A DNA stretch of 64,000 nucleotides, from NCBI GenBank assembly GCA_943354555.1, contig CALRCM010000001.1, positions 7,453-71,452 of the forward strand, in the 5' to 3' direction. How positions within the stretch are numbered: the stretch's first letter is position 1; every line of letters begins with the position of its first letter. The notes beneath the pieces are model-generated. The model did not search any database. It worked only from the letters and a program-made list of their open reading frames with translations, and was not told the DNA's origin. The position numbers and the translations under genes were made by a program. Of this stretch, positions 1-64,000 are shown in pieces. The stretch comes from Candidatus Peribacteria bacterium (GTDB taxonomy: Bacteria > Patescibacteriota > Gracilibacteria > Peribacterales > Peribacteraceae).

Positions 1-1845
1 CGTTGGCAGACCAAATTCATGGGTACGCATTCCCTCTTGCCGTTTGCGATCTATCCGCAGCAATCCGCCCCGTTTCTTGAGATCAAGTCCATGAGACTGC
101 ATACGCACCGCTTCATCTTCATCGATGTCTTTCAGCATCAGCTTTCCAGCGCTCTCCATTTCCCGGATGAGCGCATCACCCTGCTCTGTCCGTGTGATCA
201 ACAGAGAGAATCCCTTGCCGCGCTCCTCGTAGACCGGTGCCCACGCATCGCCACCGGAGAGATCGGTGAATTCATTCGTCAGATCGTGACTGAGGAGAGA
301 ATTTTCCGTGATGTAAAAAGGAATGAGGTAGTTTGCATGGAACTTCGGCAACTTGATTGTGCGTCCATCCTTCAAAATTGCCTGCAGATACCCCGGCCAC
401 TCGCCCGCGCGGTACTGGAAATCCTTCACATCACTTTTCCGCGCGCCGAATTTTTTCAGGAAGGCATCGACCGATCCTCCTTCGAGTTCGTTGCCGAAAA
501 ATGGCCCGAAAATATAGCGGATGGCACGCACCGAAGGATGGTTCATCTGCTGGAGTCTGCGTATGGCAAAGACCTGATGCGGGAGGCCGATGTAGGCGAG
601 CGGTCCCTTCTCCTTTTCCAGCGATCCAAGGATCGTGTTCACCGGAGATACTGCGTACTTGCTCTGCGCTGATGCCAGTATTTCCTCTTTTGTACGCGCA
701 ATTGTGGGAATCGCGCGCCATGGATGATTCGGATCCATCTTGAGCACAACTGCACCTGTGATAGATCCTGTTTCCAGAAGATGAAGAAGTGTTCCTGTGA
801 GAATGCCACCGCTTGCAGCATTCCTGCGAACTTGTTCATCTGTGCAGTGCGCAATAGCGATACGTTTATATGTCCCGAGCAGCGCGCTTCGGGGATCGGG
901 TTTTCCAAAGATAGCAGTGTGCATCGCTGGATAATCCGGCTGCACTTCCGGTGATGCGTCATAACAGATGCGCGGGATGGGCCCACTATTTGTCGGCTTT
1001 GGAAGACACGTACCGTCAGGGTCATCCATCACTAATGTCCCCTGTGAAAGACCGATTGCCGTTCCGCACTGCATACTGAGGCCCGGTCGGATAATTTCCT
1101 CGTGGAGTTTGTTCCATACAGGATCCCGCTCTTCCGTTTTTTTCGCGACGAAGAAATGCCGGATGCCGAGGCGATTGGTTCCGATGTACCGCAGGAGGGA
1201 TTGTTGGAGAGCTTCGGCAACTCTCTTCAGCCAAGCCGGACCGACAGGAAGCAAAACAGTACCGCGGTGTTCGATGATGGTGAATCCACACTGACGCATT
1301 GTCTTTAGCACTTCTCCCACCTGCGGGAACCGGTGCGGTCCTTCGCCGTGGTTTTCACAGAAGCGTTCATAGAGCTTGAGTGGTTGCTCGGCCCAAGCTG
1401 GTGGGCACGAGAGGATCAGGGTTCCTCCGGCTCTGAGCACGCGATGGCATTCCAATAGAAAATGAAGCGGATCGGGAATGTGTTCGAGGGTTTCCAGAGA
1501 AACGACGACGTCTTTGGATGCATCCGGGTAGAGGAGATCGTGGAGGTCTGTCTGAGCGAAGGATTCCTGCGGATATTTTTTTTGTGCGAGTCCGATCATC
1601 ACCTCCGATGCCTCCAGATTTTCGATCTGTGCGTGCGGGCAGCACGCGCGAATGAAAGGAATCGCGTTTCCCGTCCGTGACCAGATATTCAGAATGGCGG
1701 ATGCATCTGCCGGCAGAAATTTCTGCATCGTCGTGAAGCGCTCGGTGTGCGTCCAGCCGAAGCCGCCGTTGATCCGGTCGTATTCCACTGCAACCTTGTC
1801 CCAATGTTCCCGAACCTGACCGATGGAAAACGGATTGCGTTGCAT
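1..1845 (-). CDS. Fusion protein: N-terminal class I SAM-dependent methyltransferase + C-terminal coenzyme F420 hydrogenase/dehydrogenase beta-subunit-like (FrhB/FdhB) domains; 3' end runs off the window
   Basis: Absent from the ORF track because it is open at the window edge. My translation of the minus strand from ATG 1845 is stop-free to position 1 (615 codons): MQRNPFSIGQVREHWDKVAVEYDRING..., MTase segment VVSLETLEHIPDPLHFLLECHRVLRAGGTLILS, then AASGGILTGTLLHLLETGSITGAVV...SAQSKYAVSPVN...YIGLPHQVFAIRRL (FrhB/FdhB-like). Every listed short ORF in 1-1924 is in another frame. Confidence 0.7.
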   Translation of the reverse strand, partial: MQRNPFSIGQVREHWDKVAVEYDRINGGFGWTHTERFTTMQKFLPADASAILNIWSRTGNAIPFIRACCPHAQIENLEASEVMIGLAQKKYPQESFAQTDLHDLLYPDASKDVVVSLETLEHIPDPLHFLLECHRVLRAGGTLILSCPPAWAEQPLKLYERFCENHGEGPHRFPQVGEVLKTMRQCGFTIIEHRGTVLLPVGPAWLKRVAEALQQSLLRYIGTNRLGIRHFFVAKKTEERDPVWNKLHEEIIRPGLSMQCGTAIGLSQGTLVMDDPDGTCLPKPTNSGPIPRICYDASPEVQPDYPAMHTAIFGKPDPRSALLGTYKRIAIAHCTDEQVRRNAASGGILTGTLLHLLETGSITGAVVLKMDPNHPWRAIPTIARTKEEILASAQSKYAVSPVNTILGSLEKEKGPLAYIGLPHQVFAIRRLQQMNHPSVRAIRYIFGPFFGNELEGGSVDAFLKKFGARKSDVKDFQYRAGEWPGYLQAILKDGRTIKLPKFHANYLIPFYITENSLLSHDLTNEFTDLSGGDAWAPVYEERGKGFSLLITRTEQGDALIREMESAGKLMLKDIDEDEAVRMQSHGLDLKKRGGLLRIDRKRQEGMRTHEFGLPT

Positions 1846-1871
1846 GGGGAGGGGGCTTCCTTAAAAGGGGA

Positions 1872-2771
1872 TCACACGGTTCGCTTGCCGATTTCCCGCC
1901 GGAGAGTCGCCACCTGATCCGCAAGAAGTCCGAAGAAGAAGATCATGCAGGTGAGTGACAGCAGTGCGACGCCGGCATCGGAGAAGTTCCGGTGCACGAT
2001 GAGTTCGTAACTTACTTCCACGATTGCCGTAACTGCCAAAACCACTGTTGCCGGCATGAAGATGCGCAGAGGGGAGAACAGCATGATGAGTCGCAAAATC
2101 AGCATGAAGGTTTTGACGGCATCGCGCGGACGGACAGTGCTTTTTCCTGTACGCTCCTTGATGTGGATCGGAACGAAGAGGACGTTCAATCCCTCCTTCA
2201 AAAAACAAACAGTGCTTGTTGTGGAAAAGGAAAAGCCGTTCGGAAAGAGATGCAGATAGGGCAGGACTTTTTCCCTGCGGAATGCGCGGAATCCCGAGTT
2301 AAAATCTGGGATCTTTGTCTCGGTCAGATAGTTGGCCACTACGCCGATGATGCGCTTGCCCGGCTGACGGACCAGAGGACCGCTGTATCCCTCTCGCTTG
2401 CCGATCACGAGATCGACATTGTCCTTCAGTGCCGGCAGAACCGCTGCCAGATTTTCCGGCGTGTGCTGGTTGTCGCTGTCGTAGGTGATCACCCATTCTG
2501 TTGTCGCTGCGCCGATGCCGGTTTTGAGTGCGGCGCCGTATCCCTTGTTGCGGATATGGGTAATGACGCGAACACCCTGGATGAGTGAAGCTTTGTCCCC
2601 CGTTCCATCCGTTGAGCCATCATCGATGACGATAATTTCGGCCTGCACATTCTGCTGATCCAGAAATGAGCGCAGGGTTGTAAGGACCGCGCCGATTCCC
2701 TCAGCTTCATTGAATGCCGGAATAATGATCGTCAGGTTCATAGCGTGGTTATTGTAGCGTAGATGGAACAT
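1872..2771 (-). CDS. Family 2 glycosyltransferase, polyprenyl-phosphate sugar synthase type (GtrB/DPM1-like) with C-terminal TM helices
   Basis: MNLTIIIPAFNEAEGIGAVL...IVIDDGSTDGT GT2 signature; hydrophobic C-terminus. The internal ATG at 2741 (MNLTII) is the more likely start. Confidence 0.8.
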   Translation of the reverse strand: MFHLRYNNHAMNLTIIIPAFNEAEGIGAVLTTLRSFLDQQNVQAEIIVIDDGSTDGTGDKASLIQGVRVITHIRNKGYGAALKTGIGAATTEWVITYDSDNQHTPENLAAVLPALKDNVDLVIGKREGYSGPLVRQPGKRIIGVVANYLTETKIPDFNSGFRAFRREKVLPYLHLFPNGFSFSTTSTVCFLKEGLNVLFVPIHIKERTGKSTVRPRDAVKTFMLILRLIMLFSPLRIFMPATVVLAVTAIVEVSYELIVHRNFSDAGVALLSLTCMIFFFGLLADQVATLRREIGKRTV

Positions 2772-3627
2772 GTATATTCCTCTTTACACCCCGTATCCAG
2801 TACCAACCGCCGATAATCGCGAGAATTATGAGTTGCAGGAGCATCATGGTGGAGAGGGCGACAACGTGTTCCGCTTCCACTCCGTACGGAATGAGAATGG
2901 CGAGTAAAGCGGCTTCCCGGGTTCCAAGACCTGAGGGGGAGATAGGGAGTGCGTTGAGGATGCTTGCTGCGGTGAGCGCGGCGAAAAGTACGGGTACGGG
3001 AGTGGTGATGCCCAGGCTTCGTGCAATCCAGATTGCCCAGAGAAAGTGCAGTATCCATGCGACAAGAGTGGAGAGCAGTACTCTGGAAAGAGCACGATGA
3101 CTCATGCAGTAACGGATCGCCGCCGCGAATCCGGACCAAAATCGTGCAATCAGTGCGAGACCGAAGACGATGGCAATCGTTGCGAGCAGCCCGATCCAAA
3201 GCCCCTGTGTCTGCGAAAGAATTACTGCACTCAAAGCCGCAAGCGGCAGAAGAACGATGACATCCGCGATGCGTTCTATGACGACGAGCAGTGCGCCGGT
3301 TTTTGCTCCCACCCCGTCTTTCTTAAGATAGGTGATCTTGCCGAAGTCTCCGAGCTTCGCCGGCGTAAAGGTCGAGAGAAAAACGCCGATCATAAATTCC
3401 CGCCACGAGAGCATCCAGCGGCGCTTTGCGCCTGCGGCTTGCGCGAGCATGTGCCATCGCCATGCTTTCGTTGCAAGCACAGCAAAGAGCACACTGAGTC
3501 CTGCACATAACAAGAGAACATCAGCTTGTCGGTAGTATCCGAAAACGGCTCGGATATCGATGCGTGTCAAAATCCCCACAAAGAGGAAGATGCCGATGCA
3601 TTTCAGCAACACGCTGAATCGACGCAT
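2749..3627 (-). CDS. Flippase-like / lysylphosphatidylglycerol-synthase TM-region family (UPF0104) membrane protein
   Basis: 292-aa polytopic protein (MRRFSVLLKCIGIFLFVGILTRIDIR...). Its partnership with a GT2 immediately downstream is typical of this family. Confidence 0.6.
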   Translation of the reverse strand: MRRFSVLLKCIGIFLFVGILTRIDIRAVFGYYRQADVLLLCAGLSVLFAVLATKAWRWHMLAQAAGAKRRWMLSWREFMIGVFLSTFTPAKLGDFGKITYLKKDGVGAKTGALLVVIERIADVIVLLPLAALSAVILSQTQGLWIGLLATIAIVFGLALIARFWSGFAAAIRYCMSHRALSRVLLSTLVAWILHFLWAIWIARSLGITTPVPVLFAALTAASILNALPISPSGLGTREAALLAILIPYGVEAEHVVALSTMMLLQLIILAIIGGWYWIRGVKRNIHVPSTLQ

Positions 3628-3670
3628 AAGGAAAGAGTAGCACGGCCTGCATCATGCGACGTTTACTGGT

Positions 3671-5317
3671 ATGCTTCTTTCTGTGTTTTTCATCAAGCGC
3701 ACGCATCCTTGGCCGCAAGCAGTACATGTTCTTCTTCTCGTCGTTTTTGCGGCTGCAATGGTCGGTGTCTGGATGCTTCCATCGCTCTTCGCCGGATATC
3801 CGTATGTCATTTCCGGGATGATCCCCCGTGTACGGGATTATGTGACAAGCGGCGTGATCACCATCGACAGCATGCGTCTGGAGACGGTTATTCTCGGGTT
3901 CCTGTATCCGCTCGTCGGTTTTAAAAATATCCTCGGATGGACTGCCGTCAGCGCAGCAGCATTCGCAGCCGCGCTTATTCCTTGGTGGTTTTTTGTTCGC
4001 AGGCTCTTCGATGTGCGCATTGCGTGGGTATCGACGGTCATCATGAGTTTTATGCCGATGTATTGGGTGGAGGCCGTGCGGCTTGAAGGCTATCCCTTCG
4101 CGTTCTTTTTTCTCTTCCTGAGTTTTGCGACATTCCTTCGATGCTATCCGAGGCATCCATTTATTGCGTGTATACTTTCAGGTCTCTGCTTTGGTGCGGT
4201 GATCGCCTCACGTGATGCATTTCTGATTTTGCTTCCGTGGATGGTGCCGGCGTACATCTGGCATCACCGGTCTCGCTGGATGCGGTCTATGGTGCATGCA
4301 GGTATGTATTGTGCATGTGCCTACCTTGCATTTGTGTTGCCGCTTCTGCCGAATGCTCTTCAGGATGGCATGACCCCCTTGCAGCGTGTTGCGGTTTTTC
4401 TTCCTTCGCTTGAGCATCGCACTCCCGGGGAAGGCCATCTCTATCCGGATCAGTATGCATATGAGTTTCTCCGTGAGGAATTTGATCAGCGCATTGTGGA
4501 TCGCGTCGAGAGCTCCTCTTTCCTTGTCCGGCAGCAGGATGAAAATTACCGGTACATTTTTGGTGTAGGGGATATCAGTCTGACGCGCATTCTTATCAGT
4601 GGAGCGTGGCTGACCGTCAACGCACTACCAGAATTCTTTCTGCTCGATACCGTCGGAGGAATCTTCCTGTGGCTCTTCATCATCCCCGGCATGGTGTACT
4701 GCTTCCGCAATCGGCGATGGGTTTTTGTGGAGTGGGTCGGCCTCTGGCTCTCATCGGAATTTCTCCTCAGATTTATTCTGCACTTCAGCCGTTCGCATCT
4801 CACAGATATCGGATGGGCTCTTCCACTCTTTGCCGCGCTGGGCATTGCTGTGATTGCGGAGACAGCAGCGAAAAATAGCAAAGCGCTTTCGGCAGTTGCC
4901 GTGATGGCATGCATGACTGTGGTTGTTGCCGCGCAGATGCTTGAGGCCAACCGCAAACAATTCGCCTTCTTCTACTCCCGCTCCTCTGTTCCTGAGATCT
5001 ATGCGGCTGCACAAGCTCTCGAAGAAATTCCCGAAACAGCTGTTGTCGCAAACCCACGAAGATCCGAACTATTTTCTCTTTCGGATCGTATGCCGGTGAC
5101 GCTTCATCCGGATACGATTGATATGCTCCAGAGTCAGGGAAGAGTGGGGGAAGCGCTGAAGTATTATGGAGTTACGCACATTATCGGATATGACGATGCC
5201 CATGCGAAAATCATCAAACGGGTGGATCCCCGCATCGAGATTGTTACAATTCCAGATTCTGCATTTAAGGTCACTGTGACGCCGCTGATGCAGTATATTT
5301 TGCATCAGATACGGTAG
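3671..5317 (+). CDS. GT-C fold membrane glycosyltransferase-like protein (PMT/ArnT, GT39/83-like) with soluble C-terminal domain
   Basis: 548 aa, about 10 N-terminal TM segments, divergent from the GT2/flippase pair. No enzymatic motif firmly recognised. Confidence 0.5.
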   Translation: MLLSVFFIKRTHPWPQAVHVLLLVVFAAAMVGVWMLPSLFAGYPYVISGMIPRVRDYVTSGVITIDSMRLETVILGFLYPLVGFKNILGWTAVSAAAFAAALIPWWFFVRRLFDVRIAWVSTVIMSFMPMYWVEAVRLEGYPFAFFFLFLSFATFLRCYPRHPFIACILSGLCFGAVIASRDAFLILLPWMVPAYIWHHRSRWMRSMVHAGMYCACAYLAFVLPLLPNALQDGMTPLQRVAVFLPSLEHRTPGEGHLYPDQYAYEFLREEFDQRIVDRVESSSFLVRQQDENYRYIFGVGDISLTRILISGAWLTVNALPEFFLLDTVGGIFLWLFIIPGMVYCFRNRRWVFVEWVGLWLSSEFLLRFILHFSRSHLTDIGWALPLFAALGIAVIAETAAKNSKALSAVAVMACMTVVVAAQMLEANRKQFAFFYSRSSVPEIYAAAQALEEIPETAVVANPRRSELFSLSDRMPVTLHPDTIDMLQSQGRVGEALKYYGVTHIIGYDDAHAKIIKRVDPRIEIVTIPDSAFKVTVTPLMQYILHQIR

Positions 5318-5327
5318 ATTGCATGGG

Positions 5328-5439
5328 AAGATACAAGATGCAAGATACAAAAAAGATACAAAAACCAAGGCGTAAAACATCCACAGAGTTTTTGGATATT
5401 GGAGTTTAGGATTTATTTGTATCTTGCATCTTGTATCTT
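5328..5439. repeat. Perfect 24-bp inverted repeat (AAGATACAAGATGCAAGATACAAA / TTTGTATCTTGCATCTTGTATCTT) with 64-nt spacer
   Basis: Arms at 5328-5351 and 5416-5439, read directly. Lies between convergent genes. The right arm encodes the last 8 codons (KIQDARYK) of the GT4 gene. Confidence 0.9.
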
Positions 5440-6663
5440 TGAATGAGCCTCGAAGAGCTTTAGGTATGCATCCACCTGCCTCTCCACAGAAAAATCCTTT
5501 TGGACACGTTTCCTCCCCACTTCCCCCATTTTTTTTGCCTGATCGGGATTCTGTAAAAGTGCAATGAGTGCATTGCTGAATTCCATAGTACCCCGTGGGT
5601 TCACAATGATTCCCGTCGTTCCATCCGCCACAACTTCCGGCGTTCCACCGAAGCAGGTGCCAACCACGGGTTTTCCGGCAGCCATCGCTTCCAGATTTAC
5701 CGTCGGAAAATTATCGAGATACAGAGATGGAGTGGTGACGACGTCGCATGCGAAGTAGCTCAGACGCGTTTGTTCCCGCGAGATCCAGCCTGTCGGTACA
5801 ACGGCTTTGCGTACGCGCTCCGTAGCAAATGCGAGATGCGGGAGGAGATGTTCCATTTCTCCATTCACTATGAATTGTGCGCTGGGAATTGCGTCAAGAA
5901 CACGATCAGCCGCAGCGAGCAGTGCACGGATTCCCTTGTCCTCGCGTACACGTCCGACAAAAAGGACAGCAGGTCCGGAAATGCCGTATTTTCCTTTGAA
6001 ATCCAGAATTGCCTCTTGTGATGGAACATCCCAATGTTCGATGCCGTTCGGAATAGTTGCGGCAACCGTGATCCTATTCATCCGGAGAAACGAGGCGACG
6101 GCACTGCTGATGGCAACCACTCCGGTTCCGGATTTCGCAAGAATGCGCCGGGTGGTACGGTTCCTCAGCGGCCAGTATTTGCGGCCGGCTTCTCCGATGT
6201 GATCCCACCAGTGCATCTGCAAAGGCACTCCTTTCATCGCAGCCTCTTCGTATTGCAGTCCACGTACGCGTCCGTACGAAACAAGCAGCGTGTCATGGGC
6301 GGTCAGAAGAATTTTTTTCGTATGACGTGCAGCGATCTCTAGACTTTCGTAGGTGATGTGATGATGCACGTTATGCGCATGTACCGCGTCCGGTTTCCAT
6401 TCTTCGAATACCTGCGAAAGCATCTTGCGCATTGCAGGGTCACCCAGACAATGACGATGCTGCTTGCTCAGCGGATAGGAGCTCAAGAGGCTGATCATTC
6501 CCTGGCTACGCACGATGTTTCCTAAAGATGCATCCTGATGTGTGGTGATCAGAAGCGTTTCATGGCCACGCTCGCGGTACCCCTGCTGCAGTTTATCGAC
6601 AATAACAGCGGCGCCACCGCGGGCTGTGGGGAGTGCGTCGTCATTGAGCAGGGCGATGCGCAT
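5413..6663 (-). CDS. Family 4 (GT-B, group 1) glycosyltransferase
   Basis: MRIALLNDDALPTARGGAAVIV... N-terminus and FVGRVREDKGIRALL...E(x7)E-type C-terminal domain. Start set at internal ATG 6663; the track ORF extends to 6759. Confidence 0.8.
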   Translation of the reverse strand: MRIALLNDDALPTARGGAAVIVDKLQQGYRERGHETLLITTHQDASLGNIVRSQGMISLLSSYPLSKQHRHCLGDPAMRKMLSQVFEEWKPDAVHAHNVHHHITYESLEIAARHTKKILLTAHDTLLVSYGRVRGLQYEEAAMKGVPLQMHWWDHIGEAGRKYWPLRNRTTRRILAKSGTGVVAISSAVASFLRMNRITVAATIPNGIEHWDVPSQEAILDFKGKYGISGPAVLFVGRVREDKGIRALLAAADRVLDAIPSAQFIVNGEMEHLLPHLAFATERVRKAVVPTGWISREQTRLSYFACDVVTTPSLYLDNFPTVNLEAMAAGKPVVGTCFGGTPEVVADGTTGIIVNPRGTMEFSNALIALLQNPDQAKKMGEVGRKRVQKDFSVERQVDAYLKLFEAHSKIQDARYK

Positions 6664-6775
6664 GCGGGAAGTATGCATTCCCGCTGGAGATTTCCATAGA
6701 GAGACCTCGTCAACATTGCATTCTTCCCTCAAGAAACCGGTTTCCATGGGAACCGGCATTCGCTACTGTTTCTGC

Positions 6776-8593
6776 ATGGCACCGAAGGAGCAGCCTATTA
6801 TCCGGCAGGTATTCGAACTCTTGCGACGGATCGGCATTCCGCCGTCCTATCTGGCTTTCCCTGTATGTCTTTCGCTGTGTACAGCGGTAGCCGAGGGTGC
6901 GAGCATGAGTCTGCTCATTCCTCTGCTGAACGGATTTCTGCAGAGAAACTTTGCATTTGCAAAAGAAGTGCCAGTACTTGGTTCCATCATTGAAAAGTTG
7001 CCACCGGAGGTACTCGCCAACGATCGCATGCTGTTTGCGGTGATCCTTGGCGGGTTTATCACGCTTTTTCTCACCAAGAATGTTCTGCGCTACAGCACTG
7101 TTCTCAGCATTGCGTACTTTTCCGAGCGCGCGCTACACCATCTCCGCAAGGCGCTGTTTACCCGTTACCTAAGCTTCGGGAAACTCTTCTTCGACCGCAC
7201 AAATGTAGGACACCACAGCACGTTGCTTCTGGAATTCGCCCATCTCGCGCTGCGTCCTGTACAAACGATCGATAAATACATGAACTCCATGTTCTCGCTT
7301 GCGGCGTATTTTATCGTGATGATCTCCATTTCCTGGAGACTGACTCTCGTCGCCTTGCCACTCTTTGTCGTGCTGCACTTCACAGTCAGAACCATGATCG
7401 TTTCCATTAAAAAACTTTCCTATGGCATTGCCGAAAGGGGCAGCGCGCTCGGTAAGAAGTCCGTGGAGATTCTTTCCACTATTCCTCTCGTAAAATCCTC
7501 ACGGATGGAACGAGAGGAGCAGGATAACTACACGGCGATCAGCAACGGCAAATCCCGCATGGATTTCCGTGCCCGTGCGCTGCAGGAGATGATTCTGCCT
7601 TTACAGGAGATCATCACCATCACCGCTGTTGCCATCATCTTTTTCGGAGCGCTCTACCTCTTCGGCAGGGACCGCGTGGCGTCGAGCTCTGCGATCATGG
7701 TGTATTTCTATATCGTCATGAATGCTTCCAGTAAGTTTGGTACTCTCTCGGGATTCCGCGGGACACTGGCTGCTGCTACGGGCCCACTCAGTGAAGTCCG
7801 CCGTATCTTTACGGAAGAAGGGAAGTTCTTCGTGCGCGGGGGATCGAAGCACTTTGCGGGGATCGGCAGCGAGATTGCCTGCAAGGATCTCTCATTCTCC
7901 TACGACGATGACCGCACAGTTCTCCAGAACGTTTCCTTCATTCTGGCAAAGGGCGCGATGACGGCTATTGTCGGGCCAACGGGGGCCGGCAAAAGCACGC
8001 TCATCAATCTTTTCATGCGCTACTACGACTGTGCGCCAAAGTCGATTTTCGTTGATGGAACGGATATCCGTGAATTCACACTGGAGTCGTATCTGGAACA
8101 TGTTGCTCTGGTTAGTCAGGAGACTCTTCTATTGCACGACAGTCTCCGCAGTAACATCCTCTACGGAATCAGAAGGGAAGTTGCTGATGCGGAACTCCAG
8201 CGCGTGCTGGAGCAGGCGCGTCTGACGGAATTCGTCGGCAAGCTTACACAGGGCGTCGACACACTCATTGGCGACCGTGGTGTTCGCCTCAGCGGGGGGG
8301 AGAAGCAACGTGTGTCCATTGCCAGAGCCCTTCTCAAGGGTGCCGATATCCTTATTCTCGACGAAGCGACAAGCTCTCTCGACTCGGAAACAGAGAAGCT
8401 TATTCAGGAAGCTATCGATGAGGCCGTGCAGGGGCGTACATCCATTGTCATCGCTCATCGCCTGAGCACTATCCGTAATGCGGATAAGATCGTCGTCGTG
8501 GAAGATGGTTCCATTGCCGAAGAAGGCGATCTGGAGACGCTGCTGCAGAACAAAGGAGCATTCTTCAGGTTGTGGGAGCAGCAGAAGTTTTGA
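6776..8593 (+). CDS. ABC transporter, fused permease/ATPase (MsbA/PglK-like exporter)
   Basis: Six-TM N-terminal half; Walker A GPTGAGKST, signature LSGGEKQRVSIARAL, Walker B ILILDEATSSLD. Start set at ATG 6776 (MAPKEQPIIRQ); the track ORF starts at 6542 and overlaps the divergent gene. Confidence 0.85.
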   Translation: MAPKEQPIIRQVFELLRRIGIPPSYLAFPVCLSLCTAVAEGASMSLLIPLLNGFLQRNFAFAKEVPVLGSIIEKLPPEVLANDRMLFAVILGGFITLFLTKNVLRYSTVLSIAYFSERALHHLRKALFTRYLSFGKLFFDRTNVGHHSTLLLEFAHLALRPVQTIDKYMNSMFSLAAYFIVMISISWRLTLVALPLFVVLHFTVRTMIVSIKKLSYGIAERGSALGKKSVEILSTIPLVKSSRMEREEQDNYTAISNGKSRMDFRARALQEMILPLQEIITITAVAIIFFGALYLFGRDRVASSSAIMVYFYIVMNASSKFGTLSGFRGTLAAATGPLSEVRRIFTEEGKFFVRGGSKHFAGIGSEIACKDLSFSYDDDRTVLQNVSFILAKGAMTAIVGPTGAGKSTLINLFMRYYDCAPKSIFVDGTDIREFTLESYLEHVALVSQETLLLHDSLRSNILYGIRREVADAELQRVLEQARLTEFVGKLTQGVDTLIGDRGVRLSGGEKQRVSIARALLKGADILILDEATSSLDSETEKLIQEAIDEAVQGRTSIVIAHRLSTIRNADKIVVVEDGSIAEEGDLETLLQNKGAFFRLWEQQKF

Positions 8594-8607
8594 TGTGCAT
8601 AGCGTGT

Positions 8608-8702
8608 CGTGCTTCGATACGCGCCGCCGTGTCATGGTGAGTAGTCCTGAGCATAGCGAAGGACGTATCGAACCAGACATGCGGCGCTACTCAGCATGAC
8701 AC
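8608..8702. repeat. Family-1 palindromic intergenic element, copy A
   Basis: Arms GTGTCATGGTGAGTAG (8629-8644) and CTACTCAGCATGACAC (8687-8702) with core CCTGAGCATAGCGAAGGAC. By eye its reverse complement is about 80-85% identical to 16873-16970. Confidence 0.85.
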
Positions 8703-8710
8703 ATTGTTTT

Positions 8711-9541
8711 TTACTTCATGTCAGGCTTGTACCCCACCAGAAAGTGCGCGTGTGCCATGAGTGAATTGGTTTTATACGGGTAATGCATAAAGAGCTTTCG
8801 TAGGGCAAGAATTCCTCTCCGGATAGCGACAATTCTGCGGTCAGTAGAACGACGGATAGGCACATAAATAGGGAACGGGCAGACGTGTGTTACCGCGACA
8901 TTCGTAAAGCCGACATTCTTCGCAAACACCGCATACTCCTGTGCAGAATAGGTATTACGATAGTAGTCTTTGAAGATTTTTCCTTTATACAAACCAAAGC
9001 ATTTCTTGAACATGCGCATAACGAAGTTTAAGTGCTGTACAGAAAATTTCTTCGGAATATTGAGTGAGATCATCACGCCGCCTGGGTGGAGTATTTTCAG
9101 TTGTTCGGCAAAAAGCTCTTCGACATTATCCAGATGCTCGGCGAGCCCTATGGATACTGTAGCGTCGTAGGTTCCTTCCGGGATCCCTGTCTTGAGCGCG
9201 TCACCGACAAGAAAATTGGCATCAAGATTACGGGATCCAAATGCCTCGCGCGCGATACCAATGGCGTTCTCTTCGTTATCCATCAGGGTTACGTCCAACC
9301 CCATGTATGTCTTGCAGTAGAGTCCGATGGTGCCGCGGCCGCAGCCAAGCTCGATTACTTTTTGTGCGCTGATCTTTTGCAGATGTTCCTGAATGAAGAG
9401 AAAGTAGTTATACAAACTCAACTGACGCTGCGTACACGGAACAGTACCTTTCTCAACGTAAATCGACTTCTCTTCAAGATTGCTCTCCACACCACCTTTT
9501 TGGATTGCCGCCCATTTTCCATGGAATGCTTCCTGACTCAT
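8711..9541 (-). CDS. Class I SAM-dependent methyltransferase
   Basis: Motif I VIELGCGRGTIGLY, then VSIGLAEHLDN...LHPGGVMIS. Confidence 0.8.
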   Translation of the reverse strand: MSQEAFHGKWAAIQKGGVESNLEEKSIYVEKGTVPCTQRQLSLYNYFLFIQEHLQKISAQKVIELGCGRGTIGLYCKTYMGLDVTLMDNEENAIGIAREAFGSRNLDANFLVGDALKTGIPEGTYDATVSIGLAEHLDNVEELFAEQLKILHPGGVMISLNIPKKFSVQHLNFVMRMFKKCFGLYKGKIFKDYYRNTYSAQEYAVFAKNVGFTNVAVTHVCPFPIYVPIRRSTDRRIVAIRRGILALRKLFMHYPYKTNSLMAHAHFLVGYKPDMK

Positions 9542-10506
9542 GATGCTTTTGTAGTGGTCTTTATCGTAGAGCGCAACTTCTTGGCGATGAAGATATCTGT
9601 TTTCGTGCGTGCTTCATGCGTCCTTCCGCCGATGTGCGGGGTCAAAAGAACGTTCTTATGCTTTTTGCTGTGCATAACAAGCGGATCACCGGAACAATCC
9701 TGATCAAACCTCGTTTCGCCCGTAAGGACATCTGCTGCGTACCCTGCGATGCGCTTCTTTTTCAGTGCAAACAGCAGTGCCTGTTCGTCCACAATCTTTC
9801 CACGTGCTGTATTGATGAGCATTGCCGTCGGCTTCATGTGCTGGAATTCCTTTTCCCCAATCATTCCTTCCGTTTCCGGAGTGAGATGAACATGTAGGGA
9901 AACGACATCGCTTGTTTTGAGAAGTGTATTCAGTGATACCTGCGTGCAGACGGATGCGGGAATTTTCTGCAGATCATAGCCGATGATTTTCATGCCGAAT
10001 GCCCTTCCGTATCCTGCGATTATCCGTCCGAGTCTGCCTACGCCGATTATTCCTAGAGTTTTGCCTTTCAGTTCCATTCCGGCGAACGGTTTCCCATTCC
10101 ATTGCCCCTGCGATACAGCTTCTGCCGCTGGAGCGGTATGACGTACCAGCGCGAGAAGAAGACCCCATGCATGCTCTGCGGTTGATGGGATATCTTCAAG
10201 AAGATCTTTTGCATCTTTAAGACTGAGCACGGTGATGCCTTGTTGTTTTGTGGCCTTTAGATCGATGTGGTCTGTTCCAGTCGTTGCGGTTGCAATGAAG
10301 CGCAGATTGGATGCGTGCTTCAGGACATTTGCATCAAATTGCAGGCCGAGCTGCGTGACGACTGCATGGTATACACCAATATTTTTTATCAGCTGTGCCT
10401 GAGTAGGCGTTGCGTAGTCAACAGTTCCGATGGATTCGAGGATCTTTTTTGCCTCAGGAGTGAATTCTTTGCCGATGGTGCAGAGGATACGATGGGGCAT
10501 GAGCAT
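9538..10506 (-). CDS. D-isomer-specific 2-hydroxyacid dehydrogenase family (phosphoglycerate dehydrogenase-like)
   Basis: NAD fold GKTLGIIGVGRLGRIIAGYGRAFGMKIIGYD; C-terminal HIGGRT motif; 4-bp overlap with the downstream MTase gene. Confidence 0.8.
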   Translation of the reverse strand: MLMPHRILCTIGKEFTPEAKKILESIGTVDYATPTQAQLIKNIGVYHAVVTQLGLQFDANVLKHASNLRFIATATTGTDHIDLKATKQQGITVLSLKDAKDLLEDIPSTAEHAWGLLLALVRHTAPAAEAVSQGQWNGKPFAGMELKGKTLGIIGVGRLGRIIAGYGRAFGMKIIGYDLQKIPASVCTQVSLNTLLKTSDVVSLHVHLTPETEGMIGEKEFQHMKPTAMLINTARGKIVDEQALLFALKKKRIAGYAADVLTGETRFDQDCSGDPLVMHSKKHKNVLLTPHIGGRTHEARTKTDIFIAKKLRSTIKTTTKAS

Positions 10507-11214
10507 TTATTTGGATAATTTCTTCATCCAGAATTCCGCAAGTTCCAGATCCACTGGTTCGTTGATATCAATGCTTCGTTCGTGAGGCATAACGTATGCC
10601 AGGGATTTTTTGCCAAACTGATCGTCATTGAGGATCAACTCCGTGCGCGTGAGATAGACAGCGCAGTTACGTTTGTAGGCCTTCTTGCCCTTATGGCGTG
10701 GGTCGGATTGCCCTTGTTCTTCTTGTAACAGTGGTTTGATTTCACCATCCTCAATCGTTTTAATTTTCTGGGGGGCAAAATCTGGAAGCTCTACCATGCT
10801 AAACACAGAATCAGCATCGGATTCGGCGGCGATATGTATACAGGCATCGATATCTTCACCGGTGCGTAGCGGTGACGTCGGCTGCAGCATCATTACATAG
10901 TCGAATGTTTGCTTCTCCTGCTCTTCTATCCAGCGGATCGCATGCGTAAGCACATCGAGCGCGAGTGCAGAGTCTGTTGAGAGATCTTTCGGGCGGAGAA
11001 AGGGAACTTCGGCTCCAGCTTTTTTTGCGATGGCTGCGATTTCGTAACTGTCGGTGGAAACAATACAGCGCGTGAGGAGCTTGGAATTTTTCGCTGCATC
11101 AATCGTGTAGGCGATCAGGGGTTCTCCGTGCAAAGGCGCAATATTCTTGTTAGGGATTCCCTTGCTCCCGCCACGTGCGGTGATAATGCCGAGGACAGTC
11201 GGTGTAGACGTCAT
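10507..11214 (-). CDS. Acylneuraminate cytidylyltransferase family (CMP-ulosonic acid synthetase, NeuA/PseF-like)
   Basis: LGIITARGGSKGIPNKNIAPLHGEPLIAYTIDAA matches the CTP_transf_3 N-terminal signature. Confidence 0.8.
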   Translation of the reverse strand: MTSTPTVLGIITARGGSKGIPNKNIAPLHGEPLIAYTIDAAKNSKLLTRCIVSTDSYEIAAIAKKAGAEVPFLRPKDLSTDSALALDVLTHAIRWIEEQEKQTFDYVMMLQPTSPLRTGEDIDACIHIAAESDADSVFSMVELPDFAPQKIKTIEDGEIKPLLQEEQGQSDPRHKGKKAYKRNCAVYLTRTELILNDDQFGKKSLAYVMPHERSIDINEPVDLELAEFWMKKLSK

Positions 11215-11217
11215 GTG

Positions 11218-12186
11218 TTATAGAGTAATCGTTTCATCCCAGTTATATATCCAATTTCCGTCGATCTTGCTCCCAAATCTTCCCCTGTAGTAATCGCGGT
11301 TCAGCAGTTCTGTATGTGTTAAATCCCGCGTTTCAGTGCCAAGGATCATCTCCCAGTCGGGGATTTCCTGTTGTGCGATTTTCAGCTGGTCCTTTTGCGG
11401 CAGCGCACTGAATTCACGCAGCTCTTTCAGGTGTTTCGGTGTGATCGACACAGGTCCATCCTTTGTTTTATCGCTTTCAAGGATGGTGAAGTGCCTTTCG
11501 ATGACATCCGCCCCAAGGGCGATTGCCGCCTTTGTTGCTCTGATGCCGTCTCTGGCGACGAGCGTGTGATCAGACCACCCAATGGAATCGGTGAATTGCC
11601 TCAACCACTGCATTCGCCGCAGATTGCACATCTCCAGAGTATTTGGATAGCTTGTGACACAATGGAAGAAGGTAAATTCCTTGTTTTTCTCCTTTAGTAG
11701 TTTTGCCGTTTTTTTAATCTCCTCGTCAAATGTTGCCCCCGTCGAGATATAGAGGTGATCGAAGCTTGCGGCTAGCTCACTGACCATTGGGTAGCTCGCG
11801 CAGTCATAGCTTGCGATCTTCACGATGCGCTCAGGCCAGGGGAGTGAAGTGGTGAATGGTATGCGGTTGCGGCTGAAGACCGTTGTCATCGGCAGAATAC
11901 GGTATTTCTTGCATTCTTCTATGAAAAACCGGTGATCATCTTCTGTGAGATCCAACTTTTTCAATCGTTCGTATTCCGTTTCATAGGGGCGCTTGATGGC
12001 AAGAACTGTCCCATCGGTAGCAGCTTTTCCCTCGTCGAATTCTGGTCGGCGTGTGAGGTCTTCGGAAAAGATCATTTGAGATTTGACGATATCCGCGCCG
12101 TTTTCCGCTGCCGCCGAGATCATCTCTGAAAGAAGCGTTCGGTCGCCGCAGTGGTTTTGGCAGAGTTCGACGATTAATTGGGTCAT
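11218..12186 (-). CDS. NeuB-family PEP-condensing ulosonic-acid synthase homolog, apparently without a canonical C-terminal SAF domain
   Basis: IVELCQNHCGD (compare IAEIGxNHNGD), KIASYD, WSDHT, ERHFT motifs of NeuB. The C-terminal ~60 aa do not look like the SAF/AFP-like domain present in the PseI of this window. Confidence 0.7.
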   Translation of the reverse strand: MTQLIVELCQNHCGDRTLLSEMISAAAENGADIVKSQMIFSEDLTRRPEFDEGKAATDGTVLAIKRPYETEYERLKKLDLTEDDHRFFIEECKKYRILPMTTVFSRNRIPFTTSLPWPERIVKIASYDCASYPMVSELAASFDHLYISTGATFDEEIKKTAKLLKEKNKEFTFFHCVTSYPNTLEMCNLRRMQWLRQFTDSIGWSDHTLVARDGIRATKAAIALGADVIERHFTILESDKTKDGPVSITPKHLKELREFSALPQKDQLKIAQQEIPDWEMILGTETRDLTHTELLNRDYYRGRFGSKIDGNWIYNWDETITL

Positions 12187-12454
12187 GTAGCTTGGGTGGA
12201 TATCGACAGTATCTACTTTCTTTTGTCAGCCAGACAAAAGAAAGTAGCCCTTCGACAGGCTCAGGGCAGGCGCCGAAAAGCTCTCCGCGCGCCAACGCCC
12301 CTCCACACGGCCCTGTGTCTCATTGGAAACGCCTACAAGGATTCGGCGTTTCCAACTCGACTTGCTGAGGCAAAAGCAGGGCCTTCCCCTTCACCCCCTC
12401 CTTCGTCAGGCTCAGGACAAGCTGTGGCGCGCGGGGCCCCTCCGGAGCTTTTGT
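12187..12454. repeat. Composite hairpin-rich spacer with degenerate family-1 cores
   Basis: Perfect 15-bp hairpin at 12213-12227/12233-12247 (loop AGCCA). Perfect 11-bp hairpin at 12323-12333/12345-12355. Cores CCCTTCGACAGGCTCAGGG (12248-) and TCCTTCGTCAGGCTCAGGAC (12393-). Long-range complementarity AAAAGCTC..CGCGCGCC between about 12262-12285 and about 12428-12455. Confidence 0.8.
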
Positions 12455-13567
12455 TTACAACTTGGAAATACATTCCACTACCTCTTTTGAAGCAAGTGTT
12501 GTTCCATCAAGTGTTTTGTATTTCTTCGTTAATGCAGACCGAAGTTTTTGCATTTCAACTTTCTGCTTTTCTCCTTCTGTCAGTAATTCTTTCAGGCTTT
12601 GACCTCGGTACACCGTTCCTATACCAAGAGATTCAATGCATTGGTTGTTGAAATAGATCTCCGGATCATCCTTCGGGTCCCAAGGAGCCGCGACGAACGG
12701 TGTATCGGTGAGAAGCGAGAGCCAAACCGAGCTCCAGCCGCTTCTTGCGAAGTGCAGTTTGATTGCCGGATTCCCGATAACATCGGGTAACGCTTTCATG
12801 GCTTCTGTTAGGGCTCCCGGATCATTGGAGTATATCGTCATTCCAAGGCCTTTAGCTTCAGTAAAGAGACGTTCAAGTCCGGGAATACCGGTAACGGTTA
12901 CGTAAATGCCCGAAGAGAGTGCGTCGGCGTTGGGTGAGGGCTGTGAAATGGTAGGAGGAACAAATTGAGAATCGAAAATTGAAGATTGAAAATTGAGTAG
13001 ATGAGAAAAAGTACCTGGGTCGGTTAGAAAATTTTTCTGGAAAGATTGTTCGATGGATTGAAACTTGGAGATTGCATGGTCGAGAACTTGCTCAGGTATT
13101 TCAACCTCCGGTTTCCCTTTTGCCTGCGACAGAATGTCTGTTTGCCAGCCGAACGTGAGTGCGTAGGCAGGAGCGAGGCCGATCGTAAGACGCGGGGAAC
13201 GATGCAGTTCCAGTGCGATGGCATTGCCGTAGGTCTTTTGCAGGTAATCACGAATCAGTGCCGATTGTGCATCTACATGATCTATCCATCGTTGTAGATA
13301 GGTGGCATATGATTCTTTACCGTAGAAGAGCGGCGAGAGGAGCTTGCCGTATGTCTCATCGAGAATGATGTCACTCATGCGAGCACCCAAAACTTCTTTC
13401 ATAATGGATTGCTGCTTTTTTCCGTAGACAAGAGGGACGATGATCCGGTGTTTCGCTTTGCCCTGTTTTTCCAGAAGATCTGCGACAGAAAGCGCCCATT
13501 CCGTTGCACGAAGATACGGACCGGTGCCATACGCGAAGCTTGTAAGAATGAAAGGTACTTCGTTCAT
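12455..13567 (-). CDS. Hypothetical protein, GT-B (GT1/GT28-like) glycosyltransferase C-terminal signature
   Basis: 370 aa. HFARSGWSSVWLSLLTDTPFVAAPWDPKDDPEIYFNNQCIESLGIG resembles the nucleotide-sugar-binding motif of GT1/MurG-type enzymes. No other motif recognised. Confidence 0.45.
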   Translation of the reverse strand: MNEVPFILTSFAYGTGPYLRATEWALSVADLLEKQGKAKHRIIVPLVYGKKQQSIMKEVLGARMSDIILDETYGKLLSPLFYGKESYATYLQRWIDHVDAQSALIRDYLQKTYGNAIALELHRSPRLTIGLAPAYALTFGWQTDILSQAKGKPEVEIPEQVLDHAISKFQSIEQSFQKNFLTDPGTFSHLLNFQSSIFDSQFVPPTISQPSPNADALSSGIYVTVTGIPGLERLFTEAKGLGMTIYSNDPGALTEAMKALPDVIGNPAIKLHFARSGWSSVWLSLLTDTPFVAAPWDPKDDPEIYFNNQCIESLGIGTVYRGQSLKELLTEGEKQKVEMQKLRSALTKKYKTLDGTTLASKEVVECISKL

Positions 13568-13603
13568 CTATGCAGAATTGGTAATAGGGGACCCACCCAC
13601 CTA

Positions 13604-15307
13604 TTAGAGGGTTGAATATTGGATCTGTTTGAGTTGGAGCAATTCTTCCTTTGAATACAATCCCCAAGGATCGAAGAGGAATCCCGGTTGTCGCATGGAG
13701 GAAGCGAGGGAATGAATATCCAGTTCAGAGAAGCTCGGGTGATTGGTGAGGACGAGCACGCAGTCCGCATTCTGGAATCCTTCTTTAGGGGAAGGAACAA
13801 CTTTCGCCTTGAGCGCCTTCAATTCCTTGGCGTCTGCGAGTGGATCAGCAATGGTGATCGACGGGTATTTCTTCTGCAGCTTCCTGAGAATATCCACCGA
13901 TGTGGAAAAGCGAATATCGGATGTTTCCGGTTTTCCTTTAAAAGCCATGCCCAAAAGAAAAATGCGTGTACGTTTTCCTGTGCCTGACTTGCGTGCATGG
14001 CGATCGACGAGACTACAGACGAAATCGATCATATTTTCGTTAATTTCGCGGGAGAGCCTGGGGAGCCGCGGCGTTACGGATCGTTTTCCTGATGCAACCA
14101 GCAGCCACGGATCTTTTACAAGGCACATGCCCCCTACACCGGGGCTGGGGAGAGGAATGGGGTTACGCGGATATCCTTCGTTTGCCGCACGAATGACCTT
14201 GCGTGCGGAGATAGTGTGCTCGCTCGCCAATTGTGCAAATTCATTGGCGAAGGCAAAGGAAAGATCGCGGAAGGCGTTATTCAGAAGTTTTACCGATTCA
14301 GCTTCTTCAAGTGTATCCACAGCGACGATCGTTGGTGCGAAGACGCGGAAGAACTGCGCGGTTGCCTCGAAGCTCTCGCGGTTGAGTCCGCCAATGACTT
14401 GTGGGAGTGACCGCAATTCTTCGAGTGCTTTTCCCTCCACAGTGCGCTCCGGTGCGAAGGCGATAAGGAAATCCTCACCTGCCTTGAGCCCTGATGTTTT
14501 CTCCAGCATAGGAATCACGATGGATCTGGTAATGCCGATGGGAACGGTGGAGCGCAGGATGATGAGATCGTGGTGCTTGAGGACACGGCCGATCTCGTGT
14601 GCGGCATCTGCAATGTACGTCGTCACGGCTTTGCCGTCGGGTCCTACTGGAGTGCCTACACAGAGGACATAGATATCACTTTCATTGGCCTTGAAGCGTT
14701 CCCGTACGAGAAGGTTCTTTCCTATGTGCTTCTTTAAGAGCGCACTGAGTCCTTTTTCGAAGAAGTGCGGGATGCCTTTCTTCAGCGATCCAAGAATTTT
14801 GCGATTCACATCGACGCCGATGACTTGAATGCCGAATTCGGCGAGAGTGAGAGCAAGGGTAAGACCGACGTATCCGAGACCTACGACTGCTGCAGTTCGC
14901 ACTTGCACGTCACTGTGCTTCCAGAGCTCCAGTGGCGTGACGATATCTACGAGGTTCCCTTTGCTATCCACCGTGATCACATGATGGAATTTACTTTCCG
15001 CAACATTGCGTTCTTTGATTTTTTTATGAAGCTCGCGGAGCATTGTCCCTGCGGAGGGGTTCCACTGAATCGTCATCGGGTTACGCGTCATGATGTCTCC
15101 GATAGGGGTGGTCAGAGGTTTGCCTGCAAGAATGGCACGACGAATATCACCGTCTGTAGCAATACCCAGAAGACGGTCTCCCTTCGTGACCAGTGCTATT
15201 CCCCAAGGTGCCGGAGGCTTCTGATGAGGCCCTTCGCTGATAACACGCATAGCTTGCCTGATACTTGTTTTGGGCGAGATGCAGATCGGCTTCAGTCTCT
15301 TGTGCAT
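13604..15307 (-). CDS. CBS-pair domain fused to a UDP-glucose/GDP-mannose dehydrogenase-family nucleotide-sugar dehydrogenase
   Basis: N-terminal ~135 aa resemble a CBS pair (ISPKTSIRQAMRVISEG...GIATDGDIRRAI...VITVDSKGNLVDIVTPLEL). Then AVVGLGYVGLTLALTLAEFGIQVIGVD Rossmann fold and the catalytic region GVGGMCLVKD. Confidence 0.75.
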   Translation of the reverse strand: MHKRLKPICISPKTSIRQAMRVISEGPHQKPPAPWGIALVTKGDRLLGIATDGDIRRAILAGKPLTTPIGDIMTRNPMTIQWNPSAGTMLRELHKKIKERNVAESKFHHVITVDSKGNLVDIVTPLELWKHSDVQVRTAAVVGLGYVGLTLALTLAEFGIQVIGVDVNRKILGSLKKGIPHFFEKGLSALLKKHIGKNLLVRERFKANESDIYVLCVGTPVGPDGKAVTTYIADAAHEIGRVLKHHDLIILRSTVPIGITRSIVIPMLEKTSGLKAGEDFLIAFAPERTVEGKALEELRSLPQVIGGLNRESFEATAQFFRVFAPTIVAVDTLEEAESVKLLNNAFRDLSFAFANEFAQLASEHTISARKVIRAANEGYPRNPIPLPSPGVGGMCLVKDPWLLVASGKRSVTPRLPRLSREINENMIDFVCSLVDRHARKSGTGKRTRIFLLGMAFKGKPETSDIRFSTSVDILRKLQKKYPSITIADPLADAKELKALKAKVVPSPKEGFQNADCVLVLTNHPSFSELDIHSLASSMRQPGFLFDPWGLYSKEELLQLKQIQYSTL

Positions 15308-15398
15308 AGCTACAGTGTACGTCCGGGAAACACGACCCCGCCATATTCATTACTGCTTTTCTTGTCACTCCTCGTCCGAGAGTCGATACTCCTCCGGC

Positions 15399-16865
15399 AT
15401 GCTCGCTTCACCATATCGCGCCGTCATTCTCCGGTTCTCCAACGATGCCGCACATGCGGCCATCGAACGCGTGATGGAGAAGGTTCCATTTTCCTATGCA
15501 GCAAGTATCGGCGCTGTTCCAAGAACGTACGCGAATCTCAGTGCCGATGCGCAGCGGTGGTTTTCCTCTAGCGACGTGCGCGGAGGACTGTATCCCGATG
15601 TGGATCCTGCATCACTCCTCCCTTTGGACGAAGCTCTTTTAGAGCGTATGCGGGAATGCGAAGCAATCTTCATGCATATGATGTCACGTCTCGAGCAGAC
15701 GCAGTTCATTCCCTACGATGAACGCAAGCGTGCATACATGTGGTATCTACGGTACTGGAATGATTTTCTGGAGCGACACCGGATCAACCTGCTCCTTGCA
15801 GGAATTCTGCCCCATGAAATTCCCGATTACATCATTTATGCTCTTTGCAAAGCCAAGGGCATTGCGGTGTGGGTTTTTCATGCAACGACCGTACGCGACA
15901 CTGCAACCCTTTTCACGGATATCGAAGATCAGGCACCGGAGGTCGGGGAAAGATATACACAGCTGCTTGCAGAAAATATATCGGGCAAAATTTCCCTTTC
16001 CCCGTTGTTCGAAGAATATTTCCAGAAGCAAATACAGCCGACCGGCAAGGTGGCAATCGCATTCCGGCGCCCAACTGCTTTCGATCGTCTACTGATCCGT
16101 GCACGTGCTTACGGCATTACATCCATAATTGCCTTCCTGCGATGGCTGCCTCTTCTCTTTTCCGTTGCGGCGTGGAAAGGCCGTATGCGGAAGGTGCTTG
16201 CATGGTGGAAAGTTCGTGATCTTCGGCGATTTTACGATGCTCATGCAGTCCTGCCCGATTACTTAGAGTCCTACATCTACGTGCCACTGCATTTCCAGCC
16301 GGAATGCTCCACGTGCCCCATGGCCGGTGCATTCGTCGATCAGCTGATGACACTTCAGGTGCTTTCCAAAGAAGCGCCTGCAGGCGTGTTGCTCTATGTC
16401 AAAGAGCATCCTGTGCAGCGGAAAAAGGGATTTGCCTGCCGCAGTATCGATTTTTACCGGCAGCTCCTTGCGATGTCCAATGTTCGTCTTATCGAGCACG
16501 CTGCGGATACATTTATACTCCGGGAGCATTGCCAAGCGGTTGCGACGGCAACCGGCACCGCCGGATTTGAAGCGATTTTCCGGGGCAAGCCTGTTTTGAT
16601 GTTCGGGCATAGGTTCTATCAGTATGCGCCTGGCGTATTTTCCATCCGTACTATCGAAGATTGCCGCGAAGCGATGCAGGCGATATTTACGGACGGAAAA
16701 ATCCCCGAGCAGCATTATGTGCGACTGTTTCTAAAATCTATGGAAGAAAAATGCATTCATGCTTCAGTGACGGATTGGCACCAGTTGCAAGCGTCCAATC
16801 TTTCCTTTGAGCAGCATGTTGGGGCGATTTCGGGAGCGTTATTGCAAAAAATAGCCCCTTACTAA
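15399..16865 (+). CDS. Capsule polysaccharide biosynthesis (Capsule_synth, KpsS/KpsC-like) family protein
   Basis: YVPLHFQPECSTCPMAGAFVDQL...LYVKEHP...ATATGTAGFEAIFRGKPVLMFG pattern. Paralog of 33320-34753. Start set at ATG 15399 because the track start (15270) overlaps the divergent gene. Confidence 0.6.
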   Translation: MLASPYRAVILRFSNDAAHAAIERVMEKVPFSYAASIGAVPRTYANLSADAQRWFSSSDVRGGLYPDVDPASLLPLDEALLERMRECEAIFMHMMSRLEQTQFIPYDERKRAYMWYLRYWNDFLERHRINLLLAGILPHEIPDYIIYALCKAKGIAVWVFHATTVRDTATLFTDIEDQAPEVGERYTQLLAENISGKISLSPLFEEYFQKQIQPTGKVAIAFRRPTAFDRLLIRARAYGITSIIAFLRWLPLLFSVAAWKGRMRKVLAWWKVRDLRRFYDAHAVLPDYLESYIYVPLHFQPECSTCPMAGAFVDQLMTLQVLSKEAPAGVLLYVKEHPVQRKKGFACRSIDFYRQLLAMSNVRLIEHAADTFILREHCQAVATATGTAGFEAIFRGKPVLMFGHRFYQYAPGVFSIRTIEDCREAMQAIFTDGKIPEQHYVRLFLKSMEEKCIHASVTDWHQLQASNLSFEQHVGAISGALLQKIAPY

Positions 16866-16872
16866 AGAAATA

Positions 16873-16970
16873 TGTCATGGTGAGTAGCGCCGCTGGTCGT
16901 GCTTCGATACGTCCTTCGACAAGCTCAGGACTACTCAGCATGACAAAGCGGCGCGTATCGAACCATGATG
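16873..16970. repeat. Family-1 palindromic intergenic element, copy B (inverted relative to copy A)
   Basis: TGTCATGGTGAGTAG (16873-16887) ... GTCCTTCGACAAGCTCAGGAC ... CTACTCAGCATGACA (16931-16945) ... GCGCGTATCGAA. Lies between convergent genes. Confidence 0.85.
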
Positions 16971-16984
16971 TGTTTGGCGTGCAA

Positions 16985-18028
16985 CTAGGGTCGATACATC
17001 GTCGCAATTGCATCCATATTTTCCCGCAGCCATCCATGGAGTGATGCCAGTCCTTCCTTTAGCTGCATCTTCGGTTCCCACCCCAATTCCTTTTTTGCCT
17101 TGGAATTGTCACTGACGAAAATAGGCTGATCACCGGGACGGACATCCGCGCGCGTCCATATCGGTTTCAATCCCAATGCTTTTTCCATATGTTCCATAAA
17201 TTCGATCAGCGAGAGCGTGTTACCTGATCCTCCGCCGATGTTATAAATCCGGCCATTGCATGTATCGATTTTTTCAATAGCGTTTTCATACAAACGTACA
17301 AGATCATCCACATACAGCAGGTCTCGCACTTGTTTGCCGTTTCCATAAATAGAGAGGGGACGACCAAGCATGCTCGCGATCAAAAACCATGCCACCCAGC
17401 CCTGATCCTCCACGCCAAGCTGATGCGGTCCGTAGATGCATGATTGCCGGAATACTACTGTCGGGATGCCGTACATGCGTGCGTAGTCACGGACGTACTG
17501 ATCCGCGGCGCCCTTGCTGCAGCCGTATGGGGAATGGAAATCGAGTGGCTCTTCTTCTGTCGCCCCCTTTCTGCCGTCGGCAAACACGTATCGATTTTCC
17601 TCCTCGCGCACGGGAATACTTTCGAGTCCGCCGTACACTTTGTTGGTGGAAGCGAAGAGTACGATGGGGGGATTCTTTACAGATCGTGCCGCCTCAAGAA
17701 CATGGAGCGTACCGAGGAGGTTCTGCTCGCAGTCCATCATCGGTTCTTTGACGGATGTTGTGACGGCGACCTGACCTGCAAGATGCAGGATGGCATCATG
17801 TGTTTCGGCCCCCTGTTCCAATGCTTTCTGATCCTTACAGACGTCGCCGCGGATGATCGTAACGGCATCAGGCCATTTCTCTTTTAAGAATGCAGCGTTG
17901 ATATCCACCCCTCTCCTTGAGAAATTATCGAACACGGTCACCTCCCAGCCACGGCTGGCAAAATGGTTAGCAGCGTTCACCCCAATGAATCCTACCCCCC
18001 CTGTAATGAAGATGCGTTTAGCGGGCAT
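16985..18028 (-). CDS. NAD-dependent epimerase/dehydratase (CDP-paratose 2-epimerase-like SDR)
   Basis: MPAKRIFITGGVGFIGVNAANHF...; catalytic YGCSKGAADQY. Start set at ATG 18028; the track ORF runs to 18172. Confidence 0.75.
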   Translation of the reverse strand: MPAKRIFITGGVGFIGVNAANHFASRGWEVTVFDNFSRRGVDINAAFLKEKWPDAVTIIRGDVCKDQKALEQGAETHDAILHLAGQVAVTTSVKEPMMDCEQNLLGTLHVLEAARSVKNPPIVLFASTNKVYGGLESIPVREEENRYVFADGRKGATEEEPLDFHSPYGCSKGAADQYVRDYARMYGIPTVVFRQSCIYGPHQLGVEDQGWVAWFLIASMLGRPLSIYGNGKQVRDLLYVDDLVRLYENAIEKIDTCNGRIYNIGGGSGNTLSLIEFMEHMEKALGLKPIWTRADVRPGDQPIFVSDNSKAKKELGWEPKMQLKEGLASLHGWLRENMDAIATMYRP

Positions 18029-19145
18029 GAAGGATACGATCGTAAAGAGAAATGTATTGTTTGGCAATGTTGCGCCAATCATGCAATGCGGCGTAGCTCT
18101 TTCCGCTTCGGCCCATGGCAACGGCCTGCTCCGGATGATCGAGCAAGCGGATGACTGCATCGGCAACGGCATCTATGTCTCCATCCGGTACCACGAAGCC
18201 GGTTTCTCCATCTTTTACGGCATCGCGTATGCCTCCGGCGTCCGTTGCCACGATCGGCTTTCCGCAGGCACTCGCCTCAAGATAGACGATGCCGAAACCT
18301 TCGAATTTCAGTCCGACAACTTTCGGCGTATGCACATAGATATCAGCGGATTGAAAGTATGCAACAAGTTCATCGCCACTTTTGCGGCCGACAAAATCCA
18401 CCGAGTCTCCGATTCCCAGTTCCTTTGTTAGCGTCTCCAGATCAGGACGCCCGTTGCCGTCACCGACAATGACATACATCGCATTGGGATGATTCTTGAG
18501 TATTTGCGGCATGGCTTTGAGGACAAGATCATGGCCTTTTCTGCCCCACAAACCTCCAACAGTCAGGAGAATTTTTTTCCCGTGATAGCGGTTCCGGATG
18601 GATGCCGTGTCCACGCTTTTTTGGAACCGATCGAAGTGGACGCCATTATGGATGATATCGATCGGGTAAGAACACTTTGCGAGCTCCAGAATTTTTTCTT
18701 TGGTATACACGCTTGGTACAGCGATCGCCTCTGCTTTCTTGTAACAATGTTTCAGCAACCAGCGCTCGGGGAAATACGTCAGTGGCCGGACGCCATGTGT
18801 TCCCTGTGCGCCTGTCATGAAGGGCTTGTCATATTGCCTCGCGGAAAGCAGAGCGGGTACGCAGTAGGGAAAGGCAAACAGGTCATGTACAAGATCACAA
18901 TCTGAAACATCTACAGTGCGGAAGTATTTCAAGCCTTCCGGCTGATATATACGGAAAACATATTCTGGCAGTACGCATCGTGTTTCACAGGGCAGGGAAG
19001 ATTGCGCAATGAATGTTTTCTGGGAACGCGGCAGAAAGAGCGTGCAGTCCACTGAGCATTGCTTTAGTGCATGCACCAGCTCCCAAGTGATATTGCCGTA
19101 GCCATCTTTTGGTTCGGCCGTAGAGGAGAAGAGTGCGATGCGCAT
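18018..19145 (-). CDS. Family 4 (GT-B, group 1) glycosyltransferase
   Basis: MRIALFSS...; LLTVGGLWGRKGHD...EGFGIVYLEASACGKPIVATDAGGIRDAV. The track start 19172 is a TTG; ATG at 19145. Confidence 0.8.
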   Translation of the reverse strand: MRIALFSSTAEPKDGYGNITWELVHALKQCSVDCTLFLPRSQKTFIAQSSLPCETRCVLPEYVFRIYQPEGLKYFRTVDVSDCDLVHDLFAFPYCVPALLSARQYDKPFMTGAQGTHGVRPLTYFPERWLLKHCYKKAEAIAVPSVYTKEKILELAKCSYPIDIIHNGVHFDRFQKSVDTASIRNRYHGKKILLTVGGLWGRKGHDLVLKAMPQILKNHPNAMYVIVGDGNGRPDLETLTKELGIGDSVDFVGRKSGDELVAYFQSADIYVHTPKVVGLKFEGFGIVYLEASACGKPIVATDAGGIRDAVKDGETGFVVPDGDIDAVADAVIRLLDHPEQAVAMGRSGKSYAALHDWRNIAKQYISLYDRILHAR

Positions 19146-19156
19146 ATCGATTTTCA

Positions 19157-20221
19157 TTATGATGCAATGCAATCTTCCCGTAGTGGCGTACCTCTTTCAA
19201 TCCGTTTTGCCGCTTTCTTGCCGATGATGTGATCGTATTCCTTCGGCGGAAGTCCGTTGGCTGGGCGGATGGAACGAATATTCTTGGTAGAGAATGTCTC
19301 GCCTTCTGCGATATCTTCCACAACGAAGAGAGAGCGGCGGAACTGCATACTCTTTTTCTCTTCCGGAGACGGGCCATAGTGTGCGGAGCCCAGGATCACG
19401 GGATCTAGTGACGCTGTTTCTATGTCTTTCTCTGCAGCGCGGATGGCATCAACCATTGAGCGAAATGCCTGAGGATCCAACGAGAAGGCGCTGTCCGGTC
19501 CACATTCATGCTGATCGAGCTTGAAGTGCTTTTCGATGATGCATGCACCGAGGCGGACTGCTGTGACCGCTGCCGCATTGTCCAGTGTGTGATCCGAAAG
19601 ACCGACGGGCACATGAAAATCTTTCATCATTGCGGGGATCGTATTCAGATTCATGGATTCTGGCTGCGCGGGATATGCACTCGTACACTTGAGTAAAGCC
19701 ACTTCACAGCCCTTCGCCGCTTCCAACGCATCCATAATCTCTTCGCGACTTGCCATGCCCGTAGAGATGATAATAGGCTTTCCAGTCGCAGCGACTTTGC
19801 GGATCAGCGACGTATCGACGATCTCAAACGAAGCGATTTTGTATGCGGGGACATCCATAGTTTCCAAAAAATCCACCGCTGTCGGATCAAACGGTGAGGA
19901 AAAGAGATCCATGCCAAGGTCATTGGCGATTTTCTTCAGTTTCGGCTGCCACTTCCATGGAGTGAAGGCCTCGCCGTACAGTGTATAAAGTGTTTTTCCT
20001 TCCCATAATGTTCCTTTCCCAACACGGAACTCTTCACGATCACAATCAATGGTGATGGTGTCGGGCGTGTAGGTCTGGAGTTTCACCGCATCGGCTCCGG
20101 CATTTTTCATGGCACGGATGATCTCCACGGCTTTTTCAAAACTCTGACCGTGGTTCGCCGACATCTCCGCGATGATGTAGACGGGATTGCCGGATCCGAT
20201 GGTGTGTCTGCCGATCTTCAC
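19157..20221 (-). CDS. pseI: Pseudaminic acid synthase
   Basis: Collinear with C. jejuni PseI as I recall it: IIAEMSANHGQSFEKAVEIIRAMKNAGADAVKLQTYTPDTITID, KIASFE, GLSDHT, IIEKHF, plus C-terminal SAF domain (RRSLFVVEDIAEGETFSTKNIRSIRP). GTG start overlaps the upstream stop (GTGA). Confidence 0.85.
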   Translation of the reverse strand: MKIGRHTIGSGNPVYIIAEMSANHGQSFEKAVEIIRAMKNAGADAVKLQTYTPDTITIDCDREEFRVGKGTLWEGKTLYTLYGEAFTPWKWQPKLKKIANDLGMDLFSSPFDPTAVDFLETMDVPAYKIASFEIVDTSLIRKVAATGKPIIISTGMASREEIMDALEAAKGCEVALLKCTSAYPAQPESMNLNTIPAMMKDFHVPVGLSDHTLDNAAAVTAVRLGACIIEKHFKLDQHECGPDSAFSLDPQAFRSMVDAIRAAEKDIETASLDPVILGSAHYGPSPEEKKSMQFRRSLFVVEDIAEGETFSTKNIRSIRPANGLPPKEYDHIIGKKAAKRIERGTPLREDCIAS

Positions 20222-21708
20222 ACTGGCATGGTAGCTCTTGCGATCGTCATATGCAGAGCGGATTGGCCGTGAATTTCCGATAATCCGCGCTCCTGAAATC
20301 CCGCCTTTTGGAATGCTTTTATGGAAGCCAAATTATCAGGCTTGATGAATGCATCAACTTCTTTGGCATCGCTGGTCCTGAATAATCGATTGCATCCCTG
20401 CTTGATCAGAGCTGTTCCATAGCCTTTTCCGCGACATGCCTTATCCAGATTGATGGAGATAGTCGCGCGGTTTCCCTCCAGAGCGAAGCGCACCAGCCCT
20501 ACAGGAAGATCATCTGTATCCATGGCGATAGAGAGCCGGTCATTTGGGGATGTGAGTTTTTTGGTAAACCACTTCCGGTGATCATCTTCTATAATGGAGG
20601 CACTAGAAAAGGATGCAGAGCGGGCTTCCGGATCATTTGCCCATCCAAAGATCTGCATGCAGTCATCGGTCATAGCATCACGCAGCCACAAAGGGTCTTC
20701 GGAAAGCTTCTGGCAAACACGCAGGGCGCCGTATCCATCTACGAAAGACTGACATTGTTTGGACATTATTGATCTTTTATCGGGATCAGCCCTAAGGCTT
20801 TGGACTGCCTGCCGTATTGCTTCCGGAGTGATGTCTGCATGCCATCCCAAATTTACTGCTCCACCCGATCGCTCCCACTGCTGCGCGACGTCCCGCTGGT
20901 TCTCTGCAAGCACAAGAAGAATCATCGGCACTCCCATACACGCGAGTTCGTACGTTGTTGTTCCTCCGGCGGCGAGTGCAATATCTGCTTCCTCCATCAG
21001 CTGCGGCATATTTGTGGCATTGCTTACGCATGTGAATCCTGCGCTTTTTGCCGCCTTCTCCAGTACTGCTTTCTCAGGATGTGCACCTCCAATCACCACC
21101 GTGACATGTCGCAGATGCATTTCAGCGAGAGCCTCAATGATTTTTCTGGTCACATTGGATGGATCTGCTCCTCCGAGGGTGACAAGAATATTGTCAGCAT
21201 TACTCCCAGAGGCTTTCTTTGCTTTATGTTTTGAGAATTCTTCGCGCAGTAGAGCGAATCGCGGCCCTGCAAGCAATTGTGCGGATAGAGGTTGTGCACC
21301 GGCGGATCTTTCTGCTCCGATATTCTGATTTAGAATGACATCTGCAACTCCATACTCTGCAGGAAAATCATGAAGCGCCAGTAGAGGAATTCCTTTTCCC
21401 TGCAGTGCTTTGCGGTACATGTCATCAAAAGCATATCCATCAAGAGCGATCCACAGAGCTTCATATGCTTTTGCATAGGCAAGAGTTTCCTGAGCATCAT
21501 CCGGTCCGTATGCGCTTTTTTTAAGCGATTGATACGCATATCCATCATGGATGATTTTTTCTCTGAGAAAATCCGGCATTTCTGAAGCGACGAAACAAAC
21601 GCTCCCTCCACTTGCTTTGATGGCATGTGCGAGCGCCAGACAGCGCATGACATGGCCTGTGCCAATACTTGGGCTTGCGTCTGCGCGGATGAGAAGACGA
21701 AGCGGCAT
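20218..21708 (-). CDS. pseG-pseH: Bifunctional PseG (UDP-2,4-diacetamido-2,4,6-trideoxy-beta-L-altropyranose hydrolase) fused to a PseH-type GNAT N-acetyltransferase
   Basis: N-terminus LLIRADASPSIGTGHVMRCLALAHAI (PseG signature) with a GT-B-like body. C-terminal ~170 aa are GNAT (IFGWANDPEARSASF...ACRGKGYGTALI). Confidence 0.75.
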   Translation of the reverse strand: MPLRLLIRADASPSIGTGHVMRCLALAHAIKASGGSVCFVASEMPDFLREKIIHDGYAYQSLKKSAYGPDDAQETLAYAKAYEALWIALDGYAFDDMYRKALQGKGIPLLALHDFPAEYGVADVILNQNIGAERSAGAQPLSAQLLAGPRFALLREEFSKHKAKKASGSNADNILVTLGGADPSNVTRKIIEALAEMHLRHVTVVIGGAHPEKAVLEKAAKSAGFTCVSNATNMPQLMEEADIALAAGGTTTYELACMGVPMILLVLAENQRDVAQQWERSGGAVNLGWHADITPEAIRQAVQSLRADPDKRSIMSKQCQSFVDGYGALRVCQKLSEDPLWLRDAMTDDCMQIFGWANDPEARSASFSSASIIEDDHRKWFTKKLTSPNDRLSIAMDTDDLPVGLVRFALEGNRATISINLDKACRGKGYGTALIKQGCNRLFRTSDAKEVDAFIKPDNLASIKAFQKAGFQERGLSEIHGQSALHMTIARATMPV

Positions 21709-23534
21709 CAGGAAGGTGATTGTGGATTCCCGCCCCGACGGAAGAGAACTTTGTAATCGTCGTATGGCAGATAGGGCTTGGCGCAGTCGGGGATATCTTC
21801 CGTAAATCGTTCCTTGATCAGCGGAAGGATCGGCTTGATAAGTTCCCGTGTATAGAATTCCTCTTCATTGAAGACCATGACTTCTGTACGTTCGAGAATA
21901 TTTTCCACGGTCTGCTTTCCATACGCGTGATCGGGCGGGAAATATGCGGGCATCGCCAGTCCCATCAATGGTCCCCAAGGGGAATGCTTAGAGAAGGATA
22001 GGCTGACTGTACTCACATTAATATTAGCTCTCTTCACTCTGCACGCATCAAGCAGGGCATCAAGACGTTCGATGTCTTTCCGAGTATGCGCATAGTTCGA
22101 GAGGAGCAAACCAGCATGTCCCTCCACGTGTTTTGGATTGGGATAATAAAAGATGCCTGCTAGAAGTACTGTGCCTGCGAGTATGGTAAGCAGCATCGGC
22201 GATAGGCGATTGTTTATGCTTTCCCTCATTCCAAGAAGGAGCAGTGTCCCGTAGACCGGAATGGCGAAAACGAAGAAGTTCGAGTGATAGGCAACTCCGG
22301 CGGCAATAGCGAGAGCCGCCAGGTAGAGAATCGCCAGCGTATACACGCTACGCCGCAGAAGCGTCCGGTCGATGCGCCAGAGTCCGAAGCTGCCAGCCAG
22401 AGCTACGATGATCCATGCATATTCTTTTACCGAGAATGATTGATTGATGATGGAGAGGACAGGGGCATCTGGATACATGCCCTTCAATGTGAGAATCAGG
22501 AACACAAGGTTCATCGCGACCATCGTCGGAAACATCATCACCCATGAGCAGATAACCTTCTTCCATGATTGGCGTTTACGGGAGAGAAACAGCGGTGTGC
22601 TCATCCAGAGCAGGATGATCATCCATCCGGTGAATCTGCTGGACGGGTAATACTTAACAATATCCGCGTAGATGCGTCCTGTGCGCATCCGACGTAGCCA
22701 TAGAGGGCTATATTCCGTGACTTCCTGTACGCGGTGAATGAGCATATTGGGCAGATGCACTCCGAAGTACGGCCAGAGCAACCCCAAAGACCACAGCACG
22801 ATGCATCCGGTAATCGCGGCGAGACCGAGAGGCAGGACGAAGGTTCGTAGCAAGCCTTTCCATGATGGCGTGAGAAGCAGGGCGATAGCGAAGTTTGCAA
22901 TCAGAAACGGCTCCTTCATGCCTATGGAGAGGAGCATTGCGACGCTTGCCACCGCAATACTTGTTCGTGAACGTAACTCTGTTCGCAGCAACACGAAGGC
23001 ATAGACCATGCTGAAGAAAAACCCGAATCCCTCCGGTTGCAGTGCTCCGCTACGTTCTTCTGTATAGAACATGAGCACTGCACTGCCGATGAACCCAATT
23101 CCTGCAATAAGCCATGTTTGCGGGAATGTCCACTTTTTCTCAGAGGCCGTGAATGCGTAGGAGGCAATCAGAATCGGAAAGCAAAGAAAGAGTGCCACTT
23201 GTAGCCATGTCGCAAACATCTCTCCGTTCGTAAGCCACAGTGAGACCGCCATCAGGAGATAAATTCCCGGCGGCTTGGCATCGAAAATATCCGTGTATGG
23301 TTTAAGTCCGTTGAGTATTGCCCGTCCCACCATGACATACGATCCCGCATCAGAGTGCATGGGACCTTCAAGCTCCAGTGCCAGCGTATGGACCATGTCC
23401 AACAGCACTTTACCAAGGACGAGGACAACGACGATTGCAACAAGTGCGATAAGAATACGACGGACGTTATGCATGTGCGCTACGATATGCCCTTCGCCGA
23501 CAGCTGCCAACTTGCTAGATGTACTGTCCTGCAT
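21708..23534 (-). CDS. Polytopic GT-C-like membrane glycosyltransferase (ArnT/PMT-like) or polymerase
   Basis: More than 12 TM segments; first-loop motif YTDIFDAKPPGIYLL typical of GT-C enzymes. Alternative start ATG 23474. Confidence 0.5.
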   Translation of the reverse strand: MQDSTSSKLAAVGEGHIVAHMHNVRRILIALVAIVVVLVLGKVLLDMVHTLALELEGPMHSDAGSYVMVGRAILNGLKPYTDIFDAKPPGIYLLMAVSLWLTNGEMFATWLQVALFLCFPILIASYAFTASEKKWTFPQTWLIAGIGFIGSAVLMFYTEERSGALQPEGFGFFFSMVYAFVLLRTELRSRTSIAVASVAMLLSIGMKEPFLIANFAIALLLTPSWKGLLRTFVLPLGLAAITGCIVLWSLGLLWPYFGVHLPNMLIHRVQEVTEYSPLWLRRMRTGRIYADIVKYYPSSRFTGWMIILLWMSTPLFLSRKRQSWKKVICSWVMMFPTMVAMNLVFLILTLKGMYPDAPVLSIINQSFSVKEYAWIIVALAGSFGLWRIDRTLLRRSVYTLAILYLAALAIAAGVAYHSNFFVFAIPVYGTLLLLGMRESINNRLSPMLLTILAGTVLLAGIFYYPNPKHVEGHAGLLLSNYAHTRKDIERLDALLDACRVKRANINVSTVSLSFSKHSPWGPLMGLAMPAYFPPDHAYGKQTVENILERTEVMVFNEEEFYTRELIKPILPLIKERFTEDIPDCAKPYLPYDDYKVLFRRGGNPQSPS

Positions 23535-24252
23535 CCACTTTGATGATCTGCCCCGTCATATGCCGTGAAGATTCGCTGCAGAGGAACGCGACGACTGGTG
23601 CGATGTCCTGTGGCGTTCCCAGTCGCTTGATCACACACTCACTCAGAACGAGATCGCGCATGGCTTGAGGGGTCTCTTTCTGTGACGGAGTTTCGATGAA
23701 GCCCGGTGCAACGAGGTTCACATTCACATTGTACTCACCAAGTTCGATTGCTGCGGCCTTTATAAGGCCCGTGAGACCTGCTTTTGCTGCGTTGTAACTT
23801 GCGGTATTTCTTCGTGCACGTAGCCCGTTAATCGAACCAATCGCCACGATCTTGCCGCTCTTCTGCTTCAGAAAATGCGGCGCGGCGGCATGAATGTAAT
23901 TGAATGTGCCTTTGAGGCAGACATCCACAACCTCGTCCCAGTCTTTCTCAGAGAGTTCCCAAAGGAGTCCTATGCGTGCAAATCCCGCATTGCAGACCAG
24001 TGCGTCGATTCCCCCCAGCGTTTTCTGTACTTCATCGATAACAGAATGTGCCAAGGAAAAATCTGCCGCGTCAGCCTGAATCATCAACGCTTTGCGCTTT
24101 ATCCCCTCGATCTCTTTCACCAGTTTTTTTGCGGCGTCCGCATCTTCCACGTACGTGAATGCGACATCGAAGCCGTCGCGGGCAAGCGTGCGGACGATCT
24201 CCGCGCCGAGTCCGCGTGATCCTCCGGTGACGAGAGCGACTCCATGTGCCAT
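23515..24252 (-). CDS. Short-chain dehydrogenase/reductase (FabG-like)
   Basis: VALVTGGSRGLGAEI, NAG, YNAAK motifs. Confidence 0.8.
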   Translation of the reverse strand: MAHGVALVTGGSRGLGAEIVRTLARDGFDVAFTYVEDADAAKKLVKEIEGIKRKALMIQADAADFSLAHSVIDEVQKTLGGIDALVCNAGFARIGLLWELSEKDWDEVVDVCLKGTFNYIHAAAPHFLKQKSGKIVAIGSINGLRARRNTASYNAAKAGLTGLIKAAAIELGEYNVNVNLVAPGFIETPSQKETPQAMRDLVLSECVIKRLGTPQDIAPVVAFLCSESSRHMTGQIIKVDAGQYI

Positions 24253-24285
24253 GAGGTGATCCTAACACATGCAGTTTGGCTGCAA

Positions 24286-25275
24286 TCAGTGATTTATGTT
24301 TTTTCGTGCCTGCAGGGCGATCGAAAGGACACGGACTCCTTCTGTAAGATTCCCCATAGGCACTACACCTGATGCAATGCACGCAAGAAAATGCTGGAGT
24401 TCGTCGATGTACATCTGATTAATGTCATATCCTGCAGGTTCCGGCACGGATTCCTGCACTTGTCCGGATGTATCCTGAACCTCAACGGTTTTTTTATGAA
24501 TATCCCAAGAGAGCGTTCCTTCCGTTCCCTTGATGATGCAGTACCGTTTATATTCCTTCTCCATAAAACTGAGGTGCACGTTCGAGCTTGCGCCTGATGC
24601 ATGGTGGAGCTTCAGATCTGCTGTGCCTTCTACGGGGATGCCCAGACTATCCGCCTGCCTGAGGCTGCATTCCGTCAGCTTCGCCTCACCAAGATACCAC
24701 AGTGCCAGATCGATTTCATGAATACAGTCGAGGATTGCGCCGCCTTGTGCGGGGTCCGCACTGTAACTTCTGCGGTAGTCGGTTTTTGGCCGCCAGTCCG
24801 GAAGATACGATCCGGTGTAGACCTCCGCATATGTGGGCGTGCCGATCTTTCCCTCTTCCAGAAGGCGCTTCACGGTCGCGGGCCCGAAGTGAAAGCGCAT
24901 ATTGCAGCCGATCATGCATGTCAGATGGTTTTCCTTCACGATCCGCTGCAGATCATCGAGTCCGTCTGCTGTATGGGAAAGAGGCTTCTCGATAAACAAG
25001 TGTTTACCTTGTGCTGCTGCAGCGATTGCCTGTGACACATGGAATTTTGTCGGACTGCAGACAGCGGCGACCGTGATACGGTCGTCTTTGAAAGCCTGCT
25101 CTATGGTGGCGTAATCATCACAGGACATTTCCTGTGCAATGGATATTCTGCGCTCTGCATCAGGGTCGCATATGGCGATATGCTTTACACCGATCGTCCG
25201 GAGATTTCTTGCATGACGCGCTCCGATGGAGCCCGCCCCTATGACCAGTACCCCGTGATTGCCTGCATCCGGCAT
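24286..25275 (-). CDS. Gfo/Idh/MocA-family NAD(P)-dependent oxidoreductase
   Basis: VLVIGAGSIGARHARNL Rossmann N-terminus; EKP motif (HLFIEKPLS). Start set at ATG 25275, right after the pseC stop. Confidence 0.75.
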   Translation of the reverse strand: MPDAGNHGVLVIGAGSIGARHARNLRTIGVKHIAICDPDAERRISIAQEMSCDDYATIEQAFKDDRITVAAVCSPTKFHVSQAIAAAAQGKHLFIEKPLSHTADGLDDLQRIVKENHLTCMIGCNMRFHFGPATVKRLLEEGKIGTPTYAEVYTGSYLPDWRPKTDYRRSYSADPAQGGAILDCIHEIDLALWYLGEAKLTECSLRQADSLGIPVEGTADLKLHHASGASSNVHLSFMEKEYKRYCIIKGTEGTLSWDIHKKTVEVQDTSGQVQESVPEPAGYDINQMYIDELQHFLACIASGVVPMGNLTEGVRVLSIALQARKNINH

Positions 25276-25276
25276 G

Positions 25277-26470
25277 TTATCGGGCGTAAAAAGCACAGAC
25301 CTTGCGTACCGCTTCTATAACGTCATCAGCATCACTGTCGCTCATTGCTGCAAAGATCGGCAGGGAAAGCATCCGTTCGTACGCCGCTTCGGCCATGGGA
25401 CACATGCCTGGTTTCGTCCCGAATCGTTTTTTGTAGAACGGATGCAGGTGTGCGGGAACATAGTGCACATTGACGCCGATGTTTTCTGCCGAGAGCGCTT
25501 CGAAGATTTCCTTGCGCCCCACGCGCAGCCTTTCAGGAACAATCTGCACGACGTACAAGTGATATGCATGTACGACATTTTTGCGGACTTTCAGGGTGTG
25601 AACACCTGGGAGCATCGCAAGGGCTGTGTCATATTTTTTTGCAATGGCTCTCCGTCGCTCATTCCATTGAAGAACCTTTTTCAGCTGACTCATGGCAAGT
25701 GCCGATTGGATGTCTGTAAGTCGGTAGTTGTAGCCCAGTTCCTGCATTTCATAAAACCATGAACGCGCTTCGTGGCGTTCCCGGTGTTCGCTTGTGATGC
25801 CGTGATTCCGGAATCGCCGCATGCGCTTTGCATAGTCATGATTATCCGTGGTGATCATTCCACCTTCGCCTGTGGTCATGGGTTTTACAGGATGAAAACT
25901 GAAGGTGGAAAGATCTGCGAGAGACCCTACCGAATGATCGTTATCCTTTCCTCCGAGTGCATGACACGCATCTGCCACGAGTGCGAGTTTGTGCTTCTGT
26001 GCGATGGCGGATAGTGCTGCGTAATCCGCAGGCTGCCCTGCGTAATCTACTGCGATGATTGCCTTGGTATTTTTCGTGATCGCCTTTTCCACGCATACCG
26101 GATCAATTAGCAGCGTCGCAGGGTCGCTATCCACGAATACCGGTGTACCACCCTGAAAGACAACAGCATTTGCCGTCGCGGCAAACGTCATCGTTGGAAC
26201 AATGACTTCGTCCCCTTTGCCGATATCCAGAGCGAACATGGCCGCATGAAGTGCAGCCGTGCCACTATTTACTGCAACTGCTTCATGTACACCGCAGAAA
26301 TCCGCGAATGCGGTCTCGAATTCCTTTATCTTGGGCCCCGTCGTGAGCCAATCCGAACGAAGTACCTCCGTTACCGCTGCGATATCCTCCTCGCTGACCG
26401 ACTGGCGCCCGTAGGGGAGCAGAGTCTTTCGCACGGGTGTGCCGCCGTCGATGGCGAGAGTGGCGGGCAT
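25277..26470 (-). CDS. pseC: UDP-4-amino-4,6-dideoxy-N-acetyl-beta-L-altrosamine transaminase (DegT/DnrJ/EryC1 family)
   Basis: LPYGRQSVSEEDIAAVTEVLRSDWLTTGPKIKEFE N-terminus typical of PseC; PLP-Lys region FSFHPVKPMTTGEGG; adjacent to pseB. Confidence 0.8.
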   Translation of the reverse strand: MPATLAIDGGTPVRKTLLPYGRQSVSEEDIAAVTEVLRSDWLTTGPKIKEFETAFADFCGVHEAVAVNSGTAALHAAMFALDIGKGDEVIVPTMTFAATANAVVFQGGTPVFVDSDPATLLIDPVCVEKAITKNTKAIIAVDYAGQPADYAALSAIAQKHKLALVADACHALGGKDNDHSVGSLADLSTFSFHPVKPMTTGEGGMITTDNHDYAKRMRRFRNHGITSEHRERHEARSWFYEMQELGYNYRLTDIQSALAMSQLKKVLQWNERRRAIAKKYDTALAMLPGVHTLKVRKNVVHAYHLYVVQIVPERLRVGRKEIFEALSAENIGVNVHYVPAHLHPFYKKRFGTKPGMCPMAEAAYERMLSLPIFAAMSDSDADDVIEAVRKVCAFYAR

Positions 26471-26480
26471 GGGATTTCTT

Positions 26481-27446
26481 TCAGAGCATTTTTTTCAGCT
26501 GCTCTACAGTGAGCCAGTCTGTATTCGTATCACTGGCGTAGCGGTAACCTTCTTTGGTATTGGGCTTCGGCCATTCTGTCTGCGAGGTCCACGTCGGATA
26601 CTCCGGAAGGATGACAAAAGAATCTTTGAGTTCAACTGCGTGGCGCGATTCGTCTTCTGAAAGAAGGACTTCGTGAAGCTTTTCCCCGGCACGGATGCCG
26701 ACGATCTTCCGCGCACAGCCCGGCGCTACTGCATCGGCAAGGTCGGTTATACGCATGCTCGGAATCTTCGGCACGAAAACCTCTCCGCCGCCCATGTCCG
26801 CGATTGCGCGCATCACGAGCCGTACGCCCTGTTCCAACGTGATCCAAAATCGTGTCATACGATCATCGGTGATGGTGATAGTTCCCGTCTCGCGTTGCTT
26901 GAGAAACACGGGAATAACGCTTCCGCGGCTTCCCACAACATTGCCGTACCGGACGCAGGAAAATTGCGTTGGGGCATTGCCACTATAAGCATTGCCCTGT
27001 GTGAAGATTTTTTCGGCAACGAGCTTCGTCGCGCCGTAGAGATTCACGGGATTGACCGCTTTGTCGGTGCTCAATGCGACGACTTTCTTCACTCCTGCAT
27101 CGAGCGCTGCCTCCACCACATTACGTGCTCCACCGATATTCGTTTCCACAGCTTCCAGCGGATTGTATTCACACGCAGTGACATGCTTCAGCGCTGCGGC
27201 ATGGATGACGACATCCACTCCTGCCATAGCACGACGAAGACGGTTCTGATCACGAACATCCCCGATGAAGTATCGCATGCAGGGTGCATCAAATCCCTCT
27301 GCGTGCATGTCATGTTGCTTGAGCTCGTCGCGGCTGAAGATCGCGAGACGTTTGGGTTTGCATTCCTTTACTACAATTTCTGCAAACTTCTTGCCGAACG
27401 ACCCTGTTCCGCCGGTAACGAGGATAGAGGCATTAGAGAGATCCAT
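26481..27446 (-). CDS. pseB: UDP-N-acetylglucosamine 4,6-dehydratase (inverting)
   Basis: Long collinear matches to PseB: ILVTGGTGSFGK, SRDELKQ, PCMRYFIGDVRD, VIHAAALKHV, ALSTDKAVNPVNLYGATK, RYGNVVGSRGSVIP, MTRFWI, IGIRAGEKLHE. Confidence 0.9.
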   Translation of the reverse strand: MDLSNASILVTGGTGSFGKKFAEIVVKECKPKRLAIFSRDELKQHDMHAEGFDAPCMRYFIGDVRDQNRLRRAMAGVDVVIHAAALKHVTACEYNPLEAVETNIGGARNVVEAALDAGVKKVVALSTDKAVNPVNLYGATKLVAEKIFTQGNAYSGNAPTQFSCVRYGNVVGSRGSVIPVFLKQRETGTITITDDRMTRFWITLEQGVRLVMRAIADMGGGEVFVPKIPSMRITDLADAVAPGCARKIVGIRAGEKLHEVLLSEDESRHAVELKDSFVILPEYPTWTSQTEWPKPNTKEGYRYASDTNTDWLTVEQLKKML

Positions 27447-27495
27447 TGATTGGCATCCTAACACAGTTCCCATGGTCTTTGGCTATCGTTCAGCC

Positions 27496-28572
27496 TTATT
27501 TTTTGTGCTTTGCCAGCGCAAGAATGTGTGTGGAAGCGTCGGGATCGGCGCAGAAAAGGTCGACTGGCCCTCCTTCGTTCCTTGTCGGATTCTCCAGTGC
27601 ATGCTTCAGCTCTGCCGCATTCATACATACTGGTACTAGCCCCAAACGGACTGCGGTGCACTTCTCAGGATGGAGTGCATGTGGTTGGTAGGAGATTGGA
27701 TTTCTCCCGAGAATCGCGGCTTCAAGTAGAGTTTTTGAGCACATGCCCACAATGCGGTTGCTGTGCCAGAGCAGGGGGACGAGTTCTGCAGCTCCGGAAA
27801 GCACATGCCACTCCACATTCTCGCCGCACGCAGGCGGGGCTTTTGTACTTTCTGCCGGGTGGAGCTTTTCCACCACGCGCACGGGAGCACCGATCATCGT
27901 GAGAATGTGTGCAAGTTCCTCACGCACGATGTCCTCATGAAATCCGAGGAAGGAGCCATGTGTACCTTTTTTCCCTGTGCTTTCTCCATATGCGGCCTTT
28001 AATTTTTCAGAGAGGAAAAGAACAGAAGGGCGATCGGTAGTATTCCGTAGCACTTCGGGTACGGCGGGAGGGTGGCTCCGGAGCTCGTCGGCTTTTTTGG
28101 ATAGTTCCGCAAGTGCAGGACTGCCGGTGATATGCATGCAGGACTTCGGGATTCCTTCTTCTTCTCCGAGCTTCAGGGAAAGCGCGTCCTGTACGCAGAT
28201 CACATCGGGAAGATAGGTTCCGATTGCACCTTGTTCATCGCGAAACCGCAGAGCGTAGTTGTACCACTCGTCGAGAAGGGTAATGCTCCGTATGCCGCAA
28301 GTGCGCGCCGCTGCCGTCAGGTATCGTTCGCCCGAGATCACTCCGGTTGTGCCGAGAATGACTGTATCCGGATGTGTGTCATTGAGCAGAGATGTTGCAT
28401 CTTCCAGAGATGAAATCATGAGAACTTCCGCGGATAGTTCTGCTGCTTTAAAAAGAGGAGCGGTGACCGATGAAGCGAGAAGACGGCAGGGAATTTTCTG
28501 AAAAAGTGCTTCGCGTACGACAGGAATCAATTCTCTTGCTCCTCCCGCTTCGCTCGCACAAAAAAGTATCAT
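27496..28572 (-). CDS. Hypothetical protein (possible Rossmann-like/GT-B fold), first gene downstream of pseB
   Basis: 358 aa. Coding-like composition and tight operon spacing. No motif I can name. Confidence 0.4.
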   Translation of the reverse strand: MILFCASEAGGARELIPVVREALFQKIPCRLLASSVTAPLFKAAELSAEVLMISSLEDATSLLNDTHPDTVILGTTGVISGERYLTAAARTCGIRSITLLDEWYNYALRFRDEQGAIGTYLPDVICVQDALSLKLGEEEGIPKSCMHITGSPALAELSKKADELRSHPPAVPEVLRNTTDRPSVLFLSEKLKAAYGESTGKKGTHGSFLGFHEDIVREELAHILTMIGAPVRVVEKLHPAESTKAPPACGENVEWHVLSGAAELVPLLWHSNRIVGMCSKTLLEAAILGRNPISYQPHALHPEKCTAVRLGLVPVCMNAAELKHALENPTRNEGGPVDLFCADPDASTHILALAKHKK

Positions 28573-28590
28573 GAGATGGAAAGGGGAAAA

Positions 28591-29880
28591 TCAGGATGTG
28601 CATGCCACAACAACCTTATCGATTGCTGTAATAATATCTGCAACATCATCCATAGTTTGAGGATGACAGAGATGCATGTTCAGAAGCATCTCCTTTGCAT
28701 ATAAGCGCTCGGCAGTAGGGCAGATTCCGGTTTCGTAGCGTGCAGTGGAATCTTTGTTTTCTGGAGCCGTCCAAGGGTAGCCCTTTGTGAATGCGGTGCG
28801 CGTTTTGAAGAGGGGGAGTTCGTAGAGAGGTTTCACATAACTTTCCACAAACGGAATTCCTTCAGCTTTGAGCATTGCCGTAAATGCGCTGCGTGACGTT
28901 CCCCCGCAGTGCTCTGTAAAGTAGCGCATAGGACAGACGTAATATGTTGCCTGAGTTTCCGGCTGTGCGTGCATGGGTACGAGGCAACGATGTCTGGCGA
29001 CTCCTGCGTGCAGCGCTTCAACCATGGCAATGCGCGCAGCATTTAATTGTTTCAGTTTCTTCAGCTGTTCCTGCGCAACGGCTGCAAGCGGTTCTGTAAG
29101 CCGGTAATTGAAGCCGATAATATTTTCGATATGCGCATACTGCGCTGCCTCCACCACTGCCTCTCCGTGGTTGCGGATCATCTGCAGTCGCAAAGAAAGA
29201 TTTTTATCATTGGTGATGCAGAGGCCACCCTCTCCGCATTGAATAGTCTTGTGGACATTGAAACTGAAAACGCCGATATCGCCGAAGGTGCCTACCCATT
29301 GATGACCGATCGTTGCGCCCCACGCCTGTGCGCAGTCCTCAATTACTTTCAGATTGTGCTTTTTCGCGATGGCCATGATCGCGTTCATATTTGCAGGAAT
29401 GCCGAACTGATGGACGACGATGATTGCCTTGGTTCGCTTGGTTACATTCTTTTCTATAGATACAGGATCGAGGCATCCTGTGGTTTCTTCGATGTCAGCA
29501 AAGACGGGGATCGCTCCGTAGATCAGCGGTGCAACCGCGCATGCACTCATGGTGTAGGGCGACACGATCACTTCATCGCCATAGCCGAGACCCAGTGCAC
29601 CGACTGCAGCATAGAGACCCGAAGTGGCGCTATTCACTACTACAACATGCTTTGCTCCGGTCATGTCCACTGCCATTTTTTCCAGTGCCTGTACTTCCGG
29701 TCCGCCGAGAAAGTTATAGGGAGGAGCCGGTTTGTATGCCCCCTGAAAGAGAGAGAGATGTCCGCTCTCCATGGCGCGGAGCATCGCACGCTTCTCTTCT
29801 TCGCCGAGCGCGTTACTTTCCTGCCACGGTTTTGTGCGCACGGGAGTACCGCCGTTGATAGCCAGAGGTTCTTTGCTCAT
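28591..29880 (-). CDS. DegT/DnrJ/EryC1/StrS-family PLP aminotransferase (long form)
   Basis: PLAINGGTPVR N-terminus; FSFNVHKTIQCGEGG PLP-lysine region; 4-bp overlap with the downstream oxidoreductase. Confidence 0.8.
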   Translation of the reverse strand: MSKEPLAINGGTPVRTKPWQESNALGEEEKRAMLRAMESGHLSLFQGAYKPAPPYNFLGGPEVQALEKMAVDMTGAKHVVVVNSATSGLYAAVGALGLGYGDEVIVSPYTMSACAVAPLIYGAIPVFADIEETTGCLDPVSIEKNVTKRTKAIIVVHQFGIPANMNAIMAIAKKHNLKVIEDCAQAWGATIGHQWVGTFGDIGVFSFNVHKTIQCGEGGLCITNDKNLSLRLQMIRNHGEAVVEAAQYAHIENIIGFNYRLTEPLAAVAQEQLKKLKQLNAARIAMVEALHAGVARHRCLVPMHAQPETQATYYVCPMRYFTEHCGGTSRSAFTAMLKAEGIPFVESYVKPLYELPLFKTRTAFTKGYPWTAPENKDSTARYETGICPTAERLYAKEMLLNMHLCHPQTMDDVADIITAIDKVVVACTS

Positions 29881-30818
29881 AGGGACGCGAGGCGCTTTGC
29901 CTCAAAGAGTATGTCCATTGTACCGCGCGCTTCCGCAAATCCTGCGATATCGAGGAGTTTCGTATCGTTTTTACTTAGCAGGGCCGCACTTATGGAATAG
30001 AGCCTGCTAAGCGCTTTTTCGATGGGCTCAGCTTTTTTCGTCTCACTCTGAAAGAGCGCGGGAGCGTAGGTATCCTGCTCTGCCCGGTCGATGGCGATAT
30101 TTTCCCATTGGATACGGATGCGTCCTTTGGAAAATCGTAACTCCGCCTCGAAGATTTTATACGGATGTTCCGGAATTCCCTCCAGAATAATTTCTGCTTC
30201 AGGGAATTGCACGGATTTCAGCTCTGCCCGTAGCAGCGGATCCTGCTCATAGCGATCCACGCTCTGTTTTTTTGCAGAGACGCATTGTAGTTCCCCGAGA
30301 AGCATCCGCAGCGTATCGACTGCATGAACGCCGACGTGGAACCACCCGGCGTAGTAGTGCCAGAGACCTCCTGTGAATGTCCCGAGTTCTCCGCTTTCGA
30401 TCAATGTTCGAAGCTCCATGAATCCCGCATTGAAGCGCCGGCTGTGCTCCACGACAATCATTGTTTTTACCGTAGGGATAGATGCTTCCAGATCACGGAG
30501 TTCTTCCTCCGACATGCACAAGGGCTTTTCCACGATGATCAATCTCGGTGCATGCGTATGTGAGGCAACATCCTTAATCATGCGTGCGTGCGTTTCATCC
30601 GGCGTTGCGATGGTGACGATGTCGGGAGATTCATGTTCCAGTAATTTCTCCCACGTAGCGTACTCTTCGCACTTCCATTCTTTGCCGAAAGCTGCAAGGC
30701 GCACCGGATCGATATCGCAGGCGCCAGCGAGCGTGATGTCCGGGCTTGCTGCGAGTGCCGCTGCATGTGATGTAGAAAAGGATCCTGTGCCGATAATGGC
30801 TGCGCGAAGGGATTTCAT
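29877..30818 (-). CDS. Gfo/Idh/MocA-family oxidoreductase
   Basis: MKSLRAAIIGTGSFSTSHAAAL; EKP motif (IIVEKPL). ATGA overlap with the upstream gene. Confidence 0.75.
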   Translation of the reverse strand: MKSLRAAIIGTGSFSTSHAAALAASPDITLAGACDIDPVRLAAFGKEWKCEEYATWEKLLEHESPDIVTIATPDETHARMIKDVASHTHAPRLIIVEKPLCMSEEELRDLEASIPTVKTMIVVEHSRRFNAGFMELRTLIESGELGTFTGGLWHYYAGWFHVGVHAVDTLRMLLGELQCVSAKKQSVDRYEQDPLLRAELKSVQFPEAEIILEGIPEHPYKIFEAELRFSKGRIRIQWENIAIDRAEQDTYAPALFQSETKKAEPIEKALSRLYSISAALLSKNDTKLLDIAGFAEARGTMDILFEAKRLASL

Positions 30819-31567
30819 GTGGTTGGTTTCTGGTATTGCTTCCATCGTCGGTGGATATCTTTATTGAGAGCGGTGACTTCCGGATGTGCATCGAGAAATG
30901 CGATGATTTCCCCGAGGGAAAAATCCGTACGCGGCGCGAAATGTCTCAGGATCTCTTCAAAAACGCCGAAGTCTTCTTCCGTGTCGACATCGAGATGGAT
31001 GTCCGTACGCTTCAGGGGCCCTTCATACGAAAGATGCTTTTGGCGGTAGAGCTTCGGATGCTGCCTGAGATAGAGCGTTCCATGTTCGCGGATCGCCGGA
31101 TCAGTATTACGTTCTGCTGCATCGCGGAAAGAGGCCACAGAAAATGCTTCGCTATACATTCCTGAAGGGTACACAGGAGTGACGTCGTTGCCGACCCATT
31201 CGAAGTTTCCTTCGCGGTATGCAGTGATGCATTCATCGATCAATGCAGGGTCGATGAGCGGGCTGTCGCCATAGATCTCTACACCGGTTTCCGCCTGCAC
31301 ACTCTCCAATGCACCGAGCATGCGTCCCATCACATCCTCTTCCGAACCACGAAAGCACGGCATGCCGGTCGTCTTGCAGTACTGCGCAATCACATCGTTC
31401 TCCGTTGCAGTGGGGATAGCCACCACCACACCATCAAGGTGTTTTGCCTGCCTCACTCTTCCGAGGAGGTGGCCCAGTAAAGGTGAGCCGAGAGCTTCGC
31501 GCATCATTTTACCAGGGAGCCTTTCGGATCCCATACGCACACAAACGACGGCTACTACTTTCCCCAT
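30815..31567 (-). CDS. Cytidylyltransferase, SpsF/COG1861-like (CMP-sugar-acid synthetase homolog; second PseF candidate)
   Basis: MGKVVAVVCVRMGSERLPGKMMREALGSPLL matches the CTP_transf_3/SpsF N-terminus. Start set at ATG 31567. Confidence 0.7.
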   Translation of the reverse strand: MGKVVAVVCVRMGSERLPGKMMREALGSPLLGHLLGRVRQAKHLDGVVVAIPTATENDVIAQYCKTTGMPCFRGSEEDVMGRMLGALESVQAETGVEIYGDSPLIDPALIDECITAYREGNFEWVGNDVTPVYPSGMYSEAFSVASFRDAAERNTDPAIREHGTLYLRQHPKLYRQKHLSYEGPLKRTDIHLDVDTEEDFGVFEEILRHFAPRTDFSLGEIIAFLDAHPEVTALNKDIHRRWKQYQKPTT

Positions 31568-31627
31568 GTGGCTATAGTGGAACCGTGGCGTTCTCCGCGC
31601 AATACACGCCACACATGTATTTTGCTT

Positions 31628-32269
31628 TTACTCGTACTGCCACAGCGACATTTTTCGTACGGGGTCGCGGAAGAGTTGTCGCATCCCAAGCTCTCCCAGT
31701 ACGCCTTGCTGCATATCATTCGAATAGGCGATCACATGTTTATATGTTCGCAGTGCGTCACGGTTGTTATGTATAAAGAGCCGCATCACTTCCGCCCCGA
31801 AGGGGTTGAACATGAAGATCAGGCTTTGGGGCATTGCGCCGAGTTCGTACGAAGCCGCATCGGCATGCAGAAACTCAATGGGATATTTTGCGAATCCTTT
31901 CTTCAAAAATACATTCGCCTGATCCACGAGTGATGCATCGAACTCCAGTCCGATAATGCGCCTGAACCGATTGGTCGTGGCTGCATAGAAACAAGGCTTG
32001 CCTTTCCCCGAGCCGATATCGATGAATATTTCCGGTCGGATTCCCAGAGCAGCACACTTTTGTATAAGGATGCGGATACTCCTGCACCACGCGGCGTGAT
32101 ATGCGGTGGCATCTTTGCGGTATGCCGAATCTGTTTTGAGAAATTCCCGGGGTACGACACCCGTGGTATCGATGCCGTGACGTATATCAAACCAGCGGTC
32201 TTCCAGCGCACACATGCGCCGCAGCAATGCCTCTTTCATAGTCGTAAACATTCGCATAAACAGTATCAC
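31628..32269 (-). CDS. Class I SAM-dependent methyltransferase
   Basis: Motif I FIDIGSGKGKPCFYAA; GTGA start/stop overlap with the upstream gene (alternative ATG 32257). Confidence 0.65.
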   Translation of the reverse strand: MILFMRMFTTMKEALLRRMCALEDRWFDIRHGIDTTGVVPREFLKTDSAYRKDATAYHAAWCRSIRILIQKCAALGIRPEIFIDIGSGKGKPCFYAATTNRFRRIIGLEFDASLVDQANVFLKKGFAKYPIEFLHADAASYELGAMPQSLIFMFNPFGAEVMRLFIHNNRDALRTYKHVIAYSNDMQQGVLGELGMRQLFRDPVRKMSLWQYE

Positions 32270-33246
32270 ACTCCTGCTGCCGGCTTTTCCCAGCGCACGA
32301 CGTAGTACGGTGCCGGAACGGCATTGAAACTTGTTTTGTAATCGCCGCGTGCAGGGGAATTAATGCCAACAACATCAAAGAGTGTGCAGCGGTGCTTTTT
32401 GCACCGCATCACCGCTTCTGTAAGGAGCATGCTGCCGCAGGCATCTTTGCGGAACGCAGGATCATTGGCGCCGAAGAGGTAATATCCGCACCGGTCGTCA
32501 AAGAGATAGAGGACAGCGCTGGCAACTTCACCTTTGGCGTTTCTGCTCAGGAGAATTTCTCCAAATCCTTCTTCCACCGCGCATTGCGCAATCGAGCGTA
32601 CGAGATCACTTGCTTCCTCGGGGCGCTCCGCATTCTGGCGTTCGAAAGTGCGCTGGTGCAGATCGTCCAAAAGCGCGACATCTTTCGATTCTTCTATGAT
32701 CCATCCTTTTGCAGTTGCACTACGAGTCTCCTGCCTCCTTGTTGTACGGACCGTACTGAGAAAATCGTCGGCCTCCCCGATACCACTGAGGTTGATGAGC
32801 CCCGTATATCCCACGCTGATCTGGAACATTCCCTTGTCTCTCTCGTGATAGTGAAACCACTGGAAGCTGCGGATATCAGGAAAGTTCCAGTGCAGGCAGA
32901 ATTCCATGTTTTCACAGGTCTTCTCCAGCTCTGTGAGAAGAAATTCCGCGAGCTGCAACTGTTTGCCGACGCGCGTGTGGGGCCTGAGTGCATCCAAAGT
33001 ACCGTTAAAGAGCACACCCTGATACATCGTAAACGGCCGCGGAGAGCTGCGGAACTTTCCATTCTTTTCAGGGAATAGGATTGCTCCGAGCATCGGTTCG
33101 CCATCACTCTGCACAAAAACACATTCATATTCTTCGCCGCAGGCTTCGATGAACGAAGATATGCAGAAGATGTTTCTCTGGGGGGATGAACGGACAAATG
33201 CATCCCACGCCTGTTTGTCCCTACAGCGGACAAGGGAGAGCTCCAT
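32266..33246 (-). CDS. FemAB-like / GNAT-fold (Acetyltransf_6-type) acyl- or aminoacyl-transferase
   Basis: MELSLVRCRDKQAWDAFV...; C-terminal YYLFGANDPAFRKDACGSMLL...FDVVGINSPARGDYKTSF, typical of FemX/FemAB-related proteins. Start set at ATG 33246; the track ORF runs to 33525. Confidence 0.65.
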   Translation of the reverse strand: MELSLVRCRDKQAWDAFVRSSPQRNIFCISSFIEACGEEYECVFVQSDGEPMLGAILFPEKNGKFRSSPRPFTMYQGVLFNGTLDALRPHTRVGKQLQLAEFLLTELEKTCENMEFCLHWNFPDIRSFQWFHYHERDKGMFQISVGYTGLINLSGIGEADDFLSTVRTTRRQETRSATAKGWIIEESKDVALLDDLHQRTFERQNAERPEEASDLVRSIAQCAVEEGFGEILLSRNAKGEVASAVLYLFDDRCGYYLFGANDPAFRKDACGSMLLTEAVMRCKKHRCTLFDVVGINSPARGDYKTSFNAVPAPYYVVRWEKPAAGV

Positions 33247-33319
33247 ATGCCCAAACTCTACCACACGAATCAGGGAGATAGGGGATGCATTACCTCTCTT
33301 CCTTTGCGATACTGCTGAC

Positions 33320-34753
33320 ATGAATATCATTTTGAAGGGATTTGATGACGGCAGCGGCAAGCCGATTGTGGAAAGTGCACTGAAGGGTATGAAGATCGGT
33401 ACCTGTATTTCCATCCTCAATGACAAAAAGCAGTGGCCGGAGATCGATACAAAGGAACACATCTGGATGTCCGCCAAACTCCTGCGTGCCGGACAGTATC
33501 CCGATGTGGACTGGTCGAAGATCACGCCGCTTGACGAAGAGGTGATTCAGAATATGCGAAATACGGAGTCTGTTTTTCTCACGATGGTCGAGCGGTATGC
33601 GAAGTATGCGGATATGCCCTATGCAGAACGTCTGCGTCAGTACACGGAACATCTCCGCTACTGGAATCATATTCTGGAGACGAAAGATATAGGTCTGCTT
33701 CTAATGAATACCGCGCCTCATCAGTGTTATGACCTAGTGATGTACGATCTCTGTAAAAAGAAAAATATTCCGGTGCTTTACCTTGAGCGGCTTGTGCATT
33801 TTGGGACGTGTACGCTCGAGGATGATTGGGAGCGTGCCGGAGAAGAGATCCGCGAACGGTATGAAGTATTAGAAAAGGAACATGCCGGTGATCTGCCAGT
33901 TACCCTCTCGGATTCCTTCGAACGATTCTACAAAATGTACTCTGAAGTGGATCGAGGCCCGTGGTACATGGGACCTCGAAGCAAGCATCTGGAGCACAAA
34001 ACGTTTGTGCAGAAATGGGGAGCGATCGCTGTGCGGATTCTCGTACACAAGCCTCGCTACTTTTTCCGATCCGTTCTCAATCCGCTTTTCTGGAAGCGCA
34101 AGTGGCATCAGCACTACACCACACTGCTCTACGATCGCTTCACACAGGATCCTCCGACAACCGAGCCATTCATCTACGTTCCGCTCCATATGCAACCCGA
34201 GGCCACAACGTGTCCTTTGGGTGGCGTCTTCACCGATCAGCAGCTCATGGTGCAGATGCTTGCGCATGCCATTCCCGCCGGCGTTCACCTTGTCATCAAA
34301 GAGCATCCTGCACAGGGGGAAATGTGTCGCAGTGCAGCATTTTACGAAGCGCTGAAAGCTATACCCTCGGTCATTCTGGTTCCGCGGCATTACGATACAT
34401 TTCGTCTTACCAAAGACGCGATAGCCGTGGCAACCGTAACAGGAACGGCAATGCTTGAAGGACTGTTTCGTGAAAAGCCCGCGATCATGTTCGGGCATCA
34501 GTATTTTCAGTATGCCCCCGGCGTGTTCCGTGTTCACACGAGAGAGGATTGTGCAGGCGCAGTACGCATGATTCTTGAAAAAAAGAAGACCCACACCGCA
34601 CGCGAGATGAAACTCTTCGTCAAAGCGATCCAGGATTGCTCCTGTCCGTATGCCGGTTCTCCGGAGGATCCGCATATTTCTCTGACCAAAGATGAAAAGG
34701 CAGTTTTGATGGGGGAGGCGATTGCGGCAAGGTTGAAAAAAATATGGCCGTAA
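33320..34753 (+). CDS. Capsule polysaccharide biosynthesis (Capsule_synth, KpsS/KpsC-like) family protein, paralog 2
   Basis: FIYVPLHMQPEATTCPLGGVFTDQQLMVQML...LVIKEHPAQG...ATVTGTAMLEGLFREKPAIMFG, collinear with 15399-16865. Start set at ATG 33320. Confidence 0.6.
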   Translation: MNIILKGFDDGSGKPIVESALKGMKIGTCISILNDKKQWPEIDTKEHIWMSAKLLRAGQYPDVDWSKITPLDEEVIQNMRNTESVFLTMVERYAKYADMPYAERLRQYTEHLRYWNHILETKDIGLLLMNTAPHQCYDLVMYDLCKKKNIPVLYLERLVHFGTCTLEDDWERAGEEIRERYEVLEKEHAGDLPVTLSDSFERFYKMYSEVDRGPWYMGPRSKHLEHKTFVQKWGAIAVRILVHKPRYFFRSVLNPLFWKRKWHQHYTTLLYDRFTQDPPTTEPFIYVPLHMQPEATTCPLGGVFTDQQLMVQMLAHAIPAGVHLVIKEHPAQGEMCRSAAFYEALKAIPSVILVPRHYDTFRLTKDAIAVATVTGTAMLEGLFREKPAIMFGHQYFQYAPGVFRVHTREDCAGAVRMILEKKKTHTAREMKLFVKAIQDCSCPYAGSPEDPHISLTKDEKAVLMGEAIAARLKKIWP

Positions 34754-34826
34754 AAAGTATAGCTTTACGGTTAAGCAGAGATTTTTCCTGAAATTTCTTC
34801 ATTGTTGAATACTGTACGAACAATAT

Positions 34827-35528
34827 TTATTGATTCGTTTTCTTCACAAACCCCAAAAATTCCTCCAACTCCCCCCACATCCCGTACTTCTCCACTTCAC
34901 GGCTGTGTCCGTAGAGATGGAAGAAGAGCAGATTGTTTTTTAGCCCGTACGCATACAGATATTTTGCGAGTGAAAGCCATGATGTCATTGCACGATGCGG
35001 CGTATCCAATGATCGCAGTCTGCGATAGCGCGAACGCAGCGGCCCCAGCGGATCGAGTACTTTCCACATCGGATGAAAGCGCATGCGCACGGGGAAAGGT
35101 GCGATTTGCAGAGTAATGGGTTTACAAAAAGGATCGCTTGAAGAAAATTGCAAATCTTCCGTTGTCCGTGCATCCGTAAAGCCTGCCTCTTGTACTAATT
35201 GCTCAACTGCATTGTTCGTCGCTCCATAGGGGTAGCAAAATGTTGTGCAGGGTTTTCCCGTTGTATTTTCCACCCACTGCCTGCTCTCCTGGATTTCTTT
35301 GAGTGCATCCTGCGCAGAAATTTGTGTCAGTTTGGGGTGGGTCATGCTGTGGGCACCGATGGTGTGGCGGTTGCTCAATGCTTTGATCTGATCATTGGAA
35401 AGCATTTTCGCCGTGTGTTGTGCAGCGGGACACACATAAAATGTGCCCTTCATTCCGTAATGATCAAGTAGATCCGCAATGCGCAGATCCAGAAGATAGC
35501 CGTCATCCCACGATGTCAGGAATTGCAT
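34827..35528 (-). CDS. Polysaccharide deacetylase (NodB homology domain)
   Basis: LTSWDDGYLLD...GMKGTFYV...IGAHSMTHPKL motifs. Confidence 0.75.
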   Translation of the reverse strand: MQFLTSWDDGYLLDLRIADLLDHYGMKGTFYVCPAAQHTAKMLSNDQIKALSNRHTIGAHSMTHPKLTQISAQDALKEIQESRQWVENTTGKPCTTFCYPYGATNNAVEQLVQEAGFTDARTTEDLQFSSSDPFCKPITLQIAPFPVRMRFHPMWKVLDPLGPLRSRYRRLRSLDTPHRAMTSWLSLAKYLYAYGLKNNLLFFHLYGHSREVEKYGMWGELEEFLGFVKKTNQ

Positions 35529-35599
35529 CTATTCCATGGTAGCGGAATTCTCGCCCTTCCCCCTTACTACTTTCCCCGGAATACGGTTCAATGTTCTCT

Positions 35600-36643
35600 A
35601 TGGGGAAGACGGCACTTATTACGGGCATAACGGGTCAGGATGGTTCGTATCTCGCCGAATTGCTTCTAAAAAAGGGATATGCAGTTCATGGTGTCGTACG
35701 CAGAGCTTCGACATTCAACCGCGGTCGCATCGATCATTTGTTTTCGGATGCATGGCATCCAGATGCCAAGATTTACTTGCACTATGGCGACCTCGGGGAC
35801 AGCAACTCTCTCCTGCGTATTCTCAATGATGTGAGGCCGGATGAGATTTATAATCTCGCGGCCCAAAGCCACGTCGGCGTGAGTTTTGATATGCCGGAGT
35901 ATACGGGGGACATTACAGCGCTGGGAACAACACGATTACTGGAGGCACTGCGCACCAGCAAGCTTCCGGCGAAGTTTTACCAGGCCAGCAGTTCTGAACT
36001 CTATGGAAAGACTACTGCGGAGAAGCAGACAGAAGACACGCCCTTTTATCCGCGCAGCCCATATGGATGCGCAAAGGCCTATGCGTATTACCTCACGCGG
36101 AACTATCGTGAAAGCTATGGTATGTTTGCGGTGAACGGCATCCTGTTCAATCATGAATCCCCCCGGCGGGGTGAAAACTTTGTCACACGGAAAATTACGA
36201 TAAGTCTTGCCAAAATTCTCGCGGGAAAGCAGGAGTGTTTGTATCTGGGAAATCTTGAAGCAAAGCGTGACTGGGGGTACGCGCCGGAGTTTGTCGAAGG
36301 CATGTGGCTTATGCTGCAACAGTCGGAGCCCGAGGATTATGTGCTTGCAACAGGTCGCACAGCATCTGTTCGTGAGTTTCTGGAGCTTTGTATGAAGCAT
36401 TTGAATATTCGTTACGAAAAGAAGGGGTCGGGCAAGGGTGAAGTGTATCTGGATACCAAAACAGGGAAGACGATTGTCGCGCTCGATCCGCTTTACCATC
36501 GGCCTGCGGAAGTGGATTTCCTTCTCGGAGACGCATCGAAGGCGAAGAAGATGCTTGGATGGGAGGCAAAGACCAGCTTGGAAGAACTTGCGAAGATCAT
36601 GCTGGAAGCGGATTGCAAGGAGCTGGGAGTCACTTTGCCGTGA
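35600..36643 (+). CDS. gmd: GDP-mannose 4,6-dehydratase
   Basis: [40 protein letters not shown]...YNLAAQSHV...[11 protein letters not shown]...[20 protein letters not shown]; near-invariant Gmd blocks. Confidence 0.92.
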
Positions 36644-36712
36644 GGAGTGAGGAGGGCGAAGATAGTAATTTCTCATTTCTCCTGACTCGTTTCGCATTCA
36701 TACTTCCCTCCG

Positions 36713-39337
36713 ATGCGCCGAAGAACAGCAATCATCGGAGGTGTTACTGCATTGATTCTCCTTCAGCTTGTTGTTCTCGCAGGGTACGCGGTAATTTTAC
36801 TACGCACGGAAATCGCCCGGGATCCGGATGCTACTCTTTCACGCCAGCTTTCGCCGTTTCTAGAGTTTGGTCGCAGTGCTGATCGTTTCCTCAGCCTTTT
36901 CCTTCAAGCTCCTCAGCCGAGCCGCACACTTCCGCAGATGGACATCACTGTTGCTGATGCCGATTGGGATCGATTGGAACAAAGTTTGCCTACGGGCGAT
37001 ACGTACGATACAAATGTCATCCCTTGGGTGCCGGGTACGCTTGCTGCAGAAGGTCGTACATGGAACATCCATCTACGTGTCTATGGCGAAAGTCCTGCGG
37101 ACTGGTCCAGACCGAAACAGTCTTTGGAGATCCGCTTCCCGCAAAGCGATCCGTATCACAATATTCAGCAGGTTCATCTACTCCTTCCTGAGGCCCACAG
37201 ATGGTTGAACGATCTCCTGCTAATGCATAGGAGCAGAGTGGTGGGATTGCTCCATCCGGATATCGATGTGGTTCAGGTACGTATCAACGGACGCGGTCCG
37301 ATGGTGTATCTCTCGGAAGAGTTGTGGACTTCTGCAATGGCCCAGAGGCAGGGCAGGGGAGGTGCCTCCGTTTTGTATGGCGTATCACCTGATGCAGCCG
37401 ACGCTCTTCCCGCAACAAATGATCCTGCGTACTGGCAGCAGGATGGTCCGGCAGAGATTCGTGCTCCTGCGAATGCGTTAGCTCTTCTTTTGGAACTTTC
37501 CCGCGCAGGAGCTGACAGTGATCCGGATTACCTGAGCAAGCTTGGACAGGTCATGGATATCGATCGCTTGGCGGCCTACATTGCTTTGCGCCTATCTATG
37601 GGTAATCCCTTGGCATCAGCCAGTGAATTACAACTTCTTTATCGTAGTGACACCGGACGCTTCGAACCCGTTGCTCGGCATACCGTGCTGAGTCAGCCCC
37701 GATCCATTCTTGCTCCTTCCGGCATTCCACTTATTGATGTTGCCTCGCGAGTACCTTCGATCCGCAGCAAAGCGCAGATGATCCTGTATGACATGCGTAC
37801 GATCGCCGTGGATGAAGAGCAGTTCTTTTCCCAAATGCGCGAGGACATCGAAGCACCGTTTTTCACCGATGCCTGGAAACTGCCCAGTAATCGTATGGTG
37901 CGTCTGGCAATCACCGCTCAGGCTGATCTCGTGGAGTATGTTCGCGGAGAGATGCGCAGCCAGGTGGAGTCTGCAGAAGTGCTCATCGATCAGCGTGTCA
38001 TTGCAGAGAGCACAGAGCTCCTTCTCGCCCTCGATATCAGTGCGCGCGGACCTGCCGCTGCAGAGGTACGTGGCATCCGGTTTCCTGCAAGATTCAGTGA
38101 ATATCTCTCCAAAGGATTGATCCGTGTATTGCGTGACACAGGAGATGGGGTACTCGGGCCAAGTGATTTACCTGTCCCTACAACGATATTCGAAAGCACA
38201 ATTGTTCCTGAAGTCGGAGAGGAGCGATTGCTCTGGCCGGGCAATCCCGCGATCACTTCCGAGGGGAATCTTCTGCGCCCGCCGCATCGCCGGCACAGAT
38301 TCTTTCTCGTACGGGATTCTTCGGTGCCTGCACTTACCATTGATGCCCTACCCCTTCCCGTGCTCATCGCCAATGCCATTACGGGCGGCAGCGGCTCTAT
38401 CCTTGGTGTCGCTCTTATCGATGAAACGGCATCATTCGGTTCACTTATTCCTCGCATGGATCGCAAAAAATTCCTCGCACGTTACCCTGCATTCAAGTCG
38501 CGGGGAAGCAGCGGGGCTACACTTGCGGGAAGTCCGGTCATCAGTGACATCATCCTCATACCTCCGGACATTGCGCTTACTGTTGATCCGGGGACACGTG
38601 TGCGGATGGGAAGTGGGGCGTCCATTGTGGCCTTTGGTCCGGTGACGATGATGGGAAGTGTGGAGGCGCCCATACGCATTGAGCCGGAACGGGTGGGTGG
38701 AGCATGGGGGACAATCGCCATTGTCGATGCTCCGGAACCGAGCGATCTCCGCTTTGTCACTATTGAAGGAGGAAGGGGTGCCACGGTCGGTACCCGCGTT
38801 CTTGCTGCCTCGCTTGTTTTCGCAGGCAGCCCGGGGAGCATTACTCAAGTGCAGATCAACGATGCTGAGGGGCCGGCGGCTATTGCTCTCTCCCGCGCTT
38901 TTGCAGATATACGTGACACGACGGTCACAGGCAGTCACCAAAGTGGCATCAGGATCGAGAGTGCACTTGCGGGTCGTCTGGAAGACATTACGGTTTCTGC
39001 GTCTTCAGGTGCCGCCATTGTTCTTCTGGGTTCCCCCGTCGTTCTTCGCAATGTCATCGTGGACGGAAGTGCATCGGCGTGCATTCACATTGCGGATCGT
39101 GCAGCGCCGCTCATTGAACAATCGCGATTGCAGAATTGCCGCATTGGCATTCAGGCAATGAATGGCGGGCACGTTGTCGCCAAGAATGTGACACTCGTAG
39201 GTAATGGTATCGGATTCTTTGCAGGTGGTGGTGTGCCGGCATTTGGAGCAGGATCTATCGTGGCCAATGACACGGTATTCATTGATAACAGTCAGAATAT
39301 TCTGGAAGGGAGTGGAGGAGTGGTGGCGGTGGAGTGA
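36713..39337 (+). CDS. Membrane-anchored CotH-kinase-family domain fused to a right-handed parallel beta-helix (PbH1/NosD-like) domain
   Basis: N-terminal TM (AIIGGVTALILLQLVVLAGYAVILL). CotH-like block HLRVYGESPADWSRPKQSLEIRFPQ...VQVRINGRGPMVYLSEEL. C-terminal repeats such as GIRIESALAGRLEDITVSASSGAAIVLLGSPVVLRNVIVDGS. Confidence 0.55.
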   Translation: MRRRTAIIGGVTALILLQLVVLAGYAVILLRTEIARDPDATLSRQLSPFLEFGRSADRFLSLFLQAPQPSRTLPQMDITVADADWDRLEQSLPTGDTYDTNVIPWVPGTLAAEGRTWNIHLRVYGESPADWSRPKQSLEIRFPQSDPYHNIQQVHLLLPEAHRWLNDLLLMHRSRVVGLLHPDIDVVQVRINGRGPMVYLSEELWTSAMAQRQGRGGASVLYGVSPDAADALPATNDPAYWQQDGPAEIRAPANALALLLELSRAGADSDPDYLSKLGQVMDIDRLAAYIALRLSMGNPLASASELQLLYRSDTGRFEPVARHTVLSQPRSILAPSGIPLIDVASRVPSIRSKAQMILYDMRTIAVDEEQFFSQMREDIEAPFFTDAWKLPSNRMVRLAITAQADLVEYVRGEMRSQVESAEVLIDQRVIAESTELLLALDISARGPAAAEVRGIRFPARFSEYLSKGLIRVLRDTGDGVLGPSDLPVPTTIFESTIVPEVGEERLLWPGNPAITSEGNLLRPPHRRHRFFLVRDSSVPALTIDALPLPVLIANAITGGSGSILGVALIDETASFGSLIPRMDRKKFLARYPAFKSRGSSGATLAGSPVISDIILIPPDIALTVDPGTRVRMGSGASIVAFGPVTMMGSVEAPIRIEPERVGGAWGTIAIVDAPEPSDLRFVTIEGGRGATVGTRVLAASLVFAGSPGSITQVQINDAEGPAAIALSRAFADIRDTTVTGSHQSGIRIESALAGRLEDITVSASSGAAIVLLGSPVVLRNVIVDGSASACIHIADRAAPLIEQSRLQNCRIGIQAMNGGHVVAKNVTLVGNGIGFFAGGGVPAFGAGSIVANDTVFIDNSQNILEGSGGVVAVE

Positions 39338-39376
39338 TTCCTCCATCCCTTCTCTCTGGTCTCCTCCATCCCCCGG

Positions 39377-39477
39377 CCCCTTCCTCCACGGGAGGAAGGG
39401 GAGCTCCGTTCAAGGAGAAACCGAATTGTTTCTGCTTTAAAAGTGTTCCCCCTCCTCTGTGGAGGAGGGGGTTAGGG
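39377..39477. repeat. Two family-2 polypyrimidine/polypurine hairpins (CCCCTTCCTCC-ACG-GGAGGAAGGGG; CCCCCTCCTC-TGTG-GAGGAGGGGG followed by TTAGGGG)
   Basis: Perfect 11-bp stem at 39377-39387/39391-39401 and perfect 10-bp stem at 39448-39457/39462-39471. The motif TTCCCCCTCC...GGAGGGGGTTAGGGG recurs at 55212-55241. Confidence 0.85.
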
Positions 39478-39664
39478 GAGGAGGAATTTTGGAGAAGCTT
39501 TGGTAATACAGCCACCGCACCCGGGGACGGGTGCTGCTGGGGTGCAAATAAACAACTAACCAGCAGCACGTGTCCTCACGTGCGGTGCGGGTGTATTTCA
39601 ACATTCTCCAGCGTGGCCACCTGTCCTGAGCAATGTCGAAGGGTTCCTGGCCGCGCGTTACTTC

Positions 39665-40933
39665 TTACAATGTCACATATTTCCTTCCCGCCATCACAAT
39701 CACCGTTCCATCCAGAATCGATTTCAAATCATAGATCAATCCTCCATTCTTCGTCGCTCCGATCAATCCTTCTGTTCCTATGCTCAGATATTCCTTATGC
39801 GGGACCAAGAGGATAACGGCGTCGTATGGTCCTTGTTCCAAAGCTCCCGGCGTCCAACCATTGCGCTGTATGACTTCACCTGACATGTACGGATCATGAA
39901 CTGAGACGGTATGACCGTGCGCCTTCAGTGCCTGAATAACATCTCCGGATTTACTATTTCTCGTATCAGGCACATCTTCTTTGAAGGTGGTGCCGAGAAC
40001 GAGAATGGATTTACCCTTTCCCCCGAGTGCTGCATGTATCTGATCAGCGACGAACCGTGCGACCGCTTCGTTGACGGCGCGTCCTGCAGTGATCACGTGC
40101 GTATTCATTCCCAATGTCTTTGCCTTTTCCACTAGGTAGTACGGATCCACGCCGATGCAGTGTCCGCCGACGAGGCCCGGAGTAAACCGTAGAAAGTTCC
40201 ATTTTGTGCATGCAGCATCCAGCACGTCTTTGCTGGCGATCCCGAGCTTGCCGCAGAACATCGCAATCTCATTGATGTAGGCGATATTCAGATCGCGCTG
40301 CGCGTTTTCGATAGCCTTTGCCATCTCTGCGACCTTGATGTTCGGTGCCTTATGTATGCCCGCCTCGATGACGGACCCATAGAGAGCGGAGAGCGTCTCG
40401 AGTACTTCCGGCGTTTGTCCGGATACTACTTTTACAATCGTTTCTAGTCGGTGCTTTTTGTCCCCCGGGTTGATCCGCTCGGGGCTGTACCCAAGGAAAA
40501 AATCTGTACCGCAGACCATGCCCGACGCTTTTTCCAAAATCGGGCCGCAAATCTCTTCCGTGGTGCCGGGCCATACGGTGGACTCGAAAACGACGATGGT
40601 ACCTTTTTTCATATTCTCTCCGACGGTTTTTGATCCGGCACGGAGGATGCTGATATCCGGAGTGTTGGTCTCATCGACAGGTGTGGGCAATGCGACGATG
40701 ACGATGTCGGCACTTTGAATGTCCTTGGGGTTTGCGCTGAACGTCATCGAAATTTCCTGCAACTCTTTGCTACTGAGTTCTTTGGTTCTGTCATGCCCCG
40801 CATTGAGCTCGCTGACGCGCCCTTCGTCGATGTCGTAGCCGATCGTCGTGTATCCCTTCTTCGCAAATCCATGAGCCAGCGGGAGGCCGACGTAACCCAA
40901 TCCCACGATACAGACGGTCGGAAGCGATTGCAT
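39665..40933 (-). CDS. Nucleotide-sugar 6-dehydrogenase, TviB/WbpO-like (UDP-N-acetyl-hexosamine dehydrogenase type)
   Basis: VCIVGLGYVGLPLAHGFAKKGYTTIGYDIDEGRVSELNAGHDRTKE; catalytic GLVGGHCIGVDP. Confidence 0.8.
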   Translation of the reverse strand: MQSLPTVCIVGLGYVGLPLAHGFAKKGYTTIGYDIDEGRVSELNAGHDRTKELSSKELQEISMTFSANPKDIQSADIVIVALPTPVDETNTPDISILRAGSKTVGENMKKGTIVVFESTVWPGTTEEICGPILEKASGMVCGTDFFLGYSPERINPGDKKHRLETIVKVVSGQTPEVLETLSALYGSVIEAGIHKAPNIKVAEMAKAIENAQRDLNIAYINEIAMFCGKLGIASKDVLDAACTKWNFLRFTPGLVGGHCIGVDPYYLVEKAKTLGMNTHVITAGRAVNEAVARFVADQIHAALGGKGKSILVLGTTFKEDVPDTRNSKSGDVIQALKAHGHTVSVHDPYMSGEVIQRNGWTPGALEQGPYDAVILLVPHKEYLSIGTEGLIGATKNGGLIYDLKSILDGTVIVMAGRKYVTL

Positions 40934-41033
40934 AGGGAGAGTGTACTGGACCGCAGGAAGAGAAGAAAAGGCAGGAGCAGCAGAATCATTCCTGTTTTTT
41001 GCCTTTCCTATCTTTCCTGCCTACAGTTCCTCC

Positions 41034-41438
41034 ATGCGTCATCTCGTCTTTGGTCGTGCCAAGAGCCCCCGTATTCAGTTCTTACGTTACTTCTTTGTGG
41101 GCGGCAGCGCCGCGGTGATGGATCTGGTGTTCTTCATAGTAATGGTGACGGTCTTTCATGTGCATTACGCCGTCGCAGCTTTCGTGGGCTATATGCTGGG
41201 GCTTGCCTGGAATCATTTCCTAAGCGTCATTTGGGTATTTCAGGCAAGCAAACACGCACGTTCCAAAGAGATTGCCATTGTCGTAGGGATCGCGATCGGG
41301 GGACTACTGTGGACGTGGCTGCTCCTGTATCTGATGATCGATGTCATGGGCATCCACGAAGTGGCGGCTAAGATGATTTCGCAGGTGATTGTGCTCGCAT
41401 GGAACTTTGGGATGCGAAAGATGTATGTGTTTCATTAA
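41034..41438 (+). CDS. GtrA-family membrane protein
   Basis: QFLRYFFVGGSAAVMDLVFF...AWNHFLSVIWVF...LAWNFGMRKMYVF pattern; 4 TM. Start set at ATG 41034. Confidence 0.75.
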   Translation: MRHLVFGRAKSPRIQFLRYFFVGGSAAVMDLVFFIVMVTVFHVHYAVAAFVGYMLGLAWNHFLSVIWVFQASKHARSKEIAIVVGIAIGGLLWTWLLLYLMIDVMGIHEVAAKMISQVIVLAWNFGMRKMYVFH

Positions 41439-41448
41439 AGACTCCTTT

Positions 41449-41527
41449 GTCATTCCAGCTATGTCACCCTGAGCTTGTCGAAGGGCGACATAGCGTGTCT
41501 ATGCTTCGACAAGCTCAGCATGACACG
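41449..41527. repeat. Family-1 palindromic element, copy C
   Basis: TGTCAT...ATGTCACCCTGAGCTTGTCGAAGGGCGACAT...GCTTCGACAAGCTCAGCATGACA. CTGAGCTTGTCGAAG and CTTCGACAAGCTCAG form a perfect 15-bp inverted repeat. Confidence 0.85.
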
Positions 41528-41554
41528 CTGTTTAGTTTTGGATACGAGGCTTTT

Positions 41555-41579
41555 AGCTGAGACCTGAAAGCTATAAGCT
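41555..41579 (+). promoter_or_regulatory. 25-nt leader motif AGCTGAGACCTGAAAGCTATAAGCT, 9 nt upstream of the start codon; second copy at 56618-56642
   Basis: 22/25 identical to the reverse complement of 56618-56642, which sits 8 nt upstream of another start codon on the other strand. Confidence 0.6.
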
Positions 41580-41588
41580 CCCTCTGTC

Positions 41589-43319
41589 ATGAGCAAAATC
41601 GCCATTATCGCCGGAGCGGGGCCCGCAGGCCTTACGGCAGCATATGATCTCCTGAAGCGCACGGATGTTCATCCGATTGTTCTGGAGTCCACACAGGCCA
41701 TTGGGGGTATCGCGCAGACATTCAATTACAAAGGCAACCGCATCGACATCGGCGGGCACCGGTTCTTTTCCAAGAGCAAGCGCGTGATGGACTGGTGGTT
41801 CAATATTCTGCCGCATCAGGGCGCCCCTGCAGCAGATTCTATAGAGAAAGGCCATGAGATCGATTATGCGGCGGAGGTGATTGTGGAGTTCCTCTGTAAA
41901 GAGTGTGCTTCTGGTCATGAAGAATTACGGGTGACAAAACCGGCGCCGGATCCAGAAAAAGAAGACCAAGTGATGCTGCAGCGCCCGCGCCTTAGTCGTA
42001 TTTATTTCCGCAGAAATTTCTTTCCGTATCCCATCGGCATCACGCTGACGGTTGCGCGGAGACTCGGCATAGTAAATACCTGTCTCATCGGTTTTAGTTA
42101 CATCAAGGCCCATCTCTTCCCACTCAAAGACGAATCTTTTCTTGATGCCTTTTTCGTCAATCGCTTCGGCCGCAGGCTTTACGAAACTTTCTTCCGTGAT
42201 TACACCGAGAAAGTCTGGGGAGTTCCTTGTGCCCAAATCCGTGCGGACTGGGGTGCGCAGCGCATCAAGGGATTATCGCTGAAGCGGGCGGTTTTTCATG
42301 CGGTGAAGGATCTTCTTACTTCCGATTTTGCCAAGGCACAGGTGGAGCGTGAGACCAGTCTCATTACGCGGTTCTTCTACCCAAAGTTTGGGCCCGGCCA
42401 GATGTGGGAGACGGTGACTGATCAAGTCCGTTCATGCGGAGGGGAAGTGCGGATGGGAAGACGGGTTGTAGGTGTGCGGTGGGAATCAGTTCCGGGTTCC
42501 GGGTTCCCAGTTCAAGACGTGCAGAACAAGGAACAAGAAACAAGGAACTCACAAATCACGTCCGTCACTATCGAAAACTCCGATACCGGTGAAACCGAGG
42601 AACTGCCGTGCGATTATTTCTTCTCCACCATGCCCGTGCGGCATCTGATCGGGATGATGCACCCGAAGCCGGATGACCGTGTGTGTGAAGTGGCGGAGGG
42701 ATTAATTTACCGCGATTTTCTGACGGTAGGATTGCTCTTGAAAAAACTTCATGTCGAGGAGAAAGGCAAAAAAGCCGCCGCGGATGTTCCGGATAACTGG
42801 ATCTACATCCAAGATGGCGGCGTGCATGTCGGACGCATCCAGATTTTCAATAACTGGAGTCCGTACATGGTTGCCGATCGCAAGAATTCCATTTGGATTG
42901 GACTCGAATACTTTGTAAATGAAGGCGACAAGATTTGGGTGATGCCGGATAAGGAGCTTATTGCACTAGGTATCGCCGAGATGGAGAAGATCGGCTTTGC
43001 GCGGAAAGCAGACATCCTCGATGCCTGTGTTTTGCGTATGCCGAAGGCCTATCCTGCGTACTTCGGCAGCTACAACCAGCTGGACGTTGTACGGGATTTT
43101 ACGGTGCAGTTTTCCAATCTCTTTCTTATCGGACGCAACGGTATGCATCGCTACAACAATCAAGATCACAGCATGCTCACGGCGATGACGGCGGTGGATA
43201 ACATTGTTGCCGGCATCACCGATCACCGGAATATCTGGGATGTGAACGTCGAGCCCACGTACCACGAGGAGAAGGAGCAGTCGGAGGTCGATGTGGAGGC
43301 GAGAAAGAGGGCTGTGTAG
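41589..43319 (+). CDS. NAD(P)/FAD-dependent oxidoreductase (amine-oxidase/UDP-galactopyranose-mutase-like fold)
   Basis: [18 protein letters not shown]...[32 protein letters not shown] dinucleotide-binding N-terminus. Contains a low-complexity insert at 42489-42548. Confidence 0.7.
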
Positions 43320-43358
43320 ATTCACGGACAAACGAAGTCAAAGCTCTAGAATATTTTT

Positions 43359-46300
43359 TTACGGCATTTTCATACAGCTTAATCCTGCATCAGCATTGAA
43401 TTTCCAGTATCCGCCCTTCCAGTCGGTGAAGTCATCACTGGAAATGCAGGAAAGCGAACTTGTGCCAGCCTGACAAGAATCAATCCCTTGGATTTTTTGC
43501 CAGAGAGGATAGGCGAGAATGCCATTCGTCGTTTGTGTTGTATCGACATTTCTGATGTCATATGCGCCAAACATGCCTTTCGTCATGTTTCCCAAAGGCA
43601 TGAATGTCGCTCCGGGAATGGAAGGAGTGACACTGCTGATACCGATGAAGCTGATGAATGTTGTCCCGTCTTTTTTAACAGCTCCTCCATAGGCCTCTGC
43701 ATTGGTGTTATACGAAGCCAAAGTGTTCCAACCATTTCCTGTCCACTGGGAAACGTATCCTGCCCCGCTCGAAGGCCACACAGGATTGTATGTCTGAACC
43801 AATGTGTCATGATCGGCAAAGTATGTACGTGAGGGAACGGTTCCTGGATTTGGGAAAACCGCCTTCGATGTCCATAAGCCATACGTAAATTCCCAAGATG
43901 TGGATGCTTCCCAGACAGATTTTCCGCTGAATGCATAGATTTTCCCGTTTTTCTTCGTAAAGGATGCAACACTCACAGGGAGCCTTCCGAGAAAGTGCCA
44001 TGTTCCTTCCATGTTGGTGCCTTGCACTTGCTGCTTCCACGTATCACCACTGTGGGTTCCGAGATACAACGTCTGTGTTTCTTCATCCAAGTAGAGAGCC
44101 GTCTGCGTTGTAATATTTCTTGTATTTGTACTAAAGCCACTTGGATCAACGATATTCTCTTTTACTCCCGCCGATCTCCATGAAACGTTATTGAAGTACG
44201 ATACTTGTGCATCATCGGCGAGGAAGAGCATGTTCGCCGTCGGATAAAAGAATGAAATGGATTGATAGTGTTGCGTTGCAGTAGGAGAAGGTAGCGTCAT
44301 AGCCTTGAAACTGCCGATGCCGCAGAGAGATGAAACAACGGGTGAAGTGGTGCATACAGGCGTGCATCCGTCATTAACGAGCGTATTGCCGTCATCACAC
44401 TGCTCACTGGTTTGGACCAGACTGTCACCGCAGCGAGCAAGGTTGCATGCATTGCTGCATGCATCCGTATTCACCTGATTGCCGTCATCACACTGCTCTG
44501 AACCGGGTTGAATAAAAGTGTCGCCACATTTGGCATTCTTACATGCGTTGGTGCACGAATCCGTATTGCTTGCATTGTTGTCATCGCACTCTTCAGTTCC
44601 CTCCCTGATGCCATTTCTACACACAGGAAGTTTGCACATGCTGCTGCAGCCATCAGCATAGTCCTGATTTCCGTCGTCGCATTGCTCGCCATTTTGGACA
44701 ATGCCGTCTCCGCAGACTTTCGGAGCAAATGTACATGCTGCCGTGCAGAAAGCCGTTGCACCAGCGTCGTCGCACTGCTCCCCGGCATTGACCGTTCCAT
44801 TACCGCAGTTACGGACGCATGCACTCGGAGCACCGGAGCACGTATATCCTTCTGCGATAATGCATGATACGCAGCCATCATTTGCATTCGCATTACCATC
44901 ATCACAGCCTTCGCCAGGATTTAAGACGCCGTTGCCGCAGATACGGACACACGTACTCGGGGCACCCGAGCAGGTATGGGTACCTTCAATGTTGCAGGTC
45001 AAATTGCAACCGTCACCGGCAGTCCTGTTACGGTCATCACACGCCTCACCCGTATTGATCACGCCGTTGCCGCATGTCGGGAGACAGACACTGGGCGATG
45101 TACCCGAACACGTATAATCAGGTTCGATTGCACAAGACGCATTGCAGCCGTCACCGGCAGTCCGGTTCCCATCATCGCATACTTCCGTTCCTTGCATTAC
45201 GCCATCTCCACAGGCTGGCAACTTGCAGGCATTGGTACAGCTGTCGGTATTGATGGCATTGTTATCATCGCATTCCTCGCCGCGTTCGACGACACCGTTT
45301 CTGCAGACGGAAAGGACGAGCTTCTTACAGCTCGGCGAAATTCTGCTTGTTGTGTCTACAGGGGCAGAGAGTAGGAGTGAGCCGTCGTTTACCGTATAGG
45401 CCGGATCATTATTGCTTTGACGCGTTGCAAAGAGCGTATCTATTCCTCCGAAGTGCACAATGCTTCCAATGCCATTGGATGCAAAGAGTTCGTTATCTGC
45501 AGAGACAAAGGATGGAAGACTCCCTGGACGAAAATAGACTGCAGTCAGGAAACTATTCGGCGTTTCGGCATTCATGCGATAGACCATAAAATTCGTCACA
45601 AAGCGCGGAAGTCCGACAACGAAAGCCTGTCCACTCGCTTCCATTGCCTGAAAGGTAGTCTCCGGCATTGCAGCACCCACTGATTGCCAGCTGGTCCCAT
45701 TCCATGTGCTCACGCCGGTTGTGGGCGGGACGTCGATGATTGCATAGAGCGTATTGCCTCCCCATACAGCAGCTTTCAACTGCAGGAGACCCTGGGTGTT
45801 TGCAGCGATGGCAATATTTTGGCCGAGATGACTCCACGTATGATCGTTGTTGTAGCGATAGACGTTCCCATAATTCCGTACGGCGGCGTAGAGAACTCCA
45901 TTGTGTTCGAGAAGATTAACGATGTTCGGAGCATTCGGGTTTACCACATTGGTGGAAACAAACGGAGTGCCAAGTCCTTCCCACTGTCCATTTGCATTGC
46001 GCCTGTAGACCATGGAATCTGCGGCAGTAACTGATCCTCCATAAGGTGCAGCAATCACTGCATAGAGTGTCCCATGGAGACTCTTCAAGGTGATACCGGA
46101 TGATGGAATGCGCACTTCCGTTACCCATGAAACTCTATCTCCGTTTCGCATCAGTCTGCGGATCGTATTGTCTGTTGCCATATACGCAGCATTATTAAAG
46201 GAGGCAATCGAGGTCGATGTTCCCATTAATTTTTTGAAGGTTCCCAGTGCCACAGGATTCACACTATCGGTACATTTCTCAGAAAGTGATACCGGCAACG

Positions 46301-49300
46301 TGCAGCTCCCCGGGGCACACCAGTTGGGATCCACTTTGCATTCCGAGGTGCATGCATCTTCATTGAGGAGATTGCCGTCATCACACTCTTCGGTTCCTTG
46401 CATAAAGCCGTCCCCGCAGGCAGGCAGTCTGCAGGCGTTGGTACAGCCGTCTGTGTTGCTCTCATTGGTGTCATCGCATGTCTCGCCAAATTCAACGGTA
46501 CCGTTTCCACAGAAGGGAATAGCCAACTTCTTGCAAACAACCTGGGCGGACTTGAATTCCGTCTGGAATGTCAGAGAGGTCGAGAGCATCAGTGGTCCTT
46601 CATCCAGTGATCGTGGATTTGAAACGCCCCATAGGCCCGTATCTTGCCAAATTTTGGCCCTGAGATTGTACTGAAGGAGACTCGTGCCTTTGATAAAGGC
46701 AAAGGGTTTGTCTCCGATACTGAACAACTGAGGTGGCAACACCAAGGGGTTTGAAGTGGATAAAGCTGTGGTAGGAGTGGTTTCCACACGGGTGTCCACA
46801 AGAGGCACATCCGCACCGGGCTGATAACGATAGACGCCCAAAGGTTCGGTTGCGCTGTTACTTGCATCATGTTTCCCGAGAATGAGGAGTGCATTTCCCG
46901 CACCGACAACACCGGAGATGCGTCGCAGAGTGGAGGCTCCCGTGTCGGGAACCCAGTTCGATCCCTCAAGTCGATGCATGGTACTTATCGTCGCTGTTCC
47001 ATCACTAGCAGACCCGATCACATAGAGACGTTCATTGGTGCTTGCCAGAAGTACTGGATTGCTCAGGACAGATCCGATAGCAGCCCAACTACGACCTCCG
47101 TTGTATTGATACACTCGTCCATTGTGCACGGCATACAAGGAGCTCTGGAATTCAAGAATGCTATTGATCACGGGGGGTGCCGAAGTCTGCCATGGCGTTC
47201 CAAGATCCTCCCATGTGCCTCCTCCCGTGCGCCGGAGAATGTGTCCTGCAGATCCGGGCTCCGATACTTCTCCGGAGCGGCCCCTTCTTATGGCATAGAG
47301 TTTTCCTCCTGTTTTGATGAGAACTGCTCCGGGACTTGCAAACGTACTTGCCCCATCTATAGGTGATAATCGTGCTTCCAAAACCCATACTGGTGTTTGG
47401 TTCACTTTGGTATATCGATACACTGTAGGGATCAAAATCCCCGAACTTTGTGTTACGCCGACAATTCCATACGCTTCATCTCGATGCGAAGCGACGACAA
47501 CCCCTGTGAGGCGGGAATCTCGCGTAATAGCACCAAGTGATAAGTGAGATTGCGTGCTATTGCACGCCTGAGTAAGTGGCAATGCAGGGGGAAGGATACA
47601 AATGCTCGGTGAACCGGAGCAGGAATACCCTGTCTCGATACTGCAGGTAAGGCTGCATCCATCTCCTGCTGTGCGGTTATTGTCGTCGCAGGATTCTCCT
47701 GCCTGAATCGTGCCGTTGCCACAGATCAATGAGCATGTACTTCTTGGCGTGCCGGCACAGCTATAACCGGATTCTATGGTACACAGCGCCGAGCATCCGT
47801 CCCCTGCAGCGATATTCTGGTCATCACACTGCTCGCTTTCCTGCTTAACACCATTTCCGCAGTTTCTGGTGCATGTGCTGCGCTCTGTTCCCGTACAGCT
47901 GTAGCCCGCCTCCACCACGCACAGCGCCGAGCATCCGTCTCCGGATGCAATATTGTTATCATCACATTGTTCATTGGACTGCTTCACACCATTTCCACAT
48001 GGTGAGGGTATGACGCAGATACTTGGAGATCCTTCGCAGCGGTATCCTATTTCCACTTGGCATAGAGCATTGCACCCGTCGTTGGGAAAGCGGCTTCCAT
48101 CGTCACACCCTTCTCCAACAGTAACCTGACCATTGCCGCAGAGCAGCGAACAAACGCTCGGCGTACCCAAGCACTGGAATCCCGTATCGACCGTGCATGT
48201 GCTGCAGCCGTCTCCGGAAGTGGAGTTGCCATCATCACAGGATTCACCGGTGTTGATGACGCCATTGCCGCAGAAAAGCGCGCAAACACTCGGTATGCCA
48301 GTGCAGAAATATCCTGAATCTGTGGTACACAGCGCACTGCATCCATCTCCAGCATCACGATCACCGTCATCACATGCTTCGCCGAGCTGAATGGAGCCAT
48401 TGCCGCAATTCAGGGTGCAGACACTCAGTGGTTCCCCTGTACAACTGTAGCCGGTTTCCACCGTGCACAATGCTGAGCATCCGTCGCCCGTTACAGTACT
48501 CCCATCATCACATGCCTCGTCCCGTTCCTTGGTTCCATTGCCACATACGGAGGGCGTTATGCATTCCTGCAGTTGTGTATAGAGAACGGTTCCGGTCGGC
48601 GTCGCAAGAACAAAATCCGGACGGCCATCACCGGTCATGTCGGCTAGAGCAAGATCCAAAACCCCGTTCTCCTGCACCATATGCTTGATCCAAGCCCCGT
48701 TATTCTGCTCCAGCCAATAGGCCGAGCCCTGTGCCATCGCATATGCCCGTACCGCAAGGTCGGTATCGCCGTCGCCGTCGATATCCCCAAGCGCAAATAC
48801 AGGCTTGATCCATGCAACATCGGCAATGAATGACCACGTGCCGTTTGCCGGATTCCACCACATGGCCTTTGAGTAACCACCAGTGGACTGTTTATAAATG
48901 AGTGCAACAATATCCTTCACTCCATCACTGTTCACATCACCAACTTCCAATGCCGAGGCCACCTCGTCTATCTGGAGAGTGGTCACAATATTCGTGGCAT
49001 CATCAATGATAAAATGTCTGACGCCGATAACGTGCTTGCCGCTTGCAAGTGTTGAGCGACTCACGGATTGGTATTGCCAGAGTGCACGGAGACCAAATCC
49101 GTCATCGAAGGAAAGTATTCTGCGTAGGGAGTTCTCATTTCCCAGAATGGAAATGTATTCCAGAGGCTGGTAGGCCGTCGTCGGTGTCATGCCGCGGTAG
49201 ATGGATCCTAAAAACCCGTTGGGTTTCGTGAGGACAAACCGTTCGCCGGCACGCGAGGAACGACGCAACCACGAAAGATTCTGTGCACTTACTCCAGAGG

Positions 49301-51443
49301 TGCCCATGCTGATGATGTAGTGGTTATTCTCATGGTAGCCCGGCAGGGGATTGGAGAGATTGGGATAGATGGATCGTTGCATAAGAGCGACAAGCTGCGT
49401 ATGCGTTGCTCCGCTCGGGTCGAAGGCTTCGATGTACCCGCGATCATTTCTGTCTCCACTGGTAAACGCGCTTGACCACGCGAGCGAGAATCCACTGTCG
49501 GTCTTTTTGAAAATTTTCACAGTGGTTCCGTCGCGGACGGCTACGTCTATAGTTCCGCTTCCATCAAAGTCTCCAGTCACCACTTGCTCACCTTTTGCGG
49601 TATCGATAACGGATTGTGTAAATGTAAGAGAGGCGTTTGCGGGTGCCGCGCAGGATAGTTTTTGCGGTTTCGTGCAGTCTGCAGGGCACCAGCCAATGGT
49701 ATTGCTCGTATTCCCGTCATCGCAGGTTTCCCCCGGTTCCTTTCGGCTGTTGCCGCAGACAATCGGCGTACATGTACTGGGGCTTCCTGAGCAGGTGAAG
49801 CCAGATTCTATCGTGCAGGTGGCACTGCAACCGTTGCCTGCATTGACATTGCCGTCATCACATTCTTCTCCAGTTTCCGTAAGGCCGTTGCCACATACGA
49901 TCGGTGTACAGGTGCTCGGGGTTCCAAGGCATGTGAAGCCAGATTCTACAGCGCATAGCGAACTACATCCGTCTCCTGAATTCAGATTTTGGTCATCGCA
50001 TTGCTCGTTGCCTGCGATCACTCCATTACTACATAGGCGCGTGCAAATACTGCGCGTCTCACCCGCACAGCTGAATCCCAACTCATACCAACAGCTTGAG
50101 CTGCAGCCGTCACCCCCTGCAATATTTCCGTCGTCGCACTGTTCCTGTCCTTCTTTGACACCGTCTCCACAGGCAATCAGATGACAATTGTTGGTGCAGC
50201 CATCCAGATTATTGGTGTTGCCATCATCACAGGTTTCATTCGGTCCTATGGCGCTGTCACCACACACCGCGTTTTTACATATGTTCGTGCATGCATCGGT
50301 ATTGGTCTGATTTCCGTCGTCACATTCCTCTCCCGGATGTACGGTACCGTCCCCGCATGCTGGGAAAAAGGCCGGGAGTTCCGCAAAAGAGACTGTGCGG
50401 TCCGTAAAGATCCACACGCGATTGAGGAACGTGACTGCTTTCTTGGCATATTGCGGCAGTGTACTGCAAGTCGGAGTAGAGGTCTTGGCCCAGCGAATAC
50501 CGTTGTCCGAAGAAAGGACGACCTTATCGCAGCTGGGGTTCCGGTTAGGTACGGATGTGTTTCCAAGCGCGAGAATATAGTTGCCGTTGATCATCAGGTT
50601 GGCGGCATTCGCCACGCTTAGCTGGACATTGGTGGACAGCGGTGAGGGCAAAATGCTTTCCCTAGTCCACGGCGCTACTCCCGTTGGCGAACTCATGATG
50701 TTGCGGCCGTTAAGCGCGAGGACGCGGTTTCCGAGGACTACTACACTTCCTCCAAAGCCGGTTCCGGCTGCTTGCCACGATCCTGTAGCGTTGCTCAGCA
50801 CCTTTACACTGGTCAGTCCCAAAAATAATTTCCCATTGAACACATAGAGCGGTGTGTTGTAGGTGCGGATGCCCACGGGCAGCTGGGGGCCGGGCAACCA
50901 CGTTCTGCCGTCACTTGAGTGGTACGTTGCTCGCGAAGCCGCACAAAGGCGTCCAAACATATTGCAGCGCATTCCTCCAACGACCCACAACTCTCCATTC
51001 CATTCGATCGCGGAGGCCGCGTAGATCCTTTCAGGGAGATTACTTTCCAGGTCCCAGGTGTAGCCGTCCGTCGTCGAATAGGCTTGGCTTGTTCCCAATC
51101 TGGAATTCAAATCTCTTCCGCCGATGATCCACAGTTTTCCCAAAGCAGAGACGAACGCATTGTCACCGACGCGGTACCCCAAGCCTCCACCCGAACGCCA
51201 CGTTAATTCCCTCACGCCACTCGGTTTGTTTTCTGTAAGACACGCGTTAGAGCATCCATCTCCATTGAGTTGGTTTCCATCTTCACATTCTTCATACCGT
51301 GAAAGATTTCCGTCGCCACACACAAATCCATCATTGACTTGTCCGATAGTGGATCCCCATTGCGAAGAGAAAACCCCAACTGCAGCCAGTGTCCCAAGAG
51401 TGACAGAAAGAAACTGAACTCTGCGAGTATGTGTGTTCTTCAT
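43359..51443 (-). CDS. Giant (2694 aa) secreted repeat protein: Cys-rich DUF4215/TIGR02232-type repeats + Kelch-like beta-propeller blocks + FG-GAP/VCBS block
   Basis: Uninterrupted 8.1-kb ORF with a signal-like N-terminus. 25 (E/x)CDD cores within CG(N/D)G...GE.CDDGN...GDGCS..C units. GDFDGSGTIDVAV, GDVNSDGVKDIVA, GDIDGDGDTDLAV and ADMTGDGRPDFVL FG-GAP-type motifs. Confidence 0.9.
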   Translation of the reverse strand: MKNTHTRRVQFLSVTLGTLAAVGVFSSQWGSTIGQVNDGFVCGDGNLSRYEECEDGNQLNGDGCSNACLTENKPSGVRELTWRSGGGLGYRVGDNAFVSALGKLWIIGGRDLNSRLGTSQAYSTTDGYTWDLESNLPERIYAASAIEWNGELWVVGGMRCNMFGRLCAASRATYHSSDGRTWLPGPQLPVGIRTYNTPLYVFNGKLFLGLTSVKVLSNATGSWQAAGTGFGGSVVVLGNRVLALNGRNIMSSPTGVAPWTRESILPSPLSTNVQLSVANAANLMINGNYILALGNTSVPNRNPSCDKVVLSSDNGIRWAKTSTPTCSTLPQYAKKAVTFLNRVWIFTDRTVSFAELPAFFPACGDGTVHPGEECDDGNQTNTDACTNICKNAVCGDSAIGPNETCDDGNTNNLDGCTNNCHLIACGDGVKEGQEQCDDGNIAGGDGCSSSCWYELGFSCAGETRSICTRLCSNGVIAGNEQCDDQNLNSGDGCSSLCAVESGFTCLGTPSTCTPIVCGNGLTETGEECDDGNVNAGNGCSATCTIESGFTCSGSPSTCTPIVCGNSRKEPGETCDDGNTSNTIGWCPADCTKPQKLSCAAPANASLTFTQSVIDTAKGEQVVTGDFDGSGTIDVAVRDGTTVKIFKKTDSGFSLAWSSAFTSGDRNDRGYIEAFDPSGATHTQLVALMQRSIYPNLSNPLPGYHENNHYIISMGTSGVSAQNLSWLRRSSRAGERFVLTKPNGFLGSIYRGMTPTTAYQPLEYISILGNENSLRRILSFDDGFGLRALWQYQSVSRSTLASGKHVIGVRHFIIDDATNIVTTLQIDEVASALEVGDVNSDGVKDIVALIYKQSTGGYSKAMWWNPANGTWSFIADVAWIKPVFALGDIDGDGDTDLAVRAYAMAQGSAYWLEQNNGAWIKHMVQENGVLDLALADMTGDGRPDFVLATPTGTVLYTQLQECITPSVCGNGTKERDEACDDGSTVTGDGCSALCTVETGYSCTGEPLSVCTLNCGNGSIQLGEACDDGDRDAGDGCSALCTTDSGYFCTGIPSVCALFCGNGVINTGESCDDGNSTSGDGCSTCTVDTGFQCLGTPSVCSLLCGNGQVTVGEGCDDGSRFPNDGCNALCQVEIGYRCEGSPSICVIPSPCGNGVKQSNEQCDDNNIASGDGCSALCVVEAGYSCTGTERSTCTRNCGNGVKQESEQCDDQNIAAGDGCSALCTIESGYSCAGTPRSTCSLICGNGTIQAGESCDDNNRTAGDGCSLTCSIETGYSCSGSPSICILPPALPLTQACNSTQSHLSLGAITRDSRLTGVVVASHRDEAYGIVGVTQSSGILIPTVYRYTKVNQTPVWVLEARLSPIDGASTFASPGAVLIKTGGKLYAIRRGRSGEVSEPGSAGHILRRTGGGTWEDLGTPWQTSAPPVINSILEFQSSLYAVHNGRVYQYNGGRSWAAIGSVLSNPVLLASTNERLYVIGSASDGTATISTMHRLEGSNWVPDTGASTLRRISGVVGAGNALLILGKHDASNSATEPLGVYRYQPGADVPLVDTRVETTPTTALSTSNPLVLPPQLFSIGDKPFAFIKGTSLLQYNLRAKIWQDTGLWGVSNPRSLDEGPLMLSTSLTFQTEFKSAQVVCKKLAIPFCGNGTVEFGETCDDTNESNTDGCTNACRLPACGDGFMQGTEECDDGNLLNEDACTSECKVDPNWCAPGSCTLPVSLSEKCTDSVNPVALGTFKKLMGTSTSIASFNNAAYMATDNTIRRLMRNGDRVSWVTEVRIPSSGITLKSLHGTLYAVIAAPYGGSVTAADSMVYRRNANGQWEGLGTPFVSTNVVNPNAPNIVNLLEHNGVLYAAVRNYGNVYRYNNDHTWSHLGQNIAIAANTQGLLQLKAAVWGGNTLYAIIDVPPTTGVSTWNGTSWQSVGAAMPETTFQAMEASGQAFVVGLPRFVTNFMVYRMNAETPNSFLTAVYFRPGSLPSFVSADNELFASNGIGSIVHFGGIDTLFATRQSNNDPAYTVNDGSLLLSAPVDTTSRISPSCKKLVLSVCRNGVVERGEECDDNNAINTDSCTNACKLPACGDGVMQGTEVCDDGNRTAGDGCNASCAIEPDYTCSGTSPSVCLPTCGNGVINTGEACDDRNRTAGDGCNLTCNIEGTHTCSGAPSTCVRICGNGVLNPGEGCDDGNANANDGCVSCIIAEGYTCSGAPSACVRNCGNGTVNAGEQCDDAGATAFCTAACTFAPKVCGDGIVQNGEQCDDGNQDYADGCSSMCKLPVCRNGIREGTEECDDNNASNTDSCTNACKNAKCGDTFIQPGSEQCDDGNQVNTDACSNACNLARCGDSLVQTSEQCDDGNTLVNDGCTPVCTTSPVVSSLCGIGSFKAMTLPSPTATQHYQSISFFYPTANMLFLADDAQVSYFNNVSWRSAGVKENIVDPSGFSTNTRNITTQTALYLDEETQTLYLGTHSGDTWKQQVQGTNMEGTWHFLGRLPVSVASFTKKNGKIYAFSGKSVWEASTSWEFTYGLWTSKAVFPNPGTVPSRTYFADHDTLVQTYNPVWPSSGAGYVSQWTGNGWNTLASYNTNAEAYGGAVKKDGTTFISFIGISSVTPSIPGATFMPLGNMTKGMFGAYDIRNVDTTQTTNGILAYPLWQKIQGIDSCQAGTSSLSCISSDDFTDWKGGYWKFNADAGLSCMKMP
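44345..45330 (-). repeat. Cys-rich repeat array 4 of the giant gene (9 CDD cores); approximate bounds
   Basis: Protein segment CRNGVVERGEECDDNNAINTDSC ... SEQCDDGNTLVNDGCTPVC mapped back to nucleotides. Confidence 0.7.
46295..46525 (-). repeat. Cys-rich repeat array 3 (2 cores); approximate bounds
   Basis: CGNGTVEFGETCDDTNESNTDGCTNACRLPACGDGFMQGTEECDDGNLLNEDAC. Confidence 0.7.
47596..48571 (-). repeat. Cys-rich repeat array 2 (7 cores, ~48-aa period); approximate bounds
   Basis: CGNGTKERDEACDDGSTVTGDGCSALCTVETGYSCTG ... ESCDDNNRTAGDGCSLTCSIETGYSCSGSPSIC. Confidence 0.7.
49670..50365 (-). repeat. Cys-rich repeat array 1 (6 cores); approximate bounds
   Basis: CGDGTVHPGEECDDGNQTNTDAC ... CGNSRKEPGETCDDGNTSNT. 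Confidence 0.7.
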
Positions 51444-51517
51444 AGGACCGGAGAGAAATGGATGTGGATGTTTCCGTTTTTTGGAGAATACGGAGAATTC
51501 GCCGTATCGTTATATTT

Positions 51518-51555
51518 TTGCAGAAAAACACGATTTCTGCAATGTTAAGATTATA
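51518..51555 (-). promoter_or_regulatory. Possible -10 box (TATAAT, minus strand, 51550-51555) and 9-bp perfect 5'-UTR hairpin (51518-51526/51534-51542) upstream of the giant gene
   Basis: Minus strand reads ...GTCGTATAATCTTAACATTGCAGAAATCGTGTTTTTCTGCAA... No good -35 box. Confidence 0.3.
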
Positions 51556-51570
51556 CGACTATCCTACGCT

Positions 51571-52485
51571 TTATGTATTGGTCTTATACCACTCCACTGA
51601 TTTCCTCACTCCCTCCGCAAACGGGATTTTAGGATCAAACCCGAAGGCCTTCTTTGCCTTGGAGATATCCGCCACATAGCGGATAACTTCTCCCGTCCGC
51701 GATTCGCCGAGTTCGATCTTCGATTGCGATCCTGTGAGTTCGATGATCATCTCCGCAAGTTTGAGGATGGTATTGCCCTCCCCAAACGCGAGGTTGTAGG
51801 TGTCATTTTTTACTGCGTCGAATTTCTCCAAAGCTCTGATGACGCCGTCGACCGCGTCATTGATATAGGTGAAGTCGAGGCACTTGGCTTTGCCGAAGAT
51901 TTTCAGTGTTTCATTCTTGCGCGCCTGGCGAATGAAAAGGGGGACCACGCGGACGGAGTCGTCATAAGCGCCGTATACATTGGAGAAGCGGATGATCACA
52001 TGATCAATCCCATAGCAGCGTGAATAGGCATGCACGAGTGCTTCGCCGCCAACTTTACTGGCAGTGTAGGGACTCTCGCAGTTCTCCACGCGCACGAGAT
52101 CCTCCGTAAGATGATCAGCCTGAATATTGCCGTAGCCTTCGCGGGATCCGGCAAAGAAAAACTTCTTTGTGTCATTCATTCTTGCAAGTTCCAGTGTATT
52201 AAAAAGCGTAATGAAGTTATCCAGTGCGCGGGGAGGGTCTTCGACGAGCTCATAGACGCGGGCATTGGCGCCAAGGTGGATGATGACATCGGCTTTGAGT
52301 TTTTCGCTTTGGGCAAGCAGAGCTTCCCGGTCGCGTAGATCAAGGATCGTCGTGATCTTTTGCACGGCCGGTTGCCATTTATTGGGTACCCAGTCGACGC
52401 CGATTACGTCGTATCCTTTCTCCAGAAGGGTTTCGCAGAGGCGTGTGCCGATGGTGCCGGAGGAACCAGTGACGAGGATGCGCAT
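51571..52485 (-). CDS. NAD-dependent epimerase/dehydratase (SDR, GalE-like)
   Basis: MRILVTGSSGTIGTRLCETLLEKGYDVIGVD; catalytic YTASKVGGE. Confidence 0.75.
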   Translation of the reverse strand: MRILVTGSSGTIGTRLCETLLEKGYDVIGVDWVPNKWQPAVQKITTILDLRDREALLAQSEKLKADVIIHLGANARVYELVEDPPRALDNFITLFNTLELARMNDTKKFFFAGSREGYGNIQADHLTEDLVRVENCESPYTASKVGGEALVHAYSRCYGIDHVIIRFSNVYGAYDDSVRVVPLFIRQARKNETLKIFGKAKCLDFTYINDAVDGVIRALEKFDAVKNDTYNLAFGEGNTILKLAEMIIELTGSQSKIELGESRTGEVIRYVADISKAKKAFGFDPKIPFAEGVRKSVEWYKTNT

Positions 52486-52517
52486 CGGGTGCAGTGTAGC
52501 GGGAATCTCTGAAGAAT

Positions 52518-52568
52518 TATGAATTAAGAATTAGGAATGTCTTCTTAATTCATAATTCTTAATTCATA
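52518..52568. repeat. 16-bp perfect inverted repeat TATGAATTAAGAATTA / TAATTCTTAATTCATA built from GAATTAAG words
   Basis: Arms at 52518-52533 and 52553-52568. In the divergent intergenic region, ending 11 nt before ATG 52580. Confidence 0.85.
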
Positions 52569-52579
52569 CTTCCTTTTAG

Positions 52580-53674
52580 ATGCTTTCCCTCATCCTTCCT
52601 ACCTACAACGAAGCCGAGAACATCCCTGATCTTCTCCCGAAGATTCGCAGTGTCCTCAAAGGCATCCCCCATGAAGTCATCATCGTCGATGATGATTCTC
52701 CGGATGGTACGTGGAGGATCGCACAGCAGATTGCTCACGATCTTGGTGATGTGCATGTTATCCGTCGCATAGGTCGCCGTGGCCTTTCTTCGGCAGTCAT
52801 CGAGGGATTCCTCTCCGCAAAAGGTGATGTCCTCGCAGTGATGGATGCTGATGGACAGCACGATGTGGCATTACTCACTACATTGCATGCTGCGGTAGCG
52901 GAACATGGCGGCATTGCTATTGGTTCGCGCTATGTCTCTGGGGGGAGTGTGGGGGAGTGGGACGAGCGACGGTACATGCTCAGCCGCATCGCAACGCGGA
53001 TGGCGCTTGCTCTTTGTGCAGTGAAAGCAAAAGATCCTATGAGTGGTTTTTTTGCGGTAGATCGGACTTCTTTTGAAGAAGTTCTGCCGCGTCTGAATCC
53101 CAAAGGATTCAAGATTCTCCTCGATCTGCTTGTGCACATGCCGAAAACAACACCGGTGACAGAATCTCCATTCATCTTTGCTACGAGGCGTCATGGCGAG
53201 AGCAAACTTTCCCGCAGAGTGCAGTTGGAATTTCTGGAATACCTCTACGATGTGAGTTTTGGGAATTGGATTCCCCTCACATTTGTGAAGTATTGCATCG
53301 TCGGTGGGTTTGGCGTTGGCGTACATCTGACGTCGTATAAGCTTCTTTCCATATTCTTTGCGCATGGGCTTCCGCTCACAGAAACGGGGTTTTCGCTTGC
53401 TCTTCTAGGAGCGATTGAAACCGCTATCATCTTCAATTTTTGGCTGAATAATCTCTGGACCTTTGCCCATGCAAAACTGCAGGGGATGGGCATGGTGAAG
53501 GGGTTTCTCAAGTACAATCTTGCGTGCGGTTTTGGGGCTCTGGCAAATTATGCGGTCAGCACGTATCTGTATTCCTATGGGCTCGGAGAGATCACGAGCG
53601 TGATCGTGGGAGCATGTGCGGGCATCGTATGGAACTACACCATGAGTAGAGCATTCGCATGGAAAAATGCATAA
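52580..53674 (+). CDS. GT2 polyprenyl-phosphate sugar synthase (DPM1/Ppm1/GtrB-like) fused to a C-terminal GtrA-like membrane domain
   Basis: LSLILPTYNEAENI...VIIVDDDSPDGT...VMDADGQHD. C-terminal FVKYCIVGGFGVGVHL...IFNFWLNNLWTF...VWNYTMSRAFAW (GtrA pattern). Confidence 0.8.
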   Translation: MLSLILPTYNEAENIPDLLPKIRSVLKGIPHEVIIVDDDSPDGTWRIAQQIAHDLGDVHVIRRIGRRGLSSAVIEGFLSAKGDVLAVMDADGQHDVALLTTLHAAVAEHGGIAIGSRYVSGGSVGEWDERRYMLSRIATRMALALCAVKAKDPMSGFFAVDRTSFEEVLPRLNPKGFKILLDLLVHMPKTTPVTESPFIFATRRHGESKLSRRVQLEFLEYLYDVSFGNWIPLTFVKYCIVGGFGVGVHLTSYKLLSIFFAHGLPLTETGFSLALLGAIETAIIFNFWLNNLWTFAHAKLQGMGMVKGFLKYNLACGFGALANYAVSTYLYSYGLGEITSVIVGACAGIVWNYTMSRAFAWKNA

Positions 53675-53972
53675 GCTGAATAATCAATTATGGGCTGTGT
53701 TCTGGACGATGTGCATCGTCATTGCGGTGGTGATCGCCACCCGTCTTTGGGCAATGAGATTGCTCGCTGATGCGGTCACTCGTGAGCATGTGCAGGCGAC
53801 GCTGGAAACCGTTGCAAAGCGCGAGGGGTGGTTTGTATCCGATATCAGTATTCGACACGTGCAGACGGATAGTGTCATTGTTCAGTACCGGCAGCATGTA
53901 CGCGGCAGAGATCCGAAGAGTTGTTACCGCATACCCTTGCAAACTCTCGAGCTTCTCCCCTGCACAAACTGA
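53667..53972 (+). CDS. Small membrane-anchored hypothetical protein
   Basis: 101 aa, one TM (LWAVFWTMCIVIAVVIATRLW). 8-nt overlap with the upstream gene and a TGATG junction with the downstream gene. Confidence 0.5.
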   Translation: MHKLNNQLWAVFWTMCIVIAVVIATRLWAMRLLADAVTREHVQATLETVAKREGWFVSDISIRHVQTDSVIVQYRQHVRGRDPKSCYRIPLQTLELLPCTN

Positions 53973-55144
53973 TGCTCCTACGTGTCCTCATTTTCGGCCT
54001 TCTTGAAGGATTTGCCGTTCTGCTTGCAGAGCTTCATAGATATCTCGGTGTGCATACCGATGAGGCGAAGTATCTGATAAATATTCCCTATCCCCATCCG
54101 CCGCTTGTGCGATGGATTTTGGAGACCACCGACGGATGGCAGCATCAGGAGATGTTCTGGCGCATCGTCTTTGCTTCACTTCTTACACAGGGGACGTGGC
54201 TGGTGTGGGATATGGCGAGGAAACTTCATAAGGATCAGCGTGTGACGCTCTGCGGTCTATGGATTTTCTCCGGAGCAATGCTTTTACAAGCCGGCACGCT
54301 CTTCATGCCAACGATTACGGCAGTGCAGACACTCTTTCTCTGTTGGATGCTGACGCGCAAAGAATTACTGAAGCAATGGAGTGCGCTCATTGCGCTTCTC
54401 TGGCTGGAGATGCTCTTTACTGCGTATCAGGGAATTCTTTTTGCACCGCTGATCTATGTGGCTCTGCTGAGGTCGGGAATTACTCCTTGGAAACGCTGGA
54501 GCACATTCCTACTGCCAATCGCATTGCTGGTGCTCTATACACCCACCAATCCTCTGACGATCGTGGCAACAGGATCTGTGAGCGGCATGAGTGCAGGATT
54601 ACCCATTGAAGAATCTGTTACGCGTGTACTCAAGCTCTGGGTGATCGGCGGAAGCATCGCTCTCAGCATCCTCGGTTTGTATGGCATGGTGCGTAGTCGT
54701 GATTACGCACTTGTGCTTACGCTTATGCTCGTCACGGCGTATATCTTTGTGGGGTTTAGGAGTTACTACGCCATTCTCTTCACGCCCTTACTTATTGCAG
54801 GACTTCTGAGCGCGCCGAAGCTTTTAAAGTCCTCCGCATTTCTTCTTGCTCTCCAGATCGTCGCTGGCATTGCCATCTTTCTGTATGTGCCGTTTACGGA
54901 GATGTCGAGTGCGAGATCTATTGGGCGTGTTCTCTTGGAGGCGGGCGTTCATGGAGAAATTCTTATCGAAGGTAGCTTTGGCCACGAGTGGCAGTACCTG
55001 ATGCCGGGACCGGTGCGGCGCTACCGGCCGGAATTTATAAAAGATGCTTCGGCGATTGTGTGTTTGGATCGGTGCAGCGGGATTGATGTAAACGTATGGC
55101 AACAGCTACGGAATGTTTCGGAGGAGGTGTGGGTGAAAAAATGA
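53972..55144 (+). CDS. GT-C-like membrane glycosyltransferase (PMT/ArnT-like)
   Basis: Polytopic; first-loop motif HTDEAKYLINIPYPHPPLVRWILE typical of GT39/83-like enzymes. Start set at ATG 53972. Confidence 0.55.
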   Translation: MLLRVLIFGLLEGFAVLLAELHRYLGVHTDEAKYLINIPYPHPPLVRWILETTDGWQHQEMFWRIVFASLLTQGTWLVWDMARKLHKDQRVTLCGLWIFSGAMLLQAGTLFMPTITAVQTLFLCWMLTRKELLKQWSALIALLWLEMLFTAYQGILFAPLIYVALLRSGITPWKRWSTFLLPIALLVLYTPTNPLTIVATGSVSGMSAGLPIEESVTRVLKLWVIGGSIALSILGLYGMVRSRDYALVLTLMLVTAYIFVGFRSYYAILFTPLLIAGLLSAPKLLKSSAFLLALQIVAGIAIFLYVPFTEMSSARSIGRVLLEAGVHGEILIEGSFGHEWQYLMPGPVRRYRPEFIKDASAIVCLDRCSGIDVNVWQQLRNVSEEVWVKK

Positions 55145-55211
55145 ATAACTGCCCCCTCTCGCGAGATTGATTTGTGAAGCGGTAGTTCGCTCCCATTTTC
55201 GGATAGCAGAG

Positions 55212-55309
55212 TTCCCCCTCCCGACGGGAGGGGGTTAGGGGGCGGGGTCTGTGTGATTTTCAACAAATGCCATCACCCCCTCTCCCTCTCCCTCTCCCGC
55301 CGGGAGAGG
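55212..55309. repeat. Family-2 hairpins (TTCCCCCTCCC-GAC-GGGAGGGGGTTAGGGGG; (CTCTCC)3 tract + CCTCTCCC-GCC-GGGAGAGG)
   Basis: 9-bp stem at 55214-55222/55226-55234 and 8-bp stem at 55291-55298/55302-55309. Shares TTCCCCCTCC..GGAGGGGGTTAGGGG with 39446-39477. Confidence 0.85.
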
Positions 55310-55328
55310 GGACGACGCTGCACGAGTA

Positions 55329-55535
55329 TTACTCCTCCAGTGCTGCTTTCAAATCAAACGTATCTCCGATCCTTCCTCGTTCCTGATCAAGCATTGCCTG
55401 GTAATAGGGAGGGACATATCCCAAAGGTCTTTCCACGCGTTCTGTGCGTAATCCATCCGGATTGCAGCGTGCATCATCGACACCGCTCCATTTGGGAGGT
55501 TGATAACCATCAAGATATTCTGAGTGATGCGTCAT
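55329..55535 (-). CDS. Hypothetical small protein (68 aa)
   Basis: ATG-initiated ORF with balanced, coding-like composition (MTHHSEYLDGYQPPKWSGVDDARCNPDGLRTERVERPLGYVPPYYQAMLDQERGR...) inside a repeat-rich spacer. No recognisable family. Confidence 0.3.
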   Translation of the reverse strand: MTHHSEYLDGYQPPKWSGVDDARCNPDGLRTERVERPLGYVPPYYQAMLDQERGRIGDTFDLKAALEE

Positions 55536-55580
55536 ATATGTAGAGTAATGTTAGATCTGATAATATTCCCTGTACCACTC

Positions 55581-55607
55581 CACCCTTCGACTTCGCTCAG
55601 GGTGACA
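55581..55607. repeat. Family-1 core, partial copy D
   Basis: CACCCTTCGACTTCGCTCAGGGTGACA, about 80% identical to the reverse complement of the copy-C core. Confidence 0.7.
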
Positions 55608-55628
55608 CCCTGCTTTTCTTCCTTACAA

Positions 55629-56609
55629 TTAGATACCATAATATTCGCGGTACCAAGTCACAAACTTCGGTACCCCCTCGGATATTCTCGTCTTGGGGTC
55701 GTATCCGAGTGCTTTGCGTGCTTTGGTAATATCCGCTGATGTCGCTACGACATCGCCGGCCTGCATCGGGAGGAATTCTTTCTTCCCTTCTTTTCCGCAT
55801 GCCTTCTCGATGGCACCGATATAATCCATCAATTCCTCCGTTTTTCCTCCACCGAGGTTGTAGATCTCATATGGGTCGTTGCGGTCCAGTGTGGCGATGA
55901 CTCCGGAGACAATGTCGTCGATGTAGGTGAAATCGCGCTGCATTTTCCCATGGCCGAAGACCGGAAGCGTCTCTCCTTTGAGAACTTTGTCGGTAAAGAG
56001 GAAGAGCGCCATATCGGGGCGGCCCCACGGGCCGTACACTGTGAAGAAGCGCAGTCCTGTACACGAAATGCCGTACATCTTGTGGTACAGGTACGCTTGC
56101 AGCTCATTCGCTTTCTTCGTAAATCCGTAGATCGAAATTGGGGTATCTGTCCGGTGCGCTTCGGAAAAGGGATGCTCCTTGTTGTCCCCGTACACAGCAC
56201 TTGTCGAAGCGTAGATCATGCCGCCTACTTTCTTTTTGCGGCCCTCTTCAATGACCATGTTGAATCCGTTGATGTTATCCCTGAGAAAGATCTCCGGATG
56301 GTCGATGCTATGACGGACGCCGGCTTGTGCGGCGAGGTGGCAGACGCGGGTGATGGGTTCCTGGTTCCTGGTTCCTGGTAGCGTCAGGAGTGAAAAGGCT
56401 TTATCGAGGTCTTTCTGGTTGGTGATGTCTCCGCGGACGAGCGTGAAGCCTTTGCGCTTCTCCAGAAGTGCATTGCGGGCAACTTTCAGTGTCGAGTCGT
56501 AGTACTCGTTGAAGTTATCGATTCCGATCACTTCATCACCGCGATCCAGAAGCCTGGAAGCGACGGAGAATCCGATGAAGCCGGCAGAACCAGTGACGAG
56601 AACGCGCAT
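55629..56609 (-). CDS. UDP-glucuronate 4-epimerase-like NAD-dependent epimerase
   Basis: MRVLVTGSAGFIGFSVASRLLDRGDEVIGIDNFNEYYD...HLAAQAGVRHS...YGFTKKANE; directly downstream of ugd. Contains a (GGTTCCT)x3.3 tract at 56356-56378. Confidence 0.8.
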   Translation of the reverse strand: MRVLVTGSAGFIGFSVASRLLDRGDEVIGIDNFNEYYDSTLKVARNALLEKRKGFTLVRGDITNQKDLDKAFSLLTLPGTRNQEPITRVCHLAAQAGVRHSIDHPEIFLRDNINGFNMVIEEGRKKKVGGMIYASTSAVYGDNKEHPFSEAHRTDTPISIYGFTKKANELQAYLYHKMYGISCTGLRFFTVYGPWGRPDMALFLFTDKVLKGETLPVFGHGKMQRDFTYIDDIVSGVIATLDRNDPYEIYNLGGGKTEELMDYIGAIEKACGKEGKKEFLPMQAGDVVATSADITKARKALGYDPKTRISEGVPKFVTWYREYYGI

Positions 56610-56617
56610 TTGCTCTT

Positions 56618-56642
56618 AGCTTATAGCTTTCAGCTGACAGCT
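56618..56642 (-). promoter_or_regulatory. Second copy of the 25-nt leader motif (minus strand AGCTGTCAGCTGAAAGCTATAAGCT), 8 nt upstream of ATG 56609
   Basis: 22/25 match to 41555-41579, in the same position relative to a start codon. Confidence 0.6.
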
Positions 56643-56665
56643 TCTAGGCAAACAACGGAGAACTT

Positions 56666-57976
56666 TTACTTCACCCCGATTCCCCAATAGTTCAGTCCAG
56701 CTTCACGTGCTTCCGAGGGTTCGTAGACGTTGCGACCGTCGAAGAGATCTTTTCCACGCATGGCTTCCTTGAGTTTCTTTAGATCTACTCCGCGGAAGAG
56801 ATCCCACTCTGTCATAAGGATCACGGCATCTGCTTCCTTAGCTGCTTCCATATGAGAAGGGGCGTATGTCACGCGTTTCTTAAGAATCAGCTTCGCTTTC
56901 TCGAGTGACACCGGATCGTAGACGGTGACTTTGTGACCTGCGCGTGTGAGCATAGGAATGAGATCGAGACTCGGAGCATCGCGGAGATCATCTGTCTTGG
57001 GTTTAAAAGAAAGTCCCCAAATTGCGACATGCGCATTGAGTGGAAGCGCTGCGAGGACCTTTTTGAAGAAGCGCTGTCGCTGGCGGTTGTTCATGTCGTG
57101 CGTTGCCTTTACGAGCGGGAGCGGCACGCCGGTTTCCTTCGAGAGGGCAATAAGCGCCTTTACGTCTTTGGGAAAACAACTTCCTCCGTAGCCGATTCCG
57201 GCATGCAGGAATCGCGGTCCGATGCGGTCATCGAGGCCCATGCCTGCAGCAATCTCGCGCACGGATCCTCCGGTGGTTTCACAGAGTTCCGAAATCATAT
57301 TAATGAAGGAGATTTTTGCCGCCAAAAAAGCGTTGCTTGCGTACTTCACGATCTCTGCGGATTCGCGGCTCATGACAAGGAGTGGTTTCCCTACTCGCGT
57401 AAGAGGCTGGTAGAGCTCTTCCATCACCTGCTTGGCATGCGCATCACCATTGATGCCGACAATAATGCGATCGGGTTGCATGGTGTCGTGGACGGCGCAT
57501 CCTTCGCGCAAAAACTCCGGATTGCTGATGACGGGAATCTTGTAGGGAACTTCTCTACGTTTGAGGATGGCGTTGATGGAATCCTCGCACTTGCGGCCTG
57601 TACCGACGGGAATTGTTGATTTATTGACGAAGATAAGGTCGCCGACTGCATGCTCCGCGACGGATTCCGAGACAGTGAATACTGCGCGCAAATCTGCAGA
57701 AAAATCTGCATTTGGCGGAGTGGCTACTGCGGAGAAGACGACCTGAGTGCCGGTCATTGCTTCGGAAAGCTCTGTCGTAAAAGACAGTCTGCCGCTCGCG
57801 AGATTGCGCTGAATGAGTTCTTCCAGCTCCGGCTCGTAGATCGGCGATTTGCCGGCCTTGAGCATGCGCACCTTCGCTTCGTCTATATCCACTCCTACTA
57901 CTTCATGTCCCAGTTCCGCAAAGCACGCAGAGGAGACGAGGCCGACGTAACCGGTTCCCACAATAGCTATTTTCAT
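56666..57976 (-). CDS. ugd: UDP-glucose 6-dehydrogenase
   Basis: MKIAIVGTGYVGLVSSACFAELGHEVVGVDIDEAKV...GIGYGGSCFPKDV catalytic Cys motif. Confidence 0.9.
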   Translation of the reverse strand: MKIAIVGTGYVGLVSSACFAELGHEVVGVDIDEAKVRMLKAGKSPIYEPELEELIQRNLASGRLSFTTELSEAMTGTQVVFSAVATPPNADFSADLRAVFTVSESVAEHAVGDLIFVNKSTIPVGTGRKCEDSINAILKRREVPYKIPVISNPEFLREGCAVHDTMQPDRIIVGINGDAHAKQVMEELYQPLTRVGKPLLVMSRESAEIVKYASNAFLAAKISFINMISELCETTGGSVREIAAGMGLDDRIGPRFLHAGIGYGGSCFPKDVKALIALSKETGVPLPLVKATHDMNNRQRQRFFKKVLAALPLNAHVAIWGLSFKPKTDDLRDAPSLDLIPMLTRAGHKVTVYDPVSLEKAKLILKKRVTYAPSHMEAAKEADAVILMTEWDLFRGVDLKKLKEAMRGKDLFDGRNVYEPSEAREAGLNYWGIGVK

Positions 57977-58056
57977 TATGGAGAGTGTACTTCTTCATAG
58001 GCATCAATTAAAGAGATAAGGCGTGCGTATTTCTATCTTGTTTTGGGGCATACTGT

Positions 58057-59016
58057 ATGTACATGTCCCGCATCCTCATTACCGGCTCCATCGCCTATGA
58101 CCTTCTCCTCTCCTATGAAGGCTCGTTTGCAGATGCCTTAAAAGGAAAGGATGTCGACCGGCTCTCCGTGAGCTTCTTTGCGCCGCACCTCAAGCGTCAT
58201 CATGGAGGAACAGGATCCAATATTGCATGGAACTTGCGTCTCCTCGGCGGAGAGCCATTGCTCGTGGGGACAGTTGGCACCGACGGAGGCAGTTACTGGG
58301 CACTTTTGGAAGAGAGAGGGATTGATACCTCGCATGTCGAGCAAAGGAAGGACAGCATCACTGCGACCGCAATCATCGGTACGGATAATGGTGAACGGCA
58401 GATCGCATTCTTTCATCCCGGTGCGGATGCACTTGGGCATTGGCCTGCCGCAACACTCTGCGACGACCGTGACGATATAGCGTGGGCGATTGTCGGTGCG
58501 CGCAATCCTGTGCTGATGCTGGAGGCAGCGCGATGGTGCGGCGCAGTGGGGTTACCTCTTCTCTTTGATCCTGCACAGCAGATTGTTGCACTGGGTGCGG
58601 ACGAACTACGGTCTGCGATTGGAGCGAGCAGAGCAGTCATTTGTAATGAATATGAATGGAGCGTGCTTTCCGAAAGAACCGGAATGCAGGAACGCGATAT
58701 ATTGAAAACAGCAGAATTCCTGATTGTCACACTCGGCGATAAAGGCGTTGCATTGCATACGAAGAAAGAAATGGAAGGAATTCCTGCATGCACTGCGGAT
58801 CAGGTCGTGAATCCCACAGGAGCAGGCGACGCATTCCGTGCAGGATTGCTTTTTGGATTGGAAAAGAAATGGAGTCTTACGGATTGTTGCAGGCTTGGAG
58901 CTGCAATGGGATCCAAAGTGGTAGAGATCGAGGGAACGCAATTGGATGCTTTGGATTTGGAAGAAGTATGGGAAAGGGCGAAAGTGACGTATGGAGAAAA
59001 ATTGCCAGTGGCATAA
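58057..59016 (+). CDS. PfkB-family carbohydrate/nucleoside kinase (adenosine-kinase-like, given ahcY linkage)
   Basis: HHGGTGSNIAWNL and NPTGAGDAFRAGLLFGL PfkB signatures. Substrate assignment is inference from context. Confidence 0.75.
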   Translation: MYMSRILITGSIAYDLLLSYEGSFADALKGKDVDRLSVSFFAPHLKRHHGGTGSNIAWNLRLLGGEPLLVGTVGTDGGSYWALLEERGIDTSHVEQRKDSITATAIIGTDNGERQIAFFHPGADALGHWPAATLCDDRDDIAWAIVGARNPVLMLEAARWCGAVGLPLLFDPAQQIVALGADELRSAIGASRAVICNEYEWSVLSERTGMQERDILKTAEFLIVTLGDKGVALHTKKEMEGIPACTADQVVNPTGAGDAFRAGLLFGLEKKWSLTDCCRLGAAMGSKVVEIEGTQLDALDLEEVWERAKVTYGEKLPVA

Positions 59017-59121
59017 ATGCACCGAATCCCAAACATCAAAAAAATTCCAAATACACAATGATCAATGATCCTTTGAACCATGATTCTTGGATTCTTATTT
59101 GGGATTTGGGATTCGGTGCAT
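59017..59121. repeat. 17-bp perfect inverted repeat ATGCACCGAATCCCAAA / TTTGGGATTCGGTGCAT spanning the whole kinase-ahcY spacer
   Basis: Arms at 59017-59033 (starting right after the stop codon) and 59105-59121 (ending 12 nt before ATG 59134); 71-nt AT-rich interior. Confidence 0.85.
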
Positions 59122-59133
59122 TACGATCTCCGC

Positions 59134-60387
59134 ATGTCCCACGTCAAAGACCCTTCACTCGCGGCCCAAGGCAAACTCAATCTCGAAATCGCCGAGAAGC
59201 GTATGGGGGCTCTTATGCAGTTACGCGCACGTTTTGCCAAGGAGCAGCCGTTTGCAGGTCTTACGATCGGGATGGCGCTTCATGTCACAAAGGAAACAGG
59301 TATTCTAGTGCGTACGTTACGGGATGGTGGAGCGAAGGTAGCTATCACAGGGTGTAATCCTTTAAGCACGCAAGATGACGTCGCAGCGGCACTCGCAGAA
59401 GAGAAAGATGTCCTCGTTTGGGCCTATAAAGGAGAGAGCACGGAGGACTATTACAAGTTTCTGACAGCAGTCATCGAAACCGAGCCGGATATCACCATCG
59501 ATGATGGTTGTGATCTGGTGACAGAGATCCACACGAAGCATCCCCACCTTCTCCAGAAGCTTCTCGGAGGTTGCGAAGAGACGACAACAGGCATCATCCG
59601 CCTCCATAGTATGGTGCGTGACGGTGCACTGAAGATTCCGATGATTGCTGTGAACGACAACAAAACGAAGCACCTCTTCGACAACTACTACGGTACGGGC
59701 CAGTCCACCTTCGACGGCATTCTCCGTTCGACCAATCTGCTTATTGCCGGAAAGACCGTTGTTGTTGTTGGTTACGGAAGCTGCGGCAAGGGCATTGCGA
59801 TGCGGGCCAAGGGCATGGGGGCGCAAGTCATCGTCACGGAAGTCGATCCATTCTGCGCTTTGCAGGCTGCTATGGACGGTCACAGAGTGCTCCCTATGAG
59901 TGAGGCTGCTTCGATTGGAGATCTTTTCGTTACGGTCACAGGCAACGTCCATGTGCTGCGCGCGGAGCACTTCGACTGTATGAAAGATGGCACGGTGATC
60001 GCCAACTCCGGACACTTCGATTGCGAGATCGATCTCAAAGCACTCGAAAAAATTGCCCGCCGTAAGAGGCGCGTGCGCCATTACCTCGATGAATACATGC
60101 TCAAAGACGGGCGAGTTGTCTACGTAGCGGGAGAGGGGAGGCTCGTGAACCTAGCGTCCGCCGAGGGGCATCCGAGCGAAGTGATGAGTATGAGCTTCAT
60201 GGGGCAGGCACTTGCCTGCGAATACCTTGTGAAAAACCGCGGCAAGCTGAATGCGGAGGTCATCACGCTTCCGCAGGAGATCGACCAGCAGATTTCTGCG
60301 ATGCAGCTCGAGGTGATGGGTATGAAGATTGATACGCTGACTGCTGAGCAGGTGGAATATTTGAAGAGTTGGAAGGAGGGGACATAG
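59134..60387 (+). CDS. ahcY: Adenosylhomocysteinase
   Basis: LAAQGKLNLEIAEKRMGALMQLR...GCNPLSTQDDVAAAL...CEETTTGI...GYGSCGKGIA...SGHFDCEID; canonical SAHH blocks. Start set at ATG 59134. Confidence 0.92.
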   Translation: MSHVKDPSLAAQGKLNLEIAEKRMGALMQLRARFAKEQPFAGLTIGMALHVTKETGILVRTLRDGGAKVAITGCNPLSTQDDVAAALAEEKDVLVWAYKGESTEDYYKFLTAVIETEPDITIDDGCDLVTEIHTKHPHLLQKLLGGCEETTTGIIRLHSMVRDGALKIPMIAVNDNKTKHLFDNYYGTGQSTFDGILRSTNLLIAGKTVVVVGYGSCGKGIAMRAKGMGAQVIVTEVDPFCALQAAMDGHRVLPMSEAASIGDLFVTVTGNVHVLRAEHFDCMKDGTVIANSGHFDCEIDLKALEKIARRKRRVRHYLDEYMLKDGRVVYVAGEGRLVNLASAEGHPSEVMSMSFMGQALACEYLVKNRGKLNAEVITLPQEIDQQISAMQLEVMGMKIDTLTAEQVEYLKSWKEGT

Positions 60388-60483
60388 GAATTGAGAATGG
60401 AAAATTGAGAATTGAGAATGAAGCGAGGTTTAGTGCTGCATTTACCTTGCCCTTGCCATTCCTCGCTCCTACACTTCCGCGCC

Positions 60484-60984
60484 ATGACGCGCCTAGATGA
60501 TCTTCGGCAATTGGAAGCGGAGCTCTCCGCAGTACGCCCAAGCAGGTGTGGTTGTGTCCATGAGCTTATTTCTTTTGCATCGGGAAAGGTGCAGTTTTGT
60601 CCGTCTGCAACGCGTGAGGCTAATGCAATTTGTTTTCACCGGAAGGATACCCGACATTTTTCTAAGCTTCTTGGTGAGGCTGCAAGACTCAATCTTCTCA
60701 ATGAAGAAGAGGAAGCCCAGTATCTTCGCGAAGCGGAGAGCATTCGGCATTCTGTACAGGATATTGATGTGCGTGCACGGGATACCGCTCAAAGTTTGGC
60801 ACTCAGCGGCGATCTGGTAGGCATCACAGATTTTTCCCAGCATTGGCTCGCAAACGAGACGCGGGATCGCCAACACAGCAATGTTGAAGATGTTGATTTC
60901 ATGATCGATACAATTCTCGGTCGTATTCATAGTGAAGCAACGGGTATTACTGATGCTGTAAGTAGACACACTTTCGCTGTCTAA
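60484..60984 (+). CDS. Hypothetical protein
   Basis: 166 aa from ATG 60484 (MTRLDDLRQLEAELS...). Coding-like composition, no recognisable motif. Confidence 0.4.
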   Translation: MTRLDDLRQLEAELSAVRPSRCGCVHELISFASGKVQFCPSATREANAICFHRKDTRHFSKLLGEAARLNLLNEEEEAQYLREAESIRHSVQDIDVRARDTAQSLALSGDLVGITDFSQHWLANETRDRQHSNVEDVDFMIDTILGRIHSEATGITDAVSRHTFAV

Positions 60985-61045
60985 TCTGTGTTTTCCTTGT
61001 AAACAGAAATCCACTCTCTTTGCCGTAATAAGCCATAAAACGCCT

Positions 61046-61129
61046 CTACAGGCATGTACCGTTGCAGCGGTACAATGGTATTGACAATAGTGCGAACATC
61101 CCTAAAATGCTCGCAAGATGAATCTTCAT
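61046..61129 (-). CDS. Candidate 27-aa hydrophobic peptide MKIHLASILGMFALLSIPLYRCNGTCL
   Basis: ATG 61129 is preceded by a perfect AAGGAGG 5 nt upstream (minus strand CCGGAAGGAGGAATGGATG), in a genome where SD sequences are otherwise nearly absent. The coding 5' end and RBS are antisense to the transcript predicted from the 61081-61108 promoter. Confidence 0.3.
   Translation of the reverse strand: MKIHLASILGMFALLSIPLYRCNGTCL
61081..61108 (+). promoter_or_regulatory. Near-consensus sigma70-type promoter TTGACA-16 nt-TAAAAT
   Basis: -35 TTGACA at 61081-61086 and -10 TAAAAT at 61103-61108, read directly. Confidence 0.5.
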
Positions 61130-61775
61130 CCATTCCTCCTTCCGGTCCGTTTCATTCGCTGCAAGAAGCAGACGGAAGGGATTGCATAAAGAGTATTCCG
61201 GAGAAAGTAGCATCCCTTCCCCACTTGGAAGGTTCCTTAGGCAGTGTCTCGTTCCTTGAAAGCATCGCACGTAGAAAACGATCTGCCTTTCTCTACCGGA
61301 GCTTGGATTGCTTTGGGCACCTCCGCTCTGCGTTCGCAGACGGATGCCGCCTCTGTGCGGTGTTTGCCTCTAGTCTGAGGTAAGTAGTGTTGAAAGGTGG
61401 AAGCGTCAGTGTTTCTTTTTTGGGAGATGACCATCATGGTCAACTGGATTGTTGTCGGAGAATTGGAGCTGCCAGCTCCTCGTCTGACTGTTCGCCGCAT
61501 TCGAGCGCGGCGGGTGCATCGTCGCCGCAAGGCGACCGCATCAATGCTCAGCAGGCGGACTTCAGTGTTGCTTCGCAAGTTGCGACGCTCCAGAAGCAGC
61601 ACGGGAATCCGTGCTGAGCTGGAAGCCAATTCCCGGCGTGCGGTGCGCCTCGCGCACCGCCATCTCCACCCTGAGCCGGTCTAACCGGCTTGCTGACGTC
61701 AATGTTGGGTGTCCCCTTGGCACCTAAACGATCTGGCTCCACCAATTGGGTGGGGCCAGATTTTCTTTTTATTTT
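61115..61775 (+). ncRNA. Candidate structured non-coding RNA (unassigned family) between the promoter and the intrinsic terminator
   Basis: No convincing ORF. Perfect stem-loops at 61465-61479 (6 bp), 61521-61536 (6 bp, GCAA tetraloop), 61597-61616 (8 bp), 61640-61660 (9 bp) and 61674-61690 (7 bp), plus a 9-bp stem at about 61137-61178. Confidence 0.35.
61733..61775 (+). terminator. Rho-independent terminator
   Basis: CTGGCTCCACC-AATTG-GGTGGGGCCAG (11-bp stem with one G.U pair) followed by ATTTTCTTTTTATTTT. Confidence 0.75.
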
Positions 61776-61799
61776 AAAGGCAGATCGTTTTTTACTCTC

Positions 61800-62465
61800 A
61801 TGTACGTTCCAACTCTCACTTTCGATGCAGGCAAAGAATCTATAGGTTCAGTGATGCATGCAGAATCACTGAGATGGACTCCTGAAGCCGGATTAGTGCA
61901 GTCTCTCAAGGCGCTCCATCGGCGTGCTGCCGAAGGTCGGTCCATAGAGCGTGATCGGCAAAATGCTGTGCGTCAGTGGGAGCGTACACAGGTTAGCCAT
62001 CGTATCCGTAATCATATTGAAAAACTGGGTTGCCTTCCTACGCGAGCCACACTTCCTACGTATACGTATTAATGGCTACAGAATGCGATTGAGCATGGCG
62101 CAGCTTTTTCAAATGCAGTGGAGATGGAGGTGCTACTAGGTCGAGAAGGCGTTCTGGCATCAATCACTGATCCCGGTGATGGGTTTGATCCTGATGTACT
62201 CATGATGTCTGCACAGTCAAAAAATACAGCACTGTATGAAGCGGAAGGTTATTCTTCAGGGAGAGGATATGGTTTGCATGGTGCGCTCCAAAGCTCAGAT
62301 GTCCGTATCGGTTTTGAGCATCTGGAGCATGGCTTCCGCGTTAATTTATTGAGTAGCAGACAAGAGATGCTTGATCTTATGGTGAGGCAGGAGGCCATGG
62401 TTGCTGGTTACTCATGCGACTCATCATTGTCTCCGAAGTCCCGAAGCTCACCAAGTTGCGACTGA
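61800..62465 (+). pseudogene. SpoIIAB/RsbW-like GHKL (HATPase_c) anti-sigma-factor-type kinase gene interrupted by an in-frame TAA at 62070-62072
   Basis: ORFs 61746-62072 and 62118-62465 share one frame. Reading through the stop gives ...LPTYTY*WLQNAIEHG...ITDPGDGFDP...GRGYGL (N, G1 and G2 boxes). The stop sits exactly 4 codons before the N-box Asn, where GHKL proteins have the catalytic Glu (GAA to TAA is one substitution). Confidence 0.55.
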
Positions 62466-62743
62466 TATCGTTGAACCAATTCCGCGAGTCCAGGTACTTC
62501 ACCGAGATCTCGAAGAAGATCCAATGGTATGCGGATATCGAATTTGCGGACAGCCTCTGCGAGCAAGCCCGCTGGCTTATTCACTTCTGGAAACCCTCCA
62601 ATGAATGCCGAGGCTCTTTCGATAAAATCAGACAATAGTTCGCCAGCCCGCTCCACCTCACCGCTTTCAATATTCAGCCCATCAAGAACGTAGGGAACTT
62701 CGTCGTAGGCCGGATTCAGATTGATTTCTGACACAGGAGACAT
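62408..62743 (-). CDS. Hypothetical acidic protein (111 aa)
   Basis: ATG-initiated, coding-like composition (MSPVSEINLNPAYDEVPYVLDGLNIESGEVERAGELLSDFIERA...). 58-nt convergent overlap with the GHKL pseudogene tail. Confidence 0.4.
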   Translation of the reverse strand: MSPVSEINLNPAYDEVPYVLDGLNIESGEVERAGELLSDFIERASAFIGGFPEVNKPAGLLAEAVRKFDIRIPLDLLRDLGEVPGLAELVQRYQSQLGELRDFGDNDESHE

Positions 62744-62822
62744 AGTTAATCGAACTTGACTCTAGGCTGCAAGGTGAAACTGAGGATAATCGGTTCTAGA
62801 TGAGCTGCACGTTGGATGCTGC

Positions 62823-63039
62823 GTTGTCCCCTCCGCTGCGGCTACGGGGACACAGGATCTTCGGCTTCGTCCATCGTCCTGCGGACTCGGACTCAGCTCG
62901 AATTCACGGGTGAGAAATCTACTGACACAGAATCTATGTTGTATGTCTGGTTGTCCCCTCCGCTGCGGCTACGGGGACACAGGATCTTCGGCTTCGCGCG
63001 TCGTCCTTCGGACTCGCGCTCAGCGCGAATTCACCTGTG
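62823..63039. repeat. Tandem duplication (period 127 bp) of a 90-nt hairpin-rich unit, abutting the 3' end of tRNA-Ser
   Basis: Units at 62823-62912 and 62950-63039. The first 47 nt are identical (GTTGTCCCCTCCGCTGCGGCTACGGGGACACAGGATCTTCGGCTTCG); the last 43 nt are about 79% identical. Each contains GTCCCC...GGGGAC and GTCC-loop-GGAC stems. Confidence 0.85.
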
Positions 63040-63127
63040 GCGGAGAGGGGGGGATTCGAACCCCCGAGACCCTTTCAGGTCTACACGCTTTCCAAGCGTG
63101 CGCACTAGGCCACTATGCGACCTCTCC
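63038..63127 (-). tRNA. tRNA-Ser(GGA): tRNA-Ser (anticodon GGA), long variable arm, CCA encoded
   Basis: Minus strand GGAGAGGTCGCATAGTGGCCTAGTGCGCACGCTTGGAAAGCGTGTAGACCTGAAAGGGTCTCGGGGGTTCGAATCCCCCCCTCTCCGCCA. 7-bp acceptor stem, CACGC/GCGTG anticodon stem with loop TTGGAAA, GACC/GGTC variable stem, GGGGG-TTCGAAT-CCCCC T-arm. Confidence 0.95.
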
Positions 63128-63269
63128 AGCAGAAGGAACTGTAACAAAAATTCTGAGATTCGCATTAGGAATTCTTAAGGTAATCATCAGAAACCGCACC
63201 CAAGAATGGGTGCTCTTTATAAAATCTGCCCCATAATAGGAACAGATTTATCGATGATTGTGCGAGTAC

Positions 63270-63518
63270 CTACTTCTTCGATCCGCATCCCGAGCAGCAA
63301 ATAAATTTGCTCAGGAAGGCGATGTTGATCGCAAAGGCGATCAACGCGAGAGAGGCACTGCTTCCCCCGAAGATAACGCCTCGGTCCGACATCAGTGTGC
63401 TGATGACACCCATCATCGCAGCAAGCGATGTGAGGAGCAGAAGGAAGACAACGACGCCGCGAAGGACGGCGCAAGGATCGATAGCGCTCGGAGCGCTTTT
63501 CTTTTTGAGGATTGGCAT
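63270..63518 (-). CDS. Small membrane protein (82 aa, two TM) with C-terminal CCSGCGSKK tail
   Basis: MPILKKKSAPSAIDPCAVLRGVVVFLLLLTSLAAMMGVISTLM...ASLALIAFAINIAFL. ATG at 63518; the track start 63557 is a TTG. Confidence 0.5.
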   Translation of the reverse strand: MPILKKKSAPSAIDPCAVLRGVVVFLLLLTSLAAMMGVISTLMSDRGVIFGGSSASLALIAFAINIAFLSKFICCSGCGSKK

Positions 63519-63570
63519 AGTGGAAATAAATGTAGCGTCTATTGGAATACTCTGCAATTGGCACGATCAG

Positions 63571-63659
63571 GTATTAGGTATTAAGTATTATGTATTAGGT
63601 ATGAAGCTACGTTTCATGTGCAGTTTTATACTTAATACATAATACTTAATACCTAATAC
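63571..63659. repeat. 32-bp inverted repeat (1 mismatch) built from GTATTAGG/TATTAAGT words, 25-nt spacer
   Basis: Arms at 63571-63602 and 63628-63659. In the divergent spacer, ending 22 nt before the pheT ATG. Confidence 0.85.
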
Positions 63660-63681
63660 TTCTTGCGCTACGCTACGCAAC

Positions 63682-64000
63682 ATGAAACTCTCCCTTCACT
63701 GGCTCTCGGAGTACGTCACATTTCCGGAGAAGGATCCGGAGAAGATCGCTGCGGCCATCACCGGCAGCATCGGCGAAGTGGACGAAGTGGAGGTGCAGGG
63801 GGCATTACTCGAGCATTGCTGCGTAGGCAAAGTCTGCAATCTTCGCAAACATCCGAATGCAGACAAGCTCAATCTCTGTGATGTGGAGACGGACAAAGGA
63901 ATGAAGAAGATCGTCTGTGGCGGTACGAATCTTCGTGAGGGGATGCTCGTGGCGTTTGCCCATGTGGGAGCGAAGGTGAAGCATGGAACTGAGGAATTTG
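63682..64000 (+). CDS. pheT: Phenylalanine--tRNA ligase beta subunit, N-terminal tRNA-binding domain (3' end off the window)
   Basis: Absent from the ORF track because it is open at the edge. My translation from ATG 63682: MKLSLHWLSEYVTFPEKDPEKIAAAITGSIGEVDEVE...GKVCNLRKHPNADKLNLCDVETDKGMKKIVCGGTNLREGMLVAFAHVGA, the classic PheT start. Confidence 0.85.
   Translation, partial: MKLSLHWLSEYVTFPEKDPEKIAAAITGSIGEVDEVEVQGALLEHCCVGKVCNLRKHPNADKLNLCDVETDKGMKKIVCGGTNLREGMLVAFAHVGAKVKHGTEEF

Follow-up and report, generated by a model that had tools for sequence, protein, structure and literature searches.

In all three known nonulosonic acid routes, a GT-B-fold NDP-sugar hydrolase (NeuC, LegG, or PseG) stands before the NeuB-type step. 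The Kdn pathway of Bacteroides thetaiotaomicron, which makes a deaminated nonulosonic acid, needs neither an NDP-sugar dehydrogenase nor a GT-B protein. A minority of NeuB sequences, from environmental organisms, lack the SAF domain and cluster together (Microb Genom 2021, PMC8208679), and no function for SAF-less NeuB proteins was reported in the literature found. The window analyzed here, a stretch of 64,000 nt from Candidatus Peribacteria bacterium (GCA_943354555.1, contig CALRCM010000001.1, positions 7,453-71,452 of the forward strand), contained a short SAF-less synthase and one SAF-bearing PseI, which were the only two NeuB paralogues in the genome. The source organism is a lake bacterium with a tiny genome (1.16 Mb). 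The short synthase and the three genes that follow it are the last four of the six genes of a minus-strand module (8711-15307), which on balance probably provides a sialic-acid-like sugar in CMP-activated form, distinct from Neu, Leg, Pse, and Kdo.

Read along the minus strand, the module encoded a fusion of a CBS pair with an NDP-sugar 6-dehydrogenase (13604-15307, 567 aa), a GT-B protein without a family that is a putative NDP-sugar hydrolase (12455-13567, 370 aa), the SAF-less NeuB-family PEP-condensing synthase (11218-12186, 322 aa), a CMP-ulosonate synthetase-like cytidylyltransferase (10507-11214, 235 aa), a D-isomer-specific 2-hydroxyacid dehydrogenase (9538-10506, 322 aa), and a class I SAM methyltransferase (8711-9541, 276 aa). 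Re-measurement from the ORF coordinates bore out the claim of the sequence-only reading that the last four genes abut one another, with gaps of -4, 0, and 3 nt, although that reading omitted the two genes most tightly linked to the synthase, those for the GT-B protein and the CBS-dehydrogenase. The sole long gap within the six-gene run was a structured spacer of 268 nt between the GT-B and synthase genes (12187-12454), which contained a perfect 15-bp hairpin immediately before the synthase start, as well as repeated occurrences of the motif CCTGAGCCTG(A/T)CGAAGG. A simple consensus scan of its coding strand detected one weak terminator-like hairpin with a 5-pair stem (12261-12246). Divergent from the operon was a gene for a KpsS/KpsC-like Capsule_synth protein (15270-16865, plus strand; PF05159, E 7.6e-13), the start of which was ambiguous (TTG 15270, ATG 15399, or ATG 15474). 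In L003, L007, and L008, all relatives from the Peribacteria, it occupied the same position, and it is a candidate transferase for the CMP-sugar; a second Capsule_synth copy (33149-34753) flanked the Pse operon of the window. An MsbA/PglK/HepA-like ABC exporter (6785-8593, plus strand; ABC_membrane and ABC_tran, HepA_fam_ABC 414 bits) was convergent with the methyltransferase gene, as it was with the module in L003, L007, and L009, and probably exports the glycan or a lipid-linked precursor. Its ORF opens at GTG 6542, and the start at 6785 was our choice.

The short synthase matched Pfam NeuB (PF03102, E 1.5e-49) over residues 22-257 only and retained the condensing-enzyme motifs previously described for it, namely QNHCGD (10-15), KIASYD (123-128), WSDHT (204-208), and ERHFT (230-234). 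It had no SAF match, in agreement with the earlier claim, whereas the PseI of the window did, and in a profile-profile comparison the alignment to SAF-bearing paralogues stopped where their SAF domain starts. The AF2 model (pLDDT 94.2) presented a tail of four helices and a beta-hairpin, in which R297, Y300, R301, G302, R303, F304, N315, and W316 were invariant in 37 sequences; about 80 positions of the protein were invariant and the active site was intact. In the PDB, N. meningitidis NeuB (NmNeuB), C. jejuni PseI, and SpsE matched best, both in sequence and in fold. In the alignment, NmNeuB residues E25, K53, Q55, T110, K129, S132, S154, Y186, S213, H215, E234, H236, and D247 were retained in the synthase, while E134 was replaced by Asp. 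The SAF domain of NmNeuB supplies R314 and F288; the short synthase instead has a tail with three invariant arginines. Scores against the NeuB and PseI equivalogs were far below the cut-offs (151 bits vs. 399.65, and 126 bits vs. 340.25, respectively), and the SAF-less proteins formed a clade separate from the SAF-bearing paralogues (SH support 0.999, stem of 1.26 substitutions per site). Elsewhere in the window, the Pse operon was complete, with PseB, PseC, a PseG/H fusion, PseI (19157-20221; SAF present, 463 bits, above the PseI cut-off), and its own cytidylyltransferase (30815-31612). Cytidylyltransferases of this Pse-side type (f47) were located within or next to Pse-type operons in L023, L035, and L071, and between PseC and PseI in L023. 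The low equivalog scores, the clade of its own, and the separate complete Pse operon uphold the proposal that this is a second ulosonic-acid module that does not correspond to the Neu, Leg, Pse, or Kdo gene set.

Relatives of the short synthase were collected from 80 species-level loci, which spanned CPR phyla, four archaeal lineages, and at least 12 further bacterial phyla, at identities of 47-84%. Linkage was counted in the 51 loci with at least 4 kb on both flanks, with some counts based on 48 loci. The four genes that had been presented as a set did not behave as a unit: they occurred all together in only 6 of the 51 loci, in varying orders, and the nearest relative (L007, 84% identity) lacked the methyltransferase. 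The synthase, cytidylyltransferase, and CBS-dehydrogenase, on the other hand, occurred together in 38 of the 51 loci, and together with the GT-B protein in 22. The core comprised the CBS-dehydrogenase, the family-less GT-B protein, the SAF-less synthase, and the NeuA/PseF-like cytidylyltransferase, with the 2-hydroxyacid dehydrogenase as a frequent partner of the cytidylyltransferase and the methyltransferase as a variable decoration. This core very likely defines a separate conserved module. In other lineages, the slot before the synthase was filled by another GT-B protein (f32; NGLGHxRR motif, weak Glyco_tran_28_C match in 4/5 members) or by a Nudix-like protein (f19) with a GX5E...REUXEE box, for which Pfam NUDIX was matched in 3/8 members (best E 0.0033, under the Pfam gathering score) and which was accompanied by a HAD-family protein in 7/8 loci. 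The presence of either a GT-B protein or a Nudix-like protein plus HAD in this slot points to the release of the sugar from its nucleotide after oxidation. Type B cassettes consisted of the dehydrogenase, a ManC-like nucleotidyltransferase, a HAD protein, and the synthase, with no obvious hydrolase. In the archaeal type, the slot contained a TIM barrel resembling xylose isomerase, a feature that the pathway proposed below leaves unexplained. A cassette for a CMP-activated sialic-acid-like sugar recurs in ultra-small bacteria, in many other phyla, and in archaea.

The CBS-dehydrogenase (Pfam CBS and UDPG_MGDP_dh_N/central/C; TIGR03026, 345.5 bits vs. a cut-off of 189.8) retained the catalytic Cys (GGMCLVKD, 392-399), and its nearest solved structures were the P. 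horikoshii UDP-ManNAc dehydrogenase (4r16), CalS8, and Cap5O. It lay near the short NeuB in 38/51 loci, usually one gene away, and accompanied it in no fewer than five cassette architectures and also in archaea; its length of almost always about 570 aa indicates that the CBS fusion is kept. The two other NDP-sugar dehydrogenases of the genome are encoded by ORFs of 422 and 436 aa, which are too short for a CBS extension. The GT-B protein, encoded immediately before the short NeuB in 28 loci, had no Pfam or NCBIfam matches, and its AF2 model (pLDDT 94.5) most resembled GT1-type GT-B enzymes (UGTs, CalG3) in Foldseek (E about 1e-10, TM 0.55-0.64). It contained a C-terminal motif of the nucleotide-sugar type (ARSGWSS 274-280, DDPEIYFNN 300-308) but, unlike GT1 enzymes and PseG, had no N-terminal His (AYGTGPY 12-18), so that a hydrolase activity may be proposed by analogy only. 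The cytidylyltransferase (PF02348, E 2.4e-25) lay at most 8 kb from the short NeuB in 43/48 loci and directly downstream in 29. Its best NCBIfam match was PseF (TIGR03584, 160 bits, under the cut-off of 205.7), KdsB models gave 52 bits or less, and the nearest structures were CMP-Neu5Ac synthetases (6ifd, 143 bits; 1eyr, 111 bits). The 2-hydroxyacid dehydrogenase (PF02826, E 8.7e-55, and PF00389; GVGRLG 155-160, R235, E264, H291) was below every NCBIfam equivalog cut-off. It was present in 20/51 loci, and 22 of its 25 occurrences were beside the cytidylyltransferase; 17 of the 20 loci also contained the CBS-dehydrogenase, a weak enrichment relative to 38/51 overall. The methyltransferase (Methyltransf_25/11/12/23/31; ELGCGRG 64-70) was of a type found in 6/51 loci, and any of four methyltransferase families occurred in 24/48.

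Our tentative and unproven best guess for the product is a nine-carbon dicarboxylate, a non-2-ulosaric acid. As the putative first step, the CBS-dehydrogenase would oxidize C6 of an NDP-hexose or NDP-HexNAc to a uronic acid, from which the GT-B protein would hydrolyze the nucleotide as PseG, NeuC, and LegG do in known routes. The short synthase would then join the free uronic acid and PEP into a 3-deoxy-non-2-ulosaric acid with its second carboxylate at C9, and the 2-hydroxyacid dehydrogenase may oxidize or epimerize the new alpha-hydroxy-acid end (C8-C9). The cytidylyltransferase would form the CMP-sugar, which the methyltransferase may O-methylate or esterify; the KpsS/KpsC-like protein would transfer the sugar to a glycan, and the adjacent ABC transporter would export that glycan. 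Alternatively, the action of the dehydrogenase could be the final step and take place at C9 of the CMP-sugar, which would lead to the same product. A dicarboxylate is supported by the retention of the catalytic Cys that the dehydrogenase needs for full oxidation to the acid, by the requirement of the 2-hydroxyacid dehydrogenase for an alpha-hydroxy acid, a group absent from ordinary CMP-ulosonates, and by the replacement of SAF (R314 and F288 in NmNeuB) by the tail with its invariant arginines. On the other hand, the dehydrogenase might just provide a uronic acid for a different residue in this glycan, and to our knowledge no NeuB-family enzyme accepts a uronic acid as substrate. The reduced keto acid offered by the sequence-only reading is unlikely because reduction at C2 would remove the anomeric center that CMP activation requires, judging from the chemistry of CMP-ulosonate synthetases.

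The alternative that survives best, although unlikely, is an ordinary mono-carboxylate nonulosonic acid, with the GT-B protein freeing ManNAc, mannose, or a similar sugar for conversion into CMP-Neu5Ac, CMP-Kdn, or an isomer, the CBS-dehydrogenase feeding an NDP-uronic acid to a different glycan residue, and the 2-hydroxyacid dehydrogenase and methyltransferase tailoring something else. A GT-B protein, a NeuB-type synthase, and a NeuA-type transferase mirror the three-gene logic of NeuC/NeuB/NeuA, the cytidylyltransferase is closest to CMP-Neu5Ac synthetases, and the NmNeuB barrel residues are all retained; furthermore, surface glycans often contain uronic acids, and two more NDP-sugar dehydrogenases are encoded in the window. 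However, the CBS-dehydrogenase tracks the short synthase across loci, architectures, and domains, usually with a nucleotide-releasing enzyme in between, and neither the association between the 2-hydroxyacid dehydrogenase and the cytidylyltransferase nor the loss of SAF with its arginine-rich substitute is explained. Improbable is a phosphate-dependent route of the Kdn or animal type, in which the synthase would join PEP and a hexose-6-phosphate, the tail would bind the phosphate, and a HAD phosphatase would act before CMP activation. Kdn-9-P and Neu5Ac-9-P synthases (B. thetaiotaomicron and animal NANS) are NeuB homologues, the three tail arginines would fit a phosphate as well as a carboxylate, and cassettes of types B and C include a HAD-family gene (9/48 loci). 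In these types, however, the HAD accompanies a sugar-1-P nucleotidyltransferase and thus may serve NDP-sugar supply or 1-phosphate removal; the window module and most type A cassettes contain no HAD gene, and the route has no role for the near-universal NDP-sugar dehydrogenase, the GT-B protein, or the Nudix-like protein.

Still more doubtful is a non-phosphorylated, eight-carbon Kdo-like acid, for which an NDP-hexose would be oxidized to the uronate and a UXS-like SDR would decarboxylate this to an NDP-pentose, followed by hydrolysis, PEP condensation, CMP activation, and KpsS/KpsC-like transfer. An extended SDR that resembles dTDP-glucose dehydratase and UXS-type enzymes lies nearby (16985-18172), members of its family occur near the cassette in 17/51 loci, and the neighboring transferase belongs to Capsule_synth, the characterized members of which are Kdo transferases. 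This SDR, however, is outside the conserved core and in the window belongs to the side of the Pse operon, such SDRs are common to any glycan locus, the cytidylyltransferase is far nearer to NeuA/PseF than to KdsB, and the 2-hydroxyacid dehydrogenase is left without a role. Least probable of all is that the four genes are accessories of the Pse pathway, with the module cytidylyltransferase as the real PseF, a redundant or decaying short NeuB, and an O-methyl-glyceroyl or similar acyl decoration made by the 2-hydroxyacid dehydrogenase and methyltransferase: of the two cytidylyltransferases in the window, this one matches PseF better (the other has no match), and N-glyceroyl and O-methyl-glyceroyl Pse derivatives occur in Tannerella and Campylobacter, but the 47-85% identity of the synthase across phyla, its invariant positions, and its intact active site indicate that it is not decaying, many cassette loci lack Pse genes, Pse operons elsewhere (L023, L035) contain the other cytidylyltransferase type, and the cassette has no conserved acyl-activating or acyl-transfer gene.

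The cassette shares the logic of NeuC/NeuB/NeuA (SiaA/SiaC/SiaB of N. meningitidis; 1XUU, 2WQP), that is, a GT-B protein, a PEP-condensing TIM barrel, and a CTP_transf_3 enzyme. The short synthase is matched best, in fold as in sequence, by NmNeuB, the barrel catalytic and metal residues of which it retains, although the two are about 26% identical and the short synthase lacks the SAF/antifreeze-like domain. The cassette GT-B protein has a family-less GT1-like fold rather than being an Epimerase_2 member as in the NeuC route, and the cassette adds an obligatory CBS NDP-sugar 6-dehydrogenase partner and often a 2-hydroxyacid dehydrogenase. In the Pse route (PseB/C/H/G/I/F of C. jejuni and H. 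pylori; 8H2C), PseG is likewise a GT-B NDP-sugar hydrolase just before a NeuB-family synthase, and PseF is the top NCBIfam match of the cassette cytidylyltransferase; in contrast, the cassette contains no dehydratase, aminotransferase, or acetyltransferase. The Kdn route of B. thetaiotaomicron (Kdn-9-P synthase, Kdn-9-P phosphatase, and CMP-Kdn synthetase), set beside the cassette by its description, shares a NeuB homologue and a cytidylyltransferase, and some cassette versions also have HAD-family and ManC-like genes, whereas the window module has no HAD phosphatase. A solved short NeuB, the 290-aa "sialic acid synthetase" of Leptospira borgpetersenii (6NCS), is only about 26% identical to the short synthase, and neither this source nor that on the SAF-less NeuB proteins (PMC8208679), the KEGG sequences of which share with the short synthase the lack of SAF, gives a substrate or gene context. 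The literature search found no natural nine-carbon ulosaric acid, and the uses of the term, as far as listed, refer to the seven-carbon Dha (3-deoxy-D-lyxo-hept-2-ulosaric acid) from the walls of plants and algae, the sole 3-deoxy-2-ulosaric acid that this search yielded. Dha is eukaryotic and would be an analogue in chemistry rather than in genes, but its presence in rhamnogalacturonan II and in the scales of green algae demonstrates that glycans can include a dicarboxylate keto-deoxy sugar.

The four minus-strand open reading frames that the sequence-only reading had grouped together lie exactly at the positions it gave, with junctions of -4, 0, and 3 nt: a methyltransferase (8711-9541), a D-2-hydroxyacid dehydrogenase (9538-10506), a cytidylyltransferase (10507-11214), and a NeuB-like synthase of 322 amino acids (11218-12186), each with a family match in Pfam and NCBIfam. 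The motifs quoted for the synthase were recovered at residues 10-15, 123-128, 204-208, and 230-234. Pfam detected the TIM-barrel NeuB domain (PF03102, E 1.5e-49) at residues 22-257, and the best fold matches in Foldseek were 1xuu, 2wqp, 8h2c, and 1vli, the first two being N. meningitidis NeuB (NmNeuB). Pairwise HMMER alignment with 2wqp placed E25, K53, Q55, T110, K129, S132, and E134 of NmNeuB on E7, K35, Q37, T102, K123, S126, and D128 of the synthase, and S154, Y186, S213, H215, E234, H236, and D247 on S148, Y180, S205, H207, E230, H232, and D243. The metal-binding histidine pair and the PEP- and sugar-binding residues are thus retained, with E134 replaced by Asp, and most of these equivalents are invariant across 37 homologues. 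NmNeuB N184 corresponds to an invariant Thr178.

The C-terminus of the synthase, which had been described as a tail unlike a SAF domain, was compared by profile and by structure, and both comparisons bear the description out. No SAF domain (PF08666) was matched by Pfam in the synthase, whereas the PseI of the window matched at 4.9e-11. Profile-profile alignment (hhalign) of the 37 homologues with 11 SAF-bearing paralogues spans the inter-domain linker and ends where SAF starts, and the AlphaFold2 model (pLDDT 94.2) folds the last 70 residues into four helices and a short hairpin. By eye, the tail ILGTETRDLTHTELLNRDYYRGRFG lines up with the N-terminal half of the SAF domain of NmNeuB, as if it were a half-SAF remnant, but this was rejected, as hhalign puts the tail on the linker and the model is helical. 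The tail is an inter-domain linker followed by a new element, and its invariant residues R297, Y300, R301, G302, R303, F304, N315, and W316 argue that it is not junk. In NmNeuB, according to Gunawan et al. as cited in PMC8208679, R314 and F288 of the SAF domain shut the sugar pocket of the partner subunit at its distal end.

The synthase also stands apart from the characterized synthases. It scored 151.4 bits against the N-acetylneuraminate synthase equivalog TIGR03569 (cut-off 399.65) and 125.8 bits against the pseudaminic acid synthase equivalog TIGR03586 (cut-off 340.25). In a tree of 94 sequences, 78 SAF-less proteins were split from 16 SAF-bearing paralogues of the same loci by a branch of 1.26 substitutions per site (SH support 0.999), read as an unrooted bipartition. 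Because it lacks SAF, falls below the NeuB and PseI cut-offs, and belongs to its own clade, the short synthase represents a distinct family, and the proposal that it is not a normal NeuB, LegI, or KdsA withstood the search for a SAF domain with clear orthology. In a large published phylogeny, SAF-less NeuB sequences were noted to cluster together and to derive from environmental organisms, with function assigned to none (PMC8208679). Our keyword search of the literature for NeuB without a SAF domain gave no match. Searches for NeuB in Patescibacteria returned nothing relevant, and those for nonulosonic acids in the candidate phyla radiation returned no report. A structure has been deposited for a 290-aa Leptospira homologue (6NCS). 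Public annotation names members of the family "N,N'-diacetyllegionaminate synthase" or "SpsE"; the gene context lends these names no support.

A total of 80 species-level loci were fetched, the synthases of which are related to the short synthase at 47-84% identity. The cassette is highly conserved, with synthases that are 47-85% identical across a range running from Peribacteria to Asgard archaea and ammonia-oxidising archaea, and it is commonest in CPR bacteria. Besides many CPR lineages, the loci come from Bdellovibrionota, Elusimicrobia, Acidobacteriota, Omnitrophota, Chloroflexi, Bacteroidota/Rhodothermales, Rickettsiales, Nitrospina, Nitrospirae, Myxococcales, Campylobacterales, and one cyanobacterium, and, among archaea, from Asgard, Thaumarchaeota, Thermoproteota, and Methanomicrobiales. 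The sequence of the window locus itself was present in DNA runs only, from lake-water and groundwater metagenomes. Linkage was counted in those 51 loci that had 4 kb or more of flanking sequence on each side. The synthase, the cytidylyltransferase, and a CBS-fused dehydrogenase occurred together in 38 of these, and the same three with a GT-B protein in 22; the 2-hydroxyacid dehydrogenase was present in 20 and the window-type methyltransferase in six. A separate count over 48 loci gave 43 with the cytidylyltransferase, 39 with the dehydrogenase, 29 with the GT-B protein, and 24 with any of four methyltransferase families. All four genes of the original set were found together, in differing order, in six loci (L003, L018, L027, L035, L043, and the Asgard locus L055), and the closest relative (L007) lacked the methyltransferase. 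The suggested four-gene linkage therefore holds in part: the synthase-cytidylyltransferase pair is very stable and the 2-hydroxyacid dehydrogenase frequent, adjoining the cytidylyltransferase in 22 of its 25 occurrences, while the methyltransferase is interchangeable. Dependence of the 2-hydroxyacid dehydrogenase on the CBS-fused dehydrogenase was considered and set aside, their co-occurrence (17/20) being too weak to count against a base rate of 38/51. The real unit is larger than four genes, with the GT-B protein (12455-13567) and the CBS-fused dehydrogenase (13604-15307) directly upstream on the same strand, and it is very probable that this core forms a separate, conserved CMP-ulosonate module.

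The 567-aa protein encoded at 13604-15307 carries a CBS pair fused to a full NDP-sugar 6-dehydrogenase (N-terminal, central, and C-terminal domains), with the catalytic Cys395 within GGMCLVKD. It scored 345.5 bits against TIGR03026 (cut-off 189.8) and stayed under the cut-offs of all three of the UDP-ManNAc, UDP-Glc, and UDP-GlcNAc equivalogs; its closest proteins were UDP-ManNAc dehydrogenases and CalS8. The cytidylyltransferase, assigned by its sequence to the CTP_transf_3 family (PF02348, 90 bits), scored 160 bits against the PseF model TIGR03584 (cut-off 205.7), and its best PDB matches were CMP-Neu5Ac synthetases. The 2-hydroxyacid dehydrogenase (PF02826, 185 bits; PF00389, 64 bits) has the GxGxxG motif, read from the sequence as GVGRLG at residues 155-160, and the Arg/Glu/His triad R235, E264, and H291, and it fell below every substrate-specific equivalog cut-off (PGDH 224 vs. 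454, glyoxylate reductase 207 vs. 455). The GT-B protein (370 aa) had no family match in Pfam or NCBIfam, the PseG model and Epimerase_2 included. Family and sequence-to-structure searches yielded sub-threshold GT28 and UGT matches only, and the fold search alone was informative: the predicted structure (pLDDT 94.5) is a GT-B fold nearest to GT1 enzymes. The N-terminal motif is AYGTGPY, and the catalytic His of GT1 enzymes and PseG is absent.

The GT-B gene is separated from the synthase gene by a 268-nt spacer (12187-12454), the sole long gap in the six-gene run. A perfect 15-bp hairpin (tactttcttttgtc...gacaaaagaaagta) within the spacer ends approximately 20 nt ahead of the start of the synthase, and CCTGAGCCTG(A/T)CGAAGG occurs there twice. 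The spacer may act as an attenuator or as a processing site, or it may be a repeat element. A low-complexity ORF of 157 aa (12178-12651, plus strand) crosses this structured spacer, and another of 183 aa (8129-8680, minus strand), antisense to an ABC transporter gene, is also of low complexity and had no family match on scanning. Both are probably not genes.

The most telling result was that the gene between the dehydrogenase and the synthase differs among cassette types. In CPR-type cassettes, this slot is filled by the family-less GT-B, which lies directly upstream of the synthase in 28 loci. In the Omnitrophota, Balneolaceae, and gammaproteobacterial type, the slot holds another GT-B with an NGLGHxRR motif and weak GT28 matches, which resembles the family-less protein in the C-terminal nucleotide-binding motif only. 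The Rickettsiales, Campylobacterales, and proteobacterial type has a Nudix-like protein with the box GX5E...REUXEE in non-canonical spacing; Pfam NUDIX matched three of eight members, under the gathering score (best E 0.0033). A xylose-isomerase-like barrel occupies the slot in the archaeal type. GT-B and Nudix-like proteins are kinds of enzymes that can detach a sugar from its nucleotide, and each of the three textbook routes to nonulosonic acids places a GT-B-fold hydrolase (NeuC, LegG, or PseG) immediately ahead of the NeuB-type step. By analogy, we argue that the GT-B and Nudix-like slot proteins may be non-orthologous replacements for the nucleotide-release step.

From the observed family assignments, intact active sites, and gene linkage, we infer an order of steps and a product. 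Since an NDP-sugar dehydrogenase requires the nucleotide handle, the simplest order would be oxidation, release, condensation with PEP, and activation with CTP. The dehydrogenase would oxidise an NDP-hexose to the uronate, and the slot enzyme, as a predicted hydrolase, would strip the nucleotide and free the uronic acid. The SAF-less NeuB would then condense the free uronic acid with PEP to a nine-carbon 3-deoxy-non-2-ulosaric acid, its arginine-rich tail binding the extra carboxylate. The 2-hydroxyacid dehydrogenase would remodel the new alpha-hydroxy-acid end, and the cytidylyltransferase would activate the acid with CTP. Two observations fit a second carboxylate. A 2-hydroxyacid dehydrogenase must have an alpha-hydroxy acid to act on, and an ordinary ulosonate lacks one when its C2 is tied up as a ketoside; the position of this enzyme beside the cytidylyltransferase fits a product in which the C8-C9 uronate end supplies one. 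Furthermore, a tail carrying three invariant arginines stands in place of the SAF domain with R314 and F288. That the product is this dicarboxylate is nevertheless a tentative and somewhat doubtful assignment. The precursor NDP-sugar was sought in the whole genome, which contained three NTP_transferases and a single Epimerase_2; judging by PseB and Gmd in the window, UDP-GlcNAc and GDP-mannose are both available, and genome content was therefore discarded as a pointer.

The best-surviving alternative is an ordinary Neu- or Kdn-type product, in which case the dehydrogenase may be there for a different residue of the same glycan. We know of no NeuB enzyme that accepts a uronic acid, and no natural nonulosaric acid was found in the literature; among the papers listed, "ulosaric" refers to plant and algal material (pectin/RG-II, green algae), and the sugar, where visible, is the seven-carbon acid Dha of pectin and algal scales. 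An ordinary product would leave the recurrent 2-hydroxyacid dehydrogenase without its alpha-hydroxy acid. A phosphate-dependent route comes next: a HAD-family enzyme is also present in seven of the eight Nudix-like loci and in a cassette type composed of dehydrogenase, ManC-like nucleotidyltransferase, HAD, and synthase. That the latter type has no evident hydrolase, that the archaeal slot holds a xylose-isomerase-like barrel, and that the GT-B is missing the catalytic His are weak points of the dicarboxylate route. A Kdo-like C8 acid, reached through decarboxylation, would share the uronate origin. KDO8P and DAHP synthases were only remote fold matches of the synthase (E 1e-8 to 1e-10, 12-16% identity), behind all NeuB-family structures; the KdsA and DAHP synthase families gave no match to it in Pfam or NCBIfam, and KdsB models reached at most 52 bits against the cytidylyltransferase. 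That the module genes are Pse accessories is the weakest alternative, as the pseudaminic acid set of the window is complete and has a cytidylyltransferase of its own.

The window is a single long surface-glycan island in a genome of 1.16 Mb (estimated 93% complete) that is most closely related to MAGs of Candidatus Peribacteria and Peregrinibacteria. Its pseudaminic acid set, all on the minus strand, comprises PseB (26481-27473), PseC (25277-26470), a PseG/PseH fusion (20218-21708), PseI with NeuB and SAF domains (19157-20221; 463 bits, above the cut-off), and, in the same gene run, a second cytidylyltransferase (30815-31612). The type of the latter occurs inside Pse operons of other genomes, in L023 between PseC and PseI, and hence the cytidylyltransferase of the module is not a stray PseF. 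The short synthase and PseI are the only NeuB paralogues in the genome, and the two cytidylyltransferases each belong to their own module, forming two separate synthase-cytidylyltransferase pairs. The fusion joins PseG (UDP-sugar hydrolase) and a PseH-like GNAT acetyltransferase in one 496-aa protein, also found in a Peribacteria relative (L003/L075). Within the Pse operon, a 608-aa ORF (21708-23534) between a FabG-like gene and PseG/H had no Pfam or NCBIfam match. Upstream of PseB in the same run (27496-33525, minus strand) are an unannotated 358-aa ORF, a DegT-type aminotransferase (28591-29880), a Gfo/Idh/MocA oxidoreductase, the second cytidylyltransferase, a small methyltransferase, and a FemAB/GNAT-like protein (32266-33525). 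This set may constitute a third sugar branch, or it may tailor Pse, e.g., with an aminoacyl or acyl group. A single 2694-aa ORF occupies 43359-51443 on the minus strand.

A KpsS/KpsC-like (Capsule_synth) gene flanks each module on the opposite strand (15270-16865 and 33149-34753). In 17 of 48 loci, the short-NeuB cassette was accompanied by a TagF/Glyphos_transf-like GT-B family (f4), frequently as two copies (including L005, L010, L016, L017, L020, L022, L027, and L028; PF04464 is precomputed in L005). TagF-like and KpsS/KpsC-like proteins use cytidine-nucleotide donors, and both may be transferases for the CMP-sugar of the module.

Cells are capped at their surface by sialic-acid-like sugars, which control how hosts, phages, and partner cells recognise them. 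To our knowledge, only a handful of biosynthetic routes are established (Neu, Kdn, Leg, Pse, and a few epimers), and the surface chemistry of the host-attached CPR bacteria is almost unexplored. The wider proposal is that one route, through the steps outlined here, is common to ultra-small CPR bacteria, many other phyla of bacteria, and several lineages of archaea, and that it leads to an undescribed sugar class, in effect a CMP-activated sialic acid bearing a further carboxylate at C9; this is possible, though less likely than not. A new product would mean an additional sugar class, a new type of substrate for NeuB enzymes, and a specific surface marker for uncultured carriers; if the product is ordinary Kdn or Neu5Ac, the cassette would still be an unrecognised, non-orthologous route mislabelled as legionaminate synthase/SpsE. 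Untargeted mass spectrometry has detected CMP-linked keto acids in bacteria that fit no known structure, none of them tied to this cassette (SugarBase preprint), and a gene set seeking a product is thus timely. In its working logic, the module is like NeuC/NeuB/NeuA and PseG/PseI/PseF. It differs from these systems in that its enzymes score below the NeuB, PseI, and PseF equivalog cut-offs and in that its synthase has no SAF domain.

Follow-up and report, generated by a model that had tools for sequence, protein, structure and literature searches.

The 15 genes at 16985-33246 of the window (that is, the whole 64,000-nt stretch of DNA analysed here) form a single-direction operon that probably makes CMP-activated pseudaminic acid (Pse), a sugar akin to sialic acid, and then tailors and transfers it. 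Assignment of the operon to the Pse pathway is supported by curated enzyme models and by a tree of its NeuB-family synthase. Judging from gene order in other genomes, four of the genes outside this pathway, which the initial annotation had left as extra chemistry, are one conserved, previously uncharacterised cross-phylum cassette, which probably introduces a further change into the activated sugar, such as one more amino group. The product, whose structure we infer, may be Pse in modified form or an additional amino sugar, as had reasonably been proposed.

Operon layout and the pseudaminic acid core

The operon (16,262 nt) runs on the minus strand from g15 (first) to g01 (last). The head-to-tail arrangement initially annotated was borne out by the ORF listing, in which 15 consecutive ORFs, all on the minus strand, were found between 16985 and 33525; start codons picked from HMM alignment and homolog length set the block limits at 16985-33246. 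Intergenic distances range from −31 to +60 nt, and the gaps of 0-50 nt or overlaps described earlier were thus essentially right; alternative starts trim both extremes, as ATG 30818, probably the start of g12, turns the −31 nt into a 4-nt ATGA overlap, while GTG 31612 as the start of g13 shortens the 60-nt gap to 15 nt. A Candidatus Peribacteria MAG contig (L028; 55-93% amino-acid identity) has identical gene order between the FemAB-like gene and pseG, at which the contig and the comparison end. By its arrangement, the 15-gene block is a genuine operon and no chance pattern of ORFs. A promoter and terminator scan of the operon gave no signal exceeding shuffled expectation, and the sequence occurs in DNA metagenome runs only. 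The host is a lake bacterium of the CPR (Peribacteria) with a 1.16-Mb genome.

The canonical Pse pathway (PseB, PseC, PseH, PseG, PseI and PseF) is known from Helicobacter and Campylobacter, from psaA-F in Acinetobacter and from a seven-gene operon in Bacillus thuringiensis. With the curated equivalog cut-offs of NCBIfam as criterion, four of these enzymes were called in the operon, at coordinates that had been given correctly: PseB, the inverting UDP-GlcNAc 4,6-dehydratase (g09; 26481-27446); the aminotransferase PseC (g08; 25277-26470); PseG (g04; 20218-21708), whose domain (residues 4-277) is fused to a GNAT domain (residues 340-477) presumed to be PseH; and the synthase PseI, with NeuB and SAF domains (g03; 19157-20221). 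PseB, which carries a YGATK motif, scores 491.5 bits with TIGR03589 (cut-off 407.75), versus 235 and 62 bits with the rival FnlA and LegB models, and PseC, with the PLP lysine motif SFHPVK, scores 457.5 bits with TIGR03588 (cut-off 423.5), versus 239 bits with LegC. The PseG half reaches 222.3 bits with TIGR03590 (cut-off 153.55). For PseI, TIGR03586 (463.2 bits; cut-off 340.25) outscores the NeuB/LegI model (277 bits; cut-off 399.65) by 186 bits, and identity is 47-52% to annotated pseI genes versus 30-35% to neuB-type genes. In a phylogeny of NeuB, LegI and PseI, which had been suggested as a check alongside the HMMs, PseI was placed within a 100%-supported clade with the pseI genes of B. 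thuringiensis, Azospirillum and Parabacteroides, separate from neuB genes of NeuC or LegC contexts and from neuB/legI-type genes.

The pathway had been called complete; this stands for PseB, PseC, PseG and PseI but needs qualifying, because the PseH step depends on a generic GNAT and the genome has no equivalog-level PseF. The GNAT half of g04 falls short of the PseH cut-off (32 bits; cut-off 93.1) and matches Acetyltransf_3 (57 bits), and it is the sole PseH-like sequence in the genome; RefSeq already gives such a PseG-GNAT fusion as a product name in Parabacteroides. A minimal operon from a related genus (G009), PseB-PseC-Gfo-CTP_transf_3-PseG/GNAT-PseI, matches the Parabacteroides order pseB-pseC-GT2-pseF-pseG/GNAT-pseI. 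The present operon differs from canonical clusters in having no equivalog PseF or PseH, in its nine further interleaved genes and in its small-genome CPR host. Taking family membership from the models and the chemistry from the established pathway, PseB would dehydrate and invert UDP-GlcNAc, PseC would transaminate at C4, the GNAT half of the fusion would N-acetylate, the PseG half would remove UDP, and PseI would condense the sugar with PEP to Pse5Ac7Ac, which g13 would convert into the CMP-sugar.

CMP-activation and the conserved four-gene cassette

As no equivalog-level match was found when the genome was searched for PseF, activation was assigned to g13 (30815-31567, minus strand), an SpsF-type CTP_transf_3 cytidylyltransferase (PF02348, 91.6 bits; PseF model, 21.7 bits) whose best PDB match, 6oew, is a cytidylyltransferase. 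The only PseF-like protein of the genome (160 bits, under the cut-off of 205.7) invariably accompanies a separate SAF-less NeuB module. Activation of Pse by g13 is plausible, since its homologs occupy true Pse clusters: the PseF position in the minimal Peribacteria operon, the position after pseI in Azospirillum and the fourth gene in the Pse operon of B. thuringiensis, the last two clusters likewise seemingly relying on SpsF-type activation. By this distribution, g13 is most likely the CMP-Pse (CMP-nonulosonate) synthetase filling the PseF role.

The gene g13 is part of the cassette g10-g13-g12-g11, which is fixed as a block in 15 of 15 GTDB loci and in three metagenome contigs, across at least eight phyla, and adjoins a NeuB-family gene in every locus with sufficient flanking sequence. 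Homologs of g12 (Gfo2; 29877-30845), the second Gfo/Idh/MocA oxidoreductase of the operon (PF01408, 70.8 bits), adjoin those of g13 and g11 in all 15 loci. The second DegT-family PLP aminotransferase, g11 (DegT2; 28591-29880; PF01041, 281 bits; no NCBIfam equivalog cut-off reached), retains the PLP lysine motif SFNVHK and is 54-61% identical to non-Peribacteria copies in most loci and 41-44% in three (L036, L040 and L042). Among named PDB structures, it is closest to the Kdo8N transaminase KdnA (5k8b; the second-best solved relative, E 2e-47) and to scyllo-inosose aminotransferases, enzymes whose substrates are not NDP-linked.

The fourth member, g10 (27496-28572), had been left unnamed, 14 functions having been given for 15 genes. 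The 358-aa protein had no match in Pfam or NCBIfam, and none of its 64 homologs is named. Its AF2 model (pLDDT 94) has a GT-B fold, the top 42 Foldseek matches being all 2-epimerases (TM about 0.65, E 3e-13), and hhalign probability was 96% against NeuC versus 18% against PseG; g10 is thus a remote homolog of NeuC-type UDP-GlcNAc 2-epimerases. Within its family, 7 of 42 members weakly match Epimerase_2 and two match a polysialyltransferase model. The fold is common to NeuC, SiaA and LegG (Pfam Epimerase_2), yet identity to them is only 13-17%, and the positions aligned to the GDR and HIHGGE motifs of NeuC, whose acidic residues are catalytic, are non-acidic or deleted; the family has invariant DEW and HP motifs of its own. 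From its homology, g10 would be redundant with PseG if the pathway were pure Pse.

Putative tailoring and transfer of the activated sugar

The other Gfo/Idh/MocA oxidoreductase is g07 (Gfo1; 24286-25275; PF01408, PF22725 and PF02894), whose PDB matches include YjhC (6o15) and an R. gnavus Gfo/Idh/MocA oxidoreductase (6z3b/6z3c), both of them active on sialic acid; a 44% identical homolog lies within the minimal Pse operon of G009. The adjacent g06 (23515-24252) is a classical FabG/acetoacetyl-CoA-reductase-like SDR (adh_short_C2, 197 bits; FabG models, 208-226 bits, each short of its cut-off) with a YNAAK motif. Copies of this SDR with 70-80% identity follow pseC in three Peribacteria clusters (L020, L029 and L030) and Gfo1 in L028. 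The pair resembles ElaA/ElaC, the CMP-legionaminic acid C8 epimerase: in the ElaA-ElaB-ElaC cassette of Acinetobacter baumannii KL49 and Vibrio vulnificus (Gfo/Idh/MocA, CTP-transferase and SDR, respectively), C8 of CMP-Leg5,7Ac2 is epimerised by oxidation and re-reduction (PMC13656337). The likeness is one of enzyme families acting after the synthase, with Gfo1 and the SDR adjacent and g13 and Gfo2 abutting; however, the sugar here would be Pse rather than Leg, and the second Gfo is paired with an aminotransferase, not a reductase, and would aminate rather than epimerise.

By analogy, tailoring would follow CMP-activation. A Gfo/Idh/MocA enzyme would oxidise the CMP-sugar at a free secondary hydroxyl, on either C8 or C4, to a keto intermediate, which might be re-reduced to an epimer by the SDR adjacent to Gfo1, or be transaminated by DegT2 after oxidation by Gfo2, giving an additional amino group. 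Shewanella KdnB/KdnA, the route to 8-amino-3,8-dideoxy-octulosonic acid (Kdo8N), similarly combines oxidation of an ulosonic acid hydroxyl with DegT-family transamination; it differs in that its oxidase is an Fe-ADH (an enzyme that is found alongside the cassette in other phyla) and that the substrate here would be a nine-carbon, probably CMP-linked sugar. The new amino group could be acylated by g15 or modified by g14. A natural 8-amino-8-deoxy manno-nonulosonic acid with a 3-hydroxybutyryl group has been described (PMC3210612).

The first gene of the operon, g15 (32266-33246), encodes a FemAB/Acetyltransf_6-like (GNAT-fold) acyl- or aminoacyl-transferase (PF13480, 53.4 bits, cut-off 22; PF02388 FemAB, 28.7 bits, cut-off 24), which none of the NCBIfam models matched. 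Its homologs keep identical neighbours in L028-L030, namely g14 (55-58% identity) and the KpsC/KpsS-like gene at 33320-34753. The family assignments of the interleaved genes mostly stood, the two GFO_IDH_MocA, SDR, DegT, CTP_transf_3, Acetyltransf_6/FemAB, GT4 and extended-SDR proteins all passing Pfam thresholds. The exceptions were the putative small SAM-dependent methyltransferase g14 (31628-32257), which stays below the Methyltransf_25 cut-off (23.2 bits; cut-off 27) and is a weak call, and the polytopic membrane protein g05 (21708-23534, possibly starting at ATG 23474), which had no sequence-family or PDB sequence match and was linked to GT-C by fold search only. Thirteen g05 homologs were found; its AF2 model (pLDDT 80) gave high-probability Foldseek matches to the GT-C enzymes DPY19, PglB, EmbA/B and AftA, at E of at least 7e-3 and TM about 0.3, and the first-loop motif D62...K87-P-P-G90 is invariant, which weakly suggests a probable GT-C membrane transferase. 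Of the last genes, g02 (18018-19157) encodes a GT4 glycosyltransferase (Glycos_transf_1, 159.6 bits) and g01 (16985-18028) an extended-SDR NDP-sugar epimerase/dehydratase (PF16363, 164 bits; PF01370, 154 bits; all equivalog cut-offs missed), with a Rossmann motif that starts nine residues past ATG 18028.

Comparison with close relatives places the operon in a glycan island that varies between species: these relatives retain the backbone genes and have the Pse genes replaced by Leg/Neu-type genes, g02 as a backbone gene being 65-78% identical across same-genus genomes regardless of their nonulosonate genes. The operon is flanked by two plus-strand KpsC/KpsS-like (Capsule_synth) genes, one at 33320-34753 (by its chosen start codon), divergent from the operon start (PF05159, 35.7 bits; cut-off 20), and the other at 15399-16865, convergent with the operon end (49 bits) and found also in G003, G005 and L029-L031; at 33% identity to each other, the two are paralogs. 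KpsC/KpsS beta-Kdo transferases (PF05159) use CMP-activated ulosonic acid donors, and the flanking gene at 33320-34753 is a candidate CMP-ulosonate transferase. Both paralogs exceed the Pfam threshold, but about 100 residues only match PF05159, no solved homolog was found by sequence, a nonulosonate, not Kdo, would serve as donor, and the host lacks an outer membrane as well as any Kps-type capsule export system. Incorporation of the sugar into a surface glycan, and its export, would fall to the GT4, the two KpsC/KpsS-like enzymes and the GT-C-like membrane protein.

Alternative products

It is possible, though unlikely, that two products are made, the Pse genes yielding ordinary CMP-Pse5Ac7Ac and the cassette, possibly helped by g15 and g14, another amino sugar or ulosonic acid in activated form, with g10 releasing and epimerising an NDP-hexosamine for another synthase such as the SAF-less NeuB (11218-12186). 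The cassette is not specific to Pse and might here produce a sugar of its own, since outside Peribacteria it is accompanied by its own NeuB clade (and by Fe-ADH, a small GT2 and another DegT), with PseB and PseG absent; a Peribacteria contig (L031) likewise combines it with a non-Pse NeuB, PseB and PseC being absent. The homology of g10 to NeuC fits this reading, as do the second NeuB, second cytidylyltransferase and two KpsC/KpsS-like transferases of the window. However, the SAF-less NeuB module has its own cytidylyltransferase and is independent of the cassette, as it occurs without it in same-genus genomes (G003 and G005). Moreover, the only NeuB to partner the cassette within this lineage is PseI, g13 is the strongest candidate for the PseF that is lacking, and the acidic motifs of NeuC are not kept in g10.

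A plain N-acyl Pse is improbable. Here the SDR would make (R)-3-hydroxybutyryl-CoA or -ACP, from which either the FemAB/GNAT-like enzyme or the GNAT half of g04 would acylate N5 or N7 (Pse5Ac7RHb-type sugars), while the Gfo and DegT genes would serve another glycan sugar. The SDR itself could equally well supply a 3-hydroxyacyl donor: its best models are 3-oxoacyl-ACP (FabG) and acetoacetyl-CoA reductases (199-226 bits), it directly follows pseC in the three clusters without Gfo1, and 3-hydroxybutyryl nonulosonic acids are known (PMC3210612). Yet the FabG and PhaB models all stay under their cut-offs, the SDR adjoins Gfo1 in the window as in the ElaA/ElaC pair, and the linkage of Gfo2 and DegT2 to the cytidylyltransferase across phyla would be left unexplained.

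Legionaminic acid, neuraminic acid or bacillosamine as the product, named at the outset as what would overturn the Pse assignment, is extremely improbable: although DegT, SDR and NeuB families are common to all these pathways and same-genus relatives have NeuB/LegI-type genes at the equivalent place, it is not supported by the HMM scores (PseB 491 versus LegB 62, PseC 457 versus LegC 239 and PseI 463 versus NeuB 277 bits, with PseG, not NeuC/LegG, above cut-off) or by the tree, which groups PseI with pseI references, away from neuB genes in NeuC or LegC contexts.

Operon structure and the pseudaminic acid core

The ORF listing of the window contains, at 16985-33525, an unbroken series of 15 minus-strand ORFs, numbered here from g15 (first) to g01 (last). 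With start codons picked from the start points of family models and from homolog lengths, the block spans 16985-33246 (-); the spacing between its genes is -31 to +60 nt, several junctions being start/stop overlaps of 1-4 nt. The operon is flanked on the plus strand by a divergent gene, whose start at 33320 lies 73 nt away from g15, and by a convergent gene, whose end at 16865 lies 119 nt away from g01. Gene content and order are identical in a contig from a Candidatus Peribacteria MAG (L028; VGKY01000022), at 55-93% amino-acid identity up to the point inside pseG where that contig stops; because matching genes stand there in matching order, the array is real and conserved. The ORF series and this synteny thus bear out the 15-gene, head-to-tail minus-strand operon of the initial annotation. 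A scan for consensus promoters and terminators gave no signal above shuffled expectation. Two neighbouring minus-strand ORFs (16263-16715 and 33869-34675; 150 and 268 aa, Arg/Cys/His-rich) were rejected as antisense shadows of two KpsC/KpsS-like plus-strand genes; they are not genes, and appear ‘conserved’ because their ‘homologs’ in relatives overlie KpsC/KpsS-like genes. The host genome (1.16 Mb, 93% complete) has its closest homologs and loci in Candidatus Peribacteria/Peribacteraceae MAGs, and the sequence was found in DNA runs of lake-water metagenome only.

The genes of the pseudaminic acid (Pse) core were scored with NCBIfam equivalog models at their curated cut-offs. All four calls made previously lie above these: PseB (g09; TIGR03589, 491.5 bits versus 407.75, with FnlA as next model at 235 bits), PseC (g08; TIGR03588, 457.5 versus 423.5, PLP lysine present), PseG (g04; TIGR03590, 222.3 versus 153.55) and PseI (g03; TIGR03586, 463.2 versus 340.25). 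Rival models were much weaker on the window proteins (LegB 62, LegC 239 and NeuB 277 bits, the last on PseI). PseI is 47-52% identical to plasmid-borne annotated pseI of Bacillus thuringiensis/mycoides, Azospirillum, Parabacteroides and Klebsiella, and 30-35% identical to neuB-type genes. In a maximum-likelihood tree of 34 NeuB-family proteins with SH-aLRT support, it falls into a nine-member clade (100% support) made up of three pseI references and Peribacteria orthologs, and the neuB references that adjoin neuC or legC are placed outside. The Leg, Neu or bacillosamine placement that had been named as evidence against the Pse assignment is thus absent for PseI, and such a reading of the cluster is ruled out by the HMM score margins together with the tree. 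As a matter of family membership judged from sequence, the Pse core is secure.

The initial annotation had called the Pse pathway complete; this stands at equivalog level for PseB, PseC, PseG and PseI, but PseH and PseF are without an equivalog-level match. For PseH, the only match in the genome is the GNAT domain fused to PseG (g04 residues 340-477), which scores 32-35 bits against TIGR03585 (cut-off 93.1). This fusion is not new, since PseG-GNAT is already a RefSeq product name, designated bifunctional and standard in Parabacteroides. For PseF, all proteins of the genome stay below the TIGR03584 cut-off (205.7); the best match is a protein at 10507-11214 (160 bits), and the SpsF-type CTP_transf_3 protein g13 (best PDB match 6oew) scores 21.7 bits. 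The former is unlikely to be the cytidylyltransferase of the operon: it is always linked to genes for a SAF-less NeuB, a 2-hydroxyacid dehydrogenase and a CBS-dehydrogenase, and travels with this module in relatives both with and without Pse genes. Homologs of g13, on the other hand, occupy (i) the PseF position of a six-gene operon, PseB-PseC-Gfo-CTP-PseG/GNAT-PseI, in a related genus (G009); (ii) the position directly after pseI in a flagellin-linked Azospirillum cluster (34% identity); and (iii) the fourth position in a seven-gene B. thuringiensis Pse operon (20% identity, E 2e-14). Because homologs hold these positions in three Pse clusters, we infer that g13 is the CMP-Pse synthetase, a non-orthologous substitute for PseF.

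As to the precursor, UDP-GlcNAc is presumably supplied by a divergent enzyme; the sole GlmU-like ORF of the genome (G000:C7:1144-2364, 434 aa) scores 57 + 40 bits with the GlmU model (cut-off 367).

A recurrent cassette with an unnamed NeuC-fold protein

The gene-function list of the initial annotation left a single gene unnamed, g10 (27496-28572, 358 aa). Sequence searches of Pfam, NCBIfam and PDB returned no match for it, and its 64 homologs found are all unnamed. An AlphaFold2 model built with 42 homologs (pLDDT 94) was compared with the PDB by Foldseek; the top 42 matches were without exception UDP-GlcNAc 2-epimerases, among them the hydrolysing enzyme of Neisseria (best E 2.6e-13, TM 0.58-0.67, 13-17% identity). 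Profile comparison points the same way, with an hhalign probability of 96% against three annotated NeuC proteins, a weak match of the family profile to PDB 2-epimerases (E about 0.08), and Pfam Epimerase_2 matches in 7 of 42 family members (best E 0.003), the window protein not among them. DUF354 is matched by 6 of the 42. By predicted structure and profile comparison, g10 is a remote NeuC homolog with the GT-B 2-epimerase fold.

For its activity, the candidates are a nucleotide-sugar hydrolase/epimerase and a transferase that uses CMP-nonulosonate. We take the catalytic carboxylates of hydrolysing NeuC enzymes to be the Asp in GDR, the Glu in HIHGGE and the Asp in DE. In an alignment of g10 with the NeuC profile, which at 17% identity is not firm, DE is kept (D101-E102), GDR reads GTT and HIHGGE is deleted; the family has invariant positions of its own (D-E-W, H-P, E284 and S294). 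With the DEW and HP motifs, and with a polysialyltransferase model matching two (distant) of the 42 members, g10 may be a sialyltransferase-like enzyme; no GT-B sialyltransferase is found among its top 50 fold matches. A paralog of PseG was rejected at an hhalign probability of 18%.

We surveyed the loci of g10 homologs in 15 species-representative genomes and in three contigs from metagenomes. Without exception, g10 is accompanied by homologs of g13 and of the Gfo/Idh/MocA oxidoreductase Gfo2 (g12), and, wherever the contig is long enough, by a homolog of the DegT aminotransferase DegT2 (g11), usually in the order g10-g13-g12-g11. Its hosts comprise four Peribacteria, Planctomycetales, Thermodesulfobacteriota, several Rhodospirillales, Xanthobacteraceae, other Pseudomonadota, Dehalococcoidia and Acidobacteria. 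Of the four proteins, DegT2 is conserved best: its identity is 54-61% in most loci outside the Peribacteria and 41-44% in L036, L040 and L042. A 2.2-kb contig assigned by binning to a DPANN archaeon, Candidatus Undinarchaeota (L034; CAZHTU010000143.1), carries g10-g13-g12 and shares its source study, SRP077602, with one Peribacteria MAG; either mis-binning or cross-domain transfer would account for it.

Outside the Peribacteria, the cassette is usually preceded by genes for an Fe-ADH, a 220-aa GT2, a 400-aa DegT and then a NeuB with SAF domain (L017, L018, L033, L036, L037 and L038, around position 5000-10000 of each locus). These cassette-linked NeuBs score below both the NeuB and PseI cut-offs and form a clade of their own (100% support); such loci possibly encode a route to an undescribed ulosonic acid. 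Within the Peribacteria, three contigs of the window's lineage (L028-L030) join the cassette to Pse genes and are devoid of the cassette-type NeuB, and another (L031) carries the cassette with a non-Pse NeuB and is devoid of PseB and PseC. Tailoring genes are a familiar feature of Pse clusters; the conserved cassette, with its NeuC-fold family that has no name, appears to be undescribed, as does its joining here to the Pse core.

In Ca. Peribacteria RIFCSPLOWO2_02_FULL_55_36 (L020), an rve-family transposase (11151-12209) separates the g10 homolog from pseB and a HisH/HisF-like amidotransferase pair precedes pseG, which adds to the evidence of reshuffling in the island.

Predicted tailoring chemistry

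We infer the tailoring chemistry of the operon from the families of its enzymes. DegT2 retains the PLP-binding lysine; its best PDB match is 8gyh, and among named proteins of solved structure it is closest to the Kdo8N transaminase KdnA and to scyllo-inosose aminotransferases. The substrates of KdnA and the inosose aminotransferases are keto-sugars without NDP at the reacting end, and the only free hydroxyls of Pse are those at C4 and C8. By analogy, the simplest reading of Gfo2 and DegT2 is oxidation and then transamination of a (CMP-)nonulosonate. The nine-carbon sugar would be activated to the CMP-sugar, Gfo2 would oxidise a free side-chain or ring hydroxyl, most plausibly at C8, and DegT2 would transaminate the resulting ketone.

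A comparable set of enzymes operates in A. baumannii KL49, where ElaB (CTP-transferase), ElaA (Gfo/Idh/MocA) and ElaC (SDR) turn Leg5,7Ac2 into CMP-8-epi-Leg5,7Ac2 via a CMP-8-keto intermediate (PMC13656337, a 2026 structural paper). Compared by family composition, the operon holds all three families: a CTP_transf_3 gene lies within it, and Gfo1 (g07; 24286-25275) abuts the SDR (g06; 23515-24252) across a 33-nt gap. The cassette differs, however, in that its Gfo2 is paired with an aminotransferase and not with a reductase. Among the named PDB matches of Gfo1 are the sialic-acid oxidoreductase YjhC and a Gfo/Idh/MocA oxidoreductase from Ruminococcus gnavus, likewise acting on sialic acid; ElaA does not appear there.

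Tentatively, and with a probability that we put clearly on the low side, g10-g13-g12-g11 is a phylum-spanning nonulosonate-amination cassette, which here would lead to a 5,7,8-triamino Pse derivative that is then N-acylated by the FemAB-like enzyme g15. Together with g14, a weak methyltransferase match, g15 (FemAB/Acetyltransf_6-like) occurs only where Peribacteria have the cassette together with Pse genes, and the two are natural candidates for decorating the new amine. Alternatively, the FabG-like SDR could supply a 3-hydroxyacyl donor; in clusters without Gfo1 the SDR directly follows pseC. An 8-amino nonulosonate product has chemical precedent, because the O-polysaccharide of Tenacibaculum (Flexibacter) maritimum contains an 8-amino-8-deoxy manno-configured nonulosonic acid with a 3-hydroxybutyryl group (PMC3210612). 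One scan of a genome collection gave no match to g10 in Flavobacteriia, so a link between the cassette and Tenacibaculum is weakly disfavoured. We know of no gene assigned to the 8-amination in T. maritimum; if the proposed amination is correct, the cassette would supply the missing pathway by which 8-amino-8-deoxy nonulosonic acids, like that of the T. maritimum O-antigen, are made, and sugars of this kind would be displayed on the surfaces of CPR bacteria. The general gain lies in the cassette, which includes an unnamed protein family, ranges from Acidobacteria to Planctomycetes and gives a directly testable path to extra-aminated nonulosonic acids.

Glycan island, candidate transferases and occurrence in relatives

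Nonulosonic acids such as Pse occupy the outer tips of bacterial surface glycans and steer how hosts, phages and neighbouring cells recognise a bacterium. An attached life on other cells is assumed for CPR bacteria, yet very little is known of their surface chemistry. Equivalog-level PseI is encoded by 15 of 401 genomes sampled from the phylum, and a NeuB-family gene is present in 54; Pse in CPR bacteria is sporadic rather than unique. Beyond one sentence on ‘sialic acid’ genes in the genome paper of Ca. Peribacter riflensis (PMC4736985), a literature search for pseudaminic or nonulosonic acids in CPR bacteria returned no paper linking the two.

Within the genus, equivalog-level PseI is present in three of seven genomes, with NeuB/LegI-type genes at the corresponding place in three others. 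The GT4 (g02) and the terminal epimerase/dehydratase (g01) form a conserved backbone of the island, present irrespective of the nonulosonate genes of a genome and 55-83% identical in same-genus genomes (GT4, 65-78%). Such a swap of Pse-type for Leg/Neu-type genes at one site among close relatives is typical of diversifying selection on surface structures. At 21708-23534, compared with L015 and L016, identity is mosaic: PseI, GT4 and epimerase of the same-genus genome G006 are 78-83% identical to those of the window, the adjoining PseG-GNAT only 36%. This points to a possible recombination breakpoint where pseI and pseG meet.

The 608-aa membrane protein g05 has 13 detectable homologs and no sequence match in Pfam, NCBIfam or PDB. 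The only high-probability fold matches of its model (pLDDT 80) are GT-C enzymes (DPY19, PglB, EmbA/B and AftA); Foldseek probabilities are 0.91-0.97 for DPY19, PglB and EmbA/B, and the matches are weak (E 7e-3 or worse, TM about 0.3). An invariant Asp (D62) and a KPPG motif lie in the first external loop, after TM1. From its modelled fold g05 is likely a GT-C glycosyltransferase; kinship with the PMT_2-like membrane protein at 3671-5317 was rejected, as the two share no similarity.

The operon is bracketed on the opposite strand by two KpsC/KpsS-like paralogs of ~480 aa (33% identical), located at 15399-16865 (+) and 33320-34753 (+) and matching PF05159 Capsule_synth at 49.0 and 35.7 bits, respectively (cut-off 20). 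A PDB sequence search with the Kps-like protein gave no significant match. Such genes recur in the glycan islands of relatives, and their identity to the window copies is higher where the nonulosonate type matches (73% in L028 versus 44-46% in the same-genus genomes G003 and G005). As CMP-ulosonate transferases, the two paralogs are the leading candidates, and each would serve one of the two synthase modules of the window.

The second ulosonic-acid module, at 8711-15307 (-), comprises genes for a CBS-fused nucleotide-sugar dehydrogenase, a 370-aa protein with no assigned family, a SAF-less NeuB with a very long branch in the tree, the PseF-like cytidylyltransferase, a 2-hydroxyacid dehydrogenase and a methyltransferase, and is kept in same-genus genomes of Pse and Leg type alike. 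The rest of the window encodes an MsbA/PglK-like ABC transporter, a further GT4, a GT2-GtrA protein and several nucleotide-sugar enzymes. In the same genus, a 48.5-kb contig (G005:C1; L022-L024) has five or six matches to the NeuB family, of which one is broken by a TAG, as well as two paralogs of the membrane protein g05.

Follow-up and report, generated by a model that had tools for sequence, protein, structure and literature searches.

A 2694-residue cysteine-rich, probably exported mosaic protein in the glycan island of an uncultured Peribacteria bacterium

A life attached to other cells is presumed for CPR bacteria, whose attachment molecules are largely obscure. The locus analyzed here raises the question of what a single, very large gene contributes to an island of glycan genes, and whether its product could serve in attachment. 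The window (the whole stretch of DNA analyzed, 64,000 nucleotides) is derived from an uncultured Peribacteria (Peregrinibacteria, CPR) bacterium. As described in an initial annotation made from the letters, the gene is a single ORF of ~8.1 kb, with an ATG start on the minus strand. It is a real gene, and it encodes a probably exported mosaic protein with the following parts.

43359..51443, minus strand: whole gene, encoding the 2694-aa exported-type mosaic protein, stop codon included (ORF list and translation)
51342..51443, minus strand, aa 1-34: signal-peptide-like N-terminus, MKNTHTRRVQ followed by the hydrophobic FLSVTLGTLAAVGVF and SSQWGS (hydropathy)
51237..51341, minus strand, aa 35-69: DUF4215 unit 1, short form with a CED core (HMM and core count)
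50358..51236, minus strand, aa 70-362: block A, putative divergent Kelch-type beta-propeller, WNGELWVVGG (sub-threshold Kelch_1/DUF6242, transitive homology)
49659..50357, minus strand, aa 363-595: DUF4215 units 2-7, two short, three long and one variant (HMMs)
48549..49658, minus strand, aa 596-965: block B, FG-GAP/VCBS propeller of the integrin-alpha type (FG-GAP HMMs)
47592..48548, minus strand, aa 966-1284: DUF4215 units 8-14, all of the long 6-Cys form (TIGR02232 HMM and cores)
46509..47591, minus strand, aa 1285-1645: block C, Kelch-like propeller, subtype restricted to Peribacteria, GKLYAIRRG (paralogue of block D by blastp)
46311..46508, minus strand, aa 1646-1711: DUF4215 units 15-16 (core and unit analysis)
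45303..46310, minus strand, aa 1712-2047: block D, Kelch-like propeller, GVLYAAVRNYGNVYRYN (AlphaFold2 and Foldseek)
44331..45302, minus strand, aa 2048-2371: DUF4215 units 17-25, short and long forms mixed (core and unit analysis)
43362..44330, minus strand, aa 2372-2694: block E, orphan C-terminal domain, GKIYAFSG (no homologue)

Repetitive genes are prone to mis-assembly and the source is a metagenome, both of which favor a chimera or a set of collapsed repeats in place of a real single gene. However, the identical 2694-aa product is encoded in three assemblies, two separate ones in ENA and one MAG contig at NCBI, and colinear orthologues are found over aa 1-2274 and aa 1-2306 in two other MAGs titled Candidatus Peribacteria/Peregrinibacteria, namely Greene1014_49 (L004/L006) and L005. 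In addition, dN/dS was 0.03-0.2 in all segments, and the gene is under purifying selection throughout. The giant ORF is therefore no assembly artefact. At the nucleotide level the repeat units share only 60-77% identity and Tandem Repeats Finder reported no array in the gene, which also argues against collapse and agrees with the earlier proposal that the amplification is old. We consider an assembly chimera extremely improbable. Promoter and terminator scans around the gene gave results at or near chance level.

We counted 25 C(D/E)D cores in the protein (24 CDD and one CED), at aa 53, 374-574, 978-1252, 1656 and 1687, and 2058-2349, reproducing the 1+6+7+2+9 layout given in the initial annotation. 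The proposed family assignment was confirmed by two HMMs well past their cut-offs, Pfam DUF4215 (PF13948; E=6.1e-132, 430 bits against a cut-off of 27, 24 stretches) and TIGR02232 (E=2e-232, 751 bits against 20.8, 25 stretches); the copies lie in tandem, with regular Cys spacing and an acidic C-D-D-G-N core. The unit pattern originally quoted (E.GY.C.G.PS.C) describes ~14 of the 25 units, while the rest are of a short form. Long units span 44-47 aa with 6 Cys, and short ones 31-32 aa with 4 Cys. Nearly all of the 142 Cys residues of the protein (5.3%) fall within these regular units. HMM matches and the module map also showed the expected alternation of repeat arrays with propeller modules. 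A 164-nt direct repeat (46372-46535 and 45166-45329, 74% identity) lies across the junction between a propeller end and the first repeats that follow it, and is consistent with a propeller and its following short repeats having been duplicated together. The last array (units 17-25) differs in length among orthologues, with 9 units as against at least 6 and 5.

One long 6-Cys unit of the array 8-14 aligned to pappalysin-2 (PAPP-A2; 8sl1_A 881-934, E 1e-9) and to pappalysin-1 (PAPP-A; 852-923, E 5e-6), so that a solved structure of one such unit is available among the pappalysin structures (PDB 7ufg, 7y5n, 8a7d and 8sl1). No domain name for the matching part of PAPP-A was found in PMC9579167. 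Pappalysins, however, are metzincin proteases that carry one such unit, whereas the giant protein has 25 units and no protease domain. The repeat itself, named the 'Myxococcus cysteine-rich acidic repeat', is common to >1500 proteins of Myxococcota and many other groups, often joined to other extracellular domains, and the giant protein scores far above the HMM cut-offs. Its best non-orthologous matches share the repeats only (7-27% query coverage, mostly 12-13%). Unlike the repeats, the propeller modules and the order in which they follow one another are confined to a few Peribacteria, and they set the protein apart from other DUF4215 proteins.

Among these modules, block B was assigned directly by HMM. 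An FG-GAP/VCBS block had been placed at about 48590-49640, and nt 48549-49658 matched both FG-GAP (E=1.8e-11, 44.1 bits against a cut-off of 22.1) and FG-GAP_3 (E=3.5e-14, 53.6 bits against 26.9), the latter of which we take to be the former VCBS model. Four D-x-D/N-x-DG-like loops could be read off the sequence (GDFDGSG, GDVNSDG, GDIDGDGDTD and DMTGDGRPD). Block B thus shares with integrin-alpha and other FG-GAP (VCBS) propellers both the HMM matches and loops of the D-x-D-x-DG type, but its recognizable repeats cover only part of the 370 aa, and the giant protein, with neither a beta-subunit partner nor a TM tail, is not an integrin.

The four blocks initially called Kelch-like (A, C, D and E) proved less uniform. 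While DUF4215, TIGR02232, FG-GAP and FG-GAP_3 all exceeded their cut-offs in the HMMER searches that had been suggested as a check, no Kelch Pfam model reached its gathering cut-off in any of these blocks, which sets the protein apart from known Kelch proteins and rules out direct Kelch HMM membership. The best scores for block A were 16.6 bits with Kelch_1 (cut-off 20.1) and 15.7 with Kelch_KLHDC2 (cut-off 50), and blocks C, D and E gave no Kelch match at E<=10. Exhaustive phmmer searches with block A, however, returned 1176 relatives, and among the top 40 scanned, Kelch Pfam domains were present in 35 (best E 1e-65) and a NanM match in 24. Kelch propellers include KEAP1, KLHL12, KLHL20 and NS1-BP; the bacterial NanM is a Kelch propeller that binds sialic acid. 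By transitive homology, block A is thus assigned to the Kelch propellers.

Blocks C and D align with each other (blastp E 1.5e-12) and are paralogues; a remote relation to block A emerged when hhalign compared the A and C/D families (92% probability, E 5.7e-7). A word-index search with the C/D profile added just two proteins, and further C/D relatives came from a re-scan of earlier matches and from contig scans. The blade motif G.LYA....G.VYRY....W..LG, a rare subtype within Kelch propellers, turned up in no proteins other than a few DUF4215 proteins of Peribacteria and two LamG-propeller proteins, and a search of PDB sequences with the C/D profile returned nothing. An AlphaFold2 model of block D from a 7-sequence MSA was all-beta, with low confidence (pLDDT 54, pTM 0.61). 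Foldseek searches of the PDB with this low-confidence model placed the Kelch structure 5yy8 first (E 6e-9), followed by KLHL12, KLHL20 and KEAP1. Superposition of the model was best with Kelch domains of six blades; at its pLDDT of 54, TM-scores to the best PDB Kelch domains reached no more than 0.46-0.55. Blocks C and D may therefore be modeled, with low confidence, as Kelch-type propellers. Taken together, transitive, profile and fold evidence supports a Kelch-like assignment of blocks A, C and D; block E has no such support.

Block E had no Pfam match, no homologue among other proteins in a search of 5.8 billion proteins, and none in JGI metagenome contigs or PDB sequences; nor did hhalign relate it significantly to A or to C/D. 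Propeller-like motifs are present in it. In the Greene1014_49 orthologue block E is absent and a Cys-rich tail occupies its place. A Cys-rich tail is likewise found instead of block E in P0071, and it forms the C-terminal sequence of L005 up to the contig end, with no block E seen there. Judged by these alignments, the C-terminus of the giant protein has been replaced, with block E standing for the Cys-rich tail of the orthologues. A swapped C-terminus that is also an orphan recalls polymorphic toxins or effectors, in which, as in Rhs/CDI systems, a conserved delivery scaffold carries a variable payload, here block E. However, neither Pfam nor NCBIfam detected a toxin or pre-toxin domain, and what comes next is no small immunity-like gene but a conserved, convergently transcribed one for an FAD enzyme. 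Moreover, the 323 residues were almost entirely strand and coil in the single-sequence AlphaFold2 model (pLDDT 34, very low confidence and unusable), and the block carries the propeller-like motifs mentioned above. A toxin is a very unlikely explanation for this gene.

The replaced tip is one of two signs of a mosaic history. The synonymous mismatch fraction between the window and L005 was 0.147 over aa 1-1284 and 0.404 over aa 1285-2190 (Fisher p=9e-36), while the comparison with Greene1014_49 showed the reverse, 0.562 in the 5' part and 0.386 in the 3' part (p=1e-11). The best breakpoint lies near aa 1290-1330 (~nt 47460-47590), at the start of block C. This switch in synonymous divergence and the replaced C-terminus, both new here, indicate from sequence comparison that the cassette of block C, repeats and block D, as well as the C-terminal tip, differ in ancestry from the 5' half.

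As stated in the initial annotation, the gene lies within a sugar-nucleotide/glycosyltransferase island, which extends over ~56 kb around it and includes two NeuB, two CMP-transferases and PseB/PseC/PseG-like enzymes. It is not, as had been claimed, the only large non-enzymatic gene of the island, since 36713-39337 encodes an 874-aa TM-anchored beta-helix/CotH-like protein and there are polytopic membrane proteins of 548, 608 and 390 aa with no family match. One flank of the gene holds an epimerase, a GT2-GtrA fusion and the 390-aa membrane protein; the other holds an FAD enzyme, GtrA and a UDP-glucose dehydrogenase.

41034..41438, plus strand: 134-aa GtrA-family membrane protein (precomputed Pfam PF04138 in L001/L004)
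41589..43319, plus strand: 576-aa FAD/NAD-binding oxidoreductase of the PRK07208 family, convergent with the giant gene (conserved in Greene1014_49)
52580..53674, plus strand: GT2 fused to a GtrA/DPMS TM domain, polyprenol-phosphate-sugar synthase type (Pfam; conserved beside the Greene1014_49 orthologue)
53972..55144, plus strand: 390-aa polytopic membrane protein with 8-9 TM-like segments and no family, candidate lipid-linked-sugar transferase

This gene order is retained around the Greene1014_49 orthologue, where the flanking enzymes are 80-88% identical and the 390-aa membrane protein evolves fast (58% identity). In NCBIfam the GT2-GtrA fusion weakly resembled PgfS, AglJ, ArnC and PpgS, with every score under its cut-off. 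A Gtr/Pgf-like lipid-linked sugar module flanks the giant gene and is conserved in one orthologue, a new observation; the arrangement presumably resembles that of Gtr and Pgf systems, and we take this resemblance as a lead.

With such neighbors, the protein could be an envelope component whose propellers bind the nonulosonic-acid polymer of the island, or that is itself glycosylated by the adjacent module, or both. Self-glycan tethering or glycosylation would explain the position of the gene inside the island, and the flanking genes and their conserved order, the NeuB, CMP-transferase and Pse-like enzymes, the NanM matches of the block A relatives and the presumed likeness to Gtr/Pgf systems all point in this direction. 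However, the search for glycosylation sites gave no support to the glycosylation first proposed: N-x-S/T sequons were not enriched (29 against ~32 expected), no Ser/Thr/Pro-rich linkers were found, and the nine D/E-x-N-x-S/T sites are not independent of each other because most of them fall in the repeat core. No oligosaccharyltransferase was identified, the only GT-C hint being a sub-threshold PMT_2 match (E 0.008) ~38-40 kb away. In L005, homology to the window begins 28 nt upstream of the ATG, and the gene on that side has no relation to the island; linkage of the giant gene to the island is therefore not universal. Glycosylation is possible given the gene neighborhood, but we regard this explanation as a whole as rather unlikely. 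We think it similarly doubtful that the locus is a cassette-swapping one for host attachment, in which a conserved double-propeller cassette of block C, repeats and block D circulates by recombination among Peribacteria lineages, the 5' half (Kelch A and FG-GAP B) and the tip (orphan E or a Cys-rich tail) are lineage-specific, and the flanking module glycosylates the protein or builds a docking glycan. If true, cassette swapping would adjust an episymbiotic CPR bacterium's specificity for its host or surface.

The explanation we favor is that of an exported attachment protein, as had been suggested initially, and the N-terminus is in keeping with it. Three basic residues precede the 19-residue window with the highest hydropathy in the protein (aa 9-27, Kyte-Doolittle 1.54), and hydropathy revealed no further TM-like segments in the 2694 aa. 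The N-terminus is 100% conserved in L005, and a similar one (48.5% identity) lies upstream of a mis-called start in Greene1014_49; the signal-like character proposed for it is thus upheld by the hydropathy heuristic and by conservation in three orthologues. It contains no lipobox Cys, and the protein has no LPXTG, lipobox, C-terminal TM segment or SLH domain that would signal anchoring. Since the 142 Cys residues are arranged in regular 4- or 6-Cys units, disulfides would be expected to form outside the cytoplasm. We therefore judge it probable that this modular protein is exported by the Sec route, cross-linked by disulfides and located on the cell surface or in the extracellular space, and that it belongs to the large Cys-rich family of Peribacteria. 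Its 25 DUF4215 units, with 4 or 6 Cys and an acidic E-x-C-D-D-G-N core, would form stiff, oxidation-dependent spacer arrays that hold out five globular modules (the Kelch-type A, C and D, the FG-GAP/integrin-type B and the orphan E), and the propellers could be the heads that bind ligands in attachment to a second cell or to a surface.

Imaging has shown S-layers on CPR cells, and a large, apparently exported protein adjoining glycan genes might instead form a paracrystalline outer layer. However, Pfam and NCBIfam revealed no SLH or other S-layer anchoring or lattice domain in the giant protein, close relatives differ in repeat number and C-terminus, and, to our knowledge, a Cys content of 5.3% and propellers arranged as beads on a string are atypical of S-layer proteins. 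An S-layer is highly unlikely here. Kelch and FG-GAP propellers occur in enzymes too, which counts against an attachment role. The domain types of the giant protein are those commonly met in binding proteins, and the adhesive trails of diatoms include a DUF4215 protein among their components. With the signal-like N-terminus, the Cys units and the published Peribacteria relatives, these features suggest that the giant protein most likely serves in attachment, as one of a kind of protein reported from Peribacteria before.

Those relatives are the about 20 large, Cys-rich proteins with signal peptides of Ca. Peribacter riflensis, some of them FG-GAP- or Myxococcus-repeat-like; the paper proposes a function in attachment for them and counts them among the sources of variation between strains (PMC4736985; Anantharaman et al., 2016). 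By the published description, the giant protein, from the same bacterial class, resembles them (large size, signal peptide, high Cys, FG-GAP, Myxococcus repeat, similarity to pappalysin, proposed attachment role and differences between strains): it is of Peribacteria origin, exceeds 1000 aa, and combines 5.3% Cys and a heuristically signal-like N-terminus with FG-GAP and Myxococcus-repeat similarity. It thus adds a member to this known Cys-rich, attachment-type family. With 2694 aa it lies at the long end (family mean 1655 +/- 751 aa), and its Cys content compares with 7.2 +/- 2.4% in the family. Vampirococcus lugosii, a CPR predator, also has very large exported surface proteins with adhesion-type domains, including integrin-like ones, for which roles in host recognition and attachment were proposed; set beside the giant protein by description, they differ in their domain sets, and DUF4215 is not mentioned there.

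The giant protein leaves the existing view of CPR organisms as it was, and provides a well-supported, full-length example of the Peribacteria Cys-rich surface proteins, one whose modules can be mapped clearly and which includes a rare Kelch-like subtype together with an orphan C-terminal domain. The modules are concrete targets for expression and binding tests, and the recombination signature could help to pinpoint the parts that determine specificity. Relatives also differ in how the modules are distributed over genes. The giant gene stands alone inside the glycan island, whereas the P. riflensis family includes a 14-gene cluster of Cys-rich proteins. In L007, another Peribacteria MAG, modules that the giant protein joins in one chain are kept on separate neighboring genes, a tandem cluster of four signal-bearing DUF4215 proteins.

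The giant gene was found as a single ORF with an ATG start at window positions 43359..51443 on the minus strand, encoding a protein of 2694 aa, and the initial annotation of this gene was largely confirmed. A motif count gave 24 CDD cores and 1 CED core in the arrangement 1+6+7+2+9 that had been claimed. The proposed family membership was borne out by matches to both Pfam DUF4215 (E=6.1e-132, 24 stretches) and NCBIfam TIGR02232 ('cysteine-rich acidic repeat'; E=2e-232, 25 stretches). The core arrays alternate with five non-repeat blocks, as follows:

aa 53: core array 1, 1 core
aa 70-362: block A, divergent Kelch propeller by indirect evidence
aa 374-574: core array 2, 6 cores
aa 596-965: block B, FG-GAP/FG-GAP_3 (VCBS) propeller
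aa 978-1252: core array 3, 7 cores
aa 1285-1645: block C, probable Kelch-type propeller of a rare subtype
aa 1656 and 1687: core array 4, 2 cores
aa 1712-2047: block D, probable Kelch-type propeller of a rare subtype
aa 2058-2349: core array 5, 9 cores
aa 2372-2694: block E, orphan C-terminal domain

The DUF4215 units occur in a short form (31-32 aa, 4 Cys) and a long form (44-47 aa, 6 Cys) with an additional E.GY.C.G.PS.C hairpin. The long pattern had been ascribed to all units; about 14 of the 25 fit it, but the remaining units do not. Copies are 60-77% identical to each other at the nucleotide level, and Tandem Repeats Finder reported no array for the giant-gene repeats, which argues that the amplification is old, as had been proposed, and that repeat collapse during assembly is unlikely. 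An identical 2694-aa product is encoded in ERZ27280297 (on a 79.8-kb contig) and ERZ27280223, which are two separate ENA assemblies, and in the NCBI MAG GCA_943354675.1.

An orthologue in Candidatus Peregrinibacteria bacterium Greene1014_49 (hereafter Greene) is colinear with the giant protein and shows 66% identity over aa 1-2274. Its deposited gene call (P0002, 2214 aa; VMGQ01000005.1) starts 64 codons too late. The in-frame sequence upstream, at 9809-10000 of locus L004 and about 4940 of locus L006, reads MKNTHTLRVRLLLVLLGAASLVGML..., and the extended reading frame, beginning MKNTHTLRV..., regains a signal-like N-terminus and DUF4215 unit 1, giving an orthologue of 2278 aa. An 8.7-kb contig (CAYYFD010000044.1, L005) from a MAG titled 'uncultured Candidatus Peribacteria' carries a second orthologue, which is 87.6% identical to the giant protein across aa 1-2306. 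The dN/dS ratio was 0.03-0.2 in all segments and for all orthologue pairs, showing that purifying selection acts on the giant gene throughout. Cytoplasmic enzymes encoded in the flanks share 80-88% identity between the window and Greene, from which the source of the window is inferred to be a Peribacteria-type CPR bacterium.

Comparison of the three orthologues revealed a mosaic history of the giant gene, which is newly described here. In aa 1-1284, amino-acid identity of the window protein is 91-95% to L005 and 58-68% to Greene, while from blocks C to D it is 82-91% and 77-86%, respectively. Synonymous divergence (NG86 dS) in aa 1-1284 is 0.16-0.33 between the window and L005 and saturated against Greene, and in aa 1285-2200 it is 0.7-1.5 for all three orthologue pairs; flanking genes of the window and Greene show values of 1.4 to >3. 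At identical residues, the synonymous mismatch fraction shifts from 0.147 to 0.404 against L005 (Fisher p=9e-36) and from 0.562 to 0.386 against Greene (Fisher p=1e-11). The best breakpoint falls near aa 1290-1330, where block C starts (~window nt 47460-47590). Selective constraint as the sole cause of this switch is ruled out by the opposite direction of the two shifts, and the simplest reading would be that recombination swapped a cassette of block C, DUF4215 units 15-16 and block D between lineages.

Further differences were seen towards the C-terminus. The last repeat array counts 9 units in the window and 5 in Greene, with 6 or more in L005. The window protein ends in block E, and those of L005, Greene and members of the P0071 family end in a Cys-rich 'C..P.C....P.CC' tail. 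A 164-nt direct repeat (74% identity) straddles the end of each C/D propeller and the following short repeats, consistent with duplication of block C/D as one with its short repeats. In another Peribacteria MAG (CAZQYX010000013.1), module A and a C/D-type module are found on separate proteins of a tandem cluster at 640-12172, which encodes four DUF4215 proteins (427, 921, 803 and 1639 aa) with 4-6.7% Cys and a signal-like N-terminus on each. Several of these proteins end in EF-hand/dockerin-like 'DINNDGRVD' C-termini.

Block B matched FG-GAP (E=1.8e-11) and FG-GAP_3 (E=3.5e-14), each above the Pfam cut-off, and contains 4 D-x-D-x-DG-type loops, in agreement with the FG-GAP/VCBS block described initially. 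Four further blocks had been called Kelch-like; indirect evidence upholds this for A, C and D, but none was found for E. Kelch Pfam models fell below cut-off in every one of these blocks, Kelch_1 scoring 16.6 bits against block A (cut-off 20.1) and blocks C, D and E giving no match. An exhaustive phmmer search found 1176 relatives of block A, and Kelch Pfam domains were present in 35 of the 40 top relatives scanned (best E 1e-65); by this transitive homology, block A is a Kelch propeller that has diverged.

Blocks C and D are paralogous to each other (blastp E=1.5e-12) and have few further relatives, namely three Peribacteria DUF4215 proteins of ~1615 aa, which additionally carry a Vgb_lyase-type propeller, and two LamG-propeller proteins with obvious 'G.LYAGT..G.VYRYDG..W..G.LG' blades. 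Profile alignment joined the A-family and C/D profiles with 92% probability (E 5.7e-7). An AlphaFold2 model of block D, built from a 7-sequence alignment, was all-beta with a pTM of 0.61 and a mean pLDDT of only 54. Its best PDB match was the six-bladed Kelch domain of NS1-BP (5yy8, E 6e-9), followed by those of KLHL12, KLHL20 and KEAP1; TM-scores for these matches were 0.46-0.55. We therefore assign blocks C and D, with moderate confidence, to a rare subtype of Kelch-type propeller. Block E had no Pfam match, homologue or PDB relative, and profile comparison with the A and C/D families gave no significant match; its single-sequence AlphaFold2 model was unusable.

The claimed signal-like N-terminus was recovered: behind three basic residues comes a 19-residue stretch (aa 9-27) whose hydrophobicity is the highest in the protein. 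A scan of the protein found no second TM-like segment, lipobox Cys or recognisable C-terminal sorting signal. Nearly all of its 142 Cys lie within regular 4- or 6-Cys units, implying that disulfides would form outside the cytoplasm; together with the N-terminus, this makes export a well-supported prediction.

Candidatus Peribacter riflensis encodes ~20 large (1655 +/- 751 aa), Cys-rich, signal-peptide-bearing proteins, some annotated FG-GAP and some weakly similar to Myxococcus Cys-rich repeats and pappalysin-1. In describing them, Anantharaman et al. 2016 (PMC4736985) proposed that they act in attachment and pointed out that they contribute to variation between strains. The giant gene matches their description. 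In addition, PAPP-A2 and PAPP-A offer a solved counterpart of a single long DUF4215 unit, diatom adhesive trails include a DUF4215 protein, and the CPR predator Vampirococcus has giant surface proteins proposed as host-attachment factors. The giant protein therefore belongs to an already described kind of Peribacteria Cys-rich protein, and an adhesin-like role is reasonable to infer. Three features merit further attention: the recombination signature, the rare subtype of propeller and orphan domain E.

The giant gene lies inside a glycan island of ~56 kb, which encodes:

two NeuB and two CMP-sugar cytidylyltransferases
a PseB-like dehydratase, two DegT aminotransferases and a PseG-like/GNAT fusion
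two Capsule_synth proteins and three UDP-glucose/GDP-mannose dehydrogenases
GT1 and GT2 enzymes, an ABC exporter, a GDP-mannose dehydratase and a deacetylase

On one side of the giant gene are an epimerase, a GT2-GtrA/DPMS fusion, a 91-aa ORF and a 390-aa membrane protein, and on the other a PRK07208-family FAD enzyme, a GtrA protein and a UDP-glucose dehydrogenase, with the same gene order in Greene. Fusion of GT2 to a GtrA/DPMS TM domain is of the polyprenol-phosphate-sugar synthase type, and this protein shows weak, sub-threshold similarity to PgfS, AglJ, ArnC and PpgS. The 390-aa protein has 8-9 TM-like segments, no family and 58% identity to its Greene copy. The candidate module is:

52580-55144 (+) and 41034-41438 (+): GT2-GtrA, 91-aa ORF, 390-aa protein and separate GtrA

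These genes look like a Gtr/Pgf-type module for lipid-linked-sugar decoration. In its layout the region resembles systems in which lipid-linked monosaccharides serve to decorate adhesins or polymers of the envelope, and we take this as a lead only. Against a strong functional link of the giant gene to the island, N-x-S/T sequons are not enriched in the protein (29 versus ~32 expected), Ser/Thr/Pro-rich linkers are absent from it, and L005 shows nucleotide similarity to the window from no further than 28 nt ahead of the ATG. The gene preceding the giant orthologue there (within L005 1-1481) is a 435-aa ORF unrelated to the island; either the giant gene was relocated or this short MAG contig is chimeric. 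No direct evidence backs the S-layer and glycoprotein readings put forward initially.

The giant gene had also been called the only large non-enzyme gene of the island, which does not hold, as 36713-39337 (+) encodes a protein of 874 aa that is TM-anchored at its N-terminus, contains a right-handed beta-helix and matches CotH below threshold. Its Greene orthologue carries a CotH annotation on record, and the two are 56% identical versus 80-88% for adjoining enzymes; it is a second fast-evolving envelope protein of the island.

Other features of the window were observed. The NeuB and CMP-sugar cytidylyltransferase pairs lie at 9538-12186 and 19157-32269 (-), with PseB/PseC/PseG-GNAT-like genes and GFO/IDH/MocA oxidoreductases, which suggests two nonulosonic-acid pathways within one island. 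Next to genes for a GT2 and an LPG_synthase_TM protein, 3671-5317 (+) encodes a 548-aa polytopic membrane protein with a sub-threshold PMT_2 (GT-C) match (E 0.008), possibly an extracytoplasmic glycosyltransferase. The 567-aa UDP-glucose/GDP-mannose dehydrogenase family protein at 13604-15307 (-) has an N-terminal extension of ~130 aa that matches a CBS domain, an unusual fusion. A 160-aa GTG ORF from the ENA annotation (39334-39816, +) runs into the 3' end of the UDP-glucose dehydrogenase gene convergent with it (39665-40933), has no counterpart in Greene and is probably spurious. Finally, 61000-64000 comprises ~3 kb without an ORF of >=150 aa, unusual for CPR genomes, which are compact. Within it lie tRNA-Ser(GGA) (63038-63127, -), two direct-repeat copies of 102 nt with 86% identity (62811-62912 and 62938-63039) adjoining the tRNA 3' end, and a 38-nt AT-rich inverted repeat at 63571-63659; the stretch may be an integration scar or island boundary.
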